Origin: Limisphaerales bacterium
Lineage (GTDB): Bacteria; Verrucomicrobiota; Verrucomicrobiia; Limisphaerales; UBA1100
NCBI GenBank assembly: GCA_965659445.1
Contig: CBFHWX010000002.1
Coordinates: forward strand, 9,243 to 73,242
Length of the DNA: 64,000 bases
Reading direction: 5' to 3'
The notes under the pieces were generated by a model. It did not search any database. It was not told the DNA's origin and saw only the letters and a list, made by a program, of their open reading frames with translations. Both the position numbers and the translations under genes were made by a program. Positions 1 to 64,000 of this stretch are shown piece by piece; positions within the stretch are counted from its first letter, which is position 1, and each line of letters begins with the position of its first letter.

Positions 1-940
1 TCAGGTTGCTGGCGAGGGAGTTGATTTGATCCCGTAAATCCTGAATTACACCATCACGTACATCAATCAGACCCTTTACTGAACCGGATTGTAGTGCGAG
101 TACTTCGCCGGTTCTGTTGTCGGCAATAAAATTCATGCCATCACTGTCGGTGTGCAGTTTCACTGAGCCGGTCATGGCATTGTCAGTTATCATTTCATAG
201 CCATCGATAAACACGCTGAGCTTGCCATCCTCATTTGTGGTCGTGGTGATATTGACTAACTCGGAGAGATTTTCCAGGGCCGCCTGCATGGCATCCCGAA
301 TCTCGTTAGCCGCGCCTTCGACAATCTCCGTATTGCCGACGGAGGCAGCATGAATGGCGACTGACTCAAGTTTCGCGTTTACGTTGTCAACCTCGTAACC
401 CTCCTCGTCATTGATGGATGATTGTAAATCACTCAGTCTGCGATCTACGATGTTCATCTTGTCAGTAAGCTTTTGTGCATTGAATACAACGGTCTGCCGT
501 TCGGCGGTTGAAGTGGGGTTTGCGCTTAACGACTGCAACGAACTGAAGAGACCTGTGAGGCCTTCGGCCACACCATAACTACCATATGATTCTCCCGCAT
601 CAATGCTCTGCCGATCCAAGGTTTGACCTAGGGAAGCCTCAGCGCGACGCAGATGGCGTTGCTTGGTTTCGAGATATTTGGTGATGCTCTTTTCCGAAGT
701 GATCGCCTGATCGACAGCATAATCACGTAATTGCTCTATCCGCGCCACCTCGCTACCGGAACCTTGCGGTCCCTGTTCGGTGGGGATCGCCACTGCGGCA
801 GAAATTTTAACGCGTTGACGTGCGTAAATCGGATTGGCGGCGTTGGCGAGGTTGTGACCGGAAACCTCAGCACCCTGGCGTGCGGTCTGCATCGCATTCC
901 GCGCCATCTCCATGGTTCCCATTATGCCTAGTCCGCCCAT
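1..940 (-). CDS. flgK: Flagellar hook-associated protein 1 FlgK (N-terminal ~313 aa; 3' end runs off the window)
   Basis: The ORF is open to the window edge, so it is absent from the ORF track. The reverse complement from 940 reads MGGLGIMGTMEMARNAMQTARQGAEVSGHNLANAANPIYARQRV..., the conserved rod/hook-family N-terminus. GGAG lies 8 nt upstream of the ATG. The gene follows flgI directly. Confidence 0.8.
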   Translation of the reverse strand, partial: MGGLGIMGTMEMARNAMQTARQGAEVSGHNLANAANPIYARQRVKISAAVAIPTEQGPQGSGSEVARIEQLRDYAVDQAITSEKSITKYLETKQRHLRRAEASLGQTLDRQSIDAGESYGSYGVAEGLTGLFSSLQSLSANPTSTAERQTVVFNAQKLTDKMNIVDRRLSDLQSSINDEEGYEVDNVNAKLESVAIHAASVGNTEIVEGAANEIRDAMQAALENLSELVNITTTTNEDGKLSVFIDGYEMITDNAMTGSVKLHTDSDGMNFIADNRTGEVLALQSGSVKGLIDVRDGVIQDLRDQINSLASNL

Positions 941-978
941 CTTTTTATCTCCGTTCTAAATCGATTTTATTTCGCACT

Positions 979-2178
979 TTATTGCACAATCAATTCCGCC
1001 TGCAGTGCTCTTGCTTTCTTGAGCTCCTGAAAAATAGACATCATATCACGTGGTGTTGCGCCGAGGCTGTTTAGGGCCATGGCCACTTCCTGGACCGTGG
1101 GAAGTTCCGGGAATACCTGCATAGCTTTGCCGCTCTCGGTAATATCCACCGTGGTACGCGGTAAGATGGCCGTTGTCCCTTGCGCTAATGGTGCGGGTTG
1201 TACGGCTTCCGGTGTTTGGGTAATTGCGAAGAAAATGTTTCCGTGTGCAATCGCGCAGCTTAGAATACGCACGCGTGAGGTGGCTACGATGGTGCCCGTC
1301 TTTTCGTTCATTACCACCAGCGCCCTGGAGTCAGGGACCACTGTGATGGCATGCAACTGCGCAATAAAATCAATCGGAGAGGCACGGAATTGGTCGGGCA
1401 CAATCACACGAACGGAATTGCCATCAAGCGCCTCTGCAATGAGACCGCGACCCCCAAGACGTTGGGAGTGCCGATTGATCGCCTCCTTCATTCGAGCCGC
1501 CAGTGTGAAATCTGAATCGCGCAGGACTATGTTGATCTGGTTATTCCTCACTAAGGTGACATTGACTTCCTTTTCCACCAGTGCACCATTCACGATTTGG
1601 CCGGCGGTGGGATGATTCTTCGTGACGGCTGCAGCTCCATCACCGAGTGAGAAGGCGTTGTTGCTCACCGGGCCTTGTGCGACAGCATACACTCTGCCGT
1701 CTAGGCCCATCAACGGGGTGACGACCAGCTGGCCGCCCGTCAATGAGGTGGCATCCCCGACGGCGGCCACGGTCACGTCAATTGTTGAACCGCTCTTCAT
1801 GAACGGAGGCAATGAAGCGGTGAGCATCACGGCAGCGGAGTTCTTAGAAGAAACCGAGGTTGCCGGTACGTTGATGCCGAATTGCTTGAACATGTTGGCG
1901 AGCGATTGCTTCGAGTAAACAGTGTCCTTGTCGCCGGTGTTGTTCAAGCCAACGACCACACCGAACCCGGTAAGTTGGTTGGGACGTGCGCCGGCAACGA
2001 ATCCGAGATCCTTGATCCGTACGCCTCCGCCCACGGCATTAGCGCGGAGCGGGTTGATTGGCATGAGATTAGCGCGGATGGCAGTGGGATTTGGGAGTGG
2101 CCGTGGAGCCGTTGCCGGTTGGCCAAACGCTAGCATTGGCACTAATGCCCAGAATGGAATGCGAAGTCGCTTAAACAT
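979..2178 (-). CDS. flgI: Flagellar P-ring protein FlgI
   Basis: 399 aa with a signal peptide (MFKRLRIPFWALVPMLAFGQPATA). It carries the FlgI-typical IKDLGFVAGARPNQLTGFGVVVGLNNTGD and the C-terminal PRDMMSIFQELKKARALQAELI. Confidence 0.95.
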   Translation of the reverse strand: MFKRLRIPFWALVPMLAFGQPATAPRPLPNPTAIRANLMPINPLRANAVGGGVRIKDLGFVAGARPNQLTGFGVVVGLNNTGDKDTVYSKQSLANMFKQFGINVPATSVSSKNSAAVMLTASLPPFMKSGSTIDVTVAAVGDATSLTGGQLVVTPLMGLDGRVYAVAQGPVSNNAFSLGDGAAAVTKNHPTAGQIVNGALVEKEVNVTLVRNNQINIVLRDSDFTLAARMKEAINRHSQRLGGRGLIAEALDGNSVRVIVPDQFRASPIDFIAQLHAITVVPDSRALVVMNEKTGTIVATSRVRILSCAIAHGNIFFAITQTPEAVQPAPLAQGTTAILPRTTVDITESGKAMQVFPELPTVQEVAMALNSLGATPRDMMSIFQELKKARALQAELIVQ

Positions 2179-2201
2179 TGTTGTTACCTTTGATTAATTG
2201 T

Positions 2202-2816
2202 TTAAAATGGGTTAATTTTGTCCCAGAAATTCATGAACCAACCTTTTTCCTTGGCCGAGGTGATCACCCCAGAGGATTTGAAGCGAATGTTCAGGTCCGA
2301 GATGAGATAACTGTAAATCGTGTTGTCTGACTGAATGTCGAAGGGCCGGACCGCTCCACGCATTACGATTGTTTGCGACTCACCCCCATATGTTGCGCTT
2401 CGGATGCCTTCTACGATGAGATTACCATTGGGCAACACATCCACCACGCGTACACTGAAGCGGGAGGTGATGCTGTCCGAATTATCGATGGTCCCCGTGC
2501 CCTTGTGACTGGTGGTGTTCGAGAGCTTCATCGCGGGATATGCTCCCCCGCTTTTGAAGGCTCCGCTACCGCCGGTGGATGTACCAAACAGAAAGGAACT
2601 GATGCTTGCATCGGTTTCGCTATCCCGGGATGTTTCAGTCTTTGCGGCGCGCTTGGCTGCGTTACTTTCCTGCACGCGAACGTTGAGGACGTCGCCCACG
2701 AACCGCGCCTTCTTGTCGGCAAACGGACTGCGGCTGACATCGTCCTTCCAAAGTGAATCTGCCCTGACCCAAAATGTCAGGAGCAGGCTGGTAATGAATA
2801 TAGTTACGGTTTTCAT
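2202..2816 (-). CDS. flgH: Flagellar L-ring protein FlgH (no cysteine, so apparently not lipidated)
   Basis: 204 aa with a signal peptide. It has the FlgH-like ARFVGDVLNVRVQE and LPNGNLIVEG...IVMRGAVRP motifs. It lies between flgA and flgI. Confidence 0.9.
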   Translation of the reverse strand: MKTVTIFITSLLLTFWVRADSLWKDDVSRSPFADKKARFVGDVLNVRVQESNAAKRAAKTETSRDSETDASISSFLFGTSTGGSGAFKSGGAYPAMKLSNTTSHKGTGTIDNSDSITSRFSVRVVDVLPNGNLIVEGIRSATYGGESQTIVMRGAVRPFDIQSDNTIYSYLISDLNIRFKSSGVITSAKEKGWFMNFWDKINPF

Positions 2817-2821
2817 AAAAT

Positions 2822-3523
2822 TTATAGGCTCAGTTGCACGGTTCGGTCATTGATGATTCTGCCGCGAATTTCCTTATAGGAGGAATTGTTACGGAGGCGG
2901 ATCACGTCGCCAGGGGCGCCTTCCTCTAGTGCCAACAGATTGCGTAATTCAATCCGTAACGCCTTGTAGAGCAGCACACCGGTTACCACCTGATTGCGCA
3001 AGATCACTGGGGTACGGCGTACGTGGCGGGGTAGCAGCACCATGCCCGTGCTCATGCTCTGGGTGAGTTGCAAAGTGCTGTCGGGTTTGCCTTCCCACAC
3101 GCCGGTGCGGAGGTTAATGACGTCCACCTTTTTACGGACGAGCTTTACCTTGTCCAGCAGTGCGTGGCGTGAGGCAATTTTTCCCGTAAGCCAAACTTCC
3201 TTAATGAGTTGCGCCTTAAAAAAACCGGTCCACTCCCCCACGCGTCGGCCATCCACGAGTAGCGCGTATTGCGTTCGCATAAATGCGGCTGGGCCGGTGG
3301 GCGGGTGGGAGACGATTTGCACTTCCACGAGGGCGTTGGCCGGAACCGGCACTGCGGGCAAAGGGCGGGTTGATGACAACACCAGTTTGGCGTCGCTAAT
3401 TTCAAATGCCTTTTGCAGGGCCTCGGTTACCATGGGAAGCAATTGGCTGCTGGTAATTTCCTTGGTGGCCGCAGGCAGCGCAGTGGTGCTGGCGAGTAGC
3501 AGAAAGATGAAAAAGCGTATCAT
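2822..3523 (-). CDS. flgA: P-ring assembly chaperone FlgA
   Basis: 233 aa with a signal peptide. The C-terminal SAF-like segment is PGDVIRLRNNSSYKEIRGRIINDRTVQL. It occupies the canonical flgA position between flgG and flgH. Confidence 0.8.
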   Translation of the reverse strand: MIRFFIFLLLASTTALPAATKEITSSQLLPMVTEALQKAFEISDAKLVLSSTRPLPAVPVPANALVEVQIVSHPPTGPAAFMRTQYALLVDGRRVGEWTGFFKAQLIKEVWLTGKIASRHALLDKVKLVRKKVDVINLRTGVWEGKPDSTLQLTQSMSTGMVLLPRHVRRTPVILRNQVVTGVLLYKALRIELRNLLALEEGAPGDVIRLRNNSSYKEIRGRIINDRTVQLSL

Positions 3524-3542
3524 ATCAGTATTGTGTCAGTGT

Positions 3543-4331
3543 TTATCCGCGCAGACGATTGCTCATGCTCATCATTTCATCGGCGGCCTGGATGGATTTG
3601 GAGTTTATTTCATAAGCGCGCTGGGCCTTGATCAGGTTCACCATTTCCTCAATCACCTTCACGTTGGAAAGCTCGAGCCACCCCTGTTGCACCTGGCCCA
3701 TGCCAGCGAGGCCGGGAGTACCGGTTTCTTCAGTGCCCGAAGCGAGAGTTGCGCGGTAAAGGCTGCTGCCAAGGCTTTCCATGCCGGCTGGATTGGCGAA
3801 ACGGGATAGGGTGATTTGCCCCACAGTGGAGGTGACGCCTTGATCGGTGAGTGACACTGTACCATCCGGCGAGATTGAAACATTCGTGGCCGTGGAAGGA
3901 ATGGTCACACCGGCAAAGCTTGTGACCGGCATGCCGTCATTGGTGACGATACCGCCGGAGTTGTTGAACTTAAAGCCGCCATCGCGGGTAAAGGCGTCGC
4001 TGCCATCCGCCATGGTCACCTTGAAAAATCCGTTGCCGTGGATGGCGAGGTCCATTTTCTCACCCGTTTGGTACAGCTCTCCGCCTTCGAAATTCTTGGC
4101 GGTGGCCACCGGACGTGAACCGTGGCCGACCTGCAGTGAGGTGGGTATTTGATTGCCAGCGCCTGCCTCTGAACCGGCTGCTCGGCTGGTCTGGTAAAGC
4201 AAATCCTGAAATTCAACCTTGGATTTCTTGAATCCCGTCGTGTTCACGTTCGCCAGGTTATTGGCGATCACGTCCAGGTTCATTTGCTGGGCCTGCATGC
4301 CCGAGGCTGAGGTATATAGTGCGCGTAACAT
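3543..4331 (-). CDS. flgG: Distal rod protein FlgG
   Basis: 262 aa. The N-terminus MLRALYTSASGMQAQQMNLDVIANNLANVNTTGFKKS and C-terminus GWLELSNVKVIEEMVNLIKAQRAYE are classic FlgG. Confidence 0.95.
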   Translation of the reverse strand: MLRALYTSASGMQAQQMNLDVIANNLANVNTTGFKKSKVEFQDLLYQTSRAAGSEAGAGNQIPTSLQVGHGSRPVATAKNFEGGELYQTGEKMDLAIHGNGFFKVTMADGSDAFTRDGGFKFNNSGGIVTNDGMPVTSFAGVTIPSTATNVSISPDGTVSLTDQGVTSTVGQITLSRFANPAGMESLGSSLYRATLASGTEETGTPGLAGMGQVQQGWLELSNVKVIEEMVNLIKAQRAYEINSKSIQAADEMMSMSNRLRG

Positions 4332-4340
4332 GGTGTATTC

Positions 4341-5108
4341 CTATTGTGTGTTCCCGAGTTCCCTAATCAGTTTACCCATTTGTTCGTCATGGATTTTCAT
4401 GATCTTCTGGTTTGCTTCAAAATGTCGAAGGGAGGTCATAAGCTCGCCCATTTCAACCATAGGTGTGGTGTTCGAGCTTTCCAAAAATCCCTGCGCAATT
4501 CTTGTCTGCTCCGGATCAGTCGGTATCGGCGTTGCGCCGTTGGGGGTGAAATATCCCCCGCCGATCCGTTTCAGGATTTTCAAATCTTTTTCTTCGAAAT
4601 TCATTATTTCAATTTTCCCCAGAGACGCCCCGCCTTGGGACACCATGCCATCAGAACTAACCGTGACGGGGGATGCGGTGTCGGTGGCGACGGTGATCGG
4701 GCCGCCTCCGCCGGCTAGCCTCATGAGATATCCATCATTGGTCATCAATTGGCCGGCGGCGTTCACTTGAAAAGACCCGTTGCGGGTGTAAATCGTCTCG
4801 TTATTCGGGCCCGTTATACCGAAGAAGCCGGGGCCATCAATGGCCAGACTGTTGATGTCGCCGGTACGGACAAGAGAGCCCTGGTCGAAATTGATGTAGC
4901 CGACCATCTTTGGCAGCATGAATTGTAGTTGCGTCTTGTCCGCAGCCTGCATCGCATCATTGAACATAGCCGCACTTACCGAATGAAAGCCCACATTGTG
5001 CCGCTTGAAGCCGGGATTGTTCGCAGCCGCGAGATTAGCGGCGATCACATTCTGACGTTGCTGCGTTCCTTCAAGAGCGGCGGCTGCTTGGTATAAACTG
5101 ACATTCAT
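4341..5108 (-). CDS. flgF: Proximal rod protein FlgF
   Basis: It has the rod-family N-terminus MNVSLYQAAAALEG...NLAAANNPGFKR and C-terminus GFLESSNTTPMVEMGELMTSLRHFEANQK. I prefer the ATG at 5108 over the track start at 5129, which overlaps the putative promoter. Confidence 0.85.
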   Translation of the reverse strand: MNVSLYQAAAALEGTQQRQNVIAANLAAANNPGFKRHNVGFHSVSAAMFNDAMQAADKTQLQFMLPKMVGYINFDQGSLVRTGDINSLAIDGPGFFGITGPNNETIYTRNGSFQVNAAGQLMTNDGYLMRLAGGGGPITVATDTASPVTVSSDGMVSQGGASLGKIEIMNFEEKDLKILKRIGGGYFTPNGATPIPTDPEQTRIAQGFLESSNTTPMVEMGELMTSLRHFEANQKIMKIHDEQMGKLIRELGNTQ

Positions 5109-5121
5109 ACGGCCTTCGACG

Positions 5122-5138
5122 CAGCACATAGTATGCCA
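5122..5138 (-). promoter_or_regulatory. Sigma-54-type -24/-12 element (TGGCATactatGTGCTG) upstream of flgF
   Basis: GG and GC are present at exact consensus spacing. It lies immediately downstream of an intrinsic terminator and upstream of the flgF ATG. It shares the TGCTGC extension with the flgB and fliO sites. Confidence 0.45.
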
Positions 5139-5173
5139 TAGATTTATAATAACAATTTAGAGCCAAAATAAAC

Positions 5174-5199
5174 AAAAACAGCCTTAAAAAGGCTGTTTT
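5174..5199 (-). terminator. Rho-independent terminator after the FliT-like gene
   Basis: On the minus strand a 9-bp stem (AAAACAGCC/GGCTGTTTT) with a 7-nt loop is followed by TTTGTTTATTTT. It lies about 60 nt past the stop at 5261. Confidence 0.6.
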
Positions 5200-5260
5200 A
5201 TTGCTGGAAGATTAATAGTAGACGGGATTGCTCGGGTAGATTTGTCCTGTATTTTTGAGA

Positions 5261-5611
5261 TCAGGTGTAGGTTTGCCAGTAGTTCTCCCCTGCCTTGCCA
5301 CCGTAGGCCTGATTAACTTTGCGGATGTTACTGGCCGCTTGATCTTCGGACTGGATTTGTGTGCGAACCGATTTCATTTCCGTATCCAAACGGGCGTGGT
5401 TGAGTTCGGTCATGTTCAGCAAATTGCTTACTAGATCTTGATCTTCATCGGTGAAATCTTCGCCCTGATAATCTTCCAGCAATCCTTGAAGCTGGGATTT
5501 TTCATCCAGCAACCGATTTAGCTCGCTCCAATCGCGTAGGGTGATGGCGGTGGATTCCACCTCGGAAAGCCGTTTCCATTCCTTTAACAAAGTGGTGGTA
5601 GGAGCGGTCAT
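5261..5611 (-). CDS. Small acidic helical protein; FliT/FlgN-like export chaperone candidate by position
   Basis: 116 aa, starting 4 nt after the fliS stop, which matches the fliD-fliS-fliT order of other bacteria. No diagnostic motif was recognised. Confidence 0.3.
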   Translation of the reverse strand: MTAPTTTLLKEWKRLSEVESTAITLRDWSELNRLLDEKSQLQGLLEDYQGEDFTDEDQDLVSNLLNMTELNHARLDTEMKSVRTQIQSEDQAASNIRKVNQAYGGKAGENYWQTYT

Positions 5612-5615
5612 AGTA

Positions 5616-6134
5616 TTATCCCATCACCGAGAAACTGGGCCGTTCACCTGGCGAGGGCCCCGGATTGGGTGCGGGCGTCGGAGTAGGTGGAGTGGTATTC
5701 GGCGCGTAGGCCTGCGTGGGCGTAGGCACTACCGTAGAGGCCTCCTCATCGGTTTTGTTGAAGGACTCACTCCAGGCATCGCGCAATTCACCAATGCGTT
5801 TGAGAATTTCCTCGAGGATCGCTTTGTCTTTGCGGATGTTTGCATCCTGCAAACGCGTATCAAAATAGTCGTACAGACTGATCAGGCTATGCCCGAGTTC
5901 ACCCGCTTTTTCCACATCCAGACTGCGGCTCAATTCACGGATGATGGCTTGGGTTTTGGTGATATTGGTGTGAACGGTGAGGTTGAAATCCAACGGGTCG
6001 TCCTTTTCAAAAGCACGAATGGCCGTACCCAAAAAACGAATCGCGCCATCGTAGAGCATCACCACGAGGTTTTCCGCCGAGGCAGTCCTCACCGCATTCA
6101 CGCGATACGCGTTTAGCTTGTTAGCGCTATTCAT
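5616..6134 (-). CDS. fliS: Flagellin-specific chaperone FliS with a Pro/Thr-rich C-terminal tail
   Basis: AYRVNAVRTASAENLVVMLYDGAIRFL is the FliS signature. I prefer the ATG at 6134 (MNSANKLNAY); the track start at 6179 is a TTG. The roughly 45-aa tail (...PTPTQAYAPNTTPPTPTPAPNPGPSPG...) is atypical. Confidence 0.9.
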   Translation of the reverse strand: MNSANKLNAYRVNAVRTASAENLVVMLYDGAIRFLGTAIRAFEKDDPLDFNLTVHTNITKTQAIIRELSRSLDVEKAGELGHSLISLYDYFDTRLQDANIRKDKAILEEILKRIGELRDAWSESFNKTDEEASTVVPTPTQAYAPNTTPPTPTPAPNPGPSPGERPSFSVMG

Positions 6135-6202
6135 CAATCCACTCACAGCACTTTTCGTGCCGTGCAGTGGAGGAAGCAAAGGGGTTCAGCCGTAACTGAA
6201 CG

Positions 6203-6496
6203 TTAATCCTGATTCTCCGCAATCTCACCCGCGATGAGTTTTGAGAACTGATCGATCGCATCCTGGGGGGGGTAACGATCGGTTTGAACCTCTTCCCGCA
6301 GGCGGTTTTTTACTTGGTCGAAATGGGCCTCAACATCGGCCTCTACTTGGGTGAAATCCGGGGAACGCGTGAGATTGGCGTCCATTGCATCCGTCGGCGC
6401 AACCATATCCACGGAGGCAGTCTGATCTCCCTGCGCTTGGGCAATTTTTTGCGGCCCTTGCGCTTGGCTAGATGCGTTTAAATTAACTTCTCTCAT
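6203..6496 (-). CDS. Small acidic protein; possible FlgM-like anti-sigma-28 factor (weak)
   Basis: 98 aa from the ATG at 6496, with GGAG 6 nt upstream. The N-terminal half is low-complexity and the C-terminal half is helical (DQVKNRLREEV...IDQFSKLIAGEI). Size, composition and location next to fliS and fliD fit FlgM, but the motif match is poor. Confidence 0.3.
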   Translation of the reverse strand: MREVNLNASSQAQGPQKIAQAQGDQTASVDMVAPTDAMDANLTRSPDFTQVEADVEAHFDQVKNRLREEVQTDRYPPQDAIDQFSKLIAGEIAENQD

Positions 6497-6553
6497 GGTC
6501 ACTCCGACTCTGCACTCTCTGCCATAAATGGGCAAAAAGCAACTATTTTTTCG

Positions 6554-7384
6554 TCAAAACGTGCCTGGACGGGCGGCTGGAGACGTCGGGTTTTCCTGTT
6601 TTTCCAGCGAATCCGCCTCATCCGAGTCTGGCGTTTCCGAAGCCTCTTCTGGTATTTCGGAACTGCTTTGACTATTAGTACTATCGGCAGATTTGAGCAT
6701 AACTTTAGGGTTTTTCTGCGTAAAAGTTCCAATCAGTTCACCCAAGGAAAACCGGGCCATTTCACGGGGCGAATCAAGTACTAATAATTGTGTGGCGGCC
6801 ACGTTATTCTGGGATAATCTCTCTCGAATATGACGGCGTAGGGCGTTGGCTACAGTGGCTTGGCCGGCGTCAAACACCTCATCTGCTGCCCAAACCAATT
6901 CCTCTGTTTCTAAGTCGAACAAATACAGTTTCCAGCCCACGGCCATGGGAGGGTAGGCACGGAAGGTTGTCAATTCTGAAAAGAGCACGGCTTGACATCC
7001 AGTTTCTTCTTTGATTTTGGAGATGAATTCAACGGGCAACCGTGAATCAGCATAAAGTCCCCGCATTCCTATTAGGGTGTCGAGTCTCTTCGGAGTTACG
7101 GTGACTATGTCAAAAACCCGTGCCCGAGATAGTTCCTCGGTGAATACTTGTCTGATCAGAGGCACACCTCGCTCGGCGGCTCGGTTGCCACGGCCGGGCA
7201 CCAGCGGCATTACTGCCACGCGCTGAAGATTGGCCGAGGGACCGTCTGGACTGGTGTATACATTGCCCACCTTGTGGAATGGGCCTACATACGAGGGATC
7301 CCAATTTTTTGCGATCTGTGCACAGCCGATGGATCCTAGGGTTAGGGCGCCGAACAGTATGGATACTAGTATTTTTGATTTCAT
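6554..7384 (-). CDS. Probable lipoprotein of unknown function inside the fliD-fliS operon
   Basis: 276 aa. The signal sequence MKSKILVSILFGALTLGSIGC ends in Cys. The core RVAVMPLVP...FTEELSRARVFDIV...GCQAVLFSELT resembles the LpoB/CsgG/FlgO-type alpha/beta lipoprotein pattern. The C-terminal tail is acidic and Ser-rich. It starts 6 nt after the fliD stop. Confidence 0.7.
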   Translation of the reverse strand: MKSKILVSILFGALTLGSIGCAQIAKNWDPSYVGPFHKVGNVYTSPDGPSANLQRVAVMPLVPGRGNRAAERGVPLIRQVFTEELSRARVFDIVTVTPKRLDTLIGMRGLYADSRLPVEFISKIKEETGCQAVLFSELTTFRAYPPMAVGWKLYLFDLETEELVWAADEVFDAGQATVANALRRHIRERLSQNNVAATQLLVLDSPREMARFSLGELIGTFTQKNPKVMLKSADSTNSQSSSEIPEEASETPDSDEADSLEKQENPTSPAARPGTF

Positions 7385-7390
7385 TATGAA

Positions 7391-9346
7391 TTATTTTACG
7401 TTGTTAAAGCGTGAAGCGAGAAAAGACATTTGTTGATTAATTTTGGCTTGCGCTGATTCCATGGCGACAAAGCTTCTGATGAGGGCTTCACGATTAGATT
7501 TTACGCGACGTTCGTGATCGGCGATTTGTTTATCGATACTCGTTATTTGGTCGGTCATATTTTCCTGCGTGGTGGCCAGTGACCCATCGTCGTCCAGCAG
7601 GTTATCCAGGTATGTGTAAATTGAATTGGCAAGGCCATATGTGGTGGTCGTGAATAGTGTCTTCACCTGTCCAAGATTGTCGCGCAGCGCCGAATCCAGC
7701 TTGGACGAATCACTTAGCTCGATTTGATTGGTGTAACCGCTGGTGGCGTAGCCGATGGATTCTAGCCGCTTGATCGTGCTGGTGATTCCGGAAACGTCCT
7801 CGGTACCTTTGGAGCGGAGCTCACGGGAGATTTCCGCTGACAGGGGTTCGCCGGCCAAAATCCCCAAACTTACCTTCCCGTCAGCGTCTGTGCTACTGGC
7901 GGTAAGTGCAGTGATCATTGACTGGACTTTGTTCAACTCACTCACAAGCGTACCGATTGTATTCTTGATTTTTCCGGTGTCGGACTGAATCGAAACGGTT
8001 GCAGTGGTCGGTTTGTTATTCAGAAAATACACATCACCGGACTGTGCACCTGTTAAATCCACCGAGCTGGTGCCTGCCTCAGAGTCAGCCTGTGTGGTGT
8101 GCAGCGAGAATGTCGTGTTGGAGGTCACCCTTACGTAGTAGGTGGTGTCAGAGGACAGTCCCCCTGGGATCGTGCCCGGGCTGTAAAGGGTAACGGTATC
8201 ACCGGTGGAGTAGCCGTGGGAGTTCTCGGTGGTGACGGTTTCCCCGGAGGTATCCACGCTGCTGATTCGGGCGGCGCCGTTGGCTTTGGTTGCTGTGACG
8301 CTCAAACCCTGGATGCCCGAACTGTTCTGATCGATCGCGTTGCTTCGGCTTACCAAAGGGCCGGTATCGTTGACTTTGTAAATCAGGTTGTTGCCGCGCG
8401 ACAGGCTACCGCTATTGGCGGTGAGCAGGCGAGTTTTGGCTAGAAAATCACCACTGGTATCTGATAACGTAATACCCACGTCTCCCTCGGTTTTGTTGGT
8501 AAGTAGAAAGCGGTCATTCACCGGATCGTAGTTGGCGTAAACACTGGCTTCGGAGTTGTTGATCGTATCCAAGATATTGATGATCGAATCACTACTGGCG
8601 TAAGTGATACTGGTGCCATTGATACTGAATTCACCACTGGCCGAGCCGGCCCCGTCCGTCAGGTTTGCCTCATCCATCGTCTTGGAAAGATCAATGCCAC
8701 CCAGTTTATCTGAGCTGGTGATGCTGGTCGTGCCATTGGCTGTAAGACGCAGGGATTGCAGGAAATTACTTGTGTCCGAGGCGCTACCCAGAACGATGGA
8801 GCTAGAGTCGGTCAGGGTCACCTTGTCTCCGCTTACGGAGTAGTCAAAGCTGCCTCCCACTGCGGTCTTGATGGCACTCAAAGTAGTAGTAAGCGAATTG
8901 TCTGTATCAATGGTAACCTGTGCGCCTTGCACCGTAACCGTGCCGGCTGTAATCGGGATGGACAATCCAGCGGAACTAATCGCTGCACTGGTGCTTACTG
9001 CCGCCCCCACATCTGTGGCCCCCAATTGCTTGGCTGACGTTGCCATCTGATAAATCTCAAACCGATAATCTCCAGAAGAAGTGCCTGCATCTGCAGTCGC
9101 GGTCGCGTGAGATGCACTGGAGGTGACCGTGCGGCTGTCATAAAGATCCGTATCTTTAAGTGTTTCAGAGGTTGTCTTGATCGAAGTGAGTTGAGATTTC
9201 AGGGATGTGTAGGCACTGTTTTTCTTGTAAATAGTGTTCTGCTCCACGCGCATGCGTCGCTGCGGTGCTCGTTCCACGTCGGAGAGCTGATCTACCATCG
9301 ATTTCCAGTCAAAGCCGGAAACCAAGCCTGATACATTTAATTCCAT
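7391..9346 (-). CDS. fliD: Filament cap protein FliD
   Basis: 651 aa. The N-terminus is VSGLVSGFDWKSMVDQLSDVERAPQ. The C-terminus is a coiled coil (ITSIDKQIADHERRVKSNREALIRSF). The central region is Ser/Thr-rich and variable. Confidence 0.9.
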   Translation of the reverse strand: MELNVSGLVSGFDWKSMVDQLSDVERAPQRRMRVEQNTIYKKNSAYTSLKSQLTSIKTTSETLKDTDLYDSRTVTSSASHATATADAGTSSGDYRFEIYQMATSAKQLGATDVGAAVSTSAAISSAGLSIPITAGTVTVQGAQVTIDTDNSLTTTLSAIKTAVGGSFDYSVSGDKVTLTDSSSIVLGSASDTSNFLQSLRLTANGTTSITSSDKLGGIDLSKTMDEANLTDGAGSASGEFSINGTSITYASSDSIINILDTINNSEASVYANYDPVNDRFLLTNKTEGDVGITLSDTSGDFLAKTRLLTANSGSLSRGNNLIYKVNDTGPLVSRSNAIDQNSSGIQGLSVTATKANGAARISSVDTSGETVTTENSHGYSTGDTVTLYSPGTIPGGLSSDTTYYVRVTSNTTFSLHTTQADSEAGTSSVDLTGAQSGDVYFLNNKPTTATVSIQSDTGKIKNTIGTLVSELNKVQSMITALTASSTDADGKVSLGILAGEPLSAEISRELRSKGTEDVSGITSTIKRLESIGYATSGYTNQIELSDSSKLDSALRDNLGQVKTLFTTTTYGLANSIYTYLDNLLDDDGSLATTQENMTDQITSIDKQIADHERRVKSNREALIRSFVAMESAQAKINQQMSFLASRFNNVK

Positions 9347-9388
9347 CGTATCGTCGTTGTGAGCACATTACACGTGCCCACGAAAACA

Positions 9389-9405
9389 CAGCAGGATAAA
9401 TGCCA
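9389..9405 (-). promoter_or_regulatory. Sigma-54-type -24/-12 element (TGGCATttatcCTGCTG) upstream of fliD
   Basis: It sits in the 73-nt gap between the 142-aa ORF and fliD. The predicted start is about 33 nt upstream of the fliD ATG. Confidence 0.5.
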
Positions 9406-9419
9406 GAAAGGCGAAGGGA

Positions 9420-9848
9420 TCAGTAATCGCAATCCAAATGAATGGACTGGCCACAGGAGCAATTGACGATGACCCGTCGTACCACGTCATCTTCGCGCTC
9501 GTATTCAAGAACAGGTGGGGTGGTTGAGGCGGATTCACCCTCATTTTCCATCTCCCCTTCTGGTGCGGGGGTAGGGGTCAGCTTAATCTCTGGTAGGGCC
9601 ACCCGAGCTGGAGCGGCCGCAACAGCAGACCGAATGGCATCGGTGACATTTTCCAGTGATTCGCCGGTAAGATGATCCTGTAAAATCTGATGGATCTGGC
9701 CGGGTAAATCATTGGCTTCAGCCGGGGTGACCGGCGCGATTTCCGAGGGAGTATTGTCCACAGGAGTCCCGGTACTGGTATGCACAAAGGAAGTTGTGCT
9801 CTGGTTTCCTAAATCACCGCCAAATGGAACAAAATTTCCGGATGTCAT
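9420..9848 (-). CDS. Hypothetical protein (142 aa) between motB and fliD, with a Cys-containing C-terminus
   Basis: The ORF starts 3 nt after the motB stop. The N-terminal two thirds are low-complexity and Pro/Thr/Glu-rich. The C-terminus is VVRRVIVNCSCGQSIHLDCDY. No family was recognised. Confidence 0.55.
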   Translation of the reverse strand: MTSGNFVPFGGDLGNQSTTSFVHTSTGTPVDNTPSEIAPVTPAEANDLPGQIHQILQDHLTGESLENVTDAIRSAVAAAPARVALPEIKLTPTPAPEGEMENEGESASTTPPVLEYEREDDVVRRVIVNCSCGQSIHLDCDY

Positions 9849-9851
9849 GAG

Positions 9852-10592
9852 CTATTGAGATTGTCCGGCGCGAACCATGATGCTCACGCGGTTATGATAA
9901 GGATGGTCCGGTTTGGGTTGGTCCTTCAATGGTCTGGTGGCACCGAAGCCAACCATCTTATGAAATTGAGCTTCCTTTACACCTTCATCTTCCATGTGCT
10001 TGCGCACCACAAGGGCGCGCTTCGTTGAAATAGACCAGTGATCATCATCTTTGTCGTCCGTTTTCGCTTTGAAATTTCGCCCTGTGTGGCCTTCAACCTC
10101 AATGGATGTGGTGCTCAAAGTATCGGTGTGTTTGGCCAGCGTCCAAGCCACAATGCCAAAGAGCAGCTTGCCATAACTAGTCATCTCCGCTCCTCCCTCA
10201 CCAAACAAGCGGCGGCTGGGATCATTGAAAAACTCAAGCAACAGTCCTTCGTCGGTCATATTAACCCGTAGCGTCTTCATGTCGATGTAGTTCGGATTTT
10301 GGATGAAGGCCACGACCAAGTCTTGATTCAACCGACGCACATGATCGAGAGGGATGGCCGATTGATTATCAAAATGCGCGCGCTTGGATTTAATCAAATC
10401 CGCGTTCTCGATGGGGATAATGCCCACCGATTGCTTGGTGATCGACTTGAACCGAGTTTTGAAATGTGCTGACACATCACCCTTAATTTTTTCATCCTGG
10501 TTGATGATCCAAAGCACAAGGAAAAGGGCCATCATCGCGGTCACAAAGTCCGCGTAGGCTACTTTCCATGCTCCTCCTCCGCCACCTGCCAT
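9852..10592 (-). CDS. motB: Stator protein MotB
   Basis: The N-terminus is GAWKVAYADFVTAMMALFLVLWII, with the conserved Asp. The C-terminal half is OmpA-like (VEGHTG...WSISTKRALVVRKHM...GFGATRP). Confidence 0.9.
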   Translation of the reverse strand: MAGGGGGAWKVAYADFVTAMMALFLVLWIINQDEKIKGDVSAHFKTRFKSITKQSVGIIPIENADLIKSKRAHFDNQSAIPLDHVRRLNQDLVVAFIQNPNYIDMKTLRVNMTDEGLLLEFFNDPSRRLFGEGGAEMTSYGKLLFGIVAWTLAKHTDTLSTTSIEVEGHTGRNFKAKTDDKDDDHWSISTKRALVVRKHMEDEGVKEAQFHKMVGFGATRPLKDQPKPDHPYHNRVSIMVRAGQSQ

Positions 10593-10627
10593 AGTGCTTG
10601 CTTCGTTTTCTTTCGGTTAATTGTCGG

Positions 10628-11512
10628 TTATTTTGAGGATTTCAGCAGAGTCTCCAGATCGCCGGAGCTCATGCGCACATCTTCGCCTAATTCGCGGCGG
10701 CCCACTTCGCATGCCACTAGTGGCGGCAGACCGTTGGCAAAACTTACGACTGAAGACTTGATGCATTTCATATAGGACATCTCAACGTGCCCGTTAAATT
10801 CACAGTTGGTCGCGATCGGGCCAACAACACAATAGGAACCGAAAATTCCGAAAAACGTGCCGGCCAACGCCGTCGCAATACCCTGACCCACAACGGTTGT
10901 GTCACCACCGATCTTGAACATCATCACTACAATAATACCTAACACCGCCGCCACAATGCCGAAGGCCGGCAGGGCGTCCGACACTTTTGTCATCACTAGA
11001 ATCGGTTGGTGGTGCTCCTCTTCCATCGTGTGAAGGCTTCTGTTCATCAAGGGCTCCAGCTGGTCAGGCTTGATCCGTCCGTCTACTATTGGTTTCAAGC
11101 CGTCGGCCAGATATTCCACGGCATGATGGTTTCCATGAAACTTGGGATATTTCTGGAACAACGCGCTGGCCTCCGGATTCATCACGTGCTCTTCCAGCGC
11201 AATCATGCCGCCGCGGCGGCCAAGTTGGAAGAGCTCGTACATACATTTTAGAAGCTCCTCATGGTCTGCTTTGTTGAATGGAGCTCCTTTCAGGGTGCCC
11301 AAGGCTTGCGCAACCACGCCTTTGAGCACCTTGATGGGCGACATTACTATCATGCTGCCAAAGACCATTCCGCCGAGTGCTATAAACTCATTAAGGTGGA
11401 ATAGTCCGCCGATGGCGCCAAAATTCATCCCGCCGCCATGACCGCCTGCCGCCATGGCAAAGCCGACCGCTACGCCGCCGAAGATGACTACAAACCCAAT
11501 TATAACTAGCAT
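10628..11512 (-). CDS. motA: Stator protein MotA
   Basis: 294 aa with four predicted TM segments and a MotA/ExbB-type C-terminal pair (GIVAAVLGII...LAGTFFGIF). It lies directly upstream of motB. Confidence 0.9.
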   Translation of the reverse strand: MLVIIGFVVIFGGVAVGFAMAAGGHGGGMNFGAIGGLFHLNEFIALGGMVFGSMIVMSPIKVLKGVVAQALGTLKGAPFNKADHEELLKCMYELFQLGRRGGMIALEEHVMNPEASALFQKYPKFHGNHHAVEYLADGLKPIVDGRIKPDQLEPLMNRSLHTMEEEHHQPILVMTKVSDALPAFGIVAAVLGIIVVMMFKIGGDTTVVGQGIATALAGTFFGIFGSYCVVGPIATNCEFNGHVEMSYMKCIKSSVVSFANGLPPLVACEVGRRELGEDVRMSSGDLETLLKSSK

Positions 11513-11530
11513 TTTTCTTCTCCTTGTTAA

Positions 11531-12346
11531 TTAGACTCGCTCGCGCCGCTGCAGAAAGGATCGCAACGACAAAACTGCCTCGGTATTGATCTGGCATACG
11601 CGAGATTCACTTACGTTTAGTAACTCTGCGATATCCTTCATGCGTAAGCCTTCGTAATAAAAAAGTAGCAGTACTTTCTGTTGCTGTAGGTTGAGTTGCT
11701 TGATGCGGTCGCGAATCAGCTCATGCAACTCATGCCGGATGGCCCGCTCGGAGGGATCTTCTTGGTTCAGGTCTGCTGCATGCTTCTCATTGCTGCTACC
11801 CCCGAAATCATCCTCACCCTCCAGAAGTTGGTGCAGCGGCACAAAAATCACCGGCCGTAACTTATCTAGCAGTTGGCGGTATTGGCTGACCCCGATGCCC
11901 ATACGCGCGGCAATTTCTTCTTCCGTGGGCTGCCTATTCAGTTCAACTCGCAGGGTTTCAATCGTGGATTCCAGTTCCTTACGGCGTGAATAGACGGTGC
12001 GCGAAAGGGGTTGGGACTTCCGAATTTCATCCAGGATCGATCCACGAATGCGCATGCGTGCATAGTTTTCAAATGACATGCCTTGGCCGGGATCGTAGCC
12101 ATGGGCCGCTTGAATTAGTGCCAAGCTGGCTATATTTTTTAGGTCATCCACATCCACCGTAACGCGGACCAGTGGTGCAAAACGATGCACCATTTGGCTA
12201 ATTACCGGCGCGTAAGAATGTAGCAGTTCCTCCTCGTTACCTTCGGTGAGGTTCGTTTTCTGGTAGGCACGCGCCGCCCTCACCCGCTGCGGACGGGAGT
12301 CCTGCTGGGCGGCTTGCTGATCGGGATTGGCGGTGGTTTGTGCCAT
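11531..12346 (-). CDS. fliA: Flagellar sigma factor sigma-28 FliA
   Basis: Region 2 reads ASLALIQAAHGYDPGQGMSFENYARMRIRGSILDEIR. Region 4.2 HTH reads LRMKDIAELLNVSESRVCQINTEAV. Confidence 0.9.
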   Translation of the reverse strand: MAQTTANPDQQAAQQDSRPQRVRAARAYQKTNLTEGNEEELLHSYAPVISQMVHRFAPLVRVTVDVDDLKNIASLALIQAAHGYDPGQGMSFENYARMRIRGSILDEIRKSQPLSRTVYSRRKELESTIETLRVELNRQPTEEEIAARMGIGVSQYRQLLDKLRPVIFVPLHQLLEGEDDFGGSSNEKHAADLNQEDPSERAIRHELHELIRDRIKQLNLQQQKVLLLFYYEGLRMKDIAELLNVSESRVCQINTEAVLSLRSFLQRRERV

Positions 12347-12366
12347 TTTGTTCGTTTTAAATTATT

Positions 12367-12639
12367 TTATGAGACAGGGGCTTCAGAGGTGGGTTCAATC
12401 TCGGTATGAGCGGCAGCTTCCTGCATTTGTGCAGCTTGTTGACGGGCTTGTTCTTGCTGTGCGGATCTCAAGCTGACCAACCACAAGGTCATCCACCAAT
12501 GCGCCAGTAAACCGAAAGCTAGGGCGGCGAGGGATGCGCTGATCGTGGTGTGACCCCAATCGCGGTCTAAAGACATGCCTAGGCCGAACACAAATAGAAA
12601 TCCGGCTGCACCGGCAATACTGGTGCCAAAGCGTATCAT
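12367..12639 (-). CDS. Small membrane protein (90 aa, two predicted TM helices, Gln/Ala-rich tail)
   Basis: Its start overlaps the stop of the upstream 1090-aa ORF (ATGA at 12636-12639). It ends 20 nt before fliA. Confidence 0.6.
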   Translation of the reverse strand: MIRFGTSIAGAAGFLFVFGLGMSLDRDWGHTTISASLAALAFGLLAHWWMTLWLVSLRSAQQEQARQQAAQMQEAAAHTEIEPTSEAPVS

Positions 12640-15600
12640 GGTTGGTTTCCTCCATCTGTCTTTGGCGGCGACTTGGGTAGTTCGCCAGCCACCTGCACTA
12701 ATACCATGGATGAGTTGGCTTTGGCGAGCAAGTAGGCATCACGAGTTGATTTTTGTGTGGCTTCGCCTTCATTAGACACCAATTTCGGCAGCTCCGGCAG
12801 GCGGGTGGTGTAGTTCACATCGGGCAATCGATTCAGGAAGGCCATAAGGTGATCGCTCTTGAGTACATACCGATGGTATGAGCTAAAGTTCTGAAACACA
12901 TCCGGCGTGCGGCCGCGAAAGCTTGGGAAAAACAAGCCTATGGCTTGGCCTTGACGATTCAGCAGGGCGGTTCCACGAAAGCCAGGGGTCATGGAAACCT
13001 TTTCGAATTCCGCGTCCTTTATGATATTTTCGAGCGATGTTTTGGTGTGATGTCCGGGTGTGTCCTTGGTTAACATATCCTCGGCTAGTTGATACAGGCG
13101 AAGGTAATGATTGTGGATGGTTTGCCACTGCGCTGCGCTGCGCTTGTTCGCCGCTACCTTTAAGGCTAACCGCACGTCGGTCGGGAGGTTCTGGCCGCCG
13201 TCGCGTTGTACCACGCCGGGGACCACGGATATCCGAATCAGCGCCTGACCTTCTCGAACCTCCTCTAACGGTGGGGCGTTATGAACCCTTCGTCCGTCGA
13301 GTTCCACCCAACTTCCTTTGGGGTAGGAGAGATCTTGTGGTTGAGTTTTGTTATACGTCTGCCATTCCCGTTTCATGAAATTATCCTCCTGATTGTTTTT
13401 TTGGTGGTCATACTTCTGCCATTTCCGATTCACGGCATTATACCTCACCCATACCCGATTCACGGAATCATACCAGAGCTCTTCCTCCAGTTGATAACCC
13501 AGTATGACGTGGGCGTTGCCTAGCAAAATATGATGGGCGCGCAGGGCTCCCTTCAAACGGTTCAACGTCTCCACCTGCAACTCACGTAAATCACTGGGAC
13601 TGAGAGTTTCCTCGATTGGCTTGCTGGTCTTCACCCGCTGACTGCGTTCGTCCAGGTATTTTTCAAATTTTAGTACCAGTTGATCGCCCAATATCGGTTG
13701 CTGTAGAGTGAAAAATCGCGGATCCGCTTGAGCTCCGAGCACGGAGTGAATCTGGGTGGTGGCTTGTGCGGCTCGCGGCAGTGTGCCCTGAACATTTTGC
13801 GGCAACTGATATCCCAAAACATGCACATCCTGGTGCTGGCGTGTACTGTGGCTGGCGCTGAAGGAGAGGGCGGGGAATTTGTAACCGCCATCTACTTTCA
13901 ACAACAGAAATTGATCCAGATCTCCCGGTAAATTAAGTGCACGCGCTGGGAACGCTCCGTTTTCAGTGACCACTTGAAACCGTGTCCCGCTCCGAATCAG
14001 GTGCTTGCCGGTGATCACATATCCATCTTCCGAAACAAAGAAACCGGAGCTCCAGTCTTCAGCTTGGAAGGAATTTTGCGCTTTCTCTTGCACCATTGGG
14101 TTGGGCTTCTTGGGAGCGTTGATGCTGGCTTCCAACTTGAGGGTCTGGGCTTCGGCGCGTTGCCTTTGATCCGGAGTTAGGATTCGCTTGAGCAGTTCTA
14201 GTCCGGTAATGGCGGCCTGTTGTTGTCGGTTCGCAGCCAATTTCCACCATATGTAGGCCTGAGTTGCGTCATTCCCACCGAGCTTTTCAACCTGTGCCCA
14301 GTCCTGCTGAGTCAGTTCAGCGGGAGATTTTCCAAGCACTGTACCGATCGCTTTCTTGGCTAAACGTTCCTGTCCGTCGGGATCTGGAATCAACAATTCA
14401 AGATTCCAGTTGTTCATGCCCTCATTGGGGCGATACAGAGCTACTACATTAGCAAGAATGGCGTTTTCTTCAGGGTCCAACTGCACCAATTCACCCGGTA
14501 ATGTCTTTGCCGGATGTTGGTCACGAAACTCTCCGGACACCTGTAAGCTTAATTGAGCACCGGCACTGCGCCCCTGATAATAAAAGAGTCCCAGATTATA
14601 TTGACTGGGGGCATGGCCCAAGTCGGCGGCGTCTCGATACAGCGTGAAGGCACGGGGCAGGTTCGGCCGAACCCCAATGCCGTTTTCAAAAAGTTGCGCG
14701 AGATTATAAAGGGAATCGGGCAATTTATGAGTGATCGCTTTCTCCAGCCATTGCACCGATGTCTCGGGTTTGGCGGTAACGCCATGACCCTGCAAATACA
14801 TTACGCCCAAGGCGTGTTGAGCCGGACCATGATCCTGCTTTGCGGCGAGTAGGAAGTGATCGTGTGCATCCTGAAGGAGGAGGTTTTCATCCGGAGTAAT
14901 ATTCTTATCCTTGTTTTTATCCCACTTGGTAAACTCCTCCTCCTTGAGATTTGCCGGATTGACTTGCACACCAAGAGTGTAATAGAGGACGCCAAGTTGA
15001 TGATAAGCCGCCACAATGCCTTGGGTCGCAGCGCGTTGCAAAAACTGTTCAGCTTTTTGATGGTCCGGTCGAATGACTTGGATGCCATGCTTAAGGCCGT
15101 TCTGGTAAATCCGCCCCAGATTATATTGTGCCACGGCGTGACCCTGCTTGGCGGCCAATTGATAATACTTCATGGCTTTGTCCAAATCCCGGGACACGCC
15201 CTGACCGGTTTCGTACAGATATGCCAAACTCGCTTGGGCCTTAGCGTGTCCGGTGCGGATAGCGCGTTCGTACATCTTGGCGGCTTTGTCATAAGTGCCC
15301 ACCTTTTGGCACATCAAGCCGAGGTTGTAATAATCCGTGGACGAATTCGCCATCGAGTTACGTGCGTAGGGATTGCGGCTTTGGCCCGCTTTCAGTGAGT
15401 CCAGATTAAGTGGATCATCTTTGACCAGAGGTTCATAAATATGGATTTTATCGTCGAAGAGTTTTCTTGCGAGGCCGTAAGATTGGGTCTCAGAAAAGCC
15501 GCGACTCTGAAAATAGTATCGAAGATCAGCCATTATTTTATGGTAACGGGCCTTTTGTTTTGGTTTAGCATGAAATTCGAGCCATGGATAAAATCCTGTG

Positions 15601-15908
15601 GAATTCGGTTGCAACTCTAATCCTGTGCCCAAGGCTAGTGTGAATGAAAGTGGGCCGGTAACGGGTGGAGTATTCAGGAACGGTAAATTCATCCGTGGCT
15701 CAAACGAGCTAACTCCTCTATTGGCACGATGCATCACGGGTTCGTGAGGCATGGCAAAACGTTTTCGCAGATCACCTAACCACTGCCTGGCCCATTCGCG
15801 TCCGGCCTTCTCGGCCGCCGTGGGGGCCACTTTTTGCTCGGCATAACTTGCCGTGCAAAGGAGAAGCCCAGTGCTTAACAGCCAAATTGTGAGTTGGCTG
15901 ACTTTCAT
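12636..15908 (-). CDS. Secreted Sel1-repeat protein with a C-terminal split trypsin-like (S1C/HtrA-type) domain lacking the catalytic Ser
   Basis: The signal peptide is MKVSQLTIWLLSTGLLLCTASYA. Several Sel1 repeats occupy about 14570-15345 (AQASLAYLYETGQGVSRDLDKAMKYY..., AQYNLGRIYQNG..., SQYNLGLFYYQG). The protease-like domain spans about 12880-14060 with SSGFFVSEDGYVITGKHLI (His), DQFLLLKVD (Asp) and PGFRGTALLNRQGQAIGLF in place of GxSGGxLxN. Confidence 0.8.
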   Translation of the reverse strand: MKVSQLTIWLLSTGLLLCTASYAEQKVAPTAAEKAGREWARQWLGDLRKRFAMPHEPVMHRANRGVSSFEPRMNLPFLNTPPVTGPLSFTLALGTGLELQPNSTGFYPWLEFHAKPKQKARYHKIMADLRYYFQSRGFSETQSYGLARKLFDDKIHIYEPLVKDDPLNLDSLKAGQSRNPYARNSMANSSTDYYNLGLMCQKVGTYDKAAKMYERAIRTGHAKAQASLAYLYETGQGVSRDLDKAMKYYQLAAKQGHAVAQYNLGRIYQNGLKHGIQVIRPDHQKAEQFLQRAATQGIVAAYHQLGVLYYTLGVQVNPANLKEEEFTKWDKNKDKNITPDENLLLQDAHDHFLLAAKQDHGPAQHALGVMYLQGHGVTAKPETSVQWLEKAITHKLPDSLYNLAQLFENGIGVRPNLPRAFTLYRDAADLGHAPSQYNLGLFYYQGRSAGAQLSLQVSGEFRDQHPAKTLPGELVQLDPEENAILANVVALYRPNEGMNNWNLELLIPDPDGQERLAKKAIGTVLGKSPAELTQQDWAQVEKLGGNDATQAYIWWKLAANRQQQAAITGLELLKRILTPDQRQRAEAQTLKLEASINAPKKPNPMVQEKAQNSFQAEDWSSGFFVSEDGYVITGKHLIRSGTRFQVVTENGAFPARALNLPGDLDQFLLLKVDGGYKFPALSFSASHSTRQHQDVHVLGYQLPQNVQGTLPRAAQATTQIHSVLGAQADPRFFTLQQPILGDQLVLKFEKYLDERSQRVKTSKPIEETLSPSDLRELQVETLNRLKGALRAHHILLGNAHVILGYQLEEELWYDSVNRVWVRYNAVNRKWQKYDHQKNNQEDNFMKREWQTYNKTQPQDLSYPKGSWVELDGRRVHNAPPLEEVREGQALIRISVVPGVVQRDGGQNLPTDVRLALKVAANKRSAAQWQTIHNHYLRLYQLAEDMLTKDTPGHHTKTSLENIIKDAEFEKVSMTPGFRGTALLNRQGQAIGLFFPSFRGRTPDVFQNFSSYHRYVLKSDHLMAFLNRLPDVNYTTRLPELPKLVSNEGEATQKSTRDAYLLAKANSSMVLVQVAGELPKSPPKTDGGNQP

Positions 15909-16194
15909 AAATTTCGTTCCATTTCAACGCCCGCCGGTTGGCTCGGGCAATGTTGTCCGGCCCCACAGCAGCAATTGTCGGGCCAAATTCTACCAGCACC
16001 GCAATAAGTTAAAAATTAGCTGCTTCCTAGATAAAATAGCACATATTACGTTTTTCCCGAGAAAATGAATTTTTTGCCTAGTGGTAGGAATTGTTTTACC
16101 AAATATGACTCATAAAATGAGATAAATTGCAAAAAACGTCAAAAAAACACCAATTATTAACAAAAATGTGAATTTTTGGTTTTTCTGCCTGTCA

Positions 16195-16211
16195 TGGCAC
16201 GATGATTGCTG
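16195..16211 (+). promoter_or_regulatory. Sigma-54-type -24/-12 promoter (TGGCACgatgaTTGCTG) upstream of flgB
   Basis: It is a full 10/10 match to TGGCAC-N5-TTGC, at the end of the AT-rich divergent intergenic region and on the flgB strand. Confidence 0.6.
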
Positions 16212-16221
16212 CTCGCGATGC

Positions 16222-16599
16222 ATGATTGACGGCCTTTTTGCCAGCGCCAACTACCAAGGCGTGAAGAGAATGCTCGATGCCACTGTACTGCGGCAGGAGG
16301 CAATTGCTAGTAATTTAGCGAATGTGGAAACGCCACATTACAAGCGCGTGGACGTATCTCCGACCTTTGCTTCCGAGTTATCACAGGCCATCAGTTCAGG
16401 ATCGCCTGTGGCCGTGAGTGGCCTCAAGCCGACCATCGCCGTGGATGATAATGCCGTGGCCCAAAGCCGCGACGGCAACTCTGTGCAACTGGAGGAGGAA
16501 ATGATGCATTTGCAGAAGAATATGGTGGCTCATCACCTACAGACTCAAATGTTAACCGGTACTTTTGATAAACTGCGGGCCGCAATCAGGATGGGATAA
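16222..16599 (+). CDS. flgB: Proximal rod protein FlgB
   Basis: MIDGLFASANYQGVKRMLDATVLRQEAIASNLANVETPHYKRVDV is a FlgB-type N-terminus. The track start at 16168 (GTG) covers the promoter element and is unlikely. An alternative ATG lies at 16270. Confidence 0.9.
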   Translation: MIDGLFASANYQGVKRMLDATVLRQEAIASNLANVETPHYKRVDVSPTFASELSQAISSGSPVAVSGLKPTIAVDDNAVAQSRDGNSVQLEEEMMHLQKNMVAHHLQTQMLTGTFDKLRAAIRMG

Positions 16600-16611
16600 G
16601 GAGATTAATTG

Positions 16612-17043
16612 ATGTTGAATATAAACATAATGCCGGGAGCCGCCAGTGCCGCCTCTGCCTTGCAGGCAGAAAAAGTGCGCATGGAGGTTATTTCCCAAAA
16701 CATTGCCAACGCCAGTACAACCAGCACTCCCGAAGGCGGCCCCTACCGCCGTCAAGTCGTGCGGTTTGAAACGGTCATGGCCAATCAATTTGATCCCAAT
16801 AGCGCCGTGCAGGAAGTACGTGTAGCGGGCATTGAAAATGCCACCGGGGAGAGTCGTTTGATTTTTCAGCCAGGCCATCCGGATGCTGATAAGAGTACGG
16901 GCATGGTGAAATACCCGAACGTAAGTGTACACGAGGAGATGGCGGACCTGATAGCCTCATCTCGTGCCATGGAGGCTAACCTCACCATCATTCGCACCGC
17001 GCGGCAGATGGCAATGCAAACATTGTCCATCGGCAAAAAATAA
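16612..17043 (+). CDS. flgC: Rod protein FlgC
   Basis: Motifs SALQAEKVRMEVISQNIANASTT and YPNVSVHEEMADLIASSRAMEANL are present. AAGGAG lies 8 nt upstream of the ATG at 16612. Confidence 0.95.
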   Translation: MLNINIMPGAASAASALQAEKVRMEVISQNIANASTTSTPEGGPYRRQVVRFETVMANQFDPNSAVQEVRVAGIENATGESRLIFQPGHPDADKSTGMVKYPNVSVHEEMADLIASSRAMEANLTIIRTARQMAMQTLSIGKK

Positions 17044-17059
17044 ACGAGAACACTGAGCA

Positions 17060-17467
17060 ATGATCCCGGTCCAAATGAACTCAATGGCAACGCAGGGACT
17101 GGCGGACATGTACCGCCAGCAACGTGCCATTATGCAGCAGTCGCAGCAGGTAAGTGAAGCGGCTCGCACAGGGGATGTGGATGCCTTGCAGGGCACGCAG
17201 GCGGCTCAGGGCACACAGGCGGCTCAGGGCACACAGGCGGTGCAGGGTGTGGGCTTTGGTGATTTGCTCAATCAATTTGTAGGCGAGGTAAACGACAAGC
17301 AGATTGCCTCCGGTCAGGCGGTGAACGATCTGCTAGCCGGCAAGGATATTCCTCTGCATCAGGCGATGATCGCCATGCAGGAGGCCGGTGTTGCCTTCCA
17401 GTTGATGGTAGAGGTGCGCAACAAGCTACTGGAAGGATATAAGGAACTGATGCGCATGCAGGTTTAG
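17060..17467 (+). CDS. fliE: Hook-basal body protein FliE
   Basis: The C-terminal HQAMIAMQEAGVAFQLMVEVRNKLLEGYKELMRMQV is the FliE signature. Confidence 0.9.
   Translation: MIPVQMNSMATQGLADMYRQQRAIMQQSQQVSEAARTGDVDALQGTQAAQGTQAAQGTQAVQGVGFGDLLNQFVGEVNDKQIASGQAVNDLLAGKDIPLHQAMIAMQEAGVAFQLMVEVRNKLLEGYKELMRMQV
17192..17245 (+). repeat. 18-bp in-frame tandem repeat x3 inside fliE (GTQAAQ GTQAAQ GTQAVQ)
   Basis: The units are ggcacgcaggcggctcag, ggcacacaggcggctcag and ggcacacaggcggtgcag, read directly from the sequence. Confidence 0.9.
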
Positions 17468-17504
17468 TGTGAACTTATTTTTGTAACCCCAACAAACTGA
17501 GACG

Positions 17505-19424
17505 ATGGAAAAATTAAAAGCATTAGGCGTGCAACTGCTGACCATATGGCAGCAACTGGGCGTGAACCAGAAAGTGACCGTGGCCGCCTCCGGCATGCTG
17601 GTTGCCGGTACACTGGCGGCGGTGGTATTTTTCACCAGTCGCACGGATTTCGCCCTGTTGTACGGTGGAATGGATCCGAAAGATGCCGGTCAAGTGGTTG
17701 CTGTTTTGGAGGAGGCAAGCATTCCTTACGAGGCAGGTGCCGGAGGTACCAGTATCCGTGTGCCGCGTGAACAGGTGCACAAGTTGCGCATGACGCTCGC
17801 GCGCCAAGGTTTGCCCAAGGCCTCCGGTCAAGGAATAGGTTATGAGATTTTTGACGAAAAAAACACAATCAGTATGTCTGACTTTGTCCAGCAGGTGAAT
17901 AAGAAGCGTGCAATTCAGGGCGAACTCGCCCGTAGCATCTCTATGATAGCCGGTGTGGAAAGCGCTCATGTGATGGTGGTGATGCCCGAGACACGGCTGA
18001 TTATCGATGATTCACGCAAGCCAACCGCCGCGGTGCGGCTGAATCTCCGGCAGGAAGGGATGCTCCGCAAGGAGGCCGTCAATTCCATTCGTTTTTTGGT
18101 GGCCAATTCCGTGCCCGGCTTAAGTCATGGTAATGTTTCGGTGGCCGATAATTTTGGTAATGTCTTAGCCGCCAATGATGAAGCTGGTTCTTTTACTGGA
18201 ATGTCGGACAAGCGCTTGGAGGCGCAGGCAAATCTGGAAAAATATCTCGCGCACAAGGTGGAGACGATGCTCACCAGCGTGCTTGGCCCGGACCAGGTGC
18301 GTGTGGAAGTGGGCGCGGAGATTGATCATGATCAGATCACCCATATGACCGAGAAATACGATCCGGATGGGTCAGTGACCAACACCGTCACGGAGAAAAT
18401 TGAAATCAACGGTAGCGCCCGCCCGAGCCCCGGTGGGGTGCCGGGCACGCCTGCCAACACGAACGTGAGCGATGCCAACGGCACGGGCGGCGGTTTGACT
18501 CCCAACAATCAGGACAAGCGCGAAAAGATTTATTCCATGAATAATAGCCGTTCCACCACCAACGTGGTGAAAGCTGCTGGGACCGTGAAGCGAGTCACCG
18601 CCTCGGTGCTGGTGAATGCCGGCACTGATCCGCGCGACAACGCCGCGATGACTCAGCTAACGAATATTGTCCAGAACGCCCTGGGCCTTCATATGGAGGA
18701 CAGCACAACCCGCAAGGATAAAATCATCGTGGCGGAGATGCCCTTCAATCGAGAGCATATCGTTGCGGCTCAAGCACAACTTTCCTCGGCGGCTACCAAA
18801 AGCATGATCAGTGACATTTTACGCAATGCACTTTACGTTTTGCTGGGTGCAGGCGCATTATGGGCCTTTGTGAGGCTGGTGAAAGGCACCAAGGACGAAG
18901 TGATCCAAACCGGCGTGCCGGTGGGTCAATTGCTTGCTGGAGCGCCAATGATGGCTGCGCCGGCAGGAGCCTCCGCCGTTAGTGCAGCCGCCGCTGCTGC
19001 GCCCGGAATAGCACAGCCAGCCGCCAGCAGAATAACCACTGCCGATGCCGACGCGCAGATGGCGATCTCGGCCAATACATTAGAAGAAATTGAAGCAGCC
19101 TTGAAGGATCCGTCCAAACTAACAACCGCTGAAATCGAACAGCTTATGGCTCGTCGCAAGGAAGAACGTGAGCGCCGCAAGATGCTTGAGGCCATGGCTG
19201 AAGACGAGGATGAGGATGATGTTGAGGTAGTCGAGGAGGCGAAGCAGAAGCTGCTCATGGACTTCGGCCTTGGCAAGAAACAGCCTGAGCGCGTGAACCT
19301 TGAGGTGTTGCGCGACATGATCACGAAAAACCCAGAATCTATGGCGGTGGCAGCTCGTCGCTGGCTTGGTCAGAAGTCAGGCACGGAAGGAGATTCAGGC
19401 CCGGGGGATGATTCTGGAGCATAA
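17505..19424 (+). CDS. fliF: MS-ring protein FliF
   Basis: 639 aa. The N-terminal TM is followed by LYGGMDPKDAGQVVAVLEEASIPYE. A second TM lies near residue 460. The C-terminus is acidic, consistent with FliG binding. Confidence 0.95.
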   Translation: MEKLKALGVQLLTIWQQLGVNQKVTVAASGMLVAGTLAAVVFFTSRTDFALLYGGMDPKDAGQVVAVLEEASIPYEAGAGGTSIRVPREQVHKLRMTLARQGLPKASGQGIGYEIFDEKNTISMSDFVQQVNKKRAIQGELARSISMIAGVESAHVMVVMPETRLIIDDSRKPTAAVRLNLRQEGMLRKEAVNSIRFLVANSVPGLSHGNVSVADNFGNVLAANDEAGSFTGMSDKRLEAQANLEKYLAHKVETMLTSVLGPDQVRVEVGAEIDHDQITHMTEKYDPDGSVTNTVTEKIEINGSARPSPGGVPGTPANTNVSDANGTGGGLTPNNQDKREKIYSMNNSRSTTNVVKAAGTVKRVTASVLVNAGTDPRDNAAMTQLTNIVQNALGLHMEDSTTRKDKIIVAEMPFNREHIVAAQAQLSSAATKSMISDILRNALYVLLGAGALWAFVRLVKGTKDEVIQTGVPVGQLLAGAPMMAAPAGASAVSAAAAAAPGIAQPAASRITTADADAQMAISANTLEEIEAALKDPSKLTTAEIEQLMARRKEERERRKMLEAMAEDEDEDDVEVVEEAKQKLLMDFGLGKKQPERVNLEVLRDMITKNPESMAVAARRWLGQKSGTEGDSGPGDDSGA

Positions 19425-19447
19425 GCATGATTTTGGAGGAATGACGC

Positions 19448-20470
19448 ATGGCTGAAGCACGCGGAAATAAGAAAGCAACGGAGCCGCAGGATAAACTGGC
19501 CCCATCCCAAAAGCTGGCGGCTTTCCTCGTCATCATGGGCGAGGACTCTGCGGCGGAAATCATCAAGAAATTTGATGACAATGAGCGTGAGCTCATTTGT
19601 GCAGAAATGGCGAACCTGCCATTGCTCGACGCTGCCGATCAGGGCGCGGTACTTCAGGAGTTCACCATCATGGCCGTGGAAGCCCAGAGCGCTGTGAGCG
19701 GTTCCGTGGATTTCACCCGGAAGGTGCTGGAAAAATCTGTGGGCTTATTCAAGGCGGCCGAGATCATTGGCCGTGTGGGTACTGCGCGGACCAGCGTGGC
19801 CACCATGCAGCAGATTATCGACCTGGATGCAGTCTCCATATGTAATTTACTGAGGGAAGAGGATGCGCAGACGATCGCCTTGGTCGTCAGTTATCTTTCT
19901 GCGGCGAAAGGTTCGGAAGTGCTAATGAGCCTTCCGGATAAAGTGCGCGAAGTCGTGATTGAAAAACTTGCCACCCTTGAGTCCACGCCGATTGAGGTGG
20001 TGGAGACGCTCGGCGAGGTGTTATCTGCGAAGGTGGGTAAACGCGTCAGCCGCGCCCTGAACCAAACCGGTGGTGAGAAATCCGCTGCCGCTGTGCTCAA
20101 TGCTATGCACAAGGACGAGCGCAAGAAGCTACTCGATAATATGGACGAGCGTGCTCCGGAGCTAGTGCGCTCCATACGCATGAAGATGTTTACCTTTGAG
20201 GACCTGCAGCAGCTCGATGTCAAGACGATGCAAAAGATCATGCGCGAAGTGGATGCCAGCAAGCTGGCCGTGGCCCTCAGCGCCGCCCCAGGAGAGCTGC
20301 AGGATGCGATGCTCGGCGCTCTTTCCAAGCGTGCTGCGGAAAACGTTGTGGATGAGATCGAAAACATGGGCAAAGTTTCACTGCGCGAAGTCGAGACCAA
20401 CCAAAACTCTATTATCGACGTGGTGCGCCAGCTCGAATCCGAAGGGGAAATCTCACTGGAAGCGGAATAA
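19448..20470 (+). CDS. fliG: Rotor/switch protein FliG
   Basis: 340 aa with LAAFLVIMGEDSAAEIIKKF, MFTFEDLQQLDVKTMQKIMREV and EVETNQNSIIDVVRQLESEGEI. Confidence 0.95.
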   Translation: MAEARGNKKATEPQDKLAPSQKLAAFLVIMGEDSAAEIIKKFDDNERELICAEMANLPLLDAADQGAVLQEFTIMAVEAQSAVSGSVDFTRKVLEKSVGLFKAAEIIGRVGTARTSVATMQQIIDLDAVSICNLLREEDAQTIALVVSYLSAAKGSEVLMSLPDKVREVVIEKLATLESTPIEVVETLGEVLSAKVGKRVSRALNQTGGEKSAAAVLNAMHKDERKKLLDNMDERAPELVRSIRMKMFTFEDLQQLDVKTMQKIMREVDASKLAVALSAAPGELQDAMLGALSKRAAENVVDEIENMGKVSLREVETNQNSIIDVVRQLESEGEISLEAE

Positions 20471-20473
20471 TTT

Positions 20474-21127
20474 ATGGTCAAGGCAATCGACAACATCATT
20501 ACCGGCGCGCCTCTGCGCGATATTCGCTTGGCCATCGGTCCTGCCGAGGCTCTGCTACAGGATTCTGACCGCCCAGAGGAGTCCGCTGCGTTGTCGCTGG
20601 AAGACCAACTTCACGAAAGCGAGGAACGAGGCTACAGTCGCGGACGCGACGAGACCGTTGTGAAGTACGAGGAGAAACTGCAGGCCCTGCGCCAGGAGCT
20701 GGAGGAAACCCAGCACAAAACCGTGGGGGAAAGATTGGACACGCTTGAAAACAACGTGCAGGAACAGGTGCAGAAACGCTTGCGCGAACTGGAAGGAGAG
20801 CTGGTTGAATTCGCCGCAGAAGCCGCCATTCGATTGGTGAACGACCTGCCCATCAGTACCGAGATTCTTGAGGCATCCATTTTGGATGCGCTGAAACATT
20901 GCGAAAATGATATCGAGGTGTCCGTGCACTTGAATCCGGCGGACTTAAAGATGCTCAAGGAAAGCGAATCTGAACTACTCTCCGATTCCCCGCATCAGCG
21001 TCGGGTGAGATACCTAAAGGATGAGGAAGTTTCGCGTGGTGGCTGTCTCGTGGAAACCCGTTGCGGCGTCATTGATGGTCGTCGCGAAACCCGTGAAAAA
21101 CTACTGATGGAAACGGTGAAGGCATGA
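20474..21127 (+). CDS. fliH: Export apparatus regulator FliH
   Basis: 217 aa with a coiled-coil middle and a C-terminal GGCLVETRCGVIDGRRETREKLL. Its stop overlaps the fliI start (ATGA). Confidence 0.8.
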   Translation: MVKAIDNIITGAPLRDIRLAIGPAEALLQDSDRPEESAALSLEDQLHESEERGYSRGRDETVVKYEEKLQALRQELEETQHKTVGERLDTLENNVQEQVQKRLRELEGELVEFAAEAAIRLVNDLPISTEILEASILDALKHCENDIEVSVHLNPADLKMLKESESELLSDSPHQRRVRYLKDEEVSRGGCLVETRCGVIDGRRETREKLLMETVKA

Positions 21128-22560
21128 TTGCCAAGGATATAATCGAAAACCCGCGCAGTACCGTCAAGCCCGGACTGGCTCAGGCGCGTTCGCGCCTTTC
21201 CGGCACACGCCTTGTGCAAAACCGAGGGCGTGTAACGCAGATGATCGGGTTGGTGATCGAGTCGCAGGGACCGATGGCGTCGGTGGGCGAAATTTGTCGC
21301 ATCGAGTCACAAGTCACCGGCACAACAACCAAGGCTGAGGTGGTGGGGTTTCGGGATCGTAATTTACTGCTGATGCCATTGGGTGATGTGCAGGGAATTT
21401 GCCCCGGCAGTGAAGTGGTGGCTACTGGTCAATCACTTCGCGTGCCGGTTGGCGAGGAATTGCTCGGCCGTGTGATTGACGGCATGGGTCAACCTCTGGA
21501 TGAACTGGGCGCCATCCCCAAGCAGCCGCTGGCTGAGTTGGATCTCAGCATGCCGCATCCACTCAAGCGTGAGCGTATTACCGAAACGTTTGAGACTGGC
21601 ATCAAGGCAATAGACACCTTTACCCCGTTGGGCCGCGGTCAGCGCCTGGGCATTTTTGCCGGTAGTGGTGTGGGCAAATCCACGCTCATGGGCATGATGG
21701 CCAGCAAGGCTGAGGCCGATGTGAATGTGATTGCCTTGATCGGCGAACGGGGCCGAGAGGTGCGTGAATTTTTGGAGTGCGATCTCGATGAGGAAGGCCG
21801 TCGAAAATCGGTAGTAGTAGTGGCCGCCTCCAACGAACCTGCGTTGACCAGAGTGAAAGGCACATTTCTGGCGATGACCATTGCTGAGCATTTCCGTTCA
21901 CAAGGAAAGAATGTCCTGTTGATGATGGATTCAATCACCCGTTTTGCCATGGCGCAGCGTGAGATTGGCTTGGCCATCGGGGAACCGCCGAGCTCACGTG
22001 GCTATACCCCATCGGTTTTTTCACTGCTGCCGCAACTGTTGGAACGTGCCGGAAATAATGAGCACGGTTCCATTACGGGCTTTTTCAATGTGCTGGTGGA
22101 GGGCGATGACATGAACGATCCCGTGGCTGACGCTTCGCGCTCCGTGTTGGACGGTCACCTTGTGCTTTCCCGGGAATTGGCCACGCAAAACCAATACCCG
22201 GCCATCGACGTGTTGGAAAGTGTGAGCCGCTTGGCGCCCGATCTGCTTTCGACGGAGGATTGCCAGCTCATGGGATCGGCCCGCGAATGCATGGCGGTCT
22301 ATCGCAAGAGTTGCGATTTGGTTTCCATCGGTGCCTATCAGGCAGGAACTAATCCGCAGATTGACCGGGCAATTCAGCTGCACGAGCCGATTAATGGATT
22401 TTTAAAGCAGAACGTTGACGAAACATGCGGCCACGATGCCAGTTGGCAGGCGCTGCGCGAGATCATGCAAGGCGCTGAGGCTGCGGAGAATGTGCCAGCC
22501 CATCAGGATTCACCGATGCAGCAATCCGGGCTGCCACAAACAGATAACCTAATGCCATGA
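21124..22560 (+). CDS. fliI: Flagellar export ATPase FliI
   Basis: The Walker A motif is GSGVGKST and the Walker B region is VLLMMDSITRFAMAQREI. The architecture is F1/T3SS-ATPase-like. Confidence 0.95.
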   Translation: MIAKDIIENPRSTVKPGLAQARSRLSGTRLVQNRGRVTQMIGLVIESQGPMASVGEICRIESQVTGTTTKAEVVGFRDRNLLLMPLGDVQGICPGSEVVATGQSLRVPVGEELLGRVIDGMGQPLDELGAIPKQPLAELDLSMPHPLKRERITETFETGIKAIDTFTPLGRGQRLGIFAGSGVGKSTLMGMMASKAEADVNVIALIGERGREVREFLECDLDEEGRRKSVVVVAASNEPALTRVKGTFLAMTIAEHFRSQGKNVLLMMDSITRFAMAQREIGLAIGEPPSSRGYTPSVFSLLPQLLERAGNNEHGSITGFFNVLVEGDDMNDPVADASRSVLDGHLVLSRELATQNQYPAIDVLESVSRLAPDLLSTEDCQLMGSARECMAVYRKSCDLVSIGAYQAGTNPQIDRAIQLHEPINGFLKQNVDETCGHDASWQALREIMQGAEAAENVPAHQDSPMQQSGLPQTDNLMP

Positions 22561-23012
22561 AACCCTTTCAATTTTCGCTAAACACCGTGCTGGATGTGCG
22601 TTCCAATGAGGAACAAATCGCAAGTGAGGCCTATGCAGTCGCGCAGGAGGCGTTGGAGGCAATCTTGATGCAGCGCCGCTTGGTGGAACAGGCGATTGAA
22701 AGCAACTTGTCCGCTTGCCGTCAGGCGTTTGATGGCCAGGTGAAGTCAGGCACCATTGCGCAATTGCAATCGGCTCTCCGCGAATTGCGCGCGCAACTCG
22801 AGATGCTGGAGCCGGAGGTACAGCGCTTGCAGGAGGAGGCGGACGCCAAGTGGCAGGTCCAGCTTCAGGCTCGTCAGCGACGCGAGGCTTTGGATAAATT
22901 AAAAGAGAAACAACATGCGGCGCATCTCAAGGAAGGGGCGCGCACCGAGCAAAAGGCCATTGATGAGATGGTGCTACTGCGGGTTGCGGCCGGCCATAAT
23001 CAGAAATTATAA
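22557..23012 (+). CDS. fliJ: Export chaperone/stalk protein FliJ
   Basis: 151-aa coiled-coil protein, overlapping the fliI stop (ATGA). Position and composition are typical of FliJ. Confidence 0.75.
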   Translation: MKPFQFSLNTVLDVRSNEEQIASEAYAVAQEALEAILMQRRLVEQAIESNLSACRQAFDGQVKSGTIAQLQSALRELRAQLEMLEPEVQRLQEEADAKWQVQLQARQRREALDKLKEKQHAAHLKEGARTEQKAIDEMVLLRVAAGHNQKL

Positions 23013-23018
23013 CGACCG

Positions 23019-23846
23019 ATGAAAAAGATATTTAGTTCACGTTGGATTCCCGTGCTGGTGGGCGGGATGTTGTTTATGGGTACCCTGGTCGCCCTCATGT
23101 TTGTGACCATAAACATGATTAAAAAGGACGAAGAGATTGATAAGTTGGTCGGGGACTTGGAAGTTGCGAAATTGAAGAAGGAACAGCAGGCCGATATCAA
23201 TGGCACCAACAAGCTCCCGACGTTAATGGATGCTGTCAAAACAGATGATCAGGAACAACATGATGCGGGGGAAGAGGAACGGACCGCGGTTGTTGACAAT
23301 TCTTTCAAGACAATTAACGACATTTCCGATCCGGGTGAGCTAAAATTTAACAATCCTGCACTACCCCCGTTAATGGAAGCCTTGGCTCAGCAACGTGATT
23401 ACCTGCGCAATCGTGAGCGGAATTTGATCGAGTTGGAGGTGCACATCGACGAGCAACTACAGGAACTTCACTGGCAGACCAACCGCCTCACACGCAGCCA
23501 GGCAGAGTTGGATAAGCTGTTTGAAAATCGTGTCACTTTCATCAAGCAACAGGAAGTCGAGCAGTTGAAAAATCTGGCTCGTATTTACGAGAGCATGATG
23601 GGGCCGGACCAGCCAGACCCCGGCCCGGCAATCCAAGCATACTTGAAAGCCAATCAGTCGTTGGATCCAACTCTGAACGCCAAGATTTTTCATTTCATCA
23701 CGCCCACCAATCAAGCCCGGATCATCAACGAGCTGGTTGTGGGTGAAGGTGCGGATGTGCCGCTTTATCAGGATATTATTAGGAGCATCCGGAACACAGT
23801 GCCCTCTCCGGATCTAACACCTCCTGCTCCAACACCGACACCATAA
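23019..23846 (+). CDS. Membrane-anchored coiled-coil protein, YlxF/MotE-like by position
   Basis: 275 aa with an N-terminal TM (IPVLVGGMLFMGTLVALMFVTI), a coiled coil and a C-terminal NAKIFHFITPTNQARIINEL. It occupies the fliJ-X-fliK slot, as ylxF does in Bacillus-type operons. Confidence 0.5.
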   Translation: MKKIFSSRWIPVLVGGMLFMGTLVALMFVTINMIKKDEEIDKLVGDLEVAKLKKEQQADINGTNKLPTLMDAVKTDDQEQHDAGEEERTAVVDNSFKTINDISDPGELKFNNPALPPLMEALAQQRDYLRNRERNLIELEVHIDEQLQELHWQTNRLTRSQAELDKLFENRVTFIKQQEVEQLKNLARIYESMMGPDQPDPGPAIQAYLKANQSLDPTLNAKIFHFITPTNQARIINELVVGEGADVPLYQDIIRSIRNTVPSPDLTPPAPTPTP

Positions 23847-23848
23847 CC

Positions 23849-25288
23849 ATGACTCCGATTTTACAAACTACACCCACTCCCAAGTCGCAGGATCCAATCA
23901 TGAACCTAGCGCCCAAGGCGAGGGAAGTTGAGGATAACCCCCACTTTGACAAGGTCTTTGAACAAACCACGCAAGAAGAAGCTCAGGAAAAAGAAGCTCG
24001 GAAAAATAAGGAAAATGAAAAACAAGAGAAGGGTCCCGGTTCGACGGCACACGAAACAGTATCAGATCGCACCAACGACAAGCTGAAAGCCAGGATACTC
24101 TGTTTTGAAAAAGCTCGGAAACCAATCACGGGTGAAGTTCGCGAAAATCATACTGCAAAGTCCGCCAAAATTGGCCAAGCCAAAATCGATGTGGTTGAAT
24201 CTGACAATGCAACCAAGGCTAAAAGGTCGGAGCTTCAATCAGCCGAGACTATTGAAGCGAAAAAATCCAGCAAGGTGACGGCTCAAAAACAGACGGTGGA
24301 TTCCGATCAGACGAAGGGCTTTCCACGGGAAAAAATTTCTAATGAACAAAAAGCTCAAGGAGATTTGAAACAGAAACAATTGAGACAAGCGGCCAAGGCT
24401 AAAGCGCAGAAAGAAGCACGACAGGAACTTAAATTGGAGGATAAAGCCAAAGCCGCGGAATTACGCACCCGAAACGCTCCGGCCAAGGTTTTGGTAAGCA
24501 ATTTGCAGAACGCGACAAAAACGACGGTTCAAGCTCAAAATTCTACGGTGAGTGAAAGAGAAACTTCAAACGGCACACAAGTTGCTGTGAACAGTGACAA
24601 GATGGTCATGCAGGCAAAGCAATCCGCCCCGAATGAGGCGTCGAAACCCGCCTTGGTGGAGGAGCTCCGCCCGGCTACGTCTGCCGAGATGTCCAGCCAA
24701 GCCGGTAATCAACAGCAGGATTTGCCGCGTGAAGAGGCCAAGGAAAACACTTTACCCCCCGCTCCCGTAGTGGCCGTGACTTCGGCTGCCACCGGTACGG
24801 CCGTCCAGGCATTTACTCCTTCAGCGGGTGTCATCACTCCGCTGATGGAAAAGATTTGGAATGCCGTTTCCACTTTTCGCGCCCGAGGTGGAGATGAGTT
24901 GGTGGTGAAGCTGCAACCGGACAGCAAAACCGAGATCCAACTCACCATCAAATATGGTAATGCTGGTGTGGAGATTCAGGCCCGCATGCAGCAGGGTGGT
25001 AGTCAGCAACTGGCCTCAGGCTGGAGTGAATTACAACAGTCACTGACTGATCGCGGCGTGAGCTTGGGCGACCTAGCTCGGGAGCGTTCGGCTGAGTCGG
25101 ATTTTGAACAAACTGCGCGTAATTTTGATAAAAACAACCAAAACCAAGCCGAAAACAAGGATCTGAACATCGGCGATGATCAAGAGGATTGGTCGACTTT
25201 GGGAATGAAACCGAAAGTGGAAAATACGACCCAGACCCGCCGCGAAAAGGCACTGCCCGTGCACGACGGCTGGCAAAGCTGGGCCTAA
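23849..25288 (+). CDS. fliK: Hook-length control protein FliK
   Basis: 479 aa. The N-terminal region is Lys/Gln/Glu-rich and looks disordered. The C-terminal Flg_hook-type domain reads DELVVKLQPDSKTEIQLTIKYGNAGVEIQARMQQGGSQQLASGWSELQQSLTDRGVSLG. Confidence 0.8.
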   Translation: MTPILQTTPTPKSQDPIMNLAPKAREVEDNPHFDKVFEQTTQEEAQEKEARKNKENEKQEKGPGSTAHETVSDRTNDKLKARILCFEKARKPITGEVRENHTAKSAKIGQAKIDVVESDNATKAKRSELQSAETIEAKKSSKVTAQKQTVDSDQTKGFPREKISNEQKAQGDLKQKQLRQAAKAKAQKEARQELKLEDKAKAAELRTRNAPAKVLVSNLQNATKTTVQAQNSTVSERETSNGTQVAVNSDKMVMQAKQSAPNEASKPALVEELRPATSAEMSSQAGNQQQDLPREEAKENTLPPAPVVAVTSAATGTAVQAFTPSAGVITPLMEKIWNAVSTFRARGGDELVVKLQPDSKTEIQLTIKYGNAGVEIQARMQQGGSQQLASGWSELQQSLTDRGVSLGDLARERSAESDFEQTARNFDKNNQNQAENKDLNIGDDQEDWSTLGMKPKVENTTQTRREKALPVHDGWQSWA

Positions 25289-25300
25289 GTAGGACAACCC

Positions 25301-25729
25301 ATGATTACTGAAGCACAAAGTGTCAACGCATTCACCGGTGCCGCGCCGGATAAACTGGAACGGTTGCCCATGAAGACACTCGGCCAGAATGAATTTTTAG
25401 AGCTGCTCGTCACCCAAATGCGCAATCAGGACCCGATGAAGCCGGTGGCTGACACCGAGTTTATCGCGCAGATGGCACAGTTTAGCAACCTAGAGCAGAC
25501 CAAGGAAATGAGCAGCGACATTTCGCAGCTCCGCCAAAGCGGCGCCTTCACACAGGCCGCGGCCTTAATGGGTAAGCAGGTGAGCCTGCTCTCAGGCGAA
25601 AATACTTTTACGAAGGGAATCGTGACGGACCTCGCAGTCAAGGATGGCGAAGTGAGACTCATCATAAACGGCAAGCCCTACGAACTGGGCCAAGTTGTTT
25701 CGGTGAACTCGGAGGAAACCATAAACTAA
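25301..25729 (+). CDS. flgD: Hook cap/scaffold protein FlgD
   Basis: LGQNEFLELLVTQMRNQDPMKPVADTEFIAQMAQFSNLEQ is the FlgD signature. Confidence 0.9.
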   Translation: MITEAQSVNAFTGAAPDKLERLPMKTLGQNEFLELLVTQMRNQDPMKPVADTEFIAQMAQFSNLEQTKEMSSDISQLRQSGAFTQAAALMGKQVSLLSGENTFTKGIVTDLAVKDGEVRLIINGKPYELGQVVSVNSEETIN

Positions 25730-25750
25730 ACCGCAAAAAACTGACAAGTC

Positions 25751-26998
25751 ATGATCCGATCACTGAACACCGCCGTCTTGGGCATCAAGCAGTTTCAAAC
25801 CAGCCTGGATGCCATTGGTAATAATCTGGCCAACATCAATACCGTTGCCTATAAGGGAGCCCGGGTCGATTTTTCCGACACGCTTGCACAAACCCTGCGT
25901 GCCCCTACGCCTGACACCGCCGCAGCGAGTGGTACTGCTGGCATGCAATTGGGTAATGGTGTGAAGGTTGCCTCCATCAAGAATGAATTTACTCAGGGTG
26001 CCATCAAGCAGACCGGTGTGCGCACGGACTTAGCCGTCACTGGTGAGGGCTTTTTTCTAGTGAGAGACTCTTTCACTGACCAGATGTATGCCACACGCGC
26101 CGGTGATTTCCGCGAAGATAAGAATGGCTATCTTGTGACAAATGACGGTTATCGTGTCCTTGGAAAACCAAATATGGCACCTGCCTATGATATATCCATA
26201 AAGGACAAGCCTGGGGATATACAGCTTGATGTTGGCTTGTATACGAAAGATCGACTTGGAGTTGCTGTTGATGCAGCTACCGATATATTCACAAAAGTTG
26301 ATCACGGGTATACTACAGGCAATCAAGTGAAATTTGGTAGGGATTCCAGTTTGACCACACTGGAACAAGCTGCCCAGACAGCGGACGATTATTTGCCGTA
26401 TGTGACTCAAACTGTAGATGCAAACGGAAATGAAACTAGTAAAAAGCAGGTTACGGATTCCGATGTGTTTTTTGTCGCCACGCACGCTACTGATGTTACT
26501 AAATTTACTCTTCATACCTCTGCAGCTGATGCAGCTGCGGGCACCAATGCGGTAAATTTTAATACTGATAAAACAACTGACCTCACGTTGAAAGGAGGTG
26601 GTAGCATCTCTTCCTATAGCGTGGGAGCGGATGGCAAGATCAACATGCTTCTGACCGATGGCACGCAGTATGTGCGCGGCCAAATATTCTTACAGAATTT
26701 CAAGAACCCTCAAGCGCTCCTCAAGCAGGGATCCAACCTATACGCGAACTTAGCCACTGCTGGACCAATTGGGGTCTCAGATAGTAGTGTCAATGACACG
26801 ATGATTAAAGAGAATGCTCAGGCGCCAGGATCCTCGGGCGTGGGACGCATTGCCGCGGGCGCGTTGGAGTTGTCAAATGTTGACATGGCCCGGGAATTCT
26901 CTAATATGATCACAACTCAAAGGGCCTTTCAGGCAAACGCACGGATGGTCACCACCAGTGACGAGATTCTCAAGGAAATGATGGCCCTGAAGCGCTAG
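25751..26998 (+). CDS. flgE: Hook protein FlgE
   Basis: The N-terminus is MIRSLNTAVLGIKQFQTSLDAIGNNLANINTVAYKG. The C-terminus is GALELSNVDMAREFSNMITTQRAFQANARM. The central region is variable and lower in GC. Confidence 0.95.
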   Translation: MIRSLNTAVLGIKQFQTSLDAIGNNLANINTVAYKGARVDFSDTLAQTLRAPTPDTAAASGTAGMQLGNGVKVASIKNEFTQGAIKQTGVRTDLAVTGEGFFLVRDSFTDQMYATRAGDFREDKNGYLVTNDGYRVLGKPNMAPAYDISIKDKPGDIQLDVGLYTKDRLGVAVDAATDIFTKVDHGYTTGNQVKFGRDSSLTTLEQAAQTADDYLPYVTQTVDANGNETSKKQVTDSDVFFVATHATDVTKFTLHTSAADAAAGTNAVNFNTDKTTDLTLKGGGSISSYSVGADGKINMLLTDGTQYVRGQIFLQNFKNPQALLKQGSNLYANLATAGPIGVSDSSVNDTMIKENAQAPGSSGVGRIAAGALELSNVDMAREFSNMITTQRAFQANARMVTTSDEILKEMMALKR

Positions 26999-27029
26999 GA
27001 CTGATTTTTAACAGAATAAGGAGAACATT

Positions 27030-27758
27030 ATGGCTGAAGAAGAAGCACAACCCACAGAAGAGAATGCCGAGGCCACTGAAGCTACGGAAGCTACCGCAGA
27101 TGCTGCGGCTGAAGCGCCGGCTGAGGCAGCAGAAGCTCCCAAGCCACAAAGTGTGTGGTTGCCCATCATGGCATCGAGTATTATCAGTATCGGTGGTGCA
27201 TTTGCGCTCTTTCACTTTGTGCTCGCAGACAAGCTCGTCTCAGGTGTGGCAAGCGTCCTGAAGGCGGAAGGATCCCACCATGCTGGCAGCAGTGGCGGAG
27301 GAGATAAGAAGGGTGATCACAAAGAAGATGATCACAAAGAAAAAGGTGACGACCACAAAGAAGATGACCACGGTGATCACGGCGGAGAGACAACAGATGG
27401 TGCAACCACGGATCCAAACGTGGACGATTCCAAGGGGCCCATCCCGATTGTAGGTGAAGAGGAAACCATCGTGATCAACCCTGCCGGCTCCGGCGGTACA
27501 CGTTATCTACTCGTGGAGATCTATCTCGTCCGCGACAATGAAAAAGACAAGAAGTTCAAGGCAGCGATTGATGCCAATTCGAAGAAATTGCAATCGATAA
27601 CCAGGCAAAATTTGATGGAACATGATATTAAGGCATTGACCAACCCGAATACTCAACATCTGATCCAGAATAAATTAAAGAAAGAATATCAATCCGTTCT
27701 TGGATTCCAAGAGCATCCGATCAAGGAACTCGTAGTCACCAGGTGGATTATGCAATAA
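27030..27758 (+). CDS. fliL: Basal-body-associated protein FliL with a His/Asp/Lys-rich insertion
   Basis: A TM segment (LPIMASSIISIGGAFALFHFVL) is followed by RYLLVEIYLVRDNEKDKKFKAAIDANSKKLQSITRQNL...IKELVVTRWIMQ, a FliL-type C-terminal domain. Confidence 0.85.
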   Translation: MAEEEAQPTEENAEATEATEATADAAAEAPAEAAEAPKPQSVWLPIMASSIISIGGAFALFHFVLADKLVSGVASVLKAEGSHHAGSSGGGDKKGDHKEDDHKEKGDDHKEDDHGDHGGETTDGATTDPNVDDSKGPIPIVGEEETIVINPAGSGGTRYLLVEIYLVRDNEKDKKFKAAIDANSKKLQSITRQNLMEHDIKALTNPNTQHLIQNKLKKEYQSVLGFQEHPIKELVVTRWIMQ

Positions 27759-27770
27759 TGGGGAAGATAT

Positions 27771-28856
27771 ATGTCCTGGCACCCGGATCCTAATTCAGAA
27801 GTGCGGCTCTTTAGGGATATGACCTCCCCCGTGGGAGGTGCGCCCAAGACGTTATTGGGCTTTGCTGATGATCCCATGGCCGAAGAAGGCGTGGATGCGC
27901 CTGAAGGAGGTTCGCCCGAGGAGACCACTCACATGCATCGCCCGGAAGGAGTGCAGGATGATGTGCCGGCCAGTGTAATAAGGGAGTTCACAGTCGGTAA
28001 ACAGGCGGCTCTTTCCTCCACGGAGGTTCACCGATTCAAACAGCACAACGACAAATTAATCCGTTCGTTGGGTGCTCGCTTATCCTTGTTTTTACGGACT
28101 GAACTGATGATGGAGCAAGTCTCCTTGGAGGTGGTGGACTTGGCAAAATATGTCAAACTATTCCCTGGTCAACGGCACATGATGCTCTTTAAGATTCAGC
28201 CGTTTGAGGCCGTTGGGGCCATGGATATCTCCAAGCCGCTGGCCCTCACAATTGCTGATCGCATGCTGGGAGGCAAAGGGTTTGCCGTAAACCCCGATCG
28301 CATCATCCGGGAAGTGGAGACGGCAATGATCGATCAGATCGGCCAGATTGCCCTGCGGGAATGGGCCAACTTCTGGAAGTTTGAGGAACAACTGCGTGTG
28401 GTCATGTTGGGACATGAATCGGATCCCAGCCACATCCCAGCGGCTGGCGCCGACGATACTTTTTATCACATCTGTATTGATGCCGAGATAGGAGATTGCA
28501 TGGATCAAATGCAGATGCTCTTTCCTGTTCGCGGACTGGAGCCCTTGTTGCGCAATCTGGCTCACGAAGCGCACAGTGTGACGGGTGAAGAGGATGAAGA
28601 CCAATGGAAAGAGGAAAAACAGCAATGGAATACCGCCTATGACAAGGTGAAGCTGCCACTAGTGGCGCAATGGTCTGACCTCAGAATTTTGGCCAGAGAA
28701 TTGTTGGAGCTGAAAAAAGGGGACATCATCCCATTGGATCCAAAACGCCTGAACCAGGTGGAAGTGCTACTTGCCGATCAAACCAAGTACATTGGCAGCT
28801 TGGGCAGTCGGGACCAAAAGACTGCCGTGCAAATGAACGAACGATTTAAACCTTAA
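27771..28856 (+). CDS. fliM: Switch protein FliM
   Basis: The middle domain reads LFKIQPFEAVGAMDISKPLALTIADRMLGGKG. The C-terminal SpoA-type domain reads LELKKGDIIPLDPKRLNQVEVLLADQTKYIGSLG. Confidence 0.9.
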   Translation: MSWHPDPNSEVRLFRDMTSPVGGAPKTLLGFADDPMAEEGVDAPEGGSPEETTHMHRPEGVQDDVPASVIREFTVGKQAALSSTEVHRFKQHNDKLIRSLGARLSLFLRTELMMEQVSLEVVDLAKYVKLFPGQRHMMLFKIQPFEAVGAMDISKPLALTIADRMLGGKGFAVNPDRIIREVETAMIDQIGQIALREWANFWKFEEQLRVVMLGHESDPSHIPAAGADDTFYHICIDAEIGDCMDQMQMLFPVRGLEPLLRNLAHEAHSVTGEEDEDQWKEEKQQWNTAYDKVKLPLVAQWSDLRILARELLELKKGDIIPLDPKRLNQVEVLLADQTKYIGSLGSRDQKTAVQMNERFKP

Positions 28857-28871
28857 ACAGGGAACCGAACC

Positions 28872-29249
28872 ATGAGTGATACCGAAGATACCGAAGCAAC
28901 ACCCGAAGCTCAAACAGAAGAAACAGTTGCGACCGAGTCATCCGCTCCAGCTGCCACAGCAACCGCTGAGGTTCCGAAAGCCCCTGCGACTGATGAGGAA
29001 AAACACGCAAACCTTGATTTTCTGCTCGATGTACCGGTGAAACTCACCGCCGAACTCGGTAATTGCCAAATGACCATGCAAGAATTGCTTGAACTGGACC
29101 TCGGCTCAGTAGTGCAACTCGACAAGCCGGCCAATGCCAGTGTGGATGTGTATGTGAACCAAAAACTCGTCGCCCGCGGCGAAGTGGTGGTGGCTGAAGA
29201 CAATTTTGGGATTCGGATCAAGGAGATTGTTGCCAAACCTGCCAGTTGA
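28872..29249 (+). CDS. fliN: Switch protein FliN
   Basis: NLDFLLDVPVKLTAELGNCQMTMQELLELDLGSVVQLDKPANASVDVYVNQKLVARGEVVVAEDNFGIRI is a canonical SpoA domain. Confidence 0.95.
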   Translation: MSDTEDTEATPEAQTEETVATESSAPAATATAEVPKAPATDEEKHANLDFLLDVPVKLTAELGNCQMTMQELLELDLGSVVQLDKPANASVDVYVNQKLVARGEVVVAEDNFGIRIKEIVAKPAS

Positions 29250-29347
29250 TTTTCTGCTTTTAAGCAATAGTAGGCCAAAACTTCTATAATATGGTCTAAA
29301 TATGGGCTTTTTAAACGAATAGCCTAATAAATATGTTTTTCATCAAA

Positions 29348-29364
29348 TGGCACGCCATGTGCTG
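29348..29364 (+). promoter_or_regulatory. Sigma-54-type -24/-12 element (TGGCACgccatGTGCTG) upstream of fliO
   Basis: It sits in the 230-nt AT-rich fliN-fliO gap. It matches 9/10 consensus positions with exact spacing and the same TGCTGC extension as the flgB site. Confidence 0.5.
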
Positions 29365-29479
29365 CACGTAGGGAGTGTTGGCGTTTTTTTCCGGGCCACT
29401 CGGGTGCGAGGAGCCGCTAGGGAAGGCGGGGCCGGAGGGAGCCAACCGCAACGGAATGCATCAACCCGCAAGGTTGAAT

Positions 29480-30055
29480 ATGATGAAAAATCGCACGTGC
29501 AAATTGTGGCTAATCGGCTTGGTGGCCGGCTGGCTTTTCGTGGGGCAGGGATTGGCCGCAGAGCCGACTCCTGCTGACATCAATGCATCTTTGGACATCA
29601 ATGCCACGGAGGCCAAGGTCTCGCCCCGTCCAGGTTTGGAATCTGCTGCTTCACAGAGAATTTACGGTCTTTCAACACCCACCGAGCAATATGAACCCAA
29701 GCCGGTGAATCTCATGGCGGTGGTGATCCGAATTTTAGGAGCTCTGCTGGTGGTGGTGGCCATCCTGCTGGGAGGGGCCTGGTGGTTCCGTAAGTCCCGC
29801 TTGTTCGGGTTGGTGCCTGCCAGCCAATCGAATCTAAAAATTATTGAAACAAAAGCGCTTGCCTCGCGCCACGCCTTGCATGTGGTGGAATACGGTGAGA
29901 AACGCTTCCTGATCGCAGACTCGCCCGCGGGTACAAATTTTCTCACCAATCTTGACGGCCTTGCCGATGAACTTTTGGACGGTGAGGAAGCCTCGGAGCC
30001 GGAGCCCGGCTCTTTTGCTGCAAAACTGAAATCTTTTCTCGATCGAAAATCATGA
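29480..30055 (+). CDS. fliO: Export gate accessory protein FliO
   Basis: Starts at the ATG at 29480 (MMKNRTCKLWLIGLVAGW...). The single-TM core VIRILGALLVVVAILLGGAWWF is followed by LKIIETKALASRHALHVVEYGEKRFLIADSP, the FliO pattern. The stop overlaps the fliP start. The track start at 29375 (GTG) is probably 5' UTR. Confidence 0.75.
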   Translation: MMKNRTCKLWLIGLVAGWLFVGQGLAAEPTPADINASLDINATEAKVSPRPGLESAASQRIYGLSTPTEQYEPKPVNLMAVVIRILGALLVVVAILLGGAWWFRKSRLFGLVPASQSNLKIIETKALASRHALHVVEYGEKRFLIADSPAGTNFLTNLDGLADELLDGEEASEPEPGSFAAKLKSFLDRKS

Positions 30056-30858
30056 GCACTGCAACCATGTCCCATACAACTCAAACCCGTCAGCCAGCGC
30101 GTCGTTGGAGATGGCTGGTGCTGGCCTTGTTGATCATCACCGCTGAAGGACTCTTTGCGCAGGCGACTGGGGGCTCTACGACCAACGCCTTTAATTTCAA
30201 TATTGGAATGAATCTGCCGGAAGAGCCGAAGAAAGTGGATGTCGCCATTCGCATTGTGTTTCTCATCACGTTGCTGACCGTGGCACCTTCGCTGGTGATG
30301 TTGACGACGTGTTTCACTCGGATCATCATCGTGTTCTCTTTCTTGCGAAACGCACTTTCGTTGCAGGGAGTGCCGGCCAACCAGATCTTAGTTGGGTTTG
30401 CCTTGTTTATGACTTTTTTCATTATGCAGCCGGTTTATCAGCGTATTGATGCGGATGCGATCCAGCCCTACTCGGCTGGTGCCATTACCGGTGGGCAGGC
30501 GCTGGATGAGGCGAAAGGGCATGTGAAGGATTTTATGCTACGCCAAGCCCGCCCCAAGGATGTGGAATTTTTTGTAGGCCTCGCCAAGATGGGCCCCACC
30601 AAGGTGGAGGATTTGCCCATGAGCGTGGTGATTCCGGGCTTTATCCTCAGTGAATTGAGAACTGGTTTCCAGATGGGGTTCCTGTTGTTTATCCCGTTTA
30701 TTCTAGTCGATTTTGTAGTGGCGATTGTCTTGATGAGTCTCGGCCTGCTGTTCCTGCCACCGGTGACCATCTCGATGCCGCTTAAGATTCTCCTGTTTGT
30801 GCTCGTGGACGGTTGGACTCTGGTGGTTCGGTCGCTGGCCTTGAGTTTTGGAGTCTGA
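30052..30858 (+). CDS. fliP: Export gate protein FliP
   Basis: 268 aa with TLLTVAPSLVMLTTCFTRIIIVFSFLRNALSLQGVPANQILVGFALFMTFFIM and FLLFIPFILVDFVVAIVLMSLG. Confidence 0.95.
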   Translation: MSTATMSHTTQTRQPARRWRWLVLALLIITAEGLFAQATGGSTTNAFNFNIGMNLPEEPKKVDVAIRIVFLITLLTVAPSLVMLTTCFTRIIIVFSFLRNALSLQGVPANQILVGFALFMTFFIMQPVYQRIDADAIQPYSAGAITGGQALDEAKGHVKDFMLRQARPKDVEFFVGLAKMGPTKVEDLPMSVVIPGFILSELRTGFQMGFLLFIPFILVDFVVAIVLMSLGLLFLPPVTISMPLKILLFVLVDGWTLVVRSLALSFGV

Positions 30859-30871
30859 CAAAGGAAAAATT

Positions 30872-31141
30872 ATGAGCCCTGATTATGTAGTTGAACTGAT
30901 GAAAGGACTGATGACCCACATCATGATGATCGCCCTGCCGTTGCTGCTCACCGGTATGGCAGTAGGATTGTCGGTGAGTCTCTTTCAGGCCGTCACCTCG
31001 TTGCAGGAGCAGACACTGACCTTCGTGCCCAAGGCGTTGGCGGTGGCATTACTGCTCTTCTTAATCATGCCCTGGATGGTGCGGACGTTGATGGACTACA
31101 CCACAAATATTTTCGACAAAATGCCTTCGATGGTGATGTAG
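30872..31141 (+). CDS. fliQ: Export gate protein FliQ
   Basis: 89 aa from the ATG at 30872, with AAGGA upstream. It contains LPLLLTGMAVGLSVSLFQAVTSLQEQTLTFVPK. Confidence 0.95.
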   Translation: MSPDYVVELMKGLMTHIMMIALPLLLTGMAVGLSVSLFQAVTSLQEQTLTFVPKALAVALLLFLIMPWMVRTLMDYTTNIFDKMPSMVM

Positions 31142-31149
31142 GAAAAACG

Positions 31150-31917
31150 ATGCAGGAGTTTTTCCTCACTTGGTTCATGGTGTTCATTCGTGCGGGCGCC
31201 ATGCTTTCCATTTTTCCAATCTTCTCGGCGGTCGCCATGCCGATGCGTATTCGGATCGCCTTGGCGGGTTTTCTCGCCATGCTGTGCATGCCGGGTGTCA
31301 GTTTGCCGGAAGGATTTATTCAGAGTGACTCGATCAATTTCGTGGGCCTTATTGCCAAGGAGGTAGCCTTCGGATTGTTGCTTGGATTTGTGTGTCGACT
31401 CATCCTCTTCATGGTGGCGTTGGCGGGTCACCACATCGGTGGACAATTGGGATTGCAGCTTTCCAGCCTCATAGCACCAGGCGAAACAACTCCCTCGTCG
31501 ACCCCATCGGTGATGCTTCAAATGATCACGGTGATGCTAATATTTTCACTGGATATTCATTTCGAGCTATTGATGGGCTTCCAGCAATCCTACAACGTGC
31601 TAGCCATTGGGGGGGGGCATCTTTCCGACGCGTTGTTTGACGAAATCACAAGCCTGTGTGCTAGGACATTCGTTGTGGCGTTGCGCATCGCGGCACCGAT
31701 AATCGCGGTGGGCATCGTGGTGAACCTATTGATGATGGTGCTGGGGCGCACGATTCCAGAAGTAAACGTTTTTATTTTGAGCTTCTCAATTCGTATTTTG
31801 GTGGGGGTCTTCCTTTTCGGGTTCACCCTATCGTTAGCTGCCCGTGAAATCTCAAATTATTTGAACCAATTGCCAGATGACTTTGTGGTGGTCACTCGTT
31901 TACTAGCCGGAGGATAA
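31150..31917 (+). CDS. fliR: Export gate protein FliR
   Basis: 255-aa polytopic membrane protein beginning FLTWFMVFIRAGAMLSIFPIFS. It is in the canonical position. Confidence 0.9.
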   Translation: MQEFFLTWFMVFIRAGAMLSIFPIFSAVAMPMRIRIALAGFLAMLCMPGVSLPEGFIQSDSINFVGLIAKEVAFGLLLGFVCRLILFMVALAGHHIGGQLGLQLSSLIAPGETTPSSTPSVMLQMITVMLIFSLDIHFELLMGFQQSYNVLAIGGGHLSDALFDEITSLCARTFVVALRIAAPIIAVGIVVNLLMMVLGRTIPEVNVFILSFSIRILVGVFLFGFTLSLAAREISNYLNQLPDDFVVVTRLLAGG

Positions 31918-31920
31918 ATT

Positions 31921-33018
31921 ATGGCAGAAAGCCAATCAGGACAGGAAAAAACGGAACAGGCAACGCCAAAAAAGTTGGAACAGCGGATGGAGTCCGGCCA
32001 GTTTGCGCGTAGCACAGAAGTCAACACGCTAGTACTCATGACTGCTGCCATATTGGTCCTTACCATGGTAGCTCCAAAAATGATGCAGACCTTCCAGTTG
32101 TTTACGACGAATGTTTTTCAGCAGCTGGGAACCCTTCGAATGACACCCGATTCATTCATAGGACACTTTGAGCATTTTATGATGACGGCTGGCACGCTGA
32201 TTTTGCCAGTGATGATTACGGTGTTATTTGCCGGTCTCCTGGCTTCTGGCGCCCAAAGTGGAATGCGAATTTCGCCCAAGGCGATTGAGCCAAAATTTAA
32301 CAAGCTCAGCCCGTTGTCGGGTTTTAAACGAATTTTCAGCAGTGAGTCATTCGCCAAGCTGGGGGTAAGCCTGATGAAGTTTGTGGTGATATTTGGGTTC
32401 ACGTATCCGGTCATCAAGGAAGTATTAAAAGATCCAATTTTTTATACCTCCACCGATATCTGGCATTTAATTATCTTCATGGGGCAGACCATCCAAGGAG
32501 TTGGAATTCGCGTGATTGCCGGCATGGTGGTAATTGCGGCGGCGGATTATGCCTATAAGCAATGGAAGAATGAACAAGACAGCATGATGACCAAGCAGGA
32601 GGTGAAGGAAGAAGGCAAGCAGGCTGAAGGCAACATGATGCAAAAGGGGGAGATGCGCCGTCGCCGCCGCCAAATGCTGATGGACACATTGAATGAGGAG
32701 GTGCCACAGGCCGATGTAATAGTGACCAACCCGACACACCTTGCCATTGCGCTCAAGTACGAGCGCGGCCAAATGAGCGCTCCGCGCGTGTTGGCCAAGG
32801 GCGCGCGTTACAACGCGTTGCGAATTCGGGAGATTGCCAAAAAACATGACATACCCATTGTGGAAAATAAGCCGGTGGCCCGGTTGCTCTTCAGGCACTG
32901 CAAAGTGGGCAAGGAAATCATCCCCGATTTATTTGCCGCCGTAGCGGAAATCCTAGCCTATGTCTACCGTACCAATCGCTACAAATACTATATGAACGGC
33001 CATCGAGCGATGGCCTGA
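31921..33018 (+). CDS. flhB: Export switch protein FlhB
   Basis: The N-terminus is EKTEQATPKKLEQRMESGQFARSTEV. The NPTH autocleavage site is present (VIVTNPTHLAIALKY). Confidence 0.95.
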   Translation: MAESQSGQEKTEQATPKKLEQRMESGQFARSTEVNTLVLMTAAILVLTMVAPKMMQTFQLFTTNVFQQLGTLRMTPDSFIGHFEHFMMTAGTLILPVMITVLFAGLLASGAQSGMRISPKAIEPKFNKLSPLSGFKRIFSSESFAKLGVSLMKFVVIFGFTYPVIKEVLKDPIFYTSTDIWHLIIFMGQTIQGVGIRVIAGMVVIAAADYAYKQWKNEQDSMMTKQEVKEEGKQAEGNMMQKGEMRRRRRQMLMDTLNEEVPQADVIVTNPTHLAIALKYERGQMSAPRVLAKGARYNALRIREIAKKHDIPIVENKPVARLLFRHCKVGKEIIPDLFAAVAEILAYVYRTNRYKYYMNGHRAMA

Positions 33019-33071
33019 AAACGTGATTTTCCCCAAAAAAATGTCAATAAACACCCATTTTAATGATTCAC

Positions 33072-33088
33072 TGGCATTTAAAATGCTG
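33072..33088 (+). promoter_or_regulatory. Sigma-54-type -24/-12 element (TGGCATttaaaATGCTG) upstream of flhA
   Basis: It sits in the 168-nt flhB-flhA gap. The predicted start is about 89 nt upstream of the flhA ATG. Confidence 0.5.
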
Positions 33089-33186
33089 TGTAAAACACGG
33101 TATGCAAGGATGCGTGCCCGTTTGGATATCCTAAAAATGAGCTTCGACCAGCCATCTGGCATTGAACGGGGAGGGAAATTTCCTGC

Positions 33187-35307
33187 ATGAGTGCTGCCCC
33201 CGCCCAACCTGAAGCCCGGTGGTCTGAGCTAGGGCTCGTGGCCTTCGTGTTTGGGGTGCTGATGTGCATGATCCTGCCAATGCGGCCGTGGATGCTGGAC
33301 ATCATGCTGGCACTGAGCATCTCCACTGGCCTGCTCGTGATGCTGGTGATCATCTACCTTCGTGATCCCGCAGGCTTCACAAGCTTTCCGACGCTCCTGC
33401 TTATCGTCACCCTGTTTCGATTGGGGCTTAATATAGCAACGACGCGGCTCATTCTCGGTGAAGCTCAGGCTGGCCAGATCATTCAGAAGTTCGGTGAGGT
33501 GGTAGTGCAAAATAACTATGTGGTTGGTTTTGTGGTGTTTGTCATTCTTACGGTGATCAACTTCGTGGTCATCACCAAGGGAGCTGGTCGCATCGCGGAG
33601 GTGGCGGCTAGATTCACCTTGGATGCGATGCCTGGTAAACAAATGGCGATCGACGCTGAGCTTAACGCGGGTCTCATCAAGGAAGAACAGGCCCGCAAAC
33701 GGCGTGATGAGCTCTCTAAGGAAGCAGATTTTTACGGTTCGATGGATGGTGCCAGCAAGTTTGTGCGCGGTGATGCTATCGCCGGTATCATCATCACTCT
33801 GGTGAATATCATTGGCGGTATTGGCATTGGGGTGATGCAACGCAGCATGGAAGTAGGCCAAGCACTACAAACCTACACTATTCTGAGTATTGGTGATGGT
33901 CTTGTGTCCCAGATTCCGGCGCTGGTGATCTCTACGGCAGCCGGTATCCTGGTAACGCGATCTGCGGAAAAACAAAGCCTCGGAACCACGCTTACCAAGC
34001 AGCTATTTTTGCAGCCCAAAGTTTTGAAAGTGCTTTCAATCTCCATGCTTCTGCTGTCCCTTTTCTCGTTACTCACAAGCATGCTGCCGTGGTTCCCGTT
34101 CATGTGTATGGGAGCATTGTTTGGTTTCATGCATCGCAACTTTCAGGAACGCGGCCTGTTGGTTGAACAGCCGGTGGGGCCGGATTTTGATGATGGATCT
34201 TCTCCGGATGGCGGCTCCGAAGGAGGGAGTGATGATCCTACGGACGGCACACCTGGCAGTCCGGAAAAAATGGAAGAACTGCTCAATCTCGATACGTTGC
34301 AAATTGAACTGGGATACGGCCTGCTTTCACTGGCGGACCCGAAGAAGGGTGGTGATGTGTTGGAGCGTGTGACCAGTGTGCGCCGTAATTTTGTTCAGGA
34401 AATGGGTTTTATCATTCCCGCAGTGCGCTTACGTGATAATCTAGAACTGCAGCCCAACGAATACCGCTTTGTGTTCCGTGGCCAACTCATAGCCACCGGT
34501 GAAGTGATGCCCGGCTATTCGCTCGCGATGAACACGAACAACAGTACTGAGGTGTTGCCTGGAGTGCAGACCACCGAGCCGGTCTTTGGCTTGCCGGCCA
34601 CGTGGATCACGGAGGTCGAACGCAAAAACGCTGAGATGGCCGGTTACACCGTGGTGGATCCGGCGTCTGTGCTCGTCACGCATTTCAGTGAGACCATCAA
34701 ACGTCATTGTCACCAGATTCTCAGCCGACAGGATGTGCAGGTGTTGCTGGACAATCTCAAGGAAAACAATCCAGCACTCGTGAACGAGTTGGTGCCGGCT
34801 CTTCTCAGCGTAGGTCAGGTGCAACGCGTTCTACAAAATCTCCTTTCTGAGGGCGTTTCCATTCGGAATCTCGTGGGTGTCCTCGAGCGCGTGGCCGATT
34901 ATGCGGCAACAACAAAGAACCCTGACGAGCTTTCCGAGCAGGCGCGAAAATCCATCGGCGCGCAAGTGGTGAAGCCGTACCTTGACGATAACAATAATCT
35001 CCCCGCAATCACCCTTGATCCATGGCTTGAGGAGGAAATGGTTAAAGGGATTCGCCCGTCGCAAAATGAGACGGTTCTGCTGATCGATCCAAAGATTGCC
35101 GAGCACCTGTCACATCATCTGCATCAAAACATCCAGCCGATGATTGCCGAGGGTCGCACGCCTGCTGTGATTTGTTCGTCAATGATTCGAGCTGGACTGC
35201 GCCGTTTCTTTGCGGCGAAGTTCCCTGAGCTGGCATTTCTAAGCTACGAAGAATTGCCACCCAAAATTGAAATCGTGCCGGTTGCCACCGTGCCGTCCAT
35301 GCAATAA
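33187..35307 (+). CDS. flhA: Export gate protein FlhA
   Basis: 706 aa with FPTLLLIVTLFRLGLNIATTRLIL, RFTLDAMPGKQMAIDAELNAG and GSMDGASKFVRGDAIAGIIITLVNIIGG. Confidence 0.95.
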   Translation: MSAAPAQPEARWSELGLVAFVFGVLMCMILPMRPWMLDIMLALSISTGLLVMLVIIYLRDPAGFTSFPTLLLIVTLFRLGLNIATTRLILGEAQAGQIIQKFGEVVVQNNYVVGFVVFVILTVINFVVITKGAGRIAEVAARFTLDAMPGKQMAIDAELNAGLIKEEQARKRRDELSKEADFYGSMDGASKFVRGDAIAGIIITLVNIIGGIGIGVMQRSMEVGQALQTYTILSIGDGLVSQIPALVISTAAGILVTRSAEKQSLGTTLTKQLFLQPKVLKVLSISMLLLSLFSLLTSMLPWFPFMCMGALFGFMHRNFQERGLLVEQPVGPDFDDGSSPDGGSEGGSDDPTDGTPGSPEKMEELLNLDTLQIELGYGLLSLADPKKGGDVLERVTSVRRNFVQEMGFIIPAVRLRDNLELQPNEYRFVFRGQLIATGEVMPGYSLAMNTNNSTEVLPGVQTTEPVFGLPATWITEVERKNAEMAGYTVVDPASVLVTHFSETIKRHCHQILSRQDVQVLLDNLKENNPALVNELVPALLSVGQVQRVLQNLLSEGVSIRNLVGVLERVADYAATTKNPDELSEQARKSIGAQVVKPYLDDNNNLPAITLDPWLEEEMVKGIRPSQNETVLLIDPKIAEHLSHHLHQNIQPMIAEGRTPAVICSSMIRAGLRRFFAAKFPELAFLSYEELPPKIEIVPVATVPSMQ

Positions 35308-35340
35308 ACCGGACCGCCGCGCCCGGGACATTTTCCACGC

Positions 35341-36456
35341 ATGAACGCTGTCAAGATCATCGCCGCCTCAGCGCAGGAAGCTCTTGAACAGGTGCAAGCT
35401 CAAGTCGGTCCTGATGCAGTCATTCTCAATGTGCGCAAGTTACCCGTAGGTGGCATGAAAAAACTGTGGGTCAAACCGCAGGTTGAGGTACTTGCCACTG
35501 CGCCGGAGCAAGAGATTAGCGAGCAGGAATCGCTAAGGCAGCTCACCGTCAAAGTGAAGCAACTTGAGGGCGAACTCCATGCCCGGGGAATCACTCCGAC
35601 AGAGACGTTGCCTAGCCCCGATGCCAAGCTACCGCCCAAGGTGATGCAGATGATCCGCGCCGCGCAGGGTGACAAGCTGGAAGAGGCGCTGTTGCCCGCA
35701 GTACAAGTGCTGGAGCAGATCGGCCTACTGCCTTCGCATGCCCGCTGGCTTTCCTCACAATCAATCAATTTCCTTGGGGCCACCAAGCCGCGCAATCTAC
35801 CCGAAGAAATGGAGCTGCTGCGCGAGGTGCTTTCTGAATACTGGCATCAATTGGCGCGGCGTTTGGAAAAGCCAGGTAATCCCGTCCGTGTGCTTGTGGG
35901 TACACCCGGATCCGGCAAGACCACGGTGCTGGCTAAGTGGGCCACTCAGGAAACCTTTCTTCGCCAGCGCCCCTCACGTATTTGGCGTCTGGATGCGGAT
36001 CGGCCGAACACTGCGGAATTTCTGAGCCTTCACGGAGAACTATTGCAAGTACCCGTGGAACGCGTGTGGGATCCGGATGAGCAGCCGCCGGAAGATACAT
36101 TGCGCTTGGTGGATTTTCCCGGGGTGCCGGCTGATCAAGCAGACTCACTTGAGGCATTGGCTCGGCAGGTGAAAGATCTCGGTGAATCAGAAATCCACCT
36201 TGTGCTCAATGCGGCATATGATCTGGGCTTATTATTGCGTCAGGCCAAGGCGTTTTCGCTGCTTCGACTGTCCGGGGTGATCCTCACCCATGTCGATGAA
36301 GCGGATCGATGGAGTAAAGTGTGGAACATAATGCTTGCCACTCAATTGCCCATCACCTACCTCTCCGGCGGGCAGGATATCCCCGGCGATTTTCATCCGG
36401 CCATCCCGGAGTCCCTCTTTGATGCCTGGGTTTCCTCAGCGATGGCACGGGACTAG
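35341..36456 (+). CDS. flhF: SRP-type GTPase FlhF
   Basis: The G1 motif is VLVGTPGSGKTT. DTLRLVDFPG and LTHVDE resemble the FlhF/FtsY G-domain. It follows flhA. Confidence 0.85.
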   Translation: MNAVKIIAASAQEALEQVQAQVGPDAVILNVRKLPVGGMKKLWVKPQVEVLATAPEQEISEQESLRQLTVKVKQLEGELHARGITPTETLPSPDAKLPPKVMQMIRAAQGDKLEEALLPAVQVLEQIGLLPSHARWLSSQSINFLGATKPRNLPEEMELLREVLSEYWHQLARRLEKPGNPVRVLVGTPGSGKTTVLAKWATQETFLRQRPSRIWRLDADRPNTAEFLSLHGELLQVPVERVWDPDEQPPEDTLRLVDFPGVPADQADSLEALARQVKDLGESEIHLVLNAAYDLGLLLRQAKAFSLLRLSGVILTHVDEADRWSKVWNIMLATQLPITYLSGGQDIPGDFHPAIPESLFDAWVSSAMARD

Positions 36457-36458
36457 TA

Positions 36459-37892
36459 TCAGGACGATGTTACCACGCCACCTGCGAGGCGTGAGGTGGA
36501 AAACTGCGCGCAGTGGTTGAAGAGGCAGTGGTTTATTTCTTCCATCAAGTCATCCCAGTGACCTGGTTTATCCTGTCGAAATAGACGCATGGATGGGTAC
36601 CAAGGAGTGTCAGTGCGATGCAGTCGCCATCGCCAGTCAGCAGCGAAGGGGAGAAGTGTCCAGGTAGGTTTGCCGAGGGCTCCGGCCAAGTGTGCGACGG
36701 CAGTGTCTACGGAGATTACCAGATCGGTTTGGCTGATAATTTTGGCGGAGTCGGCAAAATCGCTGATGGAATCCTGCAAGTCATGCACGTTTGAGCGCCG
36801 GTTCATGTCGGCCACCGCTGTGGCGTCCGCATTAATCTGCAAGGAATAGAACGTACAGTTTGGAGTGTTGAAAAGTTTACAAAATTTCGTATAGGGCACT
36901 GTTTTCTTCTCTTTAATCTCACTGTGCGGTGCGCTGGTCCAGGTGACAGCTACTTTCTTGTGGCCTGGTTTTGCTTCCGGAATGGACGCGATAGAAAGTT
37001 CATCAGGCGAGAGATAGGCTTGGGAGTGGAAATCGTTTTCGCGCGTGACCTTGAGCAAGTGAGGCAGGCTCATAAGTGGAGCCTGCAGGTCATAGCTTGG
37101 CAGTTTTTCCCCGTTGGCCACCACATGTTCCAACCCAGGTTGAGTGCTGAAGAGGCGCTTGAGTTGAGGCTGGCACTCTAGGAAGATACGGTTGTGGCCT
37201 TGGCCCATTTGCTGGGCGAAACGCAGGAACATGATTGTGTCCCCAAAGCCTTGTTCGGTGTAAAGGAGCAGGGAGCGTCCATCGAGTGCGTCGCCCTTCC
37301 ACTCGGGTTTTTTGTAGGTGGGTTTCTGTTTGTTTCTCGCTTTCCACCGGAACTCATAATCGCGCCATCCTCGGGTGTAGTCGCCCAGCATCAAGCAAGT
37401 GAGTCCGTGATTCCACCGCAAATCAGGATGATTGGGGTTGTAATAAAGCGCCTTTCGATATTGCATGAGCGCCTCGGGCGCACGATTTTGTTCCTCCAAA
37501 ATCCAACCAAGGTTTACAGCGGCTTGCGCGGAATCCGGACTCACCATCAGTTCCTTTTCCAAGCACGCCTCAGCGGAGGCAATATCGCCCAACAGCTGGT
37601 GTGAATTAGCCATACCCAAGTGGATGCCGGGCTCTTCAGGTTTGCGGCGGGCGGCTGCCTTAAAGTGATTGAGCGCTTCTGTGGGGCGGATTTGTTTGAG
37701 GCGAGCGGCGCCGTAATTGTACCGCAGATCGGGGGAATCGGCACCAAGGTCAAGGACCCGTTGGTATACGGATACAGCAAGGTCTAGCTCTCCCATTTTC
37801 TGGAAGAACAGTCCAAATTTCTGCAGCGCTTCAGCCTTGGACAAGTCCTGAGCTGAGTGGCTGGATTCAACGTCCGTGTTGATTCTCATCAT
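36459..37892 (-). CDS. TPR-repeat protein fused to a GT9 (heptosyltransferase-like) glycosyltransferase domain
   Basis: The N-terminal ~190 aa are TPR-like (LQKFGLFFQKMGELDLAVSVYQRVL...). The C-terminal part has LLLYTEQGFGDTIMFLRFAQ and ISVDTAVAHLAGALGKPTWTLLPF, the GT9 DTGxxHLAxAxGxP motif. Confidence 0.75.
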   Translation of the reverse strand: MMRINTDVESSHSAQDLSKAEALQKFGLFFQKMGELDLAVSVYQRVLDLGADSPDLRYNYGAARLKQIRPTEALNHFKAAARRKPEEPGIHLGMANSHQLLGDIASAEACLEKELMVSPDSAQAAVNLGWILEEQNRAPEALMQYRKALYYNPNHPDLRWNHGLTCLMLGDYTRGWRDYEFRWKARNKQKPTYKKPEWKGDALDGRSLLLYTEQGFGDTIMFLRFAQQMGQGHNRIFLECQPQLKRLFSTQPGLEHVVANGEKLPSYDLQAPLMSLPHLLKVTRENDFHSQAYLSPDELSIASIPEAKPGHKKVAVTWTSAPHSEIKEKKTVPYTKFCKLFNTPNCTFYSLQINADATAVADMNRRSNVHDLQDSISDFADSAKIISQTDLVISVDTAVAHLAGALGKPTWTLLPFAADWRWRLHRTDTPWYPSMRLFRQDKPGHWDDLMEEINHCLFNHCAQFSTSRLAGGVVTSS

Positions 37893-38023
37893 TTACCGCT
37901 TTCTAAGGTGTCTCCACCTGTTTTGGTCCATCCTTGGGCGCGGTATCGCCATTGCCATTTCTGGCTAGTATTTTCCGAGTATTACTCGGCAGTTTTTGCC
38001 GTTGGCTTTAGCAAAAACTGCCT

Positions 38024-38071
38024 GAAAAAAGAAAAAAGACCGCTGATTAGAGGAAACCCTCCATTCAGCGG
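38024..38071 (-). terminator. Rho-independent terminator after the 635-aa lipoprotein gene
   Basis: On the minus strand CCGCTGA...TCAGCGG, with an inner GAGG/CCTC pairing, is followed by TCTTTTTTCTTTTTTC. Confidence 0.6.
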
Positions 38072-38104
38072 CCAAATTTGAGAAAAACTACCGTTTTTAG
38101 CGAT

Positions 38105-40012
38105 TTACTTATCTTCCCTTGCACCTTCAACAGGTGCTATCTCAATAGCCTCCTGTGCTTCTTCGCCAGGGAACGACGCATCTAATTCACCGGCCATGGA
38201 AGCGATCTGCATGCTCAAATCTACGAGTTGCTTTAGGCCGTTGGCTTTCTTGTCTTTGAAGGTCAATTTTGCAAGCATTCCCTGCTCATTATCACCCATG
38301 GTGCCTGTGAAGGATGCTTCATCTAGTTTGCCCAATATCTGCGCGATCCTCTGCGCCTCCTCCTCACCTTCTCCGAGTTTTTGTATCAATGCCCTCACGG
38401 CATCAATCTGGATGTAGCCACCCATGTCTCCACTGAGCATTTTTTGGTGCCTCTTGGCGGCTGGGTTTTGTGCCTGGCCTCCATTTACGGCAGGTCCATG
38501 GTTTTGGCTGCAGATGAAAAAGGCATTTTCATTCTGCGCAATCTGCATGCCAAAGGCATTGAGGCTGGGTAGGAAGCCCTGTATGGCTGGGTTGTTCAAG
38601 AGTTTGTTGAAGTTGGCCTTGTTGTCGATGGTCATCCCGAGCAGGAACTGTGGCATCACCCCTAAATCACCTCCCATTTCGAGGCCGTCAAACACAGCAA
38701 GGAAATCGCCCTTAGGAATGGTGAGCACATCCTCAATCGTCAGGCCCATCATATTTTCAATCTCCTGAGTCATCTCGGCGGCCTCTCCATTCTTAAGCAA
38801 AGGGAGCAACTGCTTGATCATTATATCGCGGAGAGGTTTCATGTTGATCGCCTCTGCCCCGGCCAAGATTGCGTTGTTGGGGACGAGCTTGAGAAAGCTT
38901 TTATCCAAGCCACCCTTGCTTAAACCCTTGTAGAGTTCGCTATCGGTATAGGAGATCATGTCCATGTCTATGCTGCCCGGTTCAAAACGTACGGCAATGG
39001 TGTACTCCATGTCTTTGGCCATGTCTTTGGTCAATGCAGTTAGAGGGTCGCCGCCTGGAAGTCCACCGGCGGCATCGAAGGCCATGTTCATGAAGCTTTC
39101 ATAATCCATCCAAGCGGCTACATCATATTTACTCTGCAGTAGCACCGCTGCTTTTGAGTCTTTGGCCAACGCTTTCTTGCTGGCAAAACGGTCGGCCAAT
39201 TGGCCGGGCATCTTGGCAACATCTTCAGGATTACTGCTGGCAACAAAGATGAAGGCATCCTTTGAGTAACCCAATGCTGCGGCAACGCCTTCGCCATCCG
39301 GAGGCATCATGCTCTTGTAGCCTTCGCCCTTGCCGCGCTTCACATCATCACCTCCCAATGCGAATAACTTGTTCAAAGCGGTCTCTAATGCATCGGCATT
39401 TTTCACCGAGGCCACTAGGCCGCCACTGACCAATGGCTCGCCAAATGGATCATCAGCTGCTGGGGCTGCAACCTTCACATAAATATGGATAGGCTGGGCA
39501 ACATCAATTCCACTCGCAGCCGGATTCTTGATGATGGCTTGCAAAAGTTCATCGTCCAACTCACTGGCCATCGCCTCGAAGATCGGTGATTCCAACAGCT
39601 TCCTATAGCCGCCTTTTTGCAGCATTTGGCCCACGTTGACGGAAAAAATCGCGTGGGAGTCAGACGGTAGATATTTGGCGTTGGCGGGGAGAGGTTGTGC
39701 TGGAGCCTTCTTGGCCACCGGAGTCACCGCAACTGGGATCGCCACGGGTGGCTCGACCGCAGTTGGTGCAGAGGTATCTTCCACATTGGGCACTAGACCG
39801 GCAGTGGTTTCACCACCTTTCGTTGCCTCATTATTGGCTGCGGCGATGGGTTGGGCAGTGCTCGGGGGTGAAAATTCTCCACCAGTTTGTTTTGTCTCAT
39901 CGGCGGATTTGTTGCAGCCCATCCAGAGAACGGCTGTGAGCATGGCGACCGGAAGACACCAAATAAATGTATGGGCAGAGAGTCCAGTCTTGTATAAGCG
40001 GGGAATTTGCAT
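38105..40012 (-). CDS. Probable lipoprotein, 635 aa, function unknown
   Basis: The signal sequence ends in LWMGC. A Pro/Ala/Thr-rich linker precedes a large globular region. No catalytic motif was recognised. Confidence 0.65.
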   Translation of the reverse strand: MQIPRLYKTGLSAHTFIWCLPVAMLTAVLWMGCNKSADETKQTGGEFSPPSTAQPIAAANNEATKGGETTAGLVPNVEDTSAPTAVEPPVAIPVAVTPVAKKAPAQPLPANAKYLPSDSHAIFSVNVGQMLQKGGYRKLLESPIFEAMASELDDELLQAIIKNPAASGIDVAQPIHIYVKVAAPAADDPFGEPLVSGGLVASVKNADALETALNKLFALGGDDVKRGKGEGYKSMMPPDGEGVAAALGYSKDAFIFVASSNPEDVAKMPGQLADRFASKKALAKDSKAAVLLQSKYDVAAWMDYESFMNMAFDAAGGLPGGDPLTALTKDMAKDMEYTIAVRFEPGSIDMDMISYTDSELYKGLSKGGLDKSFLKLVPNNAILAGAEAINMKPLRDIMIKQLLPLLKNGEAAEMTQEIENMMGLTIEDVLTIPKGDFLAVFDGLEMGGDLGVMPQFLLGMTIDNKANFNKLLNNPAIQGFLPSLNAFGMQIAQNENAFFICSQNHGPAVNGGQAQNPAAKRHQKMLSGDMGGYIQIDAVRALIQKLGEGEEEAQRIAQILGKLDEASFTGTMGDNEQGMLAKLTFKDKKANGLKQLVDLSMQIASMAGELDASFPGEEAQEAIEIAPVEGAREDK

Positions 40013-40090
40013 GAGCCGAGTATAGATATGTGAAATATTTCAGCCAGTCCTTTTTTTGACAAAAAATGTCATACGGCTTTCCCACAGACA

Positions 40091-41164
40091 ATGGGATGGT
40101 ACACTGTGGGAATGCGTTGGCTGATGATCACGATGCTGATAGTGGCTTGGGGATGTGGCAAATCGCCGGTTTCGGAGTTGCAGCCGGAAGTTACGTTTGA
40201 TTTGGCAAAGCCTGCGCGGATTGAGTTGAGGGTACTAGGAGAGCCGGGGTTGTGGAAGCAGGACAACATGCTGATCTTTCCCAATGCGGAAACCAACCTC
40301 AATCAAACCAATCGCTTCACTGCGACAACACAGGAGAGCTGGGCGCTCAGGGGAAATCTGCTATTATTGGAAACCGAAATTAGCGGAGAGCAGCCGGGGT
40401 ACGAGTTGGTGGTTAAAAATTATAACGCCGCCGCTGCAACCAACCGGTATCGCTGCACTTGGTTTTATGATGATGGACTAGTGCGTGGGTATGCCGGTCA
40501 GTGGCGGCCGAAACAGGCACGCATGGACTGGCTTCCTCTGTACCTGTCAGGTGCGGCGAAGGGGTTTGATATTCAAATGACCGAAATTTCAACCGGTCCA
40601 ATGGAAAAGCAGCTCGATTTTCAAATCACTATTAATGGGAAGGTTACCTTGAGTGGACTTTTCAAGGCAAAACATGCTGGTAATAATGTCCGGTCCAAAG
40701 AGGGTTCGGATCCCGCCAGCAAGGAACTTGGGCGATTGGGACGAGGCGGAATATGGAAGGAGACGCAAACGGTTTCCGAGGGAGGAGCCACCAAGAATCT
40801 GGAGTTGTTGAACCGTATGCGATGGTCGCGCGGTGGGAAATTTCTTATCAACGAAGGCGTGGTCAATCAGGAGGGTGCTTCAGAATATTTCATGTGGGTG
40901 AAGACGTGGGATGCCGAGGATGATGTATATCGGTGGGCCTATTTTTTCCAGAATGGATGGATCGAACATTTTACAGGCCGCTGGGATGCATCCAAGCAGC
41001 TGATTACCTGGCGTCTTGTCTGGCCAGTCTCGAACTTGGGCAAAGTGCTCCGTGAACGCTTCCTTGGCCCCGAGAAGCGTTCCTGGACATTCGAAGTACA
41101 AAACGCGTCCGGCATCATTGCGACCGGCTCAGGTGGAAGCCAGTTCAAAGGTAATGCCGAGTAG
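40091..41164 (+). CDS. Probable lipoprotein with an internally duplicated domain
   Basis: The signal is MRWLMITMLIVAWGC (alternative ATG at 40112). The two halves share YRCTWFYDDGLVRGYAGQWRPKQARMDW and YRWAYFFQNGWIEHFTGRWDASKQLITW. Confidence 0.6.
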   Translation: MGWYTVGMRWLMITMLIVAWGCGKSPVSELQPEVTFDLAKPARIELRVLGEPGLWKQDNMLIFPNAETNLNQTNRFTATTQESWALRGNLLLLETEISGEQPGYELVVKNYNAAAATNRYRCTWFYDDGLVRGYAGQWRPKQARMDWLPLYLSGAAKGFDIQMTEISTGPMEKQLDFQITINGKVTLSGLFKAKHAGNNVRSKEGSDPASKELGRLGRGGIWKETQTVSEGGATKNLELLNRMRWSRGGKFLINEGVVNQEGASEYFMWVKTWDAEDDVYRWAYFFQNGWIEHFTGRWDASKQLITWRLVWPVSNLGKVLRERFLGPEKRSWTFEVQNASGIIATGSGGSQFKGNAE

Positions 41165-41172
41165 TGGGGAAC

Positions 41173-44100
41173 TTAACTTTCAGTCGACATTGCTTCAATC
41201 AGCATCATGGTCGCAGTGGGTAGCACGGGTTCGAGGGCATCAATGTTTTTCGCTAAACGATTTGCCGCCTCGTTCTGACCGCGCTCCAAGAGGCGACGGT
41301 ACCATTCCATAAAAGCGGTGCTGATCAGTTGCTCCTTGTCAGGATCACTCAACTGCGCCGTTTGTCCGATGGCAATACGGCACAAGATTCGCGCGCCCTC
41401 GTTCAACGGATGTTGAGGGATCTTTTCAAATAACGCCAGTGCGTCCTTGAAATTTCCAACAGTAAGCAGAGCAACGCCGCGTTGTTTACGTATCTCTGGA
41501 TGTTCCGGGAATTCATCTATAGCGCAATCGGTCCAATGAAGGGCGACTTCAGAATCCTTTAGATGGCCATTGACAATATGACAACCGAGCGACCAGAGGC
41601 GCGCGTCGATGGAGCCGTTTTCAATAGCGTCAAATAGGAGTTTGACAGCTTTTTCCGGTTGTCCCAACTCGGTTAAGTATTGGGCATACCCATGACGAAC
41701 ACTGGTGGCTTCCGGGGCCATGCCCAAGGCTTGTTCATACTCTGTAATGGCTGAGTCTTCTTGGCCGGTCTTAGCCAGGCAATCGGCCAGCAAATGATGA
41801 GGGCCGTGTCCTTCTACACCCATAAATCGTGCAGTGAATGCTGGCTCATCCCGCTTGGTAATGCATTCACGGAAAGGCTCAATCGCCTCCTCAAATCGTT
41901 GCTGTTTCAACAATGCCAAGCCGTGTACGTAATGTATGGATGCAGTTGGTCCGCAATCAATGGCTAGCGTGCTGGTCGCGATCTCCACCAGTTCATCGTA
42001 GAGCTCGGCTTGCAACAAATGATAGCAGTATACACTTACTAATCGTTCGCGCACTTCCGGTAGAATGTCTTCTCGTGTGTGTTTGGAAAGCAGAGCAAAG
42101 GCCTCTTGATCCTTTTCGAGAGCCGCCTCAAACTGCCCGTCATTGAATAGATCCAGGGCGTAATTCATTAGGAGCGTGGGTTCCGGCGGCTGTTCTTTGA
42201 TGGACATTTCAAGAAGTTTCAAGTTGCGCCTCACTTTGTCGCGTTCCTTTTTCACTTCCGGCGCGTAGCCAAAGTGATGCAGGCAGGAGGTGCCTATGCC
42301 CGAGTCCATTTGCCAATCGATCTGACGCGCCAGCACTGAGGAATAAATCTGCTCATGCACGCGGCCCACAAAATGAAGGCTTGGCGCATTGCGGAACAGC
42401 CTCGGTACATAGCATATACCATCGGCGGTTTCATTGTCATCTTGGTCTACCTTGATTTTGTTCACCAGTGGTAAGCGATAGCCGAGATGGTTGGGGCGGG
42501 ACAAATCGTCACACAAGTGGTCGATTTCGCCTGTGGGCAGGATTTCATCGGCGTCCAGCACGAGCACCCAGTCTCCTCGGGCGTGTTCCAGTGCAAAGTT
42601 ACGAGCCGCGGAGAAATCATCGCACCATTCAAATTGATGAACCTCAGCGCCATGTTCTTCGGCAATTGCTACGGTCCGATCGGTAGAGCCTGTGTCGACC
42701 ACGACTACTTGATGGGCAATGTTTGTTATGGATTGCAACGCGTTGCCGAGAAATTTCTCTTCATCCTTGGCAATGAGACAAACGCTCAGGCGTAGACTTG
42801 TAGGGTTTTCGGGTAATGCGGGCCAGTTGATTCCCGGAGATTGTCCGGGTGATTGCTGTTTGATAGCCTCAAGAGCTCGCTGCGGAATCTCCCAGTTGGG
42901 AGTTAATCCCTTCAGCACCTCTAGACATTTCACCGCCTGTTGCGTATCACCGGATTCGAGAGCGATCTCGGCCAGATGCAGGTAAGCCTCGGGGTGGAAA
43001 GGGCGTTGCCCAATGGATTTCAGAGTCTCCTGCCATGATTCGATGTGCAGTCCTTGGTCAAGCAGTTCCTGAGCATGATCCAGATTTCCGACCAATGCTG
43101 TCGCGGGCAAATTTGCAGGATCATTTGTTGTTTTGTTTTGGACATGGCTACAAAGGTTATCCAACACATCGGCGCTGATATGACCGTTCGGTTGAGTTGA
43201 CATCTCGGGTTGAGTGGTTGTGTTGGCAAGTGCCTTCAAGTTCTCGGCGGCCACGGTATTATTTGGATCAATTTCCAAGGCGCGCTTGAAGCAGTCTTCA
43301 GAGGTGTCCTTGTCGTTTAGATTGTGGAAACAAACTCCCAGAGCGAGAATGATCTCAATGTCCTCCGGCAAGTCGGGCAGGGCTTGGCGGTAGAGATCAG
43401 CAGCTTCCTTATATTGTTTCGCCCTAAAATTGGCCGTTGCCAGCAGTTTCAGGCCATGAGAGTTCTCAGGCTCTAACTCGAGCGAGCGTTCCATGTAGAT
43501 TTCAAAGGTTTCATAATCTTTGACAAGCAATGCCGTTGTGGCCGCTTGTAATTGAACAGCGACTTCATTGGGTTGCAAATCGGAGTTTCGTCGAAAATAT
43601 TCCAGTGCCTCCTCTAGTTGTCCTTCACTGAAGTAAAGGTTGCCCAATGCCGTGAGTAGAGCCACTTCACTGGGTTGTTGCGACAGCATATTTTCCAACA
43701 ACGCAATCGCGCGTTGGGGTTCTTTCTGTTCGAGAGCAGCCTGCGCCTCCTGTAATAATTCACTTAGCGGTTGTGATTCTGATTCTTGAGCCTCAGTTTT
43801 CGTTTCGGTGAGTGAGTCACCTTGTTTAATTGCCAAGAGGTTGGTTTGGGCAATTTCGTTTTCCGGCTCCAACTGAAGGGCGCGCTCGTACGTGTCTTGC
43901 GCGGCTTCTGTTTGACCACCCCGATACAGGCACATCGCCAGAGCTAAGAGGTTTTGGACATTGTGTGGTTCCAGTTCCACCAGTTTGCCAAAGATGCGAC
44001 CGGCATCATAGTGGCGCTCCTGGTCGAGATTCATTTTACCCATGAAATGGAGCATCTCTGGCAATTCCGGATCTATCTCCATTGCCAAACCAAGGGCGGA

Positions 44101-47100
44101 TTCAAATTCATCATAACGATCTGTCTCGTAACTGGTCATCGCTAAGCGTGTGTATGCCATGGCGTTACGCGGTTGCAACTCGATGAGATGGCGGAAATGC
44201 CTCCGTGCTTCCTCAAAGCGTTCCTGTTGAAATAGCCCTGATCCCAATGCCTCTATTAGTCGAGGGTTCTTGGGATCGAGTTCCAATGCGCGTTCTAGTT
44301 CTGCAAAGGCCGCTTCCATGTTGCCTGCCTGTTGAAAGAAATCCGCTTGTTCCAGAAACTCATTCACAGGTGCTGTTTCCAAATTGGAATTCACTTGAGC
44401 GGGTGCAGGCGGGTGTTTGCGCAAGGTGTTTTCAGTGACACTCAAGTTGTGTTTTGTCAGTTCATTTTCAGGATCGTGAGTAAGCAACTGTTTGTACGTA
44501 TCCTGAGCACGTTCTACTTCTCCGGTTTTGAATTGGCAAAACGCCAAGGCCTGTAGTGCCTCTACCGTGATACCACCTTGTTCGGCAACTTGATCATATT
44601 TGCGTCGTGCCTCGACATAGCGTTCGGCGCGCACATCTAAATCGGCCAACAACTTAAGTGCCTCAGGATGGTTTGGTTCCATAATGAGCGCTTGCTGCAG
44701 AGCAGTAGTACAGGCCTCCTCGTCGCCGTCGTGAAAGGCAGCTAAGCCGTGCTGTACATGACCCGTGGCATCGTTTGGACACGCGGTTGTAAACTCTTCA
44801 AAAAGTGTTCGCGCCTTATCATACTGTGTTACAAGAAACTGCTGTGTGGCCAAGGCGCGAAGGAGGACTGGATGGCGGTCGCCAAGTTCCAGAGCCTGTT
44901 CTAAAGCCTGGATGGCTCCCGCTCGATCCTCGCGTTCGTTGCAGGCCTCTGCTTGATTCAAGGCCTTTTCAAGTGTTTTCGGTTGAGGTAGGGTATTTTT
45001 GTCCATAACTATTTCAGGTTGTTTTGTTTCAGTCAAAAAATCTGTGTTTTCACCGTAATTCGGCTCGGTACCGTACTCGATCCAGTCGAGGATCTGCCGC
45101 ACACGGATTTCAGCGGTGTGATGGCACAGCACTTTGCGCCGCGCGGTCTCGGCCATTTGCCGGGCTTGATTCGGGTTCGACTGCAGCCAACGGATTTGCT
45201 CGGCCAACTGTTCCGGTTTGTCGCGATCAAACCATAGGATTTCCTTGCCTGGGATGAACAAGGCCTGAGTCCTATCTCGTGGCGGTTTCCAGGAAATTAC
45301 CGGTCTACCGGCTGCCATGCTTTCCACCACGCGTCCGCCGTAAGATTTAAAAATGGATGGCAGATTTACTTGAGCATAACTCTGGCGTAGCCCCCTTTGC
45401 CACAGGTCATTGAGCTGTCGGCGCGTACGGCGAAGTTCCTCTAAATATTCATCCAGCAAATTCAGAGTGATCGTTTCACCTTCGAGGAGTTGCTTAATGG
45501 AAAGGGTTTGGATGTTGTCAAACCGGGTTGGTAGATTGGTACCAGTTTCCACCGGTTTCGGCCGTTGCAGCAGCCCGTGCAGGGCGGGGTGATGCAAAAG
45601 TACCTGTCGTTCCTCGCTATAAAGGGAGCCCTGAAAACTGGCAGCCGCAGCTTCGGGCAAGTGGATATTGCCGCACACATCGCGCCAACTTACAACCGGC
45701 GGGCACCATAAAGTCCTTATGGGTAAATCATTCGGAAGTGTTTCGGCGTCTCGTTCATCAAATGTGAGGACGTGTGTGCAATGTTTCAGATGACCCAAAA
45801 CCTTTTCCCGGCGTGATCTGAGTTTTGCATAGTGTGTTTCTTCCTCTGTGGAATGTTCTAAGGATTCCATGACCACTCCAACACGCACTGGCGCGATAGT
45901 TTCCAGCCATTCCATGAATTTCGGGTCGTAATCGTTGTGAGTGACCCAAATCCATACTTGGTCAAAAGTGTTGTCTTGCGTGAAAATCTCCGCCTGTCGA
46001 AGCCAGGAGCCGCGGTGGTTGGAGGGCACCCCAGCGATGGCCGGCAGCGTGAGGTGTTTGACATCGTGTGTACCTAGCGCATCTTCCAGCGCGTAAAAAC
46101 CGTTGTACGACCAAGTGTGAGCATGCTCCCAGTTTCCGCATTCAAACGAGATGAGTAGAACTTTTTTGGGATCATTCTGTTCACCCGTAGGGCAGGCCAA
46201 ATGGGAGGATGTCACTCGGCCAGATGTGAGCCGTTCTTTACCCGCAAAAGGATCTTCCGAAAGCGCCAGTTTGGTTATACCTGAGGGCAAAACTAGCGTG
46301 TCATTCTCGAAGAGACTGCTGGAGTGAGTGGAGGCAAACGTGATGCGTTGTAGATTGCGGAACCGATTTTCATAAGTTTCCCACTCGGGGATGGAAACAT
46401 TGCAGTGTTCTTGAATGTTGGTCAGAAGCCGAAAGGATGGAGTGATCAGGATACTGGAATTGAAAAGCACCTCCAGCAACGAAGTCGCTCGTTCGGCATC
46501 GCCTACGTTATTTCTTAACAGCAGTGAACGGGCGAGTGAATATTGATAACGCGGGAATTCCGGATCCCAATTTACGGCCTGTTCCAAGTGCTCAACCTCA
46601 CCGGTGTACTGGCCCAAATAATGAGCGAGAGAGGCAAGAATCAGATTTTTCAACTTGTCCGTGTCCAAGCAATTATTACCGAGTCCCAGTGTGAGAGTGT
46701 CCAGGTAGCTCCGATAATTGAAGAAGGCGCCGTGATAATCCCACGGCATGATGTCTTCGTGCGGATCAATTACACCAAAGCTCTCCGTGTTGTTTAGGAT
46801 TGACCGAACGTGGTCTAGCACCTCCTGAATGTATTCGGGTTCGCCTAAGTGCAGATCATGTCGGATTCCATTAAATCGTAAAGCCAGCGAGTCAGGGTGT
46901 GTGTCCCAACCGTGCCGATAAATCCGGTTGGCATCTTCGTTTAGCTCTGTTTGCATCCGGTTAATTTTTTTGTATTCGTCGGGATTCCTCATCAGCCTTT
47001 GGATGTCAGGTATGTCGCTCGACAAATACAAATCTACTTCCCTTGCTGCATCAATGATTTGACTAGCCCTGGGATTGACTGATTCCTTCTCTTCACACTC

Positions 47101-48504
47101 TTTCCAAGTATGTTTAAGTTGGCATTGATTAATCGTCGGTGGATAAACCCAACCTTTTTTGGCAATGACACGTTTTTGATGCGGGGCATCAGGCGATTGG
47201 CGCCACCGGCTTTGTCCAGCATTGGCAGTTTGTACGGTCAGGAAACGTAGAAATTGAGAGATGCACCGGCTTTGTTGGAATTCGCGGCGCATGATTTGAG
47301 ATCCCCGCTGGGCCTGAGGGCCAACGGTTTGCCAGTTTTCAACAAGATCGTTTATACGATTTGCCAGTTGATCGGGCTCGTAAATATAGACGCCTTCATC
47401 TTGACCGACATAAAGCCCCAGAGCGCTTCCAGCCTGTGTTAGTACTGCGCAGCCGGCGGCCAATGATTCTACTCCCCGGGAAGGCATGCTGCCAGGATGG
47501 CGAATATAGGTGAAAGAGACCTTGGATCGCATTAATTCACTCGCATAACTCAAAGGGGCAAGAAACCCATCCATGGAACGAATGTGCAGCGAGGTATCTC
47601 CCAGCAATGCCTGAAGGAGTCGGGCTTTGTCTGGATGATAATGACTGCTCATGGTTCCCGAGATGAAAACATCTACCTCACGGTTTTCTGGTGCAGTGAT
47701 GGTTTGGAAATGATTCGGGTTAATGCCGAACAGTTTTGGAAAAGTGCAAACTGGACCGTGACGCAATGAACGAACCTTTGCCCACTCCTCGGGTCCGAGT
47801 GTGATTACTTGGTCAAACGCGGGCAGCCAGGGAGCGTTGTTTTGAATATGGATATCCGTGTCCGATGTAACACCGAAAGTTGGACAATCGAGTTCCGTAA
47901 GGTCGTAGGGCAAGTATTGCCACTCGATCATATGGGCAAAATAAAAGTCCGGTTTGATGGTCAGTTCCTCCCGAATGCCGAGGAATGGCTTTTCCGGTAT
48001 ACGGCAATCAGGAACCCATAGTCCCTCACTATTTCGGCGGGTGCGTTTGATGCCCGCATGTTGCACGTGGAAATGATCGTCCTCAAAAACGTCTTCTTCC
48101 CAGACCGTTTGAGTCAGTACATTGATTTGCGGCTTCCGGATTAGCGCCAGCAAGCGCTTGGCTTCCGGCAAATTAGAATGGGACAAGACATCCGTCGCCT
48201 CCGCTTCGTTGCCATCAATCCATAATGCGGCCCCAAGGTAAAATCTTGCTTCATCGGAATTCTCTTTTTCTAGGCCAGCGACGGCGGAGTGTACTTGGCC
48301 GATCAGGCCCATTGCGGCAGAGATCTGCTGTCCATCCACTTGGGAAGAACCCGCCACGCCACAGAAGTTCCCGGCAGTAAACCAATCCTCCGGCGTGCCG
48401 AGGGAAGCATCCGTGTACGAATAAATCTCAATATCCCGGTCTGGGAATTGACTTTTCACATCCATGTTACCCAAAACAAAGCAACTTCCGGGCCAAAGGT
48501 GCAA
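41173..48504 (-). CDS. Giant (2443 aa) multi-glycosyltransferase/TPR protein: two GT-B-like modules, a TPR array, a GT2 module and a second TPR array
   Basis: This is a single uninterrupted 7.3-kb ORF. GT-B-like module 1 lies at about 47300-48465 (DVFISGT...RGVESLAAGCAVLTQ). Module 2 lies at about 45070-46175 (GGRVVESMAAGRPVISW). The first TPR array spans about 42800-44990. The GT2 module lies at about 42100-42790 (LSVCLIAKDEEKFLGNALQS...VVVVDTGSTDRT...WVLVLDADE). More TPR-like helices follow at 41173-42100. The track start at 48504 is a TTG; an alternative ATG lies at 48465. Confidence 0.85.
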   Translation of the reverse strand: MHLWPGSCFVLGNMDVKSQFPDRDIEIYSYTDASLGTPEDWFTAGNFCGVAGSSQVDGQQISAAMGLIGQVHSAVAGLEKENSDEARFYLGAALWIDGNEAEATDVLSHSNLPEAKRLLALIRKPQINVLTQTVWEEDVFEDDHFHVQHAGIKRTRRNSEGLWVPDCRIPEKPFLGIREELTIKPDFYFAHMIEWQYLPYDLTELDCPTFGVTSDTDIHIQNNAPWLPAFDQVITLGPEEWAKVRSLRHGPVCTFPKLFGINPNHFQTITAPENREVDVFISGTMSSHYHPDKARLLQALLGDTSLHIRSMDGFLAPLSYASELMRSKVSFTYIRHPGSMPSRGVESLAAGCAVLTQAGSALGLYVGQDEGVYIYEPDQLANRINDLVENWQTVGPQAQRGSQIMRREFQQSRCISQFLRFLTVQTANAGQSRWRQSPDAPHQKRVIAKKGWVYPPTINQCQLKHTWKECEEKESVNPRASQIIDAAREVDLYLSSDIPDIQRLMRNPDEYKKINRMQTELNEDANRIYRHGWDTHPDSLALRFNGIRHDLHLGEPEYIQEVLDHVRSILNNTESFGVIDPHEDIMPWDYHGAFFNYRSYLDTLTLGLGNNCLDTDKLKNLILASLAHYLGQYTGEVEHLEQAVNWDPEFPRYQYSLARSLLLRNNVGDAERATSLLEVLFNSSILITPSFRLLTNIQEHCNVSIPEWETYENRFRNLQRITFASTHSSSLFENDTLVLPSGITKLALSEDPFAGKERLTSGRVTSSHLACPTGEQNDPKKVLLISFECGNWEHAHTWSYNGFYALEDALGTHDVKHLTLPAIAGVPSNHRGSWLRQAEIFTQDNTFDQVWIWVTHNDYDPKFMEWLETIAPVRVGVVMESLEHSTEEETHYAKLRSRREKVLGHLKHCTHVLTFDERDAETLPNDLPIRTLWCPPVVSWRDVCGNIHLPEAAAASFQGSLYSEERQVLLHHPALHGLLQRPKPVETGTNLPTRFDNIQTLSIKQLLEGETITLNLLDEYLEELRRTRRQLNDLWQRGLRQSYAQVNLPSIFKSYGGRVVESMAAGRPVISWKPPRDRTQALFIPGKEILWFDRDKPEQLAEQIRWLQSNPNQARQMAETARRKVLCHHTAEIRVRQILDWIEYGTEPNYGENTDFLTETKQPEIVMDKNTLPQPKTLEKALNQAEACNEREDRAGAIQALEQALELGDRHPVLLRALATQQFLVTQYDKARTLFEEFTTACPNDATGHVQHGLAAFHDGDEEACTTALQQALIMEPNHPEALKLLADLDVRAERYVEARRKYDQVAEQGGITVEALQALAFCQFKTGEVERAQDTYKQLLTHDPENELTKHNLSVTENTLRKHPPAPAQVNSNLETAPVNEFLEQADFFQQAGNMEAAFAELERALELDPKNPRLIEALGSGLFQQERFEEARRHFRHLIELQPRNAMAYTRLAMTSYETDRYDEFESALGLAMEIDPELPEMLHFMGKMNLDQERHYDAGRIFGKLVELEPHNVQNLLALAMCLYRGGQTEAAQDTYERALQLEPENEIAQTNLLAIKQGDSLTETKTEAQESESQPLSELLQEAQAALEQKEPQRAIALLENMLSQQPSEVALLTALGNLYFSEGQLEEALEYFRRNSDLQPNEVAVQLQAATTALLVKDYETFEIYMERSLELEPENSHGLKLLATANFRAKQYKEAADLYRQALPDLPEDIEIILALGVCFHNLNDKDTSEDCFKRALEIDPNNTVAAENLKALANTTTQPEMSTQPNGHISADVLDNLCSHVQNKTTNDPANLPATALVGNLDHAQELLDQGLHIESWQETLKSIGQRPFHPEAYLHLAEIALESGDTQQAVKCLEVLKGLTPNWEIPQRALEAIKQQSPGQSPGINWPALPENPTSLRLSVCLIAKDEEKFLGNALQSITNIAHQVVVVDTGSTDRTVAIAEEHGAEVHQFEWCDDFSAARNFALEHARGDWVLVLDADEILPTGEIDHLCDDLSRPNHLGYRLPLVNKIKVDQDDNETADGICYVPRLFRNAPSLHFVGRVHEQIYSSVLARQIDWQMDSGIGTSCLHHFGYAPEVKKERDKVRRNLKLLEMSIKEQPPEPTLLMNYALDLFNDGQFEAALEKDQEAFALLSKHTREDILPEVRERLVSVYCYHLLQAELYDELVEIATSTLAIDCGPTASIHYVHGLALLKQQRFEEAIEPFRECITKRDEPAFTARFMGVEGHGPHHLLADCLAKTGQEDSAITEYEQALGMAPEATSVRHGYAQYLTELGQPEKAVKLLFDAIENGSIDARLWSLGCHIVNGHLKDSEVALHWTDCAIDEFPEHPEIRKQRGVALLTVGNFKDALALFEKIPQHPLNEGARILCRIAIGQTAQLSDPDKEQLISTAFMEWYRRLLERGQNEAANRLAKNIDALEPVLPTATMMLIEAMSTES

Positions 48505-48638
48505 AAAAAAGCCGTGGGATTAGTAAATATCAACTAAAATGCCTATTTTACCTTTTTATCAATAAAAATCAGATTTTAGTTTGAATTCTCAAATAACCAC
48601 TTTGCAGGTGAGAAAGGCGACAAAAAAACTGATGGTCA

Positions 48639-48655
48639 CGGCATATTAACTGCTG
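48639..48655 (+). promoter_or_regulatory. Degenerate sigma-54-like element (CGGCATattaaCTGCTG) upstream of the radical SAM gene
   Basis: GG and GC are retained at consensus spacing and the TGCTG extension is shared with the flagellar sites. The first consensus T is a C. Confidence 0.3.
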
Positions 48656-48776
48656 TGACATGGCCATGGTTTCAACGATTGAAACGACAGATTTACCGAC
48701 CAAAGCAAAGAAAAACGCTCCCATAAAAAGGGGTGTGGACGGCGGTGATTTAGTCGTTTAGCATCATATTCGCGTT

Positions 48777-50396
48777 ATGCGTGTTCTATTCGTAGTTTAT
48801 GATAATGGGTCGTATGATCACATTTTCCCAATGGGACTTGGGGCAATTGGGGCTATCTTAAAGAGAGATGGGCACGAAATTAGTGTCTGGAATCAAGATA
48901 TGCATCATTGGCCAGATGAGTACTTAACAGAGTATTTAGATAAAAATAAATTTGATTTGGTTATCGTGAGTTTGATAGCTGGTTATTACCAATATAGAAG
49001 AATGTTGGGACTATCTAAAGCAATCAATAAATCTAAACAACGGCCAACTTATGTAATCGGAGGTTACGGACCAACACCTGAGCCAGAATATTGGCTCAGG
49101 AAACTAGAATGCGACATAGTAGGGCTAGGAGAGGGAGAAATTACAATATCTGAGCTAACAAAAACGCTAGATAATAATGAACCATTGGAACAGGTTCCCG
49201 GAATTGCGTGGATAGATGTAAGTGGCAAATTTCAGGAAACACCAAGGCCTCCACAAATCGAAGATTTAGATTCTCTTCCGTGGTATCCGTATGAATTGTT
49301 CCCAATGGAGTATTACAGGCTCATGGAACTTCCCAGAGCTTCAGCAACTGATTTTCGCATGCCAATGATGTCTGCAAGAGGTTGCACTTTTAAATGTACG
49401 TTTTGTTACAGGATGGACCCTGGCTACAGAAAGCGTGATCCAGTAGCATTACTTGATGAGGTGGAGTTTCTTTATAAGGATTACGGTATAACAAGAATTA
49501 CATTTCAGGATGATTTATTAATGTCATCTGTTGAACATACAATTGAGGTTTGCCGCGAGTTTGAAAAGCGCAAACTGCCAATTACATGGGATTGTAATGG
49601 ACGGTTAAATTATTGCAGCAAAGAATTGTTGGAGTATATGAGTAAGGTGGGATGTGTTTATATTAATTATGGAATTGAATCAATGGATCCCAATGTGCTT
49701 AACAGCATGAAAAAGGGCTTGTCCCCTAAAACGATTACTCAAGGAATAGAATGGACATTGGATGTTGGAATAAGCCCAGGCCTTAATTTTATATTTGGTT
49801 ATCCTGATGATAATATGGATACCATAAAAAAATCAGTGAACTTTTTACTGAAGTACGATGATTTTTCAGAAAAAAGAACTATTCGACCTGTAACTCCATA
49901 TCCGGGATCGCCCATTTATTATGACGCTATCAATAAGGGTTTACTGGATAAAGATAATCCCGCAGCGGATTTCTACGAAAACAAACATCTTAATTCTGAT
50001 CTGATATCCGTAAATTTAACAAAACTTCCCGATGAAGAATTCTATAAGTGTATTCAATGGGCAAACAAAACACTTATGGAGAATTACTTCAATAATCAGC
50101 GCGAGAACACCCTTGCCCAAATAGACTATTTATATACTACAAAAGACACTTCTTTTAGGGGTTTTAGGGGCATGCATGATGACACGACAATGGAACATGC
50201 CAAGGGGAAAAATAATGATTTAAAAAACTGGGAGGGGTCTAAAAAATCTGATGGTGACAGATTTTCAACTCATGGGCTTGGTAAATCTAGGCTTAAGAAA
50301 GAAATTAAAGTAAAAGATGGAAATGCGGGGAATGCCAGTAAAAAGTTTAAACATGAATATAAAAAAATAATATCAAGAGAAAAAGTGTTGAAATGA
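48777..50396 (+). CDS. B12-binding (class B) radical SAM enzyme
   Basis: The N-terminal cobalamin-binding-like Rossmann segment reads FDLVIVSLIAGYY...VIGGYGPT. The CxxxCxxC cluster motif is ARGCTFKCTFCY (49382-49405). The C-terminal tail is Lys-rich. The gene is visibly AT-rich. Confidence 0.9.
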   Translation: MRVLFVVYDNGSYDHIFPMGLGAIGAILKRDGHEISVWNQDMHHWPDEYLTEYLDKNKFDLVIVSLIAGYYQYRRMLGLSKAINKSKQRPTYVIGGYGPTPEPEYWLRKLECDIVGLGEGEITISELTKTLDNNEPLEQVPGIAWIDVSGKFQETPRPPQIEDLDSLPWYPYELFPMEYYRLMELPRASATDFRMPMMSARGCTFKCTFCYRMDPGYRKRDPVALLDEVEFLYKDYGITRITFQDDLLMSSVEHTIEVCREFEKRKLPITWDCNGRLNYCSKELLEYMSKVGCVYINYGIESMDPNVLNSMKKGLSPKTITQGIEWTLDVGISPGLNFIFGYPDDNMDTIKKSVNFLLKYDDFSEKRTIRPVTPYPGSPIYYDAINKGLLDKDNPAADFYENKHLNSDLISVNLTKLPDEEFYKCIQWANKTLMENYFNNQRENTLAQIDYLYTTKDTSFRGFRGMHDDTTMEHAKGKNNDLKNWEGSKKSDGDRFSTHGLGKSRLKKEIKVKDGNAGNASKKFKHEYKKIISREKVLK

Positions 50397-50484
50397 TTTT
50401 ACATGCACTTATCTAGCTTAAGCCTATACCATGCAGATTTGTGTAAAATCCAAATATGTTACTTAATAGTAAATTACGTAAACA

Positions 50485-51654
50485 ATGCGGAAAAAAGTGT
50501 TCTTGTTAGTTGGGTTTGAAGGTTTGCCCGAACTGTTGACTCAATACAATCCAGACGAACCGTCTGCATTTATTTTTCAAAACAATCCAGGCAATCGTTT
50601 TTTTGTTGAAAAGATCCTCAAGAAAAAAGAGTGTAGCCTGTCTGTTAATGGTTTCCCTTCTAATGTAGTAGTTTTTGATAAGGACCCGGAAAGCAATAAA
50701 GGTCAATCATTGGCCTTCCAAGATTTCACCCCTAATCAATGGTCTTCTTTTTTGGGAATCCCTGAGTTTGTGAAACAAATCAGGGATTACATCAATAAGC
50801 TGCAGCCAATATCGGAAATAGTTTGGTACAATCGCCAGGACCTTTGGGTGTCGTTAGTACTGAGTATTGCTAAGGATATGAAAATCCCAACTTTACTAAT
50901 ACAATCAGAACGCAATTCACAAATAAAATTTAATTATTGGAACAATGAGAAATTGAGAGAAATCAATCCGAAAACGGCGGGATTTATTGATCAACTGAAT
51001 AGCGCGCTTTCTCAGAAACTGTTATTAGCGGACATATACTTGGATAACATTGATGATTGCATGCTCTATTCAGGGTTAAGCCCGGCGTTAGAGGGGCATA
51101 GGCAATTGGATGTATCTTTGGATGAAGTTGCAGAAAATATAAATAAATTAAAAAGAGAATTAAATTATTCATGTGATGTGAAACCCAACAAATCAAACTC
51201 TGAAATATTATTTGTTGATGATGGAATGTCATTTGATGATCACGGGTATAACTGGGAAAAGACTCGTGATAATCTCAAGAGATATTTTATTGATTTGCCC
51301 ACTGATGTCCCTGTAACAATAAAGATGAGGCAAGTCAGGGATGAAGATGAAGGCACAAAGAATCAACTTGTTGAGTTATTCCCGGCGCGGTCAAAAATTA
51401 GATTTGCCCAATCTTTTATGCCCTTAGAGTTTATGATTAGCGATTTTGATATGGTCTTTTACATGCTTACCTCCTCTATGCTGTATCCATTCAAAACCAG
51501 ACGTATAAGTTTATTCAAATTATTAGCTGTGGAAAAAGAAAGTTTTCACGCCCGTTGGAAAATCTATATGAAATATATTAAATCATTATCTTCTGGTGAT
51601 TCTCTAATTATCACAGAAAGTAAATCAAGGGTAGAAGACCTGGTTCCTCATTAG
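50485..51654 (+). CDS. Hypothetical protein (389 aa), AT-rich; possible GT-B-type transferase (weak)
   Basis: It is a clean ORF in the same AT-rich islet as the radical SAM gene. N-terminal KKVFLLVGFEG and C-terminal DFDMVFYMLTSSMLY loosely resemble GT-B or capsule-type transferases. No firm motif was found. Confidence 0.5.
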   Translation: MRKKVFLLVGFEGLPELLTQYNPDEPSAFIFQNNPGNRFFVEKILKKKECSLSVNGFPSNVVVFDKDPESNKGQSLAFQDFTPNQWSSFLGIPEFVKQIRDYINKLQPISEIVWYNRQDLWVSLVLSIAKDMKIPTLLIQSERNSQIKFNYWNNEKLREINPKTAGFIDQLNSALSQKLLLADIYLDNIDDCMLYSGLSPALEGHRQLDVSLDEVAENINKLKRELNYSCDVKPNKSNSEILFVDDGMSFDDHGYNWEKTRDNLKRYFIDLPTDVPVTIKMRQVRDEDEGTKNQLVELFPARSKIRFAQSFMPLEFMISDFDMVFYMLTSSMLYPFKTRRISLFKLLAVEKESFHARWKIYMKYIKSLSSGDSLIITESKSRVEDLVPH

Positions 51655-51895
51655 GCTACTTCCAAAGAATTTGATATTGAATTCAGAAAGTCAAAGTGAG
51701 TTGATCTGCGAATCGACGGGCGCGAAGCGTTTAATGCATATATCGTTGTCCTTTTCGTATGGTCCACCGGAAAAAGGGGGGGGCAAAGCGCGCACTTAGT
51801 CGCGGTGAAAGCTACATCAAGTATATCCCAACAGCGCAATGCAGGCGCAACTCGAAAGTGGCCAGATTTGATCAGTTATCGGAAGGAATAATTGC

Positions 51896-52429
51896 ATGTG
51901 TGGACTGAACTTGGAGAGATTGGAATCGATTGTTTGTGATTTTGATGGTGTGCTGACAGACAATCGCGTGTGGACGGATGCTGAGGGGCGTGAAATGGTA
52001 GTGTGTCATCGGGGTGATGGTTTGGCATTCGATGTGTTGCGAGCGATGCCCGTGAAAGTATTTATTCTTTCCACTGAAACGAACCCGGTAGTTGCGCGAC
52101 GGGCACAAAAGCTGTGTGTGCCTTGCTTGCAGTCGGTTGGTTGCAAAGCGGAGGCATTGCGCGAGTTATCGGCAGAACATCAATTTTCATTGGGGCACAC
52201 GTTGTTTATAGGTAACGATTTAAATGATCTGGCAGCAATGGATTTATGTGGGTACCGTGCGTGTCCGGCGGACGCGCATCCGGTAGTTCGATCGCGCGCG
52301 CATATAGTCACCGGTGTGGTGGGCGGTAATGGGGTGGTCCGGGAATTAGTGGAGAAACACTTGAGCATAGACATGGACAAGGCGTTGCGGAAAGGCGCTG
52401 GTGGGGAAGAAGGGCGAGAATGTTCATAA
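51896..52429 (+). CDS. HAD-IIIA phosphatase of the KdsC / ulosonate-phosphate phosphatase family
   Basis: The HAD motif I is IVCDFDGVLTDNRVW. Also present are GDGLAFDVLR, FIGNDLNDLAAM and GGNGVVRELVE, as in KdsC and KDN-9-P phosphatase. It overlaps the NeuB-like gene by 10 nt. Confidence 0.85.
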   Translation: MCGLNLERLESIVCDFDGVLTDNRVWTDAEGREMVVCHRGDGLAFDVLRAMPVKVFILSTETNPVVARRAQKLCVPCLQSVGCKAEALRELSAEHQFSLGHTLFIGNDLNDLAAMDLCGYRACPADAHPVVRSRAHIVTGVVGGNGVVRELVEKHLSIDMDKALRKGAGGEEGRECS

Positions 52430-53262
52430 TCGCTGAGATCGGAATTAATCACAATGGGGATGTAGACATTGCGCAGGCGTTAATCTGTACGGCCAAGGAA
52501 GCGGGATGTGACGCGGTGAAATTTCAGAAGCGAACCTTGGAGGTGGTGTATCCGGCGGAGGTGCTTGACGCGCCACGGGAGAGCCCTTGGGGTACAACCA
52601 ATCGCCAGCAGAAAGAAGCACTTGAGTTTGGCCGAAAGGAGTATGAGCAGATCGATGCGTTTTGCCGCGAACTAAACATTGAATGGTTTGCTTCGGCCTG
52701 GGACAAGGAGAGCCAAATTTTTCTGCGGCAGTTTAATCTTAAGTACAACAAGATTGCCTCGGCGATGATTGTAGATGAATCGCACTTGCGCCAAGTGGCG
52801 GAGGAAGGGAAGCATACCTTCATTTCCACAGGGATGAGCCAGATGACGGACATTGAACGGGCGGTGACGGTGTTTCGTGAATTGGGCTGTTCCTTTGAGT
52901 TGATGCATACCATCTCGACATATCCTATGAAAGATGAAGACGCTAACCTGAACTGCATACCCATGCTTCGTAAAAAATTCCAATGTGATGTGGGCTACAG
53001 CGGTCATGAGTCGGGACTGGCAGTATCTTATGCGGCTGCGGCGTTGGGGATCAGTTCGTTGGAACGGCACATTACTTTGGATCGAGTGATGTACGGGTCC
53101 GATCAGGCGGCTTCTGTAGAGCCAGTCGGCCTGCGCATGCTGGTGGGTGCGGTGCGCAAGATTGAGGAGGCGATGGGCGACGGGGAGAAATGCCTGCTGG
53201 AAAGCGAGAGACCTATCGCCCAAAAGTTGCGGTTGCATTTGCCTTGGGAGTCTGGTGAATGA
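52420..53262 (+). CDS. NeuB-family (sialic/ulosonic acid) synthase, TIM-barrel only, without the C-terminal SAF/AFP-like domain
   Basis: MFIIAEIGINHNGDVDIAQALICTAKEAGCDAVKFQKRT is the NeuB N-terminal signature. GYSGHESG and LERHITLD are also present. At 280 aa it is about 60-70 aa shorter than canonical NeuB, PseI or LegI. Confidence 0.85.
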   Translation: MFIIAEIGINHNGDVDIAQALICTAKEAGCDAVKFQKRTLEVVYPAEVLDAPRESPWGTTNRQQKEALEFGRKEYEQIDAFCRELNIEWFASAWDKESQIFLRQFNLKYNKIASAMIVDESHLRQVAEEGKHTFISTGMSQMTDIERAVTVFRELGCSFELMHTISTYPMKDEDANLNCIPMLRKKFQCDVGYSGHESGLAVSYAAAALGISSLERHITLDRVMYGSDQAASVEPVGLRMLVGAVRKIEEAMGDGEKCLLESERPIAQKLRLHLPWESGE

Positions 53263-53514
53263 AATTACACAAACGAAAGCCCGTCGGTTGTGGCTCGAGC
53301 GCATGTAGGGGTGGTTGCTGCTCAAGCATAAAAAGGCCGGTATCAGACGCATTCGACGAGGTGCTGGCGTGATGAGCTTCCCAAGGCATAGCAGATTTAC
53401 CGGATATATTTTTCCGACGGCGGGATTTGGATTTTAATGGCGTGATGACCAGACAGGCTTATAAGGAAGACGAAGGGGTCGCGGTTTTTTGCGAACAGGT
53501 TGAACTGGGGGGGA

Positions 53515-54285
53515 ATGTTTGGAATGCCTGACGCTGCGCATGATTCCACGGTGGCCATCATTCCCGCCAGATCGGGATCGAAATCCGTTCCTGATAAGAA
53601 CATCGCTGATCTTGCTGGCCATCCTGTGTTGGCTTACAGCATTGCCGTGGCGAGATTGAGTCAGGAAATCGATCGAGTGTTGGTTTCAACTGACAGTAAT
53701 GACTATGCCGACCTTGCCCGGGAATATGGAGCGGAAGCTCCATTTTTGCGACCGGCGGAGTTGGCTTCTGACACTGCGGGGGATTTGGAAGTCCTACGCC
53801 ATGTCATGGACTGGATGAGCGACCATGAACATCATGTGCCGGAGTACTGGGTGTATCTTCGACCGAGTACTCCGCTGCGGGATCCCGTGTTGGTGGACCA
53901 AGCCATCCGGCAGTTCAAAGATACCGGCGAAGCAGTATCTCTGCGCTCGGCGCATCCCGCTCCAGAAAGTCCTAGGAAGTGGTTTCGCAAATTGGGTAAT
54001 AACTTTTTTCCCCTGATGGACGGCGTTACCATGGCGGAAACCGACCAGCCAAAAGAGGCCTTTGCCACGGCTTTTGTTCCGGATGGTTATGTGGATGTTT
54101 TCAAAACCTCCCACGTGCGCGGCCGAGGAGCACTGCACGGTGATCGTATCATGGCGTTTGTCTCACCTGTTAACACGGAAATCGACAGTGCCGAAGAGTT
54201 GGACTATCTGCGCCACCAACTGGAGAGTAACGGATCGCCGTTGTTGGAGTTCTTAAATAAACTAGAGAGAGGAGGAACGCCGTAG
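53515..54285 (+). CDS. CMP-ulosonic acid (acylneuraminate-type) cytidylyltransferase
   Basis: AIIPARSGSKSVPDKNIADLAGHPVLAYSI...RVLVSTDS...FLRPAELASD is the NeuA/KdsB-family N-terminal pattern. The start is uncertain: the track gives a TTG at 53500, and ATGs lie at 53515 and 53524. Confidence 0.85.
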   Translation: MFGMPDAAHDSTVAIIPARSGSKSVPDKNIADLAGHPVLAYSIAVARLSQEIDRVLVSTDSNDYADLAREYGAEAPFLRPAELASDTAGDLEVLRHVMDWMSDHEHHVPEYWVYLRPSTPLRDPVLVDQAIRQFKDTGEAVSLRSAHPAPESPRKWFRKLGNNFFPLMDGVTMAETDQPKEAFATAFVPDGYVDVFKTSHVRGRGALHGDRIMAFVSPVNTEIDSAEELDYLRHQLESNGSPLLEFLNKLERGGTP

Positions 54286-55667
54286 TGGCTGAATCTACCA
54301 TGGTCGCCGCGCCGGTGGAGGTGCCTCAAGTGGACACGCCGCATCGCCGCATCGTCACGCCGCTTCCAGTTCCGGAAAGTATAGCCCTGTTTGAAAGGCT
54401 TGAACGGACGGAGGCGCGCTCCATGCACGGTCAGCTGCCAGTGATCTGGGATCGGGCTGATGGTATTCATGTTTACGATCCCTGGGGCAACATGTGGCTG
54501 GATTTCACCAGCACCATTTGTGTCGCTAACGCCGGCCACGGTCACCCAGCGGTGGTGGAGGCCATCCGTCACCAGATAGATCGGCCGCTTCTGCACACCT
54601 ACACCTTTGCCCATGCCGAACGAGTGGCGTTTCTGGAATACCTGATTGCCCACACCCCTTCCCAATTTGAAAAGGCGTTTCTGGTATCTGCTGGATCGGA
54701 GGCGGTGGAGGCTTCGCTGAAGCTGATGCGCCTACACGGCCAAGCAGCCGGCAAGCGCCGAGGGGGCGTGCTCTGTATTGAGGGCAACTGGCATGGCCGC
54801 ACGCTGGGCGCACAGATGATGGCTTCCAACCCGGTCCAGCGCGAATGGATTGGCTACCATGATCCCAACCTGCATCACTTGCCCTTTCCGTTTCCTTGGG
54901 TGACAGAGATCGCCAACGATCCCGTGGCCTTTTTCCGGAAGAGCCTGGAGGAACTGGAGCAGACCCACGGTCTGGATCCGACACGGGATTTATGCGGCGT
55001 GATGCTTGAAACCTACCAAGGATGGGGCGGTTTTTTTTACCCCCCCGAATTCGTGCTGGAGTTGGTCCGCTTCGCCCGAGAGCATGATCTGCTGGTCACT
55101 TTTGATGAAGTGCAATCCGGTTTTGGGCGGACCGGTGAGCTATTCGGTTACATGCATTATGGCGTGGAGCCGGACATCATCTGTTGCGGCAAGGGCGCCA
55201 GCTCCAGCGTGCCGTTGGCATTTGTAATGGGATCGCGGAAGATCATGGACCTACCCGAATTTGGCTCCATGAGTTCCACGCACTCAGCCAACCCCTTGGC
55301 CTGTGCCGCAGGACGGGCCAGTTTTGAGGTGTTGCTTAACGAGGGGTTGATTGACAATTCCCGCAGTCTGGGTGCTCAAATGCACGAGCGCTTGCAGGCA
55401 CTTCCGCTGCGCCACCCCCAACACATCCGTTCAGTGGAAGGGCGAGGCCTTATGGCCGGGATTATCTTTTACAATGAAGATGGCTCCAGCGGCACGGACC
55501 TATGCAACCAGATGTGTGAGCGGGCTATGCAGCGCGGATTGCTGGTGGTGAAGACAGGGCGCGAATCTATAAAGCTAACGCCGCCCCTGAACATCGATGA
55601 GGCGGCTTTGTTTGAAGGAATCGAAGTGCTGGAGGAAGTGGTGAACCAGGTGATCGCCGATGATTAG
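54285..55667 (+). CDS. Class III PLP-dependent aminotransferase
   Basis: Motifs are SAGSEAVEASLKLMR, FDEVQSGFGRTGELFG and the Lys motif DIICCGKGASS. The GTG start overlaps the upstream stop; an alternative ATG lies at 54300. Confidence 0.9.
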   Translation: MAESTMVAAPVEVPQVDTPHRRIVTPLPVPESIALFERLERTEARSMHGQLPVIWDRADGIHVYDPWGNMWLDFTSTICVANAGHGHPAVVEAIRHQIDRPLLHTYTFAHAERVAFLEYLIAHTPSQFEKAFLVSAGSEAVEASLKLMRLHGQAAGKRRGGVLCIEGNWHGRTLGAQMMASNPVQREWIGYHDPNLHHLPFPFPWVTEIANDPVAFFRKSLEELEQTHGLDPTRDLCGVMLETYQGWGGFFYPPEFVLELVRFAREHDLLVTFDEVQSGFGRTGELFGYMHYGVEPDIICCGKGASSSVPLAFVMGSRKIMDLPEFGSMSSTHSANPLACAAGRASFEVLLNEGLIDNSRSLGAQMHERLQALPLRHPQHIRSVEGRGLMAGIIFYNEDGSSGTDLCNQMCERAMQRGLLVVKTGRESIKLTPPLNIDEAALFEGIEVLEEVVNQVIADD

Positions 55668-56094
55668 CGCCCTGCGTCATACCGGGCTGGTGGTGCAAGA
55701 TCTAGAGTCCGCCATCGGATTTTACGAGGGTTTGGGGCTGCGTCTTTGGCGGCGTGAGACAGAGACAGGGCCATTTATTGAGCAGGTTACCGGTTTGTCT
55801 GGTGTACGTCTCGAATGGGCAAAACTCAAGGCCCCAGACGATTCGCTTTTGGAACTACTGCAATATCATTCACACCCCGCAAACGCTCTGCATGAAATTG
55901 CCCCCGTCCAAACTCATGGCTGTTCGCATGTCGCTTTCACCGTGGCAGATGTGGAAGCCACCTGTGCGCGTGTTAAAGAACTTGGAGGCACGGTGACCAA
56001 CCCTCCCGCACTATCATCTGATAAATGCGTGTGTGTGGCCTACGGGCACGATGTAGATGGGGTTCTAATCGAACTGGTGGAGGAACTGTCTTGA
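55660..56094 (+). CDS. VOC (glyoxalase/bleomycin-resistance/epimerase fold) family protein
   Basis: 144 aa. LRHTGLVVQDLESAIGFYEGLGL and GCSHVAFTVADVEATCARVKELGG are typical paired beta-alpha-beta-beta-beta modules. It overlaps the aminotransferase stop. Confidence 0.75.
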   Translation: MISALRHTGLVVQDLESAIGFYEGLGLRLWRRETETGPFIEQVTGLSGVRLEWAKLKAPDDSLLELLQYHSHPANALHEIAPVQTHGCSHVAFTVADVEATCARVKELGGTVTNPPALSSDKCVCVAYGHDVDGVLIELVEELS

Positions 56095-56978
56095 ACAGTA
56101 CTCTGTGTTGTATCGTTTGTGGTGGGAAACAATTTGAAACAGTTTATTGCGGGGCCATTCGTGCTGGATCGTATGGTAAGATTACTGAGGATGTGCATGA
56201 GGTAGTAGAGTGTAACGGATGTGGTTTTCGACACTTGAAGGAGTTTGTTCAGATAAATTATGAGACTGACTCCTACCGTGAGAATTATAACAATTCTGCC
56301 GAAGTGGAGGATTACTTGTCTACGCATACTTCCGAACAGGAATTGCGCCTGAAACGCATTGGCCTCAACCGGTTTCGTGAAAAAAAGGTACTCGATTTTG
56401 GCTGTGGAGGCGGTGCGTTTTTGGATGCCGTCAAAGACGTTGCCTACGCCACGATAGGCATTGAGCCCATGACCAGTTTCCACTCAAGCCTCCTCGAACG
56501 AGGCCATCAAGTAGTGGTGTCTGCTAATGACCCGGATTTGACTGACGGTATGGCGGATGTGGTAGTGTCTTTTGGAGTCATTGAACACGTCGAGGATCCA
56601 CTGGCTCACCTATTCGACATTCATCGCTTCCTTACCCCCGGCGGAGTAGCATTCCTGGAAACCGACAACCTGAAGGAGATTCTTATGTGTTTGGCGCTCC
56701 CGGAATTTGAGCGGTTCTTCTATCGCACAGCGCATGCTTGGTACTTCTCCTCTGGGACTCTGGAAACTTTGTGCCACAAGGCTGGTTTTGCGACCGTACT
56801 TCCGGGCCATCGGCATGGCTACGATTTGTCGAACTTTATTCTTTGGCTGCGTGATCGAGAACCCACGGGGATAGGTCGTTTACGGTTGCTGAGTGGAGCT
56901 TCTGACCAGGAATGGAAGGCGACCTTGGAAAAGGCCGGCTTGGCTGATTTGCTTTTATTTGAACTTACCAAGGATTGA
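56091..56978 (+). CDS. Class I SAM-dependent methyltransferase with an N-terminal Cys4 ribbon
   Basis: The SAM motif I is VLDFGCGGGAFLD. The N-terminus has CCIVCGG...ECNGCGF. The proposed TTG start at 56091 overlaps the VOC stop (tTGA). The track start at 56025 would overlap the VOC gene by 70 nt. Confidence 0.8.
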   Translation: MNSTLCCIVCGGKQFETVYCGAIRAGSYGKITEDVHEVVECNGCGFRHLKEFVQINYETDSYRENYNNSAEVEDYLSTHTSEQELRLKRIGLNRFREKKVLDFGCGGGAFLDAVKDVAYATIGIEPMTSFHSSLLERGHQVVVSANDPDLTDGMADVVVSFGVIEHVEDPLAHLFDIHRFLTPGGVAFLETDNLKEILMCLALPEFERFFYRTAHAWYFSSGTLETLCHKAGFATVLPGHRHGYDLSNFILWLRDREPTGIGRLRLLSGASDQEWKATLEKAGLADLLLFELTKD

Positions 56979-57063
56979 AGTGTATTTGGGGTTTTGTGAC
57001 AAAAGTCTGATGGTGACCGTGCTTGGTGTAGTATTTATGGCTGAAGGCTTCCAAGTTTAGCAT

Positions 57064-57918
57064 ATGATCTGTAATTTGAATAAGCGCATTGGATTCATAC
57101 AGGGCCGGTTATCTCCGTTAGTGAATGGCCGAATTCAAGCTTTTCCAAAAGATTATTGGTGTGAAGAGTTTTCTTTGGCACAGGGACAAGGCATTTGTCT
57201 GATGGAGTGGACATTGGATCATGACGCACTTCACGAAAACCCCCTCCTCACGACTGATGGACGAACAGAGATGCAAAGGCTTTCTGATATTCACCAGGTA
57301 TCTATCCCTTCTCTTACGGGTGATTGTTTTATGCAGTTTCCATTTTGGAAGGCTCCAAAGGCTCAACGGGAAAGTTTGGAGCATGACTTTCTGGCGGTTA
57401 TTGATGCTTGCTCTATTGTGGGGATTGAATTTGTAGTTGTTCCTTTGGTGGATAATGGAAGTCTTGAGGCAACAAAAGAAGAGAATGTTCTGGTTGAGTT
57501 TATGGAACGGCATGCTGAGGTTTTTCGAGCGAGAAAGGTATCTATTTTATTTGAGTCAGATTTCGTTTCTGCCGAGCTCAAACGTTTAATTAAAACATTT
57601 CCGGCGGGAGTTTTTGGCATTAACTACGACACGGGAAACAGCGCATCTCTCGGTTATCAGTTTCAGGATGAAATTGAAGCATACGGAGATCGAATCCTGA
57701 ATGTGCATATTAAGGACCGACTTCTTGGTGGGACGACGGTACCTTTGGGTACTGGTAACGCGAAATTGCCAGAGACAATTTCTGCGTTAGAACGGCAAGG
57801 GTATGAGGGTAATTATATTCTTCAGACGGCCCGTGCTCTTGATAATGACCATGTTGGTGCGATACACCGTTACCGCGAAATGGCAAAGGATTGGATAAGT
57901 CAGGCCAGATGGAATTAG
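57064..57918 (+). CDS. Xylose-isomerase-like TIM-barrel protein (sugar or sugar-phosphate isomerase/epimerase)
   Basis: 284 aa. IGFIQGRLSP...EWTLD, FESD and LNVHIKDRL resemble the UlaE/SgbU/hexulose-phosphate isomerase type. Confidence 0.7.
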   Translation: MICNLNKRIGFIQGRLSPLVNGRIQAFPKDYWCEEFSLAQGQGICLMEWTLDHDALHENPLLTTDGRTEMQRLSDIHQVSIPSLTGDCFMQFPFWKAPKAQRESLEHDFLAVIDACSIVGIEFVVVPLVDNGSLEATKEENVLVEFMERHAEVFRARKVSILFESDFVSAELKRLIKTFPAGVFGINYDTGNSASLGYQFQDEIEAYGDRILNVHIKDRLLGGTTVPLGTGNAKLPETISALERQGYEGNYILQTARALDNDHVGAIHRYREMAKDWISQARWN

Positions 57919-58691
57919 GACTCGAAAATTCACGAGTGTTAATTACCGGTTCATCGCGTGGAATAGGTCATGGGATTGCTGCCTCTTTTATGGAAGAAGG
58001 AGCAATCGCGGTCTTGACCGGCAGAGATGAGAAAGATTTAACTGCTGCTCAAGAAATTCTTATCGGTGAGCATGGTGCAGATCATGTGGAGGCATACGCA
58101 GGAAACCTCGGTGAGCCTGCAGTCCGATCTGGATTGTATGAATATTTAGCTCCTCGTGGATTAGATCATCTTGTGTGCAACATTGGCTCAGGTCGGTCGG
58201 TTCCGGCATTCCAGGAAAATGATGAAGAGTGGCGCCGTATGTTTGATGTAAATATTGTGCAAGCTGCTGGTGTATTGCGACAGCTGCGCGACCTTTTGGT
58301 TGCGAGTGCGCAACGTGGGCGGGATACAAGCGTTACATTTATTGGGTCGATTTGCGGGATGGAAGCACTGGGTTGCCCTTTGCCTTATGCATCTGCAAAA
58401 GCAGCGTTATGGGCATATGCAAAAAATCTGGTCCAACCACTGGCGAAAGATGGCATTCGGGTCAATCAGGTTACTCTGGGTAATATCTTGTTCCCAGGAT
58501 CGACATGGGAGAATAAGCTGGATGAGGGGGAGGCAAGTGTACAACAAATGCTGGAAAAGGAAGTAGCCATGCGTCGTCTTGGCACCGTGCAAGAAGTGTC
58601 GGCTGCCGTTGTTTTTCTCGCATCGAAGCAGGCAGCATTTATTACTGGTGCAAATCTGGTTGTCGACGGCGGCCAGACAAGGGGGTTATGA
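57909..58691 (+). CDS. Short-chain dehydrogenase/reductase (SDR)
   Basis: The cofactor motif is VLITGSSRGIGHGIA and the catalytic motif is YASAKAAL. The ATG at 57909 overlaps the upstream stop. Confidence 0.85.
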   Translation: MELGLENSRVLITGSSRGIGHGIAASFMEEGAIAVLTGRDEKDLTAAQEILIGEHGADHVEAYAGNLGEPAVRSGLYEYLAPRGLDHLVCNIGSGRSVPAFQENDEEWRRMFDVNIVQAAGVLRQLRDLLVASAQRGRDTSVTFIGSICGMEALGCPLPYASAKAALWAYAKNLVQPLAKDGIRVNQVTLGNILFPGSTWENKLDEGEASVQQMLEKEVAMRRLGTVQEVSAAVVFLASKQAAFITGANLVVDGGQTRGL

Positions 58692-58706
58692 ATATAGGGG
58701 GAGAAA

Positions 58707-59540
58707 ATTAGGGTTCGTGATCAGTTTGACCTAACCGGCAGGCATGCGGTCATAACCGGTGGTGCGGGAATGTTGGGGGTTAAGCATGCCGAAGCCATTG
58801 CTGAACTGGGGGGAATCCCTGTCATCGTCGATATCGACATGGAGCGATGCGATCAGGTGGCGGAGCAAATCAGGAAAGAATTCAAGGTAAACTGCATTGC
58901 AGCTCCTGCGGATATAACAGACCCACAACAGGTCGTTAAATTGTGTGATAGCCTCTTAGAGGATTGCGGTCACCTCGATATCCTCATCAATAATGCCGCC
59001 AACAATCCGTCAGTTGGTTTAGGCGGTATGGATCAAGTTCATGGTTCCCGGATGGAGGTATTTCCCTTGGAGGTTTGGAATCAGGATATTGCGGTTGGCT
59101 TAACCGGAGCTTTCCTCTGTGCACGTACCTTTGGCCAGTTAATGGCTAAACAGGGTAAGGGAGTGATTCTGAATATTGCTTCTGATCTCGCCCTAATTTC
59201 ACCCGATCAACGTCTCTATCATAAGTCAGGTTTGCCTGAACAGGCTCAATCCGTGAAGCCCGTAACTTACTCTGTGGTAAAGAGCGGACTGATTGGCTTG
59301 ACCCGTTATTTGGCTACCTACTGGGCAGATCGCGGGGTGCGTTGTAATGCCCTATCTCCCGGTGGTATTTATGTCGATCAAGAAGAGGGTTTTGTGCAAC
59401 GCCTAAGCCAACTGATTCCGATGGGGCGCATGGCCACCAAGGATGAATATAAAGCCGCTGTGGCTTTTCTGGTTTCTGATGCTTCCAGCTATATGAACGG
59501 CGCAAATCTGGTTATTGACGGCGGGCGAACGGCGTTGTGA
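58707..59540 (+). CDS. Short-chain dehydrogenase/reductase (SDR); start codon unresolved
   Basis: The catalytic motif is YSVVKSGL and NNAA is present. The cofactor motif VITGGAGMLG begins upstream of the first canonical start (ATG 58770). The only candidate in the open frame is ATT at 58707, which has GGAG 4 nt upstream. Confidence 0.7.
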   Translation: MRVRDQFDLTGRHAVITGGAGMLGVKHAEAIAELGGIPVIVDIDMERCDQVAEQIRKEFKVNCIAAPADITDPQQVVKLCDSLLEDCGHLDILINNAANNPSVGLGGMDQVHGSRMEVFPLEVWNQDIAVGLTGAFLCARTFGQLMAKQGKGVILNIASDLALISPDQRLYHKSGLPEQAQSVKPVTYSVVKSGLIGLTRYLATYWADRGVRCNALSPGGIYVDQEEGFVQRLSQLIPMGRMATKDEYKAAVAFLVSDASSYMNGANLVIDGGRTAL

Positions 59541-59740
59541 AACGGTCTCTGGTTACTGCAACAATCGAGCAGCCTTGGCCTAAGGATGGCTGTATTTTGT
59601 TCCAAATGTTGAGTGTGGAAAGCGAGAGCTCCCGTGCCTGCTTTAGCGCTTGAGTCAAGCACTGGAAATCCCTGTCCGTTGAATCACTGATTCTGTCGGA
59701 TGGAAAATCAGTCATCAAGAATTTGACGACTTAATTAGGG

Positions 59741-60607
59741 CTAAGCAATTGAGTTGGTTGTAAGATAATCCAAGCCAAACTCGCTGACGCATTTGCCGGA
59801 CAAATCCCCCGCGATAAGTTTATCAACCTGTTCTGAGTTTCCCTGTTCCATTGCATGGTGGATTTGGCAACAAACCTCAGGAGGGAGGGCTGGGAATTGA
59901 TCGGCGATCTGAGGCTTTACCGGCAATTGAATGCCACCAAAACTTCGACTACGAGCCTTGTGCCCATATAAGCTGTGCCAACGTTGGAAGAATAACTCCT
60001 GATCTTGTTCGAAATGCTCGGCTCTACGGTTGGTCTCAACTTCATCTTCTATATTGGCAAATTCCATCCAAGCGTCCGGGCAGGTGATTACCCTTCCACC
60101 GTAATGCCATGTCCGCAGTGAAAGATCCGGATCTCCGTAATAAGAATGAAAATAAGTGTCGTAAAATCCACCGAGCTGCGCCACGTGTTTGCGCTTTATG
60201 AACGGGAAACACGAATACAGAAACCCGTAGACACCCGGCTCCGTTCGTTCGCCAGTCACATCAAACGCCCTGAAATTGCCAATCATCAGACTGTCATCTT
60301 CCTTTTCCATAAAGGATAACATGTTTGAAGCCCATTGCGGGGTGACATACGTGTCATCGGCCAGTGCTACTACATATTCTCCGTCTGCATTTAAATACCC
60401 TTGAGTATTCGCATGGCACGATCCCTTGGGGGAGATTTCCTCAACATGCTTTACGCGTGGATGGTCTATTTTGAAAGGAGCAACCAATACCACTTCGTAA
60501 TCGACATCACCGGTCCATCGATCAATTCGATCTACGCAACGCCGTGCGCGATCCACCCGGAGTGAGGGAAGGATGATGCTCAGCTTTGGCTCGTTAGATG
60601 TGAGCAT
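59741..60607 (-). CDS. GT2-family (GT-A fold) glycosyltransferase
   Basis: LSIILPSLRVDRARRCVDRI...YEVVLVAP and ALADDTYV (DxD-like) are present. It is 288 aa. Confidence 0.7.
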   Translation of the reverse strand: MLTSNEPKLSIILPSLRVDRARRCVDRIDRWTGDVDYEVVLVAPFKIDHPRVKHVEEISPKGSCHANTQGYLNADGEYVVALADDTYVTPQWASNMLSFMEKEDDSLMIGNFRAFDVTGERTEPGVYGFLYSCFPFIKRKHVAQLGGFYDTYFHSYYGDPDLSLRTWHYGGRVITCPDAWMEFANIEDEVETNRRAEHFEQDQELFFQRWHSLYGHKARSRSFGGIQLPVKPQIADQFPALPPEVCCQIHHAMEQGNSEQVDKLIAGDLSGKCVSEFGLDYLTTNSIA

Positions 60608-60609
60608 GG

Positions 60610-61827
60610 CTAGGTGATAGCAAACTCCGTGGCCTGTGAGGGCCTTCCGGATTGTTCGCCTGAAAGCTTCATTAAGTTTACCTTGGCCTGTTCACTTGCC
60701 GGAAACCGGTTCAGCTCATCCATGAATAGTGTCTTAGCCTCATTTTCGGCACCGGCCGTTGCGAAGGCCACGCCAAGTTGATTGCGCACGCCGCGTGTAT
60801 TTGGCGCGGAATTCAAGACACACTGCAGGCTTGGGATGGCTGCTTGAGGCTGATTCATGAATAAATTCAAAAGACCCAGCATTTGGTGGGCATCCATATT
60901 GTTCGGGAATTGTTCTGTGATTACCTCCAGTTCACGAACCGCAGAATGGTGTTTGGTTTGTTCAATAGCTCCTTTTACGGTTTGCATCAGGATGCGCTCG
61001 AGGTCTTTCGAGGAGTGTCGCACTACATCGTTTCCTTCAATGGGTAAATCTGAGGAGATGTTTAAGGCAATGTTTCGCGCCTGATTTTTAACCATTGTTC
61101 GATAGAAATCGCCTGCTATAAAATCAAAATTCCATTTCCGATCACTATGCCATCGTTCGGATTGATCGGAGTCCACGGCCTCATGCAAGCGGCGATGAAT
61201 GAGAGGTTGGTCGGTAAACAGGGTTCGGTTGATGCCATGATGATGATGCAAATACCATTGCAGACACAGGGTCCAAGCATCGGTAAACGATACATGTCCC
61301 AGCCCTCCACAAATCTCAAGCAGTTTGCGACTCCAAAAAGGACCTTCATCAATCACCTCAATCGTGTCCATGTGGTCGAGAGAAAAATCGAGATAAAAAG
61401 GGGAGTTTTTATAATCAGGTCGATAGAAAGGAGGGTGTGGCAATTGATGGATAATATAAATGTCATCGTCAAATGCATTCGTCCGGCTCAAAACGGTCTC
61501 ATCCCATCCTTCCTTAACAATGATAAAATCGTCGGCAAAACACCCCATCACAGTACTGCGTGAATCTGCCAGGGACATGACTCGTGTGTAGCCGATGTGA
61601 ATGTCAATGTATCCGCGGCCCCGTGGCTCAATGAGGTACTTGATGGCAAAGGGATATTGATCCAGCGTCCTTACAAATTCCGGTACCAACCGGTCATCAG
61701 AATCAAATTTAACCAACACCTCAAAATTATCATAATTGGAACTCTTTTCCTTGAGGCCATCAAGAAGATTGGACAAACCCCAGTTTGGGTTGCCTTCGAT
61801 TCTTGAGGTTATTAGTAAACTAATCAT
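60610..61827 (-). CDS. GT-A-like domain fused to C-terminal TPR repeats
   Basis: The N-terminus has ISLLITSRIEGNP...FEVLVKFDSDD...CFADDF. The C-terminal ~110 aa are TPR-like (AHQMLGLLNLFMNQPQAAIPSLQCVLNSAPNTRGVRNQLGVAFATAG...). It ends 2 nt before the next gene. Confidence 0.6.
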   Translation of the reverse strand: MISLLITSRIEGNPNWGLSNLLDGLKEKSSNYDNFEVLVKFDSDDRLVPEFVRTLDQYPFAIKYLIEPRGRGYIDIHIGYTRVMSLADSRSTVMGCFADDFIIVKEGWDETVLSRTNAFDDDIYIIHQLPHPPFYRPDYKNSPFYLDFSLDHMDTIEVIDEGPFWSRKLLEICGGLGHVSFTDAWTLCLQWYLHHHHGINRTLFTDQPLIHRRLHEAVDSDQSERWHSDRKWNFDFIAGDFYRTMVKNQARNIALNISSDLPIEGNDVVRHSSKDLERILMQTVKGAIEQTKHHSAVRELEVITEQFPNNMDAHQMLGLLNLFMNQPQAAIPSLQCVLNSAPNTRGVRNQLGVAFATAGAENEAKTLFMDELNRFPASEQAKVNLMKLSGEQSGRPSQATEFAIT

Positions 61828-61887
61828 CTAATGTTTCAATCCACGACCGTATCAATACAGAATCTCACCGCCTCTTCGTCCGTCAAG

Positions 61888-61904
61888 CAGCATTTCCCGA
61901 GCCA
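61888..61904 (-). promoter_or_regulatory. Degenerate sigma-54-like element (TGGCTCgggaaATGCTG) upstream of the GT-A/TPR gene
   Basis: GG and GC are retained at consensus spacing and the TGCTG extension is shared. There is one mismatch in the -24 box. The predicted start is about 51 nt upstream of the ATG at 61827. Confidence 0.3.
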
Positions 61905-61935
61905 CTTTTGGTGAAAAATCGGTAATTTGACTTAA

Positions 61936-63981
61936 TCATAAAGCTGCCATTCTTTGATATTCATCCTCATAAAATTGAGATTTTTGAGGTTTTGAAAAAA
62001 TATTAGCAATTTCAAGGGTTGCTGAATCCTTTGCGCCCGTCAGATTTATGCATTGCTTTAGTGCCACAAAGGCGTTTTCACGATCGCCGGCGTTGGCCAT
62101 TTGAGTGATATTTTCCAATGCCGAATTGAGCAGTGTATCCAAGGCTGGTTTCAGTCTGTTTTGGAAAGGAAAAGAGACCATGACACACATGCCCTGTTCA
62201 GCCAGCTTTTGGATATCTTCTGGAGGATGGTGAGCCAATCGGAAATCTTCCCCCAAGGCTGGTGAGAGCGCATAAAATAATTCGCCCACTTGTGCGAGCT
62301 GGTAGCCGCGATATTCACCCAATGAGATAACCGTTTGCCCCGTGGAAACATCTTGGGTTAATAAGTCATACACTGGTGTATTTTCAGCATGTTGGCTAAG
62401 GAGTTGAGCAAATCGACGTCGAGTGATGTTGGCCGCCCTTGAGCGACATAGTTCATTATTAAAAATTCGGTGAGTCCAATCTGCCGCCGTCCGTTCTGCA
62501 AGTATGGAAAGTCGAAGATTTCCATCTTCTGCTCTCATCGCTTGTTCCAATAAACGTTGGCTCGCGATGGTCAGTTTGCCTAATTTTATGGCGTGTCGTA
62601 TTTTATCATCGTTTTCGGATAATAGTATCCTGTGTTTTTGACAATCAGATTGGCTTGTAGGTGCTGATTCATATCCCAACTGAGTTAACGCTTCATTTGC
62701 GATGTCGTGAAAGCAGGCGGCGTGGCTACCGTTGATTTGCGCTTGTGGCCTTGAGTTCTCAATAGAAAAGTTGGAAATAGCATCGTTAATGGCATTCGGT
62801 GTTCGGTGAACATTTAAAAATTTGAGAACTTCCTGTACCACCTGTACCGGGTGGGTTTGCATGTCTTCATACCGTATGACTTGCAAACGCATAATTTTGG
62901 CCATCTCCAGCCAATATAGGTTGAATAAACCCCAAGTCTCCGCAGGAGGTAATTTAAATAGTCCTGGGAAATGTTCCGGCCATTCCTCAGGGGTGAGAAG
63001 ATAATCCTTAAAAGACATGCTCTCTGAATGGTGTTGATGATAGTGGGAATGCACCGCGTCACGACCGTCCCGAGTTAGGAGGATGCTGGGCTGGTGTGTG
63101 TTCCTTGCAAAATCCAGACGATGGTTAATACGGCTTTTCAAGCCCATTGCGTGCAGCACATTTACCAACCACTCGGCTCCGCTGAGGAAGGGGGCAGATA
63201 CGATTTGAACTTCGGGATGGGCCTCCATATGGGTGTAGCCCCAGCGCTGCAGAAAGCAGTCAAAGTGTTCATGAAATGCTTTTATTACATTATCATCAAA
63301 CTGGTTCTTCCAATCGCCGCTAATGCCCTTACGGTACATGAAACTGGTTCGGATCGTCGGGCCATCCTCACCGCACTTCCGTCCGGCAACTGCCTCAAAA
63401 CTGTTCTGCTTACACACCTCTTGTAATTCTGGTTCTGGTAATTCTAATCCGAGAGAGTGTAGAATAGAATGTACGGCTGCTGGAATATCCCGCTTCATTT
63501 CTTCAAATGAAAGTGTGTGGACATTGGGTTGATCCAAATGAATCCACTCGTCTGCGTGATGAAACATTCCTCCAAACTCCGAGCTGATATAATCCAAATA
63601 TAATTGCTTTTCCGTATGACCCTCATGGAGTTCACGATGGATTAGATCTTTAACGTGTGATACAAGGACATCGCGTGGGTCACGGAATAAACAGATGAAT
63701 CGAAAATCTTCCCGGTCGAGAAATCGCTCAAAAACACTTGCTGGACTGTGGGTCCAATGAAAAATAGGTGCCTCTTCAGTGAATTGTTTTTCAAATTCAA
63801 TTGAGTCTCCAGGCCCCCCCAGCGCCGTGTATTGAAACTTTTCAGTCAGTAATTCGACAAGAATGGGCACGATGGCCGATGCACCCGCATTGTTCAGGTT
63901 ATAAAAAACCACATGCGGTCGTTTGGACCAATCAGATTCTCTTGTGCAATGTTGCCGATGCTTGTGGTGTGCTGATCTCAT
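61936..63981 (-). CDS. Tandem-domain sulfotransferase with a C-terminal helical region
   Basis: Domain 1 has LFRDPRDVLVSHV (3'-phosphate-binding motif) and YRKGISGDWKNQFD (Sulfotransfer_1 hallmark). The second, diverged domain has SAPFLSGAEW and ILLTRDGRDAVHSHY. It is 681 aa. Confidence 0.8.
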   Translation of the reverse strand: MRSAHHKHRQHCTRESDWSKRPHVVFYNLNNAGASAIVPILVELLTEKFQYTALGGPGDSIEFEKQFTEEAPIFHWTHSPASVFERFLDREDFRFICLFRDPRDVLVSHVKDLIHRELHEGHTEKQLYLDYISSEFGGMFHHADEWIHLDQPNVHTLSFEEMKRDIPAAVHSILHSLGLELPEPELQEVCKQNSFEAVAGRKCGEDGPTIRTSFMYRKGISGDWKNQFDDNVIKAFHEHFDCFLQRWGYTHMEAHPEVQIVSAPFLSGAEWLVNVLHAMGLKSRINHRLDFARNTHQPSILLTRDGRDAVHSHYHQHHSESMSFKDYLLTPEEWPEHFPGLFKLPPAETWGLFNLYWLEMAKIMRLQVIRYEDMQTHPVQVVQEVLKFLNVHRTPNAINDAISNFSIENSRPQAQINGSHAACFHDIANEALTQLGYESAPTSQSDCQKHRILLSENDDKIRHAIKLGKLTIASQRLLEQAMRAEDGNLRLSILAERTAADWTHRIFNNELCRSRAANITRRRFAQLLSQHAENTPVYDLLTQDVSTGQTVISLGEYRGYQLAQVGELFYALSPALGEDFRLAHHPPEDIQKLAEQGMCVMVSFPFQNRLKPALDTLLNSALENITQMANAGDRENAFVALKQCINLTGAKDSATLEIANIFSKPQKSQFYEDEYQRMAAL

Positions 63982-64000
63982 GGTCGTTCAGGCAATTGTT

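Follow-up and report, generated by a model that had tools for sequence, protein, structure and literature searches.

A probable flagellin glycosylation island next to flhF in a Limisphaerales bacterium

The stretch of Limisphaerales DNA analyzed here (64,000 nucleotides, the window), from an uncultured and probably marine bacterium, carries a glycan island of about 27 kb at positions 36459 to 63981, made up of 18 tightly packed genes (Table 1). The island starts 2 nt past flhF and runs to the window edge, which cuts it; the ORF map agrees with an earlier note on both limits and, given the coordinates of flhF and of the next ORF, with which it is convergent, the 2-nt gap is real. Nor is the gene order an assembly artifact, since two independent contigs, L037 (100% identical) and L121 (84 to 86% for unk389), are colinear with positions 50485 to 63981. 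Among the enzymes named in the note, the donor-sugar module of phosphatase, NeuB-like synthase, and cytidylyltransferase was verified by Pfam and NCBIfam, and the B12-radical SAM protein, class III aminotransferase, methyltransferase, and double sulfotransferase were all verified by Pfam. Genes that had gone unmentioned are those for a VOC protein, a TIM barrel, two SDRs, a weak GT2, and a 389-aa protein; the island thus holds two extra glycosyltransferase (GT) candidates besides the TPR-GT proteins noted earlier.

Table 1. Features of the island and its flagellar border
Feature	Position	Strand	Evidence or remark
flhF (SRP54-type GTPase)	35341..36456	+	Pfam SRP54; last gene of flagellar export block, left anchor of island
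477-aa soluble TPR + GT-B (GT9-like) protein	36459..37892	-	TPR families, PF01075
635-aa DUF4836 protein, predicted lipoprotein	38105..40012	-	PF16120 111 bits; lipobox LWMGC
unk357, 357 aa, predicted lipoprotein	40091..41164	+	Sequence (lipobox VAWGC)
Giant GT, 2443-aa soluble multi-glycosyltransferase	41173..48504	-	Pfam, NCBIfam; TM segment absent
Giant GT ~312-419, first Glyco_trans_1_2 (GT-B C-terminal half)	47248..47571	-	PF13524
Giant GT ~1047-1140, second Glyco_trans_1_2/Glycos_transf_1	45085..45366	-	PF13524, PF00534
Giant GT ~1180-1770, main TPR array	43195..44967	-	Many TPR families, E to 1e-59
Giant GT ~1901-2104, GT2 (GT-A), GmaR-like	42193..42804	-	PDB 22ao match, PF00535
Giant GT ~2160-2360, C-terminal TPR block	41425..42027	-	TPR matches, segment 1751-2443
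B12-binding radical SAM, 539 aa	48777..50396	+	PF02310, PF04055
unk389, 389 aa	50485..51654	+	Possible GT-B fold; low GC
KdsC/KDN-9-P-phosphatase-like HAD, 177 aa	51896..52429	+	NCBIfam
Short NeuB-family ulosonic-acid (phosphate) synthase, 280 aa	52420..53262	+	PF03102 225 bits
CMP-ulosonic acid synthetase-like cytidylyltransferase, 261 aa	53500..54285	+	PF02348 (CTP_transf_3) 73 bits
Class III (omega-type) PLP aminotransferase, 460 aa	54285..55667	+	PF00202 298 bits
VOC/glyoxalase-fold protein, 144 aa	55660..56094	+	PF00903 52.6 bits
SAM-dependent methyltransferase, longest ORF 317 aa	56025..56978	+	Methyltransf_23 81.7 bits
Xylose-isomerase-like TIM barrel, 284 aa	57064..57918	+	PF01261 68 bits
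SDR 1	57891..58691	+	adh_short_C2 120.6 bits
SDR 2	58770..59540	+	adh_short_C2 148.9 bits
288-aa soluble GT2-like protein	59741..60607	-	PF00535 31.7 bits
405-aa protein, GT-A-like (1-270) + C-terminal TPR (274-390)	60610..61827	-	AF2, family profile evidence
681-aa tandem sulfotransferase, two Sulfotransfer_1-like domains	61936..63981	-	PF00685 126.7 bits, two stretches

The giant GT is built in the order GT-B-like, weak TPR, GT-B-like, long TPR array, GmaR-like GT2, and TPR. Its first module scored 24.2 bits against PF13524 (E 3.5e-5, segment 1-500), just under the 25-bit cutoff; in the segment search the second reached 61 bits against PF13524 and 30.7 bits against PF00534. The main TPR array is presumed to be a binding platform for the acceptor protein. 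The GT2 domain is homologous to that of GmaR (PDB 22ao; E 3e-31, 112 bits, about 32% identity over 204 columns), and VDTGSTD, DFSAARNF, and DADE are conserved between the two, with the DAD motif at residues 1984 to 1986. The second-best PDB match was the peptide S-glycosyltransferase SunS (7msp, E 1.8e-14); the same domain scored 73 bits against PF00535 and 59 bits against the NCBIfam SunS family. GmaR of Listeria is a flagellin O-GlcNAc transferase with the domain order GT then TPR (PMC9638930), and the giant GT likewise has TPRs after its GT2 domain. Orthologs 40 to 60% identical were found in related loci L001 to L011 and L038.

Three proteins had been described as TPR-GT fusions. This held for the giant GT and the 477-aa protein; in the 405-aa protein the TPRs were recovered, and the evidence for GT-A is at the family level. 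The 477-aa protein has TPRs at about residues 16 to 185 and a GT9-like domain behind them, and so has the FlmG-like architecture that had been claimed, TPR at the N terminus and GT-B at the C terminus; FlmG binds flagellin through its TPR (PMC7591256). The GT assignment of this C-terminal domain is weak: it scored 26.3 bits against PF01075 (Pfam cutoff 22), residues 327 to 424 match NCBIfam heptosyltransferase I, and the EQGFGD and DLVISVDTAVAHLAGALG motifs are conserved, with a best hit in the PDB profile search, to WaaC, at an E of 0.33.

The C-terminal TPRs of the 405-aa protein were modeled by AF2 with pLDDT 80 to 92 and gave PEX5/MamA-type matches. Its N-terminal residues gave no Pfam GT match. 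They belong to a family of 440 representatives in which E36, D42, D45, and D100 are invariant and of which 4 of 40 members match Glycos_transf_2 (best E 2.6e-6); hhalign against the giant GT2 reached no better than E 0.006. Residues 1 to 270 are probably a divergent GT-A. In a Verrucomicrobia SAG (L011), the gene immediately upstream of the giant GT encodes an ortholog with 57% identity. The adjacent 288-aa protein, conserved in L037 and L121, can be assigned to GT2 weakly.

The whole island had been taken to encode glycan enzymes, which fits most of the genes; the two at 38105 to 41164 were rejected as such, as both products carry lipoboxes and are predicted lipoproteins. The DUF4836 gene is conserved in L001 to L009. 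Unk357 has no Pfam or NCBIfam match, and its orthologs, 32 to 47% identical, occupy the same position beside the giant GT in L001 to L011. What lipoproteins encoded by these two conserved genes of the block would contribute to cytoplasmic glycosylation is not obvious.

The plus-strand genes at 48777 to 59540 form a donor-sugar and tailoring cassette. Several of its products fall short of the NCBIfam cutoffs for named enzymes: the HAD phosphatase scored 88.9 bits as KdsC and 88.4 bits as KDN-9-P phosphatase, both below cutoff; the synthase, which is without a SAF domain, scored under the NeuB and PseI equivalog cutoffs; and the cytidylyltransferase is PseF-like in its N-terminal half (117 bits against a cutoff of 206). 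The closest PDB entry to the synthase is 6ncs, a 290-aa sialic acid synthetase (E 3e-39). Phosphatase and synthase genes overlap by 10 nt here and occur together in 46 of 80 cassette loci. The aminotransferase has partners 48 to 59% identical in the same cassette in L051, L062, L065, L101, and L109, and SDR 2 is 45 to 59% identical in 27 of the 80 loci. The TIM barrel, present in 34 of the 80, weakly matches L-ribulose-5-P 3-epimerase and may be a sugar or sugar-phosphate isomerase/epimerase-like enzyme. The true start of the methyltransferase is probably downstream, as the L121 ortholog is called at 241 aa.

At the left end of the cassette, the class B B12-radical SAM protein has CxxxCxxC at residues 203 to 210 and reached no NCBIfam equivalog cutoff; it could carry out methylation or another radical tailoring step. 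Unk389 gave no Pfam, NCBIfam, or PDB sequence match. Its AF2 model has a pLDDT of 55, and GT-B folds account for each of the best 30 Foldseek matches and for nearly all of the 50 listed, at TM scores as low as 0.2 to 0.3; it is possibly a GT-B-fold enzyme, either a glycosyltransferase or a sugar-nucleotide epimerase. The GC content of these two genes is low (37 to 42%, 0.42 for the radical SAM gene; the window as a whole has about 51%), a sign that they may have been acquired horizontally.

A tblastn search with a relative's proteins found no flagellin, CsrA, or FliW encoded in the window, as the note had reported for flagellin, and the linkage to flagellin in the source genome is therefore extrapolated from relatives. 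There the island's flagellar neighborhood was borne out: relatives share the order flhA-flhF-TPR/GT9-lipoproteins-giant GT-variable cassette-flagellin-csrA-fliW, and the backbone is conserved in L001 to L011. FlhA is 81 to 90% identical in L001 to L007, where flhA is on the locus; flhF orthologs (58 to 72% identical) adjoin the same island genes in these loci, and the TPR/GT9 gene always adjoins flhF in the relatives. In L007 the order is flhA-flhF-TPR/GT9-DUF4836-unk357-TPR/GT2 (1280 aa)-flagellin-csrA-fliW, so that the GT gene directly abuts flagellin. In L038, 11 tailoring and sugar genes, including an unk389 homolog, a class III aminotransferase, and a B12-radical SAM gene, lie between the giant GT and flagellin-csrA-fliW. 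The flagellins of the relatives are about 272 aa long, with a central region of 30 to 37% Ser/Thr.

As the note had proposed, the cluster appears protein directed, probably toward flagellin, rather than devoted to LPS or capsule. This rests on three independent lines: the GmaR-homologous GT2, the slot that the cluster fills in relatives, from flhF to flagellin, and soluble enzymes without export or polymerization machinery. We think it likely that the cluster is a flagellin glycosylation island, and we infer which protein is the acceptor, in what order the steps run, which sugar is made, and that it is sulfated. We imagine that the plus-strand cassette makes a CMP-activated 3-deoxy-2-ulosonic acid in the cytoplasm. 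The TIM-barrel enzyme and the SDRs would prepare a sugar phosphate, which the short NeuB-like synthase would condense with PEP; the KdsC-like phosphatase would dephosphorylate the product, and the cytidylyltransferase would then activate it. The aminotransferase, methyltransferase, B12-radical SAM enzyme, and VOC-fold protein may tailor the sugar. The soluble TPR-GTs (477, 2443, and 405 aa), holding the acceptor protein by their TPR arrays, would then put sugars on Ser/Thr of flagellin, unfolded or chaperoned, before its export by the flagellar type III system. The tandem sulfotransferase may use PAPS to sulfate the glycan or, with lower probability, the protein.

One could instead envision a general surface-glycan locus (LPS, capsule, or exopolysaccharide), or one for general protein O-glycosylation, that happens to neighbor the flagellar genes, with the ulosonic acid ending up on a lipid-linked or secreted polysaccharide whose assembly machinery is encoded elsewhere. 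The phosphatase/NeuB-like/CMP-transferase cassette is a mobile, recruited module that is not flagellum specific. Alone, the donor cassette recurs in marine metagenomes, in at least 595 loci at 61 to 72% identity, and it is common, together with aminotransferase, VOC, and SDR genes, in unrelated low-GC marine contigs; 0 of 80 fetched loci gave a tblastn match to flagellar, giant-GT, or TPR/GT9 queries. The sole annotated flank, in L109, has an ABC_membrane plus ABC_tran exporter, an epimerase, and a GmhB-like HAD. Since the cassette is widespread without flagellar genes, its sugar could also feed another glycoconjugate, and the low GC of the radical SAM gene and unk389 fits such recruitment. 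We nevertheless consider a surface-glycan or general locus improbable. In agreement with the note, none of the 18 island products matches Wzx, Wzy, Wzz, ABC, or priming-transferase families, and the 27 kb encode no other membrane protein: TM-like segments were confined to lipoprotein N-termini (signal/lipobox stretches, scored TM-like only in the DUF4836 protein) and to a single stretch of borderline hydrophobicity in the TIM-barrel protein. The transferases bear TPR arrays, one of them is a GmaR homolog, and flagellin-csrA-fliW bounds the same slot in relatives, with fixed position and variable cassette content as in known flagellin glycosylation islands. It is very improbable that the TPR-GTs modify another flagellar or flagellum-associated protein, such as the hook, the cap FliD, or the two lipoproteins. 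The sequence of a TPR array does not reveal what it binds, and in every relative the DUF4836 and unk357 genes are flanked by those of the 477-aa TPR-GT and the giant GT; however, lipoproteins leave the cytoplasm through Sec, and the GTs there would not encounter them in the folded state, the sole homolog of known function (GmaR) and the sole architectural analog (FlmG) modify flagellin, and the L007 GT gene sits right against flagellin.

Sulfation is a separate matter. The catalytic lysine of sulfotransferases lies in the PKSGTTW (5'-PSB) loop, and both domains of the tandem protein, encoded by the last gene before the window edge, are without it (NNAGAS in domain 1, FLSGAEW in domain 2); the window also has no gene for PAPS synthesis (APS kinase or ATP sulfurylase). 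The protein might thus serve as a scaffold without activity or draw on a different donor, leaving a glycan without sulfate, which we regard as somewhat unlikely. Domain 1 matches SULT2A8 (7d1x, E 1e-16) and retains the 3'-phosphate-binding RDPRDVLVS, the THSP histidine, and the RKGISGDWKNQF motif. In L008, L009, and L011, orthologs 41 to 42% identical are next to the giant GT or shortly upstream of it, and sulfotransferases adjoin the giant GT in most relatives sampled, in several with APS kinase too. APS kinase adjoins the sulfotransferase in L009 and is fused to one in L011, and such fusions occur among sulfotransferase homologs. A Burkholderiaceae MAG has a sulfotransferase, a TPR/GT9-like protein, and fliS together.

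Flagellin glycosylation is well known; we found no bacterial case that includes sulfation. If the island does serve flagellin glycosylation, the flagellin sugar of this organism would be an unusual one, acidic and possibly both methylated and sulfated.

A complete flagellar cluster lies on the left of the window and fills positions 1-36456, its gene families running from FlgI, FlgH, FlgA, FlgF/G, FliS, FliD, MotA/B, FliA, FlgC, FliE, FliF and FliG through to FlhA and FlhF. The glycan island begins where the earlier note had placed it, 2 nt past flhF: in the ORF map, flhF ends at 36456 and the convergent ORF of a 477-aa protein at 36459. From there to 63981 the map holds 18 closely spaced genes, with all intergenic gaps at or below ~270 nt. 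Pfam and NCBIfam recovered nearly all the domains previously named by eye, among them B12-radical SAM, a KdsC-like phosphatase, a short NeuB-family synthase, CTP_transf_3, a class III aminotransferase, a SAM methyltransferase and the tandem sulfotransferase. They also revealed genes missing from that list: a VOC-fold protein, a xylose-isomerase-like TIM barrel, two SDRs, a weak 288-aa GT2 and an unknown 389-aa protein. The idea that the whole 27 kb is glycan related did not hold, since the DUF4836 protein and a 357-aa protein are predicted lipoproteins with lipoboxes. In all relatives (L001-L011) their genes, on opposite strands, sit between those of the two TPR-glycosyltransferases, and the products may be periplasmic or outer-membrane flagellar accessories.

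Features of the window and of homologous loci (L numbers) on other contigs
Feature	Position	Strand	Content	Source
477-aa protein	window 36459-37892	-	TPR + GT9-like domain	Pfam/NCBIfam
DUF4836 protein	window 38105-40012	-	predicted lipoprotein	
357-aa protein	window 40091-41164	+	predicted lipoprotein	
Giant glycosyltransferase	window 41173-48504	-	two Glyco_trans_1_2 modules, ~590-aa TPR array, GT2, further TPR block; 2443 aa	Pfam/NCBIfam
B12-radical SAM	window 48777-50396	+		
389-aa protein	window 50485-51654	+		
Phosphatase	window 51896-52429	+		
NeuB-like synthase	window 52420-53262	+		
Cytidylyltransferase	window 53500-54285	+		
Class III aminotransferase	window 54285-55667	+		
288-aa GT2	window 59741-60607	-		
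405-aa protein	window 60610-61827	-		
Tandem sulfotransferase	window 61936-63981	-		
1090-aa protein	window 12636-15908	-	Sel1 repeats + trypsin-like peptidase	
276-aa protein	window 6554-7384	-	predicted lipoprotein	
Sigma-28-type motif	window 6682-6707	-	inside 276-aa ORF	
Split giant glycosyltransferase	L002 1-6787			
Alternative cassette	L009 1-9925; L011 453-11648; L038 9952-18121			
Sulfotransferase locus	L012 223-11200		805-aa sulfotransferase, 913-aa PEP-utilising enzyme, TPR/GT9-like protein	
Eleven genes after giant glycosyltransferase	L038		methyltransferase, rSAM-SPASM, class III aminotransferase, homologue of 389-aa protein, B12-rSAM, DegT aminotransferase, split TPP enzyme, GHMP kinase, NTP transferase, epimerase, DAO oxidase	
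Upstream of giant glycosyltransferase	L008		methyltransferase, sulfotransferase, tandem sulfotransferase, 640-aa unknown protein	
Upstream of giant glycosyltransferase	L009		APS kinase, methyltransferase, tandem sulfotransferase	
Upstream of giant glycosyltransferase	L011 (marine Verrucomicrobia single-cell genome)		APS kinase-sulfotransferase fusion, methyltransferase, sulfotransferase, 57% identical orthologue of 405-aa protein	

It seems likely that this island serves flagellin. One could instead see in it a general surface-glycan locus, and this we disfavor on two grounds: the island lacks membrane machinery, and relatives conserve a flagellin boundary. With respect to the first, Pfam and NCBIfam searches of the products of 36459-63981 gave no Wzx, Wzy, Wzz, ABC exporter or priming transferase, in agreement with what had been read from the sequence, and no polytopic membrane protein is encoded there. 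TM-like hydrophobicity is limited to the N-terminal signal/lipobox stretches of the lipoproteins, of which just the DUF4836 one reached a TM-like score, and to a borderline stretch of the TIM-barrel protein. In this the locus has the pattern of a generic flagellin glycosylation island, with soluble glycosyltransferases and genes for nucleotide sugars but neither lipid-carrier nor export machinery. The second ground comes from gene order on metagenomic contigs carrying homologues of the 477-aa protein. These share flhA-flhF-TPR/GT9-DUF4836-357-aa protein-giant glycosyltransferase, with FlhA 81 to 90% identical, and the gene of the 477-aa protein, 2 nt from flhF here, is likewise the flhF neighbor in L001-L007. 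The window has no flagellin gene, as had been stated, nor was csrA or fliW found in it; flagellin-csrA-fliW bounds the far side of the island in two relatives. In L007 the genes of a 273-aa flagellin, csrA and fliW come right after that of a shorter glycosyltransferase, whose 1,280 aa correspond to giant residues 1175-2440, and in L038 eleven genes separate the giant glycosyltransferase from the same trio. The flagellins of relatives have ~272 aa and a Ser/Thr-rich (30-37%) central segment. The acceptor might also be a flagellar protein other than flagellin, and we return below to whether the tandem sulfotransferase is active.

Within the flagellar cluster, the 276-aa predicted lipoprotein, encoded between fliD and fliS, has no family match; we considered it as a flagellin and rejected it, as it has no similarity to flagellin. 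A good sigma-28-type motif, TAAAGTTATGCTCAAATCTGCCGATA, lies inside its ORF, upstream of a 110-aa ORF and fliS. Directly upstream of a 90-aa ORF and fliA is the gene of a 1090-aa peptidase-like protein, unusual for a flagellar operon. No site with the sigma-28 promoter consensus occurs in the island, and sigma-70 promoter-like and terminator-like sites in the sequence are not above the counts in shuffled sequence.

Gene content inside the island varies among relatives. Compared with L011, the window has an insertion between the 405-aa protein and the giant glycosyltransferase, made up of the plus-strand block 48777-59540 and the 288-aa GT2. The first two genes of the block have a GC content of 37 to 42%, compared to ~51% overall; the dip (0.37-0.42 at 48001-52000, covering B12-rSAM and the 389-aa protein, versus ~0.51 for the window) would fit a recent transfer from a low-GC donor. 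Neither tRNA genes nor long flanking repeats were found at the edges of the inserted cassette. Two independent contigs (L037 and L121) repeat the window order from the 389-aa protein to the sulfotransferase, and therefore the arrangement is real; a homologous protein, P0158, is 100% identical to the 389-aa protein. Gene order thus points to a fixed backbone with a swappable cassette between transferase and flagellin gene, as is characteristic of flagellin glycosylation islands. In L009, L011 and L038 this slot holds another cassette, which includes a GHMP kinase, a split TPP-dependent decarboxylase (E1_dh + Transket_pyr), a DegT aminotransferase, B12-rSAM, an ~830-aa PEP-utilising enzyme, GATase, an NTP transferase, APS kinase and a methyltransferase. 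It is an uncharacterised pathway that recurs with sulfotransferases. In L002, tblastn splits the giant glycosyltransferase into residues 100-1767 and 1893-2441, the sole called gene encoding a 534-aa GT2+TPR protein; the split is either natural, with the GmaR-like module alone as in L007, or due to assembly frameshifts.

That brings up the transferases. Residues ~1901-2104 of the giant glycosyltransferase match the crystallised glycosyltransferase domain of GmaR (PDB 22ao; E 3e-31, 112 bits, ~32% identity over 204 columns). The two GT2 domains share the motifs VDTGSTD, DFSAARNF and DADE, and DAD is at residues 1984-1986. GmaR of Listeria monocytogenes is both the flagellin beta-O-GlcNAc transferase and the MogR anti-repressor, with its domains in the order GT and then TPR (PMC9638930). 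The giant protein repeats this order in its C-terminal quarter, where TPR matches at residues ~2160-2360 directly follow the GT2 domain; both proteins are cytoplasmic and encoded among flagellar genes (PMC9638930). However, GmaR has 637 aa, a single GT, and a linker and anti-repressor domain that binds MogR, whereas the GmaR-like module is only a quarter of the 2443-aa protein, which adds two GT-B-like modules and a ~590-aa TPR array. Compared with PDB at E ≤ 1e-6, giant residues 1880-2443 did not match the GmaR 141-637 region, and a PDB sequence search with residues 1-1180 gave no match. The next-best relative of the GT2 domain is SunS (7msp, E 1.8e-14; NCBIfam SunS family, 59 bits). SunS and ThuS are also protein- or peptide-directed GT2 enzymes with helical-repeat extensions, but SunS modifies a Cys of a bacteriocin precursor encoded with it, and no such peptide gene is present here.

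The earlier note had counted three fusions of TPR to glycosyltransferase domains. The giant protein bore this out and the 477-aa protein has TPR plus a marginal GT9-like match, but the 405-aa protein has no significant glycosyltransferase match and is only probably a GT-A domain fused to TPR. In the 477-aa protein, TPR_11/16/19 and other TPR models match residues 16-185, and the C-terminal domain matches PF01075 at 26.3 bits (cutoff, 22) over 35 residues and the NCBIfam Heptosyltransferase I model at 28 bits; its profile reached E 0.33 against PDB, and GT9-like motifs are conserved. The protein would therefore have the layout of FlmG, N-terminal TPR and C-terminal GT-B, the GT-B part resting on the marginal GT9 match and these motifs. 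In the 405-aa protein, the C-terminal TPR is solid by profile matches and predicted-structure confidence. Its N-terminal 270 residues belong to a family of ~440 representatives whose GT-A-like positions carry invariant acidic residues; of 40 members sampled, only 4 reached Pfam GT2 (best E, 2.6e-6). hhalign of this family against the giant GT2 domain, not significant alone, gave a probability of 0.06% with 8 sequences and 6% (E 0.006) with 40, and BLASTP found no match between the 405-aa protein and the adjacent 288-aa GT2. AF2 models of the 389- and 405-aa proteins have mean pLDDT values of 55 and 52. For the 389-aa protein, which has no match among PDB sequences, Foldseek returned consistent GT-B matches to the model at a TM of only 0.2 to 0.3, a hint of a GT-B or epimerase-like fold.

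FlmG of Caulobacter crescentus and Brevundimonas is a pseudaminyl- or legionaminyl-transferase for flagellin (PMC7591256; 10.1101/2022.03.25.485807); its TPR binds flagellin and its C-terminal domain is GT-B (PMC7591256). It resembles the 477-aa protein, compared by architecture only, in domain order and flagellar gene context, and it works with a CMP-activated nonulosonic acid on flagellins of ~273 aa (PMC7591256; 10.1101/2022.03.25.485807). It differs in length (596 aa versus 477 aa) and in sugar supply, the PseB/C/H/G and LegB/C/H/G routes being absent here. The Maf islands of Campylobacter, Helicobacter, Aeromonas and Shewanella are likewise hypervariable, lie by flagellin genes and carry NeuB-family synthases, CMP-transferases and methyl/amino tailoring. 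Unlike them, the island encodes no MAF_flag10/DUF115 protein (E ≤ 1e-3 for island proteins and E ≤ 1 for the unknown ones), and its synthase, which has no SAF domain, has a KdsC-type phosphatase as its partner.

The synthase itself, of 280 aa, has a NeuB domain at 225 bits and falls below the equivalog cutoffs of NCBIfam (NeuB_NnaB, 234 with a cutoff of 400; PseI, 177 with a cutoff of 340). In a PDB comparison it was closest to a 290-aa sialic acid synthetase structure. The phosphatase fits the KdsC and KDN-9-P phosphatase models about equally, at 88 to 89 bits and below both cutoffs; its gene overlaps that of the synthase by 10 nt, and the cytidylyltransferase gene follows. For the upstream enzymes of the Pse, Leg and Neu5Ac routes (PseB/C/H/G, LegB/C/H/G, NeuC), the island gave no match to a DegT-type aminotransferase, 4,6-dehydratase, N-acetyltransferase or Epimerase_2. 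In the Kdo and KDN routes, a sugar phosphate is condensed with PEP, dephosphorylated and CMP-activated. The overlap with the phosphatase gene and the cytidylyltransferase beside it argue for the same series of steps here and, by analogy, imply a Kdo/KDN-like route through a phosphorylated intermediate. Synthase, KdsC-family HAD phosphatase and cytidylyltransferase are encoded together in the KDN-9-P system of Bacteroides thetaiotaomicron and in KdsA/KdsC/KdsB as well, but here all three proteins are below equivalog cutoffs, and an aminotransferase, VOC protein, TIM barrel and two SDRs are added. Given these additions, including a class III aminotransferase, the product is expected to be modified and undescribed, probably amino-substituted and possibly methylated.

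This cassette is not confined to the window. JGI metagenomes hold at least 595 loci with the NeuB-like synthase (61-72% identity). Among 80 loci fetched, phosphatase was found in 46, CMP-transferase in 43 and the TIM barrel in 34, and SDRs, VOC protein and class III aminotransferase recur in the same order. The contigs are low in GC (32-43% in six measured, five of them at 32-37%); L062, L065, L101 and L109, among L041-L120, are examples of cassette-bearing low-GC marine loci. tblastn on the 80 loci with FlhA, FlhF, FliD, FliS, flagellin, CsrA, FliW, giant-glycosyltransferase and TPR/GT9 queries gave no match, and one locus, with one flank annotated, has an ABC exporter, an epimerase and a GmhB-like HAD beside it. 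On these comparisons the cassette appears to be a promiscuous module making an undescribed ulosonic acid, apparently recruited into the flagellar island in this lineage, and it probably specifies an undescribed, abundant marine surface sugar.

As for sulfation, the tandem sulfotransferase matches PF00685 at 126.7 bits, and its domain 1 matches a cytosolic sulfotransferase (7d1x, E 1e-16). Domain 1 keeps RDPRDVLVS (residue 100, 3'-phosphate binding), the THSP histidine and RKGISGDWKNQF, and RDGRDAVHS is retained in domain 2; a domain match with 3'-phosphate-binding and GxxGxxK motifs, as expected of a PAPS-dependent sulfotransferase, is present. The catalytic lysine of the 5'-PSB loop (PKSGTTW) is missing from both domains, which read NNAGASA and FLSGAEW, and the enzyme may be non-canonical or inactive. 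The window holds no gene for PAPS synthesis; L009 and the context of the homologue P0128 have an APS kinase alongside, and in L011 and P0135-P0137 it is fused. We take sulfation of the flagellin glycan to be likely. Three homologues of the tandem sulfotransferase (P0130, P0131 and P0139; 638-877 aa) are fused to TPR arrays, a layout that hints at protein-directed sulfotransferases. A betaproteobacterial MAG of the Burkholderiaceae (L012, DATKFG010000077.1) has its sulfotransferase, PEP-utilising enzyme and TPR/GT9-like protein next to fliS, and in Accumulibacter, Rhodocyclales and Azonexus loci (L013-L015) sulfotransferases are paired with B12-rSAM genes.

We infer a pathway, in acceptor, step order and chemistry, along the following lines. 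Synthase, phosphatase and cytidylyltransferase would build a CMP-ulosonic acid derivative in the cytoplasm, with tailoring by the aminotransferase, methyltransferase, B12-rSAM, VOC protein, SDRs and TIM barrel. TPR arrays in the 477-, 2443- and 405-aa proteins would hold flagellin while the sugar is passed to its Ser/Thr. Extension of the glycan would fall to the 288-aa GT2, the two additional GT-B-like modules and perhaps the 389-aa protein, sulfate would be added from PAPS, and flagellin would then leave through the flagellar type III apparatus. A bolder version, which we hold tentatively and think somewhat more apt to fail than to succeed, is that flagellin of this marine Verrucomicrobiota lineage, and perhaps of some Betaproteobacteria, carries a sulfated glycan or is O-sulfated. 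Sulfate would be put on in the cytoplasm by PAPS-dependent tandem sulfotransferases, themselves conserved partners of a giant GmaR-like multi-glycosyltransferase, and the glycan would have at its core an undescribed amino-/methyl-modified ulosonic acid made via a phosphorylated intermediate. If true, this would be, as far as we found, the first sulfated bacterial flagellin, and a third transferase architecture, in which a 2400-aa protein combines three GT modules with two TPR arrays, would stand beside Maf and FlmG. The open-access literature yielded no paper that connects sulfation or sulfotransferases with the flagellin glycans of bacteria, a weak negative.

Flagellin glycosylation affects filament assembly, motility, recognition by phages and grazers, and immune detection. 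Characterised systems come mainly from a few pathogens and Caulobacter, with Maf, FlmG or GmaR-type enzymes and Pse, Leg or GlcNAc. Flagellin glycosylation islands and TPR-bearing flagellin transferases are already known; this locus stands out by its 2443-aa protein, which joins three GT modules to two TPR arrays, by its conserved partnership with sulfotransferases (and APS kinase), by the non-Pse, non-Leg phosphorylated-intermediate route and by the phylum. Our findings extend the theme to marine Verrucomicrobiota, with a fixed TPR-glycosyltransferase backbone and a sugar/tailoring cassette that can be swapped. The locus predicts a sulfated flagellin glycan and a non-Pse, non-Leg ulosonic acid donor; should sulfation be confirmed, bacterial flagella would gain a strongly anionic modification. 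The set of sulfotransferase, APS kinase and PEP-utilising enzyme by TPR-glycosyltransferases in two phyla, with flagellar genes nearby where contigs reach, would define a new tailoring module. The spread of the cassette in low-GC marine bacteria also offers a way towards a marine surface sugar that is abundant and undescribed.

Follow-up and report, generated by a model that had tools for sequence, protein, structure and literature searches.

Cytoplasmic O-glycosylation of flagellin is widespread, and docking of flagellin by TPRs has been proposed for Maf-1 and GmaR. GT2 enzymes are inverting and use a metal-dependent DxD mechanism; GT4 enzymes are usually retaining. GmaR, the flagellin O-GlcNAc transferase of Listeria, is built as a GT domain with TPRs and also acts as the anti-repressor of MogR (PMC9638930). 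P. aeruginosa FgtA/PA1091 and C. difficile CD0240 (with CD0244) are GT2-family flagellin transferases that start the glycan, and in PA1091 the GT2 domain is fused to a phosphotransferase (PMC11833859). Fgt1, Fgt2 and VioT (1,173 aa) of P. syringae build a trisaccharide stepwise on flagellin serines (PMC3927599). In FlmG of Caulobacter and Brevundimonas (596 aa, one GT-B domain), the TPR region binds flagellin and the GT-B domain catalyses the transfer of pseudaminic or legionaminic acid in the cytoplasm before export (PMC7591256; bioRxiv 10.1101/2023.12.03.569772). FlmG has been reported as confined to Caulobacterales. Our literature search on flagellin glycosylation in Verrucomicrobia returned gut-microbiome reviews only and no relevant study.

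The stretch of Limisphaerales DNA analysed here (64,000 nucleotides, hereafter the window) carries a giant gene whose product resembles several of these enzymes in part. Like GmaR, it has a TPR/helical domain behind a GT2 domain; the DTGSTD, DADE and HE motifs of the two proteins are the same, and both are cytoplasmic (by prediction for the giant protein) and linked to flagella. GmaR, however, has only 637 aa, one catalytic domain and a C-terminal anti-repressor domain unmatched in the giant protein, where two GT-B modules and 15 more TPRs stand upstream. PA1091 is a precedent for multi-step synthesis of a flagellin glycan on one polypeptide, but it is far smaller and its partner domain is a phosphotransferase, not a GT-B; CD0240 and FgtA are likened to the giant protein by their descriptions. 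Also by description, Fgt1, Fgt2 and VioT are large cytoplasmic transferases working stepwise on flagellin, as we propose for the giant protein, but each of them is a polypeptide of its own with its own gene. The TPR-then-GT order of FlmG, again compared by description, is shared by a 477-aa neighbour and not by the giant protein itself. SunS (PDB 7msp/7msn) likewise combines a GT2 with a helical substrate-binding domain (E 4e-14 to module 3 in the PDB search), but the score against NCBIfam TIGR04195 was 59.4 bits versus a cutoff of 350, and a RiPP context was absent. The size and domain order had been called unusual when the DNA was first read; this stands for the three-in-one fusion and the size, while GT2-TPR flagellin transferases, fusions with other enzymes (PA1091) and stepwise building of flagellin glycans (Fgt1/Fgt2/VioT) were known already (PMC11833859, PMC3927599).

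The giant gene and its reading frame

An ORF scan gave a stop-free frame at 41173..48504 (-), 2443 codons when counted from TTG 48504. Since every homolog begins at the methionine of MDV..., the real start is ATG 48465 and not TTG 48504. About 2440 stop-free codons at 51% GC, with a probability of roughly (61/64)^2440, cannot be a chance product. Public data hold a protein identical to the giant protein, and copies of 2428–2443 aa with at least 90% identity are present in at least six independent assemblies from NCBI, ENA and JGI. Further full-length homologs (n = 15, 44–74% identity) were found in MAGs of Verrucomicrobiota (Pedosphaera-like), and the entire architecture lies within a single ORF in 11 species-level genomes. 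The protein is conserved among flagellated Verrucomicrobia. GC content is uniform along the ORF; in one relative, L015, the frame is interrupted after module 1. The description of the gene as one uninterrupted ORF encoding a single polypeptide was borne out by these copies, with the length corrected from 2443 to 2430 aa.

Neither a transmembrane segment nor a signal peptide was detected in the giant protein (the maximum Kyte-Doolittle mean over 19 residues was 1.45), in agreement with the cytoplasmic location assumed in the sequence-only reading. This fits modification in the cytoplasm before export, as with FlmG and Maf (PMC7591256, bioRxiv 10.1101/2023.12.03.569772).

Table 1. Positions of the giant gene, the segments of its product and neighbouring features in the window
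Feature	Residues	Position	Strand	Basis
Complete giant CDS (2430 aa + stop)		41173..48465	(-)	Start = ATG 48465; homolog N-termini, public copies
N-terminal helical (TPR-like) cap	about 20-110	48136..48408	(-)	AlphaFold of residues 1-790
Module 1, divergent GT-B fold	114-416	47218..48126	(-)	AlphaFold, Foldseek, Pfam, conservation
Conserved all-helical domain, 265 aa	443-708	46342..47139	(-)	AlphaFold, conservation
Module 2, GT4-like GT-B	792-1131	45073..46092	(-)	Pfam, AlphaFold, Foldseek, conservation
TPR cassette A, 5 TPRs + capping helix	1165-1346	44428..44973	(-)	
TPR cassette B, 5 TPRs + capping helix	1367-1548	43822..44367	(-)	
TPR cassette C, 5 TPRs + capping helix	1567-1748	43222..43767	(-)	
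Helical hairpin before GT2 domain	about 1800-1870	42856..43068	(-)	Conservation
Module 3, GT2 (GT-A)	1888-2091	42193..42804	(-)	PF00535, GmaR homology, motifs
C-terminal TPR/helical domain of GT2 unit	2096-2430	41176..42180	(-)	Pfam, repeat + profile matches
TPR-GT neighbour, 477 aa, N-terminal TPRs, C-terminal heptosyltransferase-like (GT9-type) GT-B		36459..37892	(-)	
Variable sugar-biosynthesis/modification island		48777..59540	(+)	Pfam; content varies between relatives

Transferase modules and helical domains

The three transferase modules proposed from the sequence were confirmed, two GT-B modules by Pfam, AlphaFold and Foldseek and the GT2 module by homology to GmaR, and the motifs quoted for them were all present (ESLAAGCAVL at 333-342, ESMAAGRPVISW at 1048-1059 and VLVLDADE at 1967-1974). 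Module 3 matched PF00535 with 71–74 bits (cutoff 23.3) and carries DTGSTD (1924-1929), DADE (1971-1974) and HE (2037-2038). The motifs DTGSxD, DADE, HE and HxGY...KxxRN are invariant across 32 homologs and GmaR, so that the DxD of the predicted GT2 module is conserved in all 33 sequences. A sequence search of the PDB (E <= 1) aligned residues 8-211 of the C-terminal 550 aa with residues 6-201 of the GmaR GT domain (22ao_A) at E 1.5e-30, 109.7 bits and 32.7% identity. No chain covering GmaR 141-637 was matched by the same 550 aa at this threshold, and hence no counterpart of the anti-repressor domain was found there. Pfam TPR matches followed directly after the GT domain, at 274-467 of this segment. 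Repeats were located at 2096, 2175, 2220 and 2323, as expected from the TPR-like helices noticed in this part earlier; the first part (2071-2255) fits the profile of the central cassettes. The helices of a standalone GT2-TPR protein, encoded next to the flagellin gene in the deltaproteobacterial MAG L016, also align with the C-terminal helical domain.

Module 2 was identified through fold comparison, the sequence search of the PDB having found nothing. Its AlphaFold model (pLDDT 90.7, pTM 0.87) is a complete two-domain GT-B, matched by Foldseek to SdgB, PimB', TarM, TreT and PglA (E from 1e-8, and 1e-8 to 1e-6 for the first three); the Pfam scores were 59.3 bits for PF13524 (cutoff 25) and 29.3 bits for PF00534 (cutoff 26.4). 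Residues H843, R861, E867, D903, D906, R953, R1015, N1034, R1045 and E1048 are invariant.

Module 1 is more divergent. PF13524 was matched twice in the giant protein, in module 2 as given above and in module 1. As an isolated segment it reached 24.3 bits (E 3e-5) with PF13524, for which the cutoff is 25, and 11.7 bits with PF00534, and no sequence match in the PDB was obtained by single sequence or by profile. The model (pLDDT 87, pTM 0.88) again shows a complete two-domain GT-B, with Foldseek matches to TreT, BshA, MshA and SPS (E 8e-6 to 1e-4, TMt about 0.5). Residues E181, W182, D202, D204, R262, S269, K280, R322 and R330 are invariant and E333 nearly so. From fold and conservation, module 1 is predicted to be a complete and active GT-B glycosyltransferase.

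The GT4 enzymes SdgB, TarM, PimB', TreT, BshA and MshA (PDB 7vfl, 4x7p, 3oka, 2x6q, 5d00, 3c48) share the GT-B fold with both modules, but at 8–16% identity, with Foldseek TM-scores of about 0.45–0.54, and the full EX7E is absent from the modules. SdgB, a fold match of module 2, is a direct O-GlcNAc transferase of protein Ser. On inspection of the sequence, the only conserved Glu is E333 in module 1 and E1048 in module 2, in the context R-G-x-E-S-[LM]-A-A-G; the position eight residues upstream is G325 or K1040 and the position eight downstream is V341 or V1056. The GT-B folds of the early description were verified, and its ExxxxxxE-type pair was not, each module having one Glu. The conserved Arg, Lys and Glu of both modules fall in the nucleotide-binding half, and the charged residues at these positions are invariant in 28–38 homologs, down to about 32% identity. 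A recent internal duplication as the origin of modules 1 and 2 was rejected: BLASTP aligned only the region of the Glu helix (E 0.015), and hhalign paired just 82 columns at 11.6% probability.

Dense Pfam TPR matches cover about 1200-1760 and 2150-2350 of the giant protein. The central array, which had been described as about 730 aa of TPRs, is indeed made of TPRs but is not uniform. It consists of three in-register cassettes, after which come a low-complexity linker and a conserved helical hairpin in which RPFHPEA (1821-1827) is nearly invariant. Cassette B aligns with cassettes A and C ungapped and in register at 26–29% identity (z about 15), and this repeat pattern marks the array as a cassette of 5 TPRs and a cap triplicated in tandem. 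The relatives carry one to three copies. Both helical arrays recognised at first were recovered, and the list was incomplete: helices at residues 34-109 form an N-terminal cap (pLDDT >90 in the model of residues 1-790), and an all-helical domain at 443-708 constantly accompanies module 1. The latter bears an invariant motif around D571-W575-D576...F582-R585-Y587-D589 and may bind the acceptor.

At E <= 1e-30, 187 representative proteins contain the unit of module 1 and its helical domain (residues 25-705) undivided. Among 1.84 billion proteins the family has 368 representatives; it is covered by no specific Pfam model. Many phyla keep it as a separate protein of ~700 aa, and it has a conserved B12-radical-SAM partner; the B12-radical SAM enzyme encoded in the window was rejected as this partner, with 21–26% identity to the orthologous partner family. 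Because members are found in cyanobacteria without flagella too (Nodosilinea, Pseudanabaena, Spirulina), besides many Planctomycetota and other phyla, module 1 is not flagellin-specific.

Genomic neighbourhood and unfused relatives

Judged by the genes around it, the giant gene sits within a complete flagellar regulon, surrounded in the window by FlgI/H/A/G/F, FliS, FliD, MotAB, FliA, FlgBC, FliE, FliP, FliR, FlhB, FlhA and FlhF. The order giant gene, lipoprotein, DUF4836, TPR-GT and FlhF-FlhA-FlhB-FliR was kept in every close relative's locus that reached far enough (L001-L003, L007, L009-L011, L013, L015, L041 and L047). The TPR-GT gene of this block encodes the 477-aa neighbour, which has 58–89% identity among the close relatives and stands beside FlhF in all of them. 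With its FlmG-like domain order it is a probable second flagellin transferase; its candidacy as the nonulosonate transferase was weakened, as it is kept in relatives whose flanks are without NeuB.

The other flank of the giant gene holds different sugar genes in each relative, which is the pattern of flagellar glycosylation islands (PMC13317340). In the window this island encodes a B12-radical SAM enzyme, an unknown 389-aa protein, a HAD hydrolase, a NeuB-like nonulosonate synthase, a PseF-like cytidylyltransferase, an aminotransferase, a glyoxalase-fold protein, a methyltransferase, a TIM-barrel protein and two SDRs, which probably supply or modify donor sugars. GC content drops to 0.37–0.42 at 48–52 kb of the window.

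A tblastn search of the window and all 57 loci with the termini of E. coli FliC and the L016 flagellin found no flagellin gene in the window or in the flanks of the relatives, except in L016. A sigma-28-type promoter (TAAA-N14-16-CCGAWA) was not found upstream of the giant gene; the sole good match in the window lies upstream of FliS, at 6682-6707(-). Scans for sigma-70 promoters and terminators stayed at background level. Neither the giant protein nor any of the 40 scanned ORFs around it gave a Pfam match to MAF_flag10/DUF115.

In L016, one strand encodes a protein with module 1, helical domain, GT2 and TPRs, then two GT2-TPR proteins and, immediately downstream, flagellin, and the product of the GT2-TPR gene nearest flagellin matches the C-terminal unit of the giant protein at E 3e-31. 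L006 has a protein that combines modules 1 and 2; it is encoded in an island with FlaF/FlbT at its end. Distant homologs with the full architecture, such as P0022, lie outside a flagellar neighbourhood, and P0041 is also found in a non-flagellar context. In the relatives L001 and L016, unlike in PA1091, a Glyphos_transf gene stands on its own.

Proposed function and alternatives

On balance, we consider the giant protein to be probably a cytoplasmic multi-enzyme O-glycosyltransferase of flagellin, a reading that infers the substrate as well as the order in which the modules act. The homology to GmaR, the flagellar synteny and the unfused genes beside flagellin in L016 give real support to flagellin as the substrate. 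The C-terminal unit of GT2 and TPRs, which is GmaR/CD0240/FgtA-like, would most likely attach the initial sugar to flagellin, at Ser/Thr, ahead of its export via the flagellar type III apparatus. Further sugars would come from modules 1 and 2, which would either lengthen the first into a short oligosaccharide or modify other sites. Flagellin would be docked near all three active sites by the three 5-TPR cassettes and the GT2 unit's own TPRs, and the neighbouring hypervariable genes (nonulosonic-acid synthesis, B12-radical SAM, methyl- and sulfotransferases) would supply and decorate the donors. Our analysis shows the domain layout, the folds, the motifs, the kinship with GmaR, the cytoplasmic nature of the protein, the kept synteny and an unfused form beside flagellin. 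We infer that flagellin is the substrate and is bound by the TPRs, as well as which module starts, that the modules act one after another and not in parallel, and which sugars serve. Against this reading count the presence of a flagellin gene at L016 only, the spread of the module 1 family to non-flagellated cyanobacteria and many Planctomycetota, distant homologs such as P0022 outside flagellar neighbourhoods, the sub-threshold Pfam score of module 1 and its lack of a solved relative recognisable by sequence, the missing sigma-28-type promoter and the absence of a strict EX7E.

As an alternative, the target may be not flagellin but some other flagellar or surface protein, such as a component of the hook, cap, pilin, sheath or S-layer, or else a glycan that is soluble or lipid-linked, with the neighbourhood reflecting co-regulation or history only. 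The unit of module 1 and helical domain in non-flagellated cyanobacteria and many other phyla, the contexts of P0022 and P0041 and the distance from any flagellin gene speak for such a target, as do cyanobacterial pilins, which are reported to be modified by TPR-bearing cytoplasmic transferases (PMC9306852). However, among characterised proteins the GT2 unit is closest to a flagellin transferase, the synteny with the genes of flagellar export holds without exception in the clade, the unfused genes in L016 adjoin flagellin, and a membrane anchor or lipid-carrier enzyme is not evident. We regard a non-flagellin target as unlikely.

It is also conceivable, but improbable, that the GT2 unit alone is active as a flagellin transferase and that one or both GT-B modules are degenerate, binding a nucleotide sugar or the substrate but catalysing no transfer, and, with the cassettes, serve as a scaffold, a chaperone-like holder or a regulator. 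The strong divergence of module 1 and the incomplete EX7E of both modules would suit such a role, for which the second, non-catalytic function of GmaR is a precedent (PMC9638930, PMC3150276). On the other side, active enzymes would be expected to keep their charged nucleotide-binding residues invariant, as is seen here, many phyla retain the module 1 family as a protein on its own, and similarity to the anti-repressor domain of GmaR was not detected. That mis-assembly or sequencing error joined separate genes into one long ORF has a negligible probability in view of the recurrent full-length copies and homologs and the uniform GC content, the broken frame in L015 notwithstanding.

For the preferred reading, a cytoplasmic flagellin transferase, a bolder version can be put forward, which we hold to be speculative and rather doubtful: a single-chain assembly line. 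The cassettes would hold one partly unfolded, export-competent flagellin and hand its acceptor region in fixed order to the three active sites, which would build the entire oligosaccharide processively, with no release of the protein. The number of cassettes would tune the reach or the processivity, and the unit of GT-B and helical domain would represent an uncharacterised transferase family that uses an unusual sugar donor or acceptor modified by radical SAM chemistry.

The giant protein bears on the way in which flagellin and its acceptor sites are picked out and the sugars of a multi-sugar glycan are put in order. It joins a GmaR/FgtA-like initiator, two further predicted transferases and at least 15 TPRs in one chain, which would suit reconstitution. 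If assembly is sequential, mutants in the active sites would yield a ladder of truncated glycans, and the relatives with one, two or three cassettes form a natural series for the role of the scaffold. The analysis brings to light a rare family of GT-B plus helical domain with a conserved radical-SAM partner, and would extend the machinery of flagellin glycosylation to Verrucomicrobiota.

The giant gene and its product

The giant gene is an uninterrupted ORF with even GC (0.50–0.51) throughout. The sequence-only reading had taken it as one ORF of 2443 aa; the continuity of the frame stood, and the start did not. The homologs all begin at an MDV... methionine inside the ORF, so translation starts at ATG 48465, yielding a product (the giant protein) of 2430 aa. 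An identical protein is present in public data, and its 90% cluster contains copies of 2428–2443 aa from at least six independent assemblies (NCBI, ENA, JGI). Fifteen more full-length homologs (2285–2470 aa) shared 44–74% identity. Among 185,579 species-representative genomes scanned, 51 loci carried module 1, the first N-terminal transferase, and all segments lay in a single ORF in 11 of them. Source names, where given, pointed to Verrucomicrobiota (subdivision 3 / Pedosphaera-like MAGs). Because of the independent assemblies, the full-length homologs and the 11 single-ORF genomes, we consider the fusion real and conserved, a single polypeptide as originally proposed.

Features of the giant protein (residues), of the window and of related loci (nucleotides)
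Feature	Location	Strand	Remarks
Giant gene ORF	41173..48504	minus	uninterrupted; 2443 codons if counted from TTG
Helical cap	residues 34-109		
Module 1	residues 114-416		complete GT-B fold in AlphaFold model
All-helical domain	residues 443-708		invariant motif D571, W575, D576, F582, R585, Y587, D589
Module 2	residues 792-1131		PF13524 59 bits, PF00534 29 bits
Central TPR region	residues 1165-1748		three tandem cassettes
Linker and hairpin	residues 1749-1870		low-complexity stretch, then conserved helical hairpin with RPFHPEA at 1821-1827
Module 3	residues 1888-2091		GT2 domain, PF00535 74 bits
C-terminal TPR/helical domain	residues 2096-2430		start also fits cassette profile
477-aa protein	window 36459-37892	minus	N-terminal TPRs, C-terminal heptosyltransferase-like (GT9-type) GT-B
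DUF4836 protein, 635 aa	window 38105-40012	minus	lipoprotein-type signal sequence
Unannotated 357-aa protein	window 40091-41164	plus	lipoprotein-type signal sequence
NeuB-like synthase and PseF-like cytidylyltransferase genes	window 52420-54285		
Partner B12-radical SAM genes, among others	L016:2740-4242, L017:8019-9548, L020:4994-6505, L037:7914-9419, L053:982-2490		
Cyanobacterial module 1 loci	L018, L020, L026, L027, L035, L037		L020, Nodosilinea nodulosa PCC 7104

AlphaFold models and Foldseek matches to GT4 enzymes bore out the presence of two GT-B-like modules. Module 1, modelled from a 38-sequence alignment (pLDDT 87, pTM 0.88), matched the folds of TreT, BshA, MshA and sucrose-phosphate synthase (E from 8e-6, target TM ~0.5). 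Its sequence is very divergent: PF13524 reached only 24.3 bits (cutoff 25), and sequence comparison with the PDB, profile search included, gave no match. Residues E181, W182, D202, D204, R262, S269, K280, R322 and R330 are invariant, and E333 nearly so. The all-helical domain is its constant companion; an exhaustive HMMER search over 1.84 billion representative proteins found the unit of both (~680 aa) in only 368 proteins, 187 of them at E <= 1e-30, mostly 650–1200 aa long. Module 2 (pLDDT 90.7) matched the protein O-GlcNAc transferase SdgB as well as PimB', TarM, TreT and PglA (E from 1e-8), with H843, E867, D903, D906, R953, R1015, R1045 and E1048 among its invariant residues. The ExxxxxxE-type C-terminal halves read earlier were not confirmed: a strict EX7E pair is absent from the sequence of both modules, and the sole conserved Glu of that region is the one in R-G-x-E-S-[LM]-A-A-G. 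Recent duplication of one module from the other was rejected, as hhalign aligned 82 C-terminal columns only (11.6% probability).

Two TPR arrays had been proposed. Repeats are present in both places; by its sequence, the central array is a tandem triplication of one cassette, followed by the linker and hairpin before the GT2 module. Each cassette (1165-1346, 1367-1548, 1567-1748) consists of five 34-residue TPRs and a capping helix, and the cassettes are 26–29% identical, in register and ungapped (z ~15 vs. shuffles). Three cassettes occur in the close clade, two in the homologs P0017 and P0018, and one or none was detected in more distant full-architecture homologs. PDB sequence search with module 3 retrieved GmaR (E 1.5e-30) and SunS (4e-14). 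The DTGSTD, DADE, HE, HxGY and KxxRN motifs are invariant in 32 homologs and GmaR, so the early assignment of a GT2 module with DxD held. Neither a transmembrane segment nor a signal peptide was found in the giant protein, in agreement with the predicted cytoplasmic character.

Flagellar and sugar sides of the locus

The window is a flagellar regulon encoding FlgI, FlgH, FlgA, FlgG/F, FliS, FliD, MotAB and a FliA-type sigma factor, together with FlgB/C, FliE, FliP, FliR, FlhB, FlhA and FlhF. Three conserved genes, for the 477-aa TPR + GT9-like protein, the DUF4836 protein and the 357-aa protein, separate FlhF from the giant gene, and this synteny is retained in every close relative's locus reaching far enough. 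The 477-aa gene (58–89% identity) adjoins FlhF in all close relatives, even those without NeuB nearby; its TPR-then-GT-B order is also that of FlmG, reported as confined to Caulobacterales. The DUF4836 and 357-aa proteins, with signals ending in …LWMGC and …VAWGC, may serve the flagellum as Verrucomicrobia-specific accessories in the periplasm or outer membrane. A good sigma-28-type promoter match (window 6682-6707, minus strand; TAAAGTTATGCTCAAATCTGCCGATA) sits within the 3' part of ORF 6554-7384, ~500 bp upstream of fliS (5616-6179), and a short late flagellar gene that escaped annotation may occupy the gap at 6180-6553. The flagellar cluster also includes, flanked by flgB and the gene of the FliA-type sigma factor, a gene (12636-15908, minus strand) for a 1090-aa protein that combines Sel1 repeats with a trypsin-like peptidase domain.

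On the other side of the giant gene lies a sugar island with genes for a B12-radical SAM enzyme, a 389-aa protein, a HAD hydrolase, NeuB-like synthase, PseF-like cytidylyltransferase, aminotransferase, methyltransferase, SDRs, GT2 and a double sulfotransferase. The content of this side varies between relatives: locus L001 contains APS-kinase/sulfotransferases, methyltransferases and a glycerophosphotransferase, and L003 a DegT aminotransferase, transketolase-like genes and a radical SAM enzyme. Flagellar glycosylation islands are recognised by just such a pairing of a conserved transferase with hypervariable sugar genes (PMC13317340). NeuB was seen in the window and in none of the upstream flanks (about 9.5–10 kb) of eight relatives; judging from these genes, nonulosonic-acid decoration appears strain-specific.

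Directly upstream of the giant ORF, GC falls to 0.37–0.42 (vs. ~0.51) over window 48000-52000. This stretch, which looks horizontally acquired, holds the B12-radical SAM gene and the 389-aa ORF (50485-51654) and lies directly upstream of the HAD/NeuB/PseF-like genes. The 389-aa protein had no family match and is a candidate unrecognised nonulosonate transferase. The double sulfotransferase is a 681-aa protein (61936-63981, minus strand) in which two stretches match the sulfotransferase domain. APS kinase/sulfotransferase fusions occur in L001 (3195-4628, 7992-8795) and ATP sulfurylase in L016 (7000-8088); the recurrence of such genes suggests sulfated glycans. A 405-aa protein (60610-61827, minus strand) with C-terminal TPRs (~267-383) and an unannotated N-terminal domain with a DSDD motif may be another TPR-coupled transferase; its gene adjoins a small GT2 gene (59741-60607).

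The module 1 family in other phyla

Two loci from other phyla independently support the flagellar link. L016, from a deltaproteobacterial MAG, carries a same-strand array whose final genes encode a 1227-aa protein (module 1, helical domain, GT2 and TPR), two GT2-TPR proteins (626 and 602 aa) and, last, flagellin; the 602-aa protein aligned with the C-terminal unit of the giant protein over 361 residues (E 3e-31). An island in L006 that ends with FlaF/FlbT includes a protein made of modules 1 and 2.

In other phyla, a B12-radical SAM gene adjoins many of the module 1 genes, often immediately upstream. Across Deltaproteobacteria, Acidobacteria, Cyanobacteria, Planctomycetota and Melainabacteria, these partners are orthologous and share 57–86% identity. 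The homolog in verrucomicrobial relatives is 36–42% identical, and the window's enzyme (48777-50396) is a different one (21–26%). One hint from the association is that module 1 may work on a sugar or acceptor that has undergone radical SAM modification. Standalone module 1 + helical-domain proteins of ~800–1000 aa occur in non-flagellated cyanobacteria; therefore, the family is not restricted to flagellin glycosylation.

Proposed function and origin

The giant protein is probably a flagellin O-glycosylation multi-enzyme. GmaR, a GT + TPR protein, transfers O-GlcNAc to flagellin (PMC9638930), and the GT2-family flagellin transferases CD0240 and FgtA (PMC11833859) are, by description, the same kind of enzyme as the C-terminal unit. 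This unit fits the GT2-TPR flagellin transferases on all tested features, its activity being predicted. Given the homology to GmaR and the likeness to CD0240 and FgtA, it would most likely be the Ser/Thr O-glycosyltransferase that starts the glycan on flagellin. The TPR domain of FlmG makes direct contact with flagellin (PMC7591256), and that of Maf-1 determines its acceptor specificity (bioRxiv 10.1101/2023.12.03.569772); by these precedents, the 15 central and the C-terminal TPRs are best read as a putative flagellin docking scaffold. A substrate other than flagellin is unlikely, even with the module 1 family in non-flagellated cyanobacteria and many Planctomycetota, the distant homologs P0022 and P0041 outside flagellar contexts, and no flagellin gene found near the giant gene.

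The two GT-B modules would most likely add further sugars; their donors and order of action are inferred. A flagellin-attached trisaccharide is built stepwise by Fgt1, Fgt2 and VioT (PMC3927599), and PA1091 fuses the initiating transferase with the next enzyme (PMC11833859). Strictly sequential oligosaccharide assembly is a tentative proposal, considerably less secure than the multi-enzyme itself. The great divergence of module 1 and the missing EX7E would fit a pseudo-enzyme or scaffold role for one or both GT-B modules, but charged residues stay invariant down to ~32% identity, and we regard such a role as improbable. That the long ORF is an artefact has a negligible probability, being excluded by the copies in independent assemblies despite a single MAG (FRAM_RAS_EGC1617_bin25, L015:9458-13036) in which the homologous frame is broken after module 1, possibly by a frameshift, gap or pseudogene. 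As a flagellin multi-enzyme, the giant protein would complete the whole modification in the cytoplasm, ahead of export by the type III route.

As a regulator, the giant protein does not count as an orthologue of GmaR, since a search for the anti-repressor domain found none, and it belongs to none of the FlmG, Maf or SunS types. Multi-transferase polypeptides and TPR-transferase fusions are already known; new points are the union of three transferases from two fold classes in one chain, the triplicated 5-TPR cassette, the location in Verrucomicrobiota and the rare module 1 family without any specific Pfam model. The module 1 + helical-domain and GT2 + C-terminal TPR units reappear separately in other large multi-transferase proteins; hence the giant protein joins three or more units that already existed, together with an expanding TPR array. 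The homolog P0008 is 37% and 32% identical to it in the N-terminal unit vs. 75% and 71% in the GT2 unit, a mosaic divergence which suggests that the N-terminal transferase unit was replaced or exchanged between lineages.

Follow-up and report, generated by a model that had tools for sequence, protein, structure and literature searches.

The AT-rich segment at positions 48505-51654 of the window (the whole 64,000-nt stretch of DNA analysed here) is moderately likely, taken as a whole, to be an exchanged cassette that couples a class B radical SAM (rSAM) enzyme tailoring a nonulosonic acid (NulO) to a GT-B-fold CMP-NulO transferase. Its two genes would have been exchanged horizontally and would occupy the promoter-proximal end of a NulO biosynthesis operon, whose host would be a marine Pedosphaera-like verrucomicrobium carrying the operon beside its flagellar genes.

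The segment has a G+C content of 36.7%, against 51.5% in the remainder of the window, and is the minimum among windows of 3150 nt, whose mean is 0.509 (sd 0.034) and which fall no lower than 0.452 outside the islet. The sequence-only reading had described a segment much more AT-rich than its flanks from single 60-nt lines; its counts of 18/60, 25/60 and 41/60 are exact, and the sliding G+C profile bears out the description. Both genes of the islet lie on the forward strand, the rSAM gene at 48777..50396 (GC 0.372, GC3 0.326) and the gene for a 389-aa protein at 50485..51654 (GC 0.363, GC3 0.367). Relative to the 44 other ORFs (GC 0.520, sd 0.030; GC3 0.568, sd 0.069), both have z values of about -5 for GC and -3 to -3.5 for GC3 and are compositionally foreign. 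The edges are sharp: G+C drops no further than ~100 nt from where the giant upstream gene starts (48504), and its recovery takes ~100 nt or less from the point where the 389-aa reading frame stops. On the left, the AT-rich intergenic region 48505..48776 (GC 0.35-0.43) separates the divergent giant TPR/GT gene from the rSAM gene; it has no Rfam match, shows no excess of promoter-like sites over shuffled expectation, and resembles 51771-51802 only at chance level, the score being reached in 124/500 shuffles. On the right, the host-like region 51655..51895 lies 5' of the HAD/NeuB operon and is, as had been noted, non-coding with a G8 run (51776-51783). It likewise has no Rfam match and is 98% identical in the related strains L005-L007, the tract itself being the sole exception (A5G8 in the window, A4GGAGGGCC in the relatives); the run is thus specific to the strain, with no sign of phase variation.

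The history of the islet genes is decoupled from that of their flanks. Compared with a sister strain (L005/L006), flanking genes encode proteins 95-99% identical with dS of 0.016-0.045, whereas dS rises to 0.27 in the rSAM gene and, within the 389-aa gene, to 0.91 in codons 141-345 as against 0.06 in codons 1-140, so that, between these two strains, islet-gene dS is 6-20x that of the neighbouring genes. Throughout the flanks, the rSAM gene and the 389-aa gene, dN/dS is 0.08-0.3, and all are therefore still functional genes. A mosaic, recombined segment lies within the 389-aa gene at 50911..51510 (forward strand), where nucleotide identity to sister contig L006 falls to 74-85%, against 93-100% on either side. 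Segment identities among four alleles of this gene are incongruent: the window allele is 100% identical to P0004 over residues 1-60, and over residues 201-345 it is 90% identical to P0002 versus 69% to P0004. Orthologues at 63-69% identity occur in marine genomes of low GC (0.26-0.37), two of which are single-cell genomes of Pelagibacteraceae. Because the rSAM gene is part of a seven-gene module conserved in such genomes, its AT-rich copy seems to be an allele that was acquired again or replaced, rather than a new function. Foreign composition, elevated dS and allelic mosaicism together uphold the separate acquisition that had been proposed from base composition.

The first gene of the islet encodes a 539-aa protein that matches PF02310 B12-binding at 46.6 bits (cutoff 32.1) and PF04055 Radical_SAM at 77.7 bits, with a CX3CX2C core present as CTFKCTFC from residue 203, confirming the class B architecture read from the letters. 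All NCBIfam matches fall far short of their cutoffs, the best being HpnJ (126 vs 577 bits), and GenK- and Fom3-type models are absent from the top matches. The more than 3500 homologues share 60-70% identity across phyla, which is unusually high, and form a marine, highly conserved and uncharacterised family associated with NulO clusters. As in the class B methylases (GenK, GenD1 and Fom3; TokK, CysS, TsrM and OxsB among those with solved structures), an N-terminal Rossmann-type PF02310 domain precedes the CX3CX2C core and, as with class B sugar and phosphonate methylases, the gene lies in a cluster that makes a modified sugar. Invariant residues of the family include C203, C207 and C210 and many others; unlike class B methylases, it adds five further invariant cysteines (C112, C259, C273, C280 and C293) and a C-terminal motif, NWE...D..RF, that is likewise conserved. 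Of the proteins with solved structures, AprD4 (PDB 6FD2; E 9e-19, 70 bits) comes nearest in sequence and acts on an amino-sugar, similar to the role proposed here; this match covers residues 163-412 and leaves out the N-terminal domain, and the NCBIfam AprD4 model reaches 73 bits against a cutoff of 500. For the N-terminal domain of the rSAM protein, weak alignments are obtained with the cobalamin domains of TokK, OxsB and CysS. The literature searched contains no characterised class B enzyme or B12-dependent rSAM protein in NulO biosynthesis.

Downstream, the forward-strand operon encodes a KdsC/Kdn-9-P phosphatase-like HAD phosphatase (51896..52429; NF007019 and NF058599 at ~88 bits, below cutoffs), a short 280-aa NeuB-family synthase lacking a SAF domain (52420..53262; PF03102, 225 bits) and a CMP-ulosonic-acid cytidylyltransferase with a PseF-like N-terminal half (53500..54285; PF02348, 72.9 bits). 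These are followed by a class-III aminotransferase (54285-55667; PF00202, 297.7 bits) and a glyoxalase/VOC protein (55660-56094; PF00903, 52.6 bits), and Pfam assigns the remaining tailoring genes (56025..59540) to a SAM methyltransferase, an AP_endo2/xylose-isomerase-like TIM barrel and two SDRs, in an order preserved in L005 and L018. In the 32 related metagenomic loci whose flanks extend to 6 kb or more, genes near the rSAM gene encode NeuB in 19, a 4,6-dehydratase-like epimerase in 20, a NeuC-like Epimerase_2 in 16 and DegT in 11; NeuB and the CMP-transferase both occur near it in L008, L010 and L013. Moreover, the window shares with three divergent genomes (L027, L028 and L061) a set of seven genes, namely the rSAM enzyme, HAD phosphatase, short NeuB, CMP-transferase, class-III aminotransferase, glyoxalase and TIM-barrel isomerase, at 31-69% identity and in differing gene orders. 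HAD orthologues adjoin the rSAM gene in all three; L027 and L061 also hold orthologues of NeuB (67-69% identical), the aminotransferase, the glyoxalase, AP_endo2 and SDR. This conserved synteny, found in many unrelated genomes, points to the rSAM protein as a core tailoring enzyme of the NulO pathway. The sequence-only reading had tied it to the CMP-ulosonic-acid pathway, and that link stands, although the enzyme belongs to the conserved module and is no add-on. That reading's guess of a transferase role for the partner is supported, but the pairing of the two islet genes is not obligatory. The 389-aa family adjoins a different B12-rSAM protein (25% identity) in L001 and none in L003 and L020, while the rSAM family mostly occurs without the 389-aa gene.

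The 389-aa protein has no match in Pfam or NCBIfam, in keeping with the earlier remark that it carries no recognisable motif. Only 8 homologues occur among 5.8 billion clustered proteins, and the family forms one 50%-identity cluster among 1.8 billion representatives, an extreme rarity that sets it apart from GT38/KpsC-type enzymes. Its AF2 model (pLDDT 86.2, pTM 0.87) returns GT-B matches in Foldseek at probability 1.0, the top ones being UDP-GlcNAc 2-epimerases rather than transferases (E about 1e-7, TM 0.43-0.47). By hhalign, this family (A1) aligns with a second family, A3, at a probability of 99.6% (E 1e-24). Three A3 members match the polysialyltransferase model PF07388, one exceeding the gathering score, and the A3 profile matches the CMP-Kdo transferase KpsC (6mgb) at E 0.001 across the strand/HP/PxE/SS region; A3 member P0138 likewise lies in a NeuB cluster. 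No sialyltransferase model matched the window protein itself, and its sialyltransferase link is transitive and weak at the last step (E about 1e-3 to 3e-6). Structurally, GT38 (PF07388), the GT52/GT80 sialyltransferases and the KpsC/KpsS beta-Kdo transferases have the same GT-B fold, and the protein has in common with them a C-terminal pattern in which a strand leads into an acidic/polar loop, followed by a second strand, P-x-E and an S-S element. After the second strand its relatives carry K-P-H-P, the His of this HP motif being replaced by Arg282, which is invariant in seven close homologues. No D/E-D/E-G motif was identified ~125 residues ahead of HP, where one would be expected; D245-D246-G247, the counterpart of KpsC 'LLIDQ', is just 35 residues away from HP on its N-terminal side. 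Like CMP-ulosonic-acid GT-B transferases, the gene sits in a cluster with NeuB and a CMP-transferase, and because L027, L028 and L061 have the core module but not this gene, it counts as an accessory transferase rather than a biosynthetic enzyme. Collectively, fold and remote homology favour the transferase role that had been raised for this ORF: it is probably a CMP-nonulosonic-acid-dependent glycosyltransferase, with CMP-NulO as its donor slightly better than an even prospect.

A complete set of flagellar genes (flgI/H/A/G/F, fliS/D, motAB, fliA, fliF-J, flgE, fliL-R and flhBAF) borders the glycan island. This makes flagellin glycosylation a leading candidate for the sugar's use, although flagellin as the target remains a tentative assignment at somewhat under an even chance. 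Divergent from the islet on the reverse strand, a giant 2443-aa protein with TPR, GT1-like and GT2 domains by Pfam (41173..48504) is a candidate protein or polysaccharide glycosyltransferase scaffold, and a homologous gene also adjoins the 388-aa homologue of the 389-aa protein in L001-L004. A further reverse-strand gene (36459..37892) encodes a 477-aa protein whose N-terminal TPR repeats and C-terminal GT9-like domain, assigned by Pfam, resemble the modular architecture of the flagellin glycosyltransferase FlmG (PMC7591256). The Campylobacter/Helicobacter Maf and Caulobacter FlmG islands likewise place a NulO synthase/CMP-transferase operon by flagellar genes, with TPR-glycosyltransferases nearby. 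Neither a flagellin gene nor a Maf (PF01973) protein was seen in the window, a difference from these islands. The NulO route here also seems phosphosugar-based (HAD phosphatase, short NeuB, class-III aminotransferase) in contrast to the UDP-/GDP-sugar Pse/Leg routes, and the window has a B12-rSAM gene where the described Maf and FlmG systems have none.

The AT-rich segment could instead be native, its low G+C reflecting gene-specific constraint or a local bias in mutation, a view with which the lack of an integrase, a tRNA, other mobility genes or significant flanking repeats agrees, as do the further mild low-GC patches at 57-58 kb and 61-64 kb and the presence of the islet at the same position in sister strains L005-L007, which indicates that the insertion is not very recent. 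Native origin is nevertheless very unlikely, given that all three codon positions and both spacers (48505-48776 and 50397-50484) share the drop, that the excess dS calls for allele import and not bias, and that the nearest rSAM homologues (L023 and L024, 84-85% identity) lie on contigs of 0.37-0.39 GC. Scarcely more probable is that the 389-aa protein is a divergent GT-B-fold NDP-sugar hydrolase/2-epimerase (NeuC-, LegG- or PseG-like) supplying the hexose for NeuB, an idea prompted by the epimerases heading the Foldseek list and by the lack of a recognisable NeuC- or PseG-like gene in the window's operon. Against it, hhalign of A1 and A3 with 20 NeuC-like Epimerase_2 proteins from related loci yields a probability of 0.1%, the homologous family connects instead to PF07388 and KpsC, both CMP-ulosonic-acid transferases, and the pathway module exists without this gene in L027, L028 and L061. 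In addition, the HAD phosphatase and short NeuB suggest a sugar-phosphate route that would need no NDP-sugar hydrolase, and transferases on which surface structure depends typically show such mosaic diversity among alleles.

The radical chemistry and the destination of the sugar are more evenly balanced. C-methylation or another radical modification had been put forward for the rSAM enzyme; methylation is one option, which we regard as possible at a little below even, and a non-methylating transformation of the sugar within the NulO pathway, with or without cobalamin, is a serious if less than even possibility. AprD4, the radical SAM diol-dehydratase of apramycin C3'-deoxygenation, is not known to use cobalamin or to methylate, and as the closest solved relative by sequence it means that the fold alone implies neither activity. 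Consistent with other chemistry, HpnJ acts on a hexosamine moiety, the five extra cysteines, unusual in class B methylases, could ligate an auxiliary cluster or donate H atoms, and the operon already has a conventional SAM methyltransferase (56025-56978). Candidate non-methylating reactions include dehydration/deoxygenation (AprD4), ring contraction (HpnJ), epimerisation and C-C bond formation. Methylation, by contrast, accords with an N-terminal domain that passes the PF02310 threshold and aligns to those of the true methylases TokK and CysS, and most characterised enzymes of this combined architecture are methylases. It also accords with the setting in 9 SAR11-type loci, which carry an AdoCbl-II riboswitch (80-97 bits; gathering threshold 36.5) controlling an outer-membrane TonB receptor and a DUF6580 operon directly beside the rSAM cluster; the window has neither a cobalamin riboswitch nor a B12 uptake gene. 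Use of cobalamin by the rSAM enzyme is likely. As to destination, there is an appreciable, though less than even, chance that the modified NulO enters a capsule, LPS O-antigen or S-layer glycan and that the flagellar neighbourhood is coincidental. In most related loci (22) the rSAM gene adjoins an MsbA-like ABC exporter within polysaccharide-type clusters, with no flagellar genes nearby; the locus in SAR11, which is non-motile, follows an rRNA operon, the position of its surface-glycan hypervariable region, and the window also codes for sulfotransferases and GT2 enzymes. Set against this, the window cluster comes directly after flhF and two TPR-glycosyltransferases of FlmG-like architecture, and in L001 the sugar genes are flanked by flagellin, FliW and CsrA genes, ~8 kb from the 388-aa homologue.

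In the proposed pathway, of phosphosugar type, sugar-phosphate modifying enzymes would act first, followed by the short NeuB, forming a NulO or NulO-9-phosphate, and then by the HAD phosphatase and the CMP-transferase. The rSAM enzyme, through its [4Fe-4S] cluster and a SAM-derived 5'-deoxyadenosyl radical, would abstract hydrogen from an unactivated carbon of the sugar, its N-acyl group or a precursor, the likeliest outcome being transfer of a methyl group from methylcobalamin. The 389-aa GT-B enzyme would pass the finished CMP-NulO to an acceptor, which could be flagellin or a glycan already on flagellin, and its gene would diversify by recombination, as do those of surface-glycan transferases. 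The rSAM family itself appears to travel with sialic-acid-like sugar pathways across ocean bacteria, SAR11 included.

The two-gene islet at 48505-51654 is sharply set apart from its surroundings by composition, containing 36.7% G+C against 51.5% in the rest of the window. The sequence-only reading had recognized it as AT-rich from single 60-nt lines, and these contain exactly the 18, 25 and 41 G+C counted by eye. Among all 3150-nt windows across the 64 kb (mean 0.509, sd 0.034) the islet is the lowest, and the next-lowest window outside it has a G+C of 0.452. Both borders are abrupt. The drop in G+C on the left lies no more than about 100 nt from the start codon (48504) of the divergent giant gene, and the return on the right is equally close to the stop codon (51654) of the gene for the 389-aa protein. 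Specifically, the radical SAM gene (rSAM; 48777-50396, + strand, 539 aa) has a GC of 0.372 and a GC3 of 0.326, while the second gene (50485-51654, + strand) has values of 0.363 and 0.367. Relative to the 44 other ORFs of the 64-kb window, which average 0.520 (sd 0.030) for GC and 0.568 (sd 0.069) for GC3, the islet genes lie at z of about -5 for GC and about -3 to -3.5 for GC3. Milder low-GC patches are also observed downstream, at 57064-57918 and 60610-63981; the gene for the AP_endo2 TIM barrel has a GC of 0.44 and a GC3 of 0.39, and those for a 405-aa unknown protein and a 681-aa double sulfotransferase have a GC of 0.455-0.464. Compositional heterogeneity may extend over the entire right side of the island.

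The divergence of the islet is decoupled from that of its flanks. Gene order is kept in the contigs of sister strains (L005-L007), where flanking genes show 95-99% protein identity to those of the window. For one strain pair, dS is 0.016-0.045 in the flanks and 0.27-0.91 in the islet, with rSAM at 95% protein identity and a dS of 0.27, and the 389-aa protein at 84% identity. Divergence of the latter gene is centred on 50911-51510, where nucleotide identity falls to 74-85%, and its dS is 0.91 in codons 141-345 compared with 0.06 in the first 140 codons. Its four alleles are mosaic: residues 1-60 of the window protein are 100% identical to allele P0004 and 78% to allele P0002, while residues 201-345 are 90% identical to P0002 and 69% to P0004. 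A dN/dS of 0.08-0.3 throughout indicates that both islet genes are under purifying selection. Taken together, foreign composition, decoupled synonymous divergence and mosaicism show that the islet was imported and then exchanged repeatedly via recombination, so the separate acquisition proposed earlier holds. Elsewhere in the nonulosonic acid (NulO) module of the window composition is host-like, the AT-rich part being the rSAM slot and its neighbour only, which fits a window rSAM allele re-acquired or replaced from a low-GC donor. The closest rSAM homologues (84-85% identity, L023 and L024) lie on contigs whose GC is 0.37-0.39. Foreign islets are common in glycan loci, and both islet proteins come from known superfamilies; the mosaic alleles of the 389-aa protein show how such islands diversify.

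No integrase or tRNA target was detected in or beside the islet. A direct repeat, 48725-48756 / 51771-51802 (72% over 32 nt), was considered as a target duplication and attributed to chance, since its score was reached in 124 of 500 shuffles. Exact look-ups of the NeuB and HAD proteins returned nothing informative on an islet-free strain. The Rfam scan gave no match in the islet at E <= 1, none in the window at the gathering score and no RNA genes in the window, and promoter and terminator scans did not exceed shuffled expectation. The G8 run reported downstream of the islet is present at 51776-51783, upstream of the NulO operon, and is not unique in the window, since the coding sequence of fliR contains a G9 run (31609-31617) and a second G8 run (6265-6272) is intergenic between fliS and an unannotated ORF (6554-7384). 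Phase variation at 51776-51783 was rejected, as the tract is interrupted and two bases shorter in three sister contigs, with no length series.

The window is not simply the glycan island of the earlier description. Its first part (1-36 kb) encodes a complete flagellar apparatus comprising FlgI/H/A/G/F, FliS, FliD, MotAB, FliA, FliF-J, FlgE, FliL/M/O/P/R and FlhB/A/F. A protein with 90% identity or more to the FlhA of the window is assigned to a Pedosphaera sp. MAG, so the host is a marine verrucomicrobium. Despite this essentially complete set (1-36456), no flagellin gene (Flagellin_N/C) and no Maf gene were detected in the window. Three ORFs of this part lack a Pfam match: 6554-7384 (276 aa, between fliS and fliD), 23019-23846 and 23849-25288. 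Between flhF and the islet lie a 477-aa TPR and GT9-like protein (36459-37892, - strand) and a giant 2443-aa protein (41173-48504, - strand) carrying many TPR repeats with GT1-like and GT2 domains; a DUF4836 protein is also encoded between the flagellar genes and the islet. The modular layout of FlmG has been described (PMC7591256), and these nearby TPR-glycosyltransferases, the 477-aa protein among them, are alike to it in a comparison by layout alone. A homologue of the giant gene also adjoins the gene for a 388-aa homologue of the 389-aa protein in L001-L004. In L001, flagellin, FliW and CsrA flank the related sugar cluster; together with the flagellar neighbourhood in the window, this suggests flagellin as a candidate acceptor.

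The NulO operon lies 3' of the islet (51896-59540, + strand) and encodes, in order, a HAD phosphatase, a short NeuB, a CMP-transferase, a class-III aminotransferase, a glyoxalase-fold protein, a SAM methyltransferase, the AP_endo2 TIM barrel and two SDRs, with GT2 and sulfotransferase genes past its end. The HAD protein resembles KdsC/Kdn-9-P-phosphatase, and NeuB, at 280 aa, is devoid of a SAF domain. The methyltransferase ORF (56025-56978) shares its first 70 nt with the end of the glyoxalase gene; because its orthologues are called at 241 aa in L005 and 295 aa in L018, the true start probably lies downstream of 56025. A class-III aminotransferase takes the place of DegT in this operon (window:51896-59540; L027:248-6677; L061:7909-20819), and no homologues of PseB/C/G or LegB/C/G were found in it. 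With this make-up, and kept in three divergent genomes, the operon has the appearance of an uncommon and so far undescribed phosphosugar route.

The first islet gene encodes the class B architecture that had been assigned to it, with a B12-binding domain (PF02310, residues 16-127, 46.6 bits vs cutoff 32.1) and a Radical_SAM domain (PF04055, 77.7 bits vs cutoff 29.5). The CTFKCTFC cluster begins at residue 203, and C203-x3-C207-x2-C210 is invariant across 14 homologues, which share a mean column identity of 70% in the family alignment. Five further invariant cysteines, C112, C259, C273, C280 and C293, lie outside the CX3CX2C motif, and the C-terminus comprises a variable linker, a conserved N484-W-E...D492..R495-F element and a Lys-rich tail. 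These extra cysteines and the C-terminal element may point to an auxiliary cluster or to a peptide used in docking. The N-terminal domain aligns weakly to those of TokK, OxsB and CysS. The enzyme reaches no curated class B subfamily (HpnJ, BchE, HpnR, PhpK, ApyD, BzaD, AprD4, Mmp10-like and others): all 25 NCBIfam matches listed fall far under cutoff, the best being HpnJ at 126.4 bits vs 577.6. Among solved structures, AprD4 is the best sequence match (E 9e-19), covering the radical SAM core only. AprD4 also serves as a caution, as cobalamin use or methylation is not guaranteed by fold alone. More than 3500 homologues were found, mostly in marine metagenomes, with 60-70% identity across lineages labelled Pelagibacteraceae and SAR202.

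The gene neighbourhoods of these homologues were surveyed by clustering ORFs over 80 metagenomic loci and four others. Of these, 32 have flanks of at least 6 kb; among them NeuB occurs in 19 (~60%), a dehydratase-type epimerase in 20, a NeuC-like Epimerase_2 in 16 and DegT in 11, while the CMP-transferase is represented by a main cluster in 10/32 and a second type in 4/32. NeuB and the CMP-transferase lie near rSAM in L008, L010 and L013. Frequent direct neighbours include an MsbA-like ABC exporter (22 loci), a radical SAM-SPASM protein (12), a CBS-nucleotidyltransferase (9) and a PP-loop amidotransferase (7). The SPASM-domain protein adjoins the B12-type enzyme in 12/84 loci (e.g. L010:1377-2420, L058:2863-4053), and is also present in the clusters of the 388-aa homologues, L001-L004 (L001:6329-7228), and in that of P0138, a distant relative of the 389-aa protein (L021:5541-6611). 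In the low-GC marine contig L008 (10001-16452), downstream of the rSAM orthologue come four genes, for an Aldolase_II-SDR fusion, a PNP_UDP_1 phosphorylase/nucleosidase, a phosphoribosyltransferase and an IF-2B protein (methylthioribose-1-P-isomerase-like). The four genes resemble a salvage pathway for 5'-deoxyadenosine or MTA, which are radical SAM by-products.

A scan of genome contigs for rSAM returned only four loci. In L027 and L028 (both GC 0.365) and in L061 (GC 0.31), seven genes of the window are all present, namely rSAM, the HAD phosphatase, short NeuB, CMP-transferase, class-III aminotransferase, glyoxalase and AP_endo2 TIM barrel, with 31-69% identity to the window and differing gene orders. 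Since the same seven genes recur in these loci, rSAM belongs to the core of a conserved NulO module and is no optional extra. The module appears to run through sugar phosphates. The shared seven-gene set and the presence of NeuB in 19/32 loci also uphold the tie between the enzyme and a CMP-ulosonic acid pathway, which had been drawn from adjacency in the window. A literature search found no description of a B12-type radical SAM enzyme in NulO synthesis; the new element is a class B radical SAM family, abundant and conserved, that is devoted to NulO pathways.

The 389-aa protein matches neither Pfam nor NCBIfam, in agreement with its initial description as having no recognizable motif. Searches of 5.8 billion clustered proteins yielded eight homologues, and 1.8 billion representatives contained a single 50% cluster; a profile search added 14 distant full-length relatives (~15% identity), and a third search with a further profile (A2) only 2 more sequences. 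A first AF2 model from 7 sequences (pLDDT 55, weak Foldseek matches) was discarded in favour of one from a 20-sequence alignment including distant relatives, which shows two Rossmann domains (pLDDT 86.2, pTM 0.87). This model has 94 PDB matches at E <= 1e-3 in Foldseek, establishing a GT-B fold. Among the 50 matches listed, all but one, a complex-I chain, are GT-B glycosyltransferases, pseudo-glycosyltransferases or 2-epimerases, including UDP-GlcNAc 2-epimerases, trehalose-6-P synthases, UGTs and UrdGT2. The close family (A1) aligns to the distant relatives (A3) over 313 columns with an hhalign probability of 99.6%. PF07388 (GT38 polysialyltransferase) matches three A3 members, one of them above the gathering score (27.4 bits vs 23.3). 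Moreover, the A3 and A2 profiles match the CMP-Kdo-dependent transferase KpsC at E 0.001-0.002, and the match takes in strands one and two of the nucleotide-binding domain as well as the HP position, a P-x-E element and an S-S element. The window protein itself matches no such family model (PF07388, PF05159 or similar) at E <= 1, so its kinship to them is transitive, and an NCBIfam scan of A2 matched an unrelated GT2 extension only. Two sets of unannotated rSAM neighbours, c15 (e.g. the 381-aa protein of L013) and c14, show no detectable kinship to the 389-aa family, with hhalign probabilities of 0.1-0.4%.

Sialyltransferase-like GT-B enzymes carry an HP motif in the nucleotide-binding domain, and a D/E-D/E-G motif upstream of it in the N-terminal half (PMC2169525). 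In place of the HP motif of GT38, GT52, GT80 and KpsC-KpsS, the window protein and six close homologues carry K280-[LMT]-R282-[QRP], while most A3 relatives have K-P-H-P/Y at this position. Arg282, which replaces the motif histidine, is invariant in the close family. D245-D246-G247 is also invariant but was rejected as the D/E-D/E-G motif: it lies in the C-terminal domain, aligned to 'LLIDQ' of KpsC and 35 residues before the HP position, whereas the GT38/GT52 spacing is ~125 residues. No convincing D/E-D/E-G motif was located in the 389-aa protein. A semi-conserved acidic residue after an N-domain strand, E142 in the window protein and 'VD' in A3, is a candidate counterpart. The family is a new GT-B lineage, very rare, in which Arg takes the place of the HP-motif His.

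Several roles were weighed for this protein and its relation to rSAM. With 2-epimerases among its structural matches, a NeuC/PseG-like function was considered and rejected, as there is no profile similarity to Epimerase_2 (probability 0.1%). Nor is it a step in sugar biosynthesis, because L027, L028 and L061 carry the seven-gene module without the 389-aa gene. On the other side, NeuB and the CMP-transferase are encoded in the same operon as the 389-aa protein, and the A3 member P0138 is found inside a NeuB cluster. Together with the fold, the best reading of these alignments is a putative CMP-NulO-dependent glycosyltransferase. The proposal of a cognate transferase of rSAM therefore stands for the GT-B fold and the remote kinship to GT38 and KpsC, but not for an obligate bond to the radical SAM enzyme. 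The two genes share composition and location in the window; elsewhere, members of the 389-aa family lie beside a different B12-type enzyme, 25% identical to that of the window (L001, L002, L004), or have no adjoining rSAM (L003, L020), and the rSAM family mostly occurs without the 389-aa gene. A co-evolving pair was rejected on these grounds, and the two genes are no obligate pair. Overall, the sequence-only reading was accurate in what it observed, including composition, ORFs, motifs and the G8 run, and partly so in what it made of them.

In the proposed pathway, the operon would make a CMP-activated NulO, rSAM would modify the sugar or its precursor, and the GT-B enzyme would install the modified NulO, with the nearby TPR-glycosyltransferases possibly providing protein targeting.

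No cobalamin riboswitch was detected in the window. In nine SAR11-type loci (L014, L050, L055, L056, L057, L073, L076, L088 and L097), an AdoCbl-II riboswitch (RF01689, 80-97 bits, gathering threshold 36.5) lies upstream of an operon for a TonB-dependent receptor and a DUF6580 membrane protein, and this operon directly adjoins a cluster whose first gene is the rSAM orthologue. In the Pelagibacteraceae single-cell genome AG-325-C21 (L014:5710-11527), the cluster follows immediately after 16S-tRNA-tRNA-23S, a place that we take to be that of the surface-glycan hypervariable region in SAR11. Across SAR11-type loci, the surface glycan served by this rSAM is clearly a non-flagellar one. The adjoining riboswitch and TonB operons provide indirect but specific support that the rSAM family would use B12, and this arrangement suggests that SAR11-type cells may take up and use the cofactor. 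SAR11 is commonly considered to make no use of B12.

NulOs are major determinants of bacterial surface identity, acting in phage reception, grazing, immune mimicry and flagellar assembly, and they are known to vary in stereochemistry, in amidino groups and in N- and O-acyl groups. The finding of a B12-type radical SAM enzyme conserved within NulO pathways points to an undescribed modification at the carbon level. Tentatively, and as a possibility that we would not yet favour, the family could perform cobalamin-dependent radical C-H functionalization of NulOs, most simply C-methylation, generating chemically undescribed sialic-acid-like sugars widespread on the most abundant ocean bacteria, SAR11 included; the islet would then be a verrucomicrobial import of this chemistry, together with a dedicated, fast-recombining transferase for the flagellum or envelope. 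To our knowledge, few substrates are known for class B radical SAM enzymes, and rSAM and NulO form a concrete candidate enzyme-substrate pair for their enzymology. The CMP-ulosonic-acid transferases would gain a very rare GT-B lineage with the 389-aa protein. Through the SAR11-type riboswitch and TonB receptor, the rSAM family links surface-glycan synthesis to B12 supply in marine plankton, and so bears on the long-standing question of which ocean organisms need B12.
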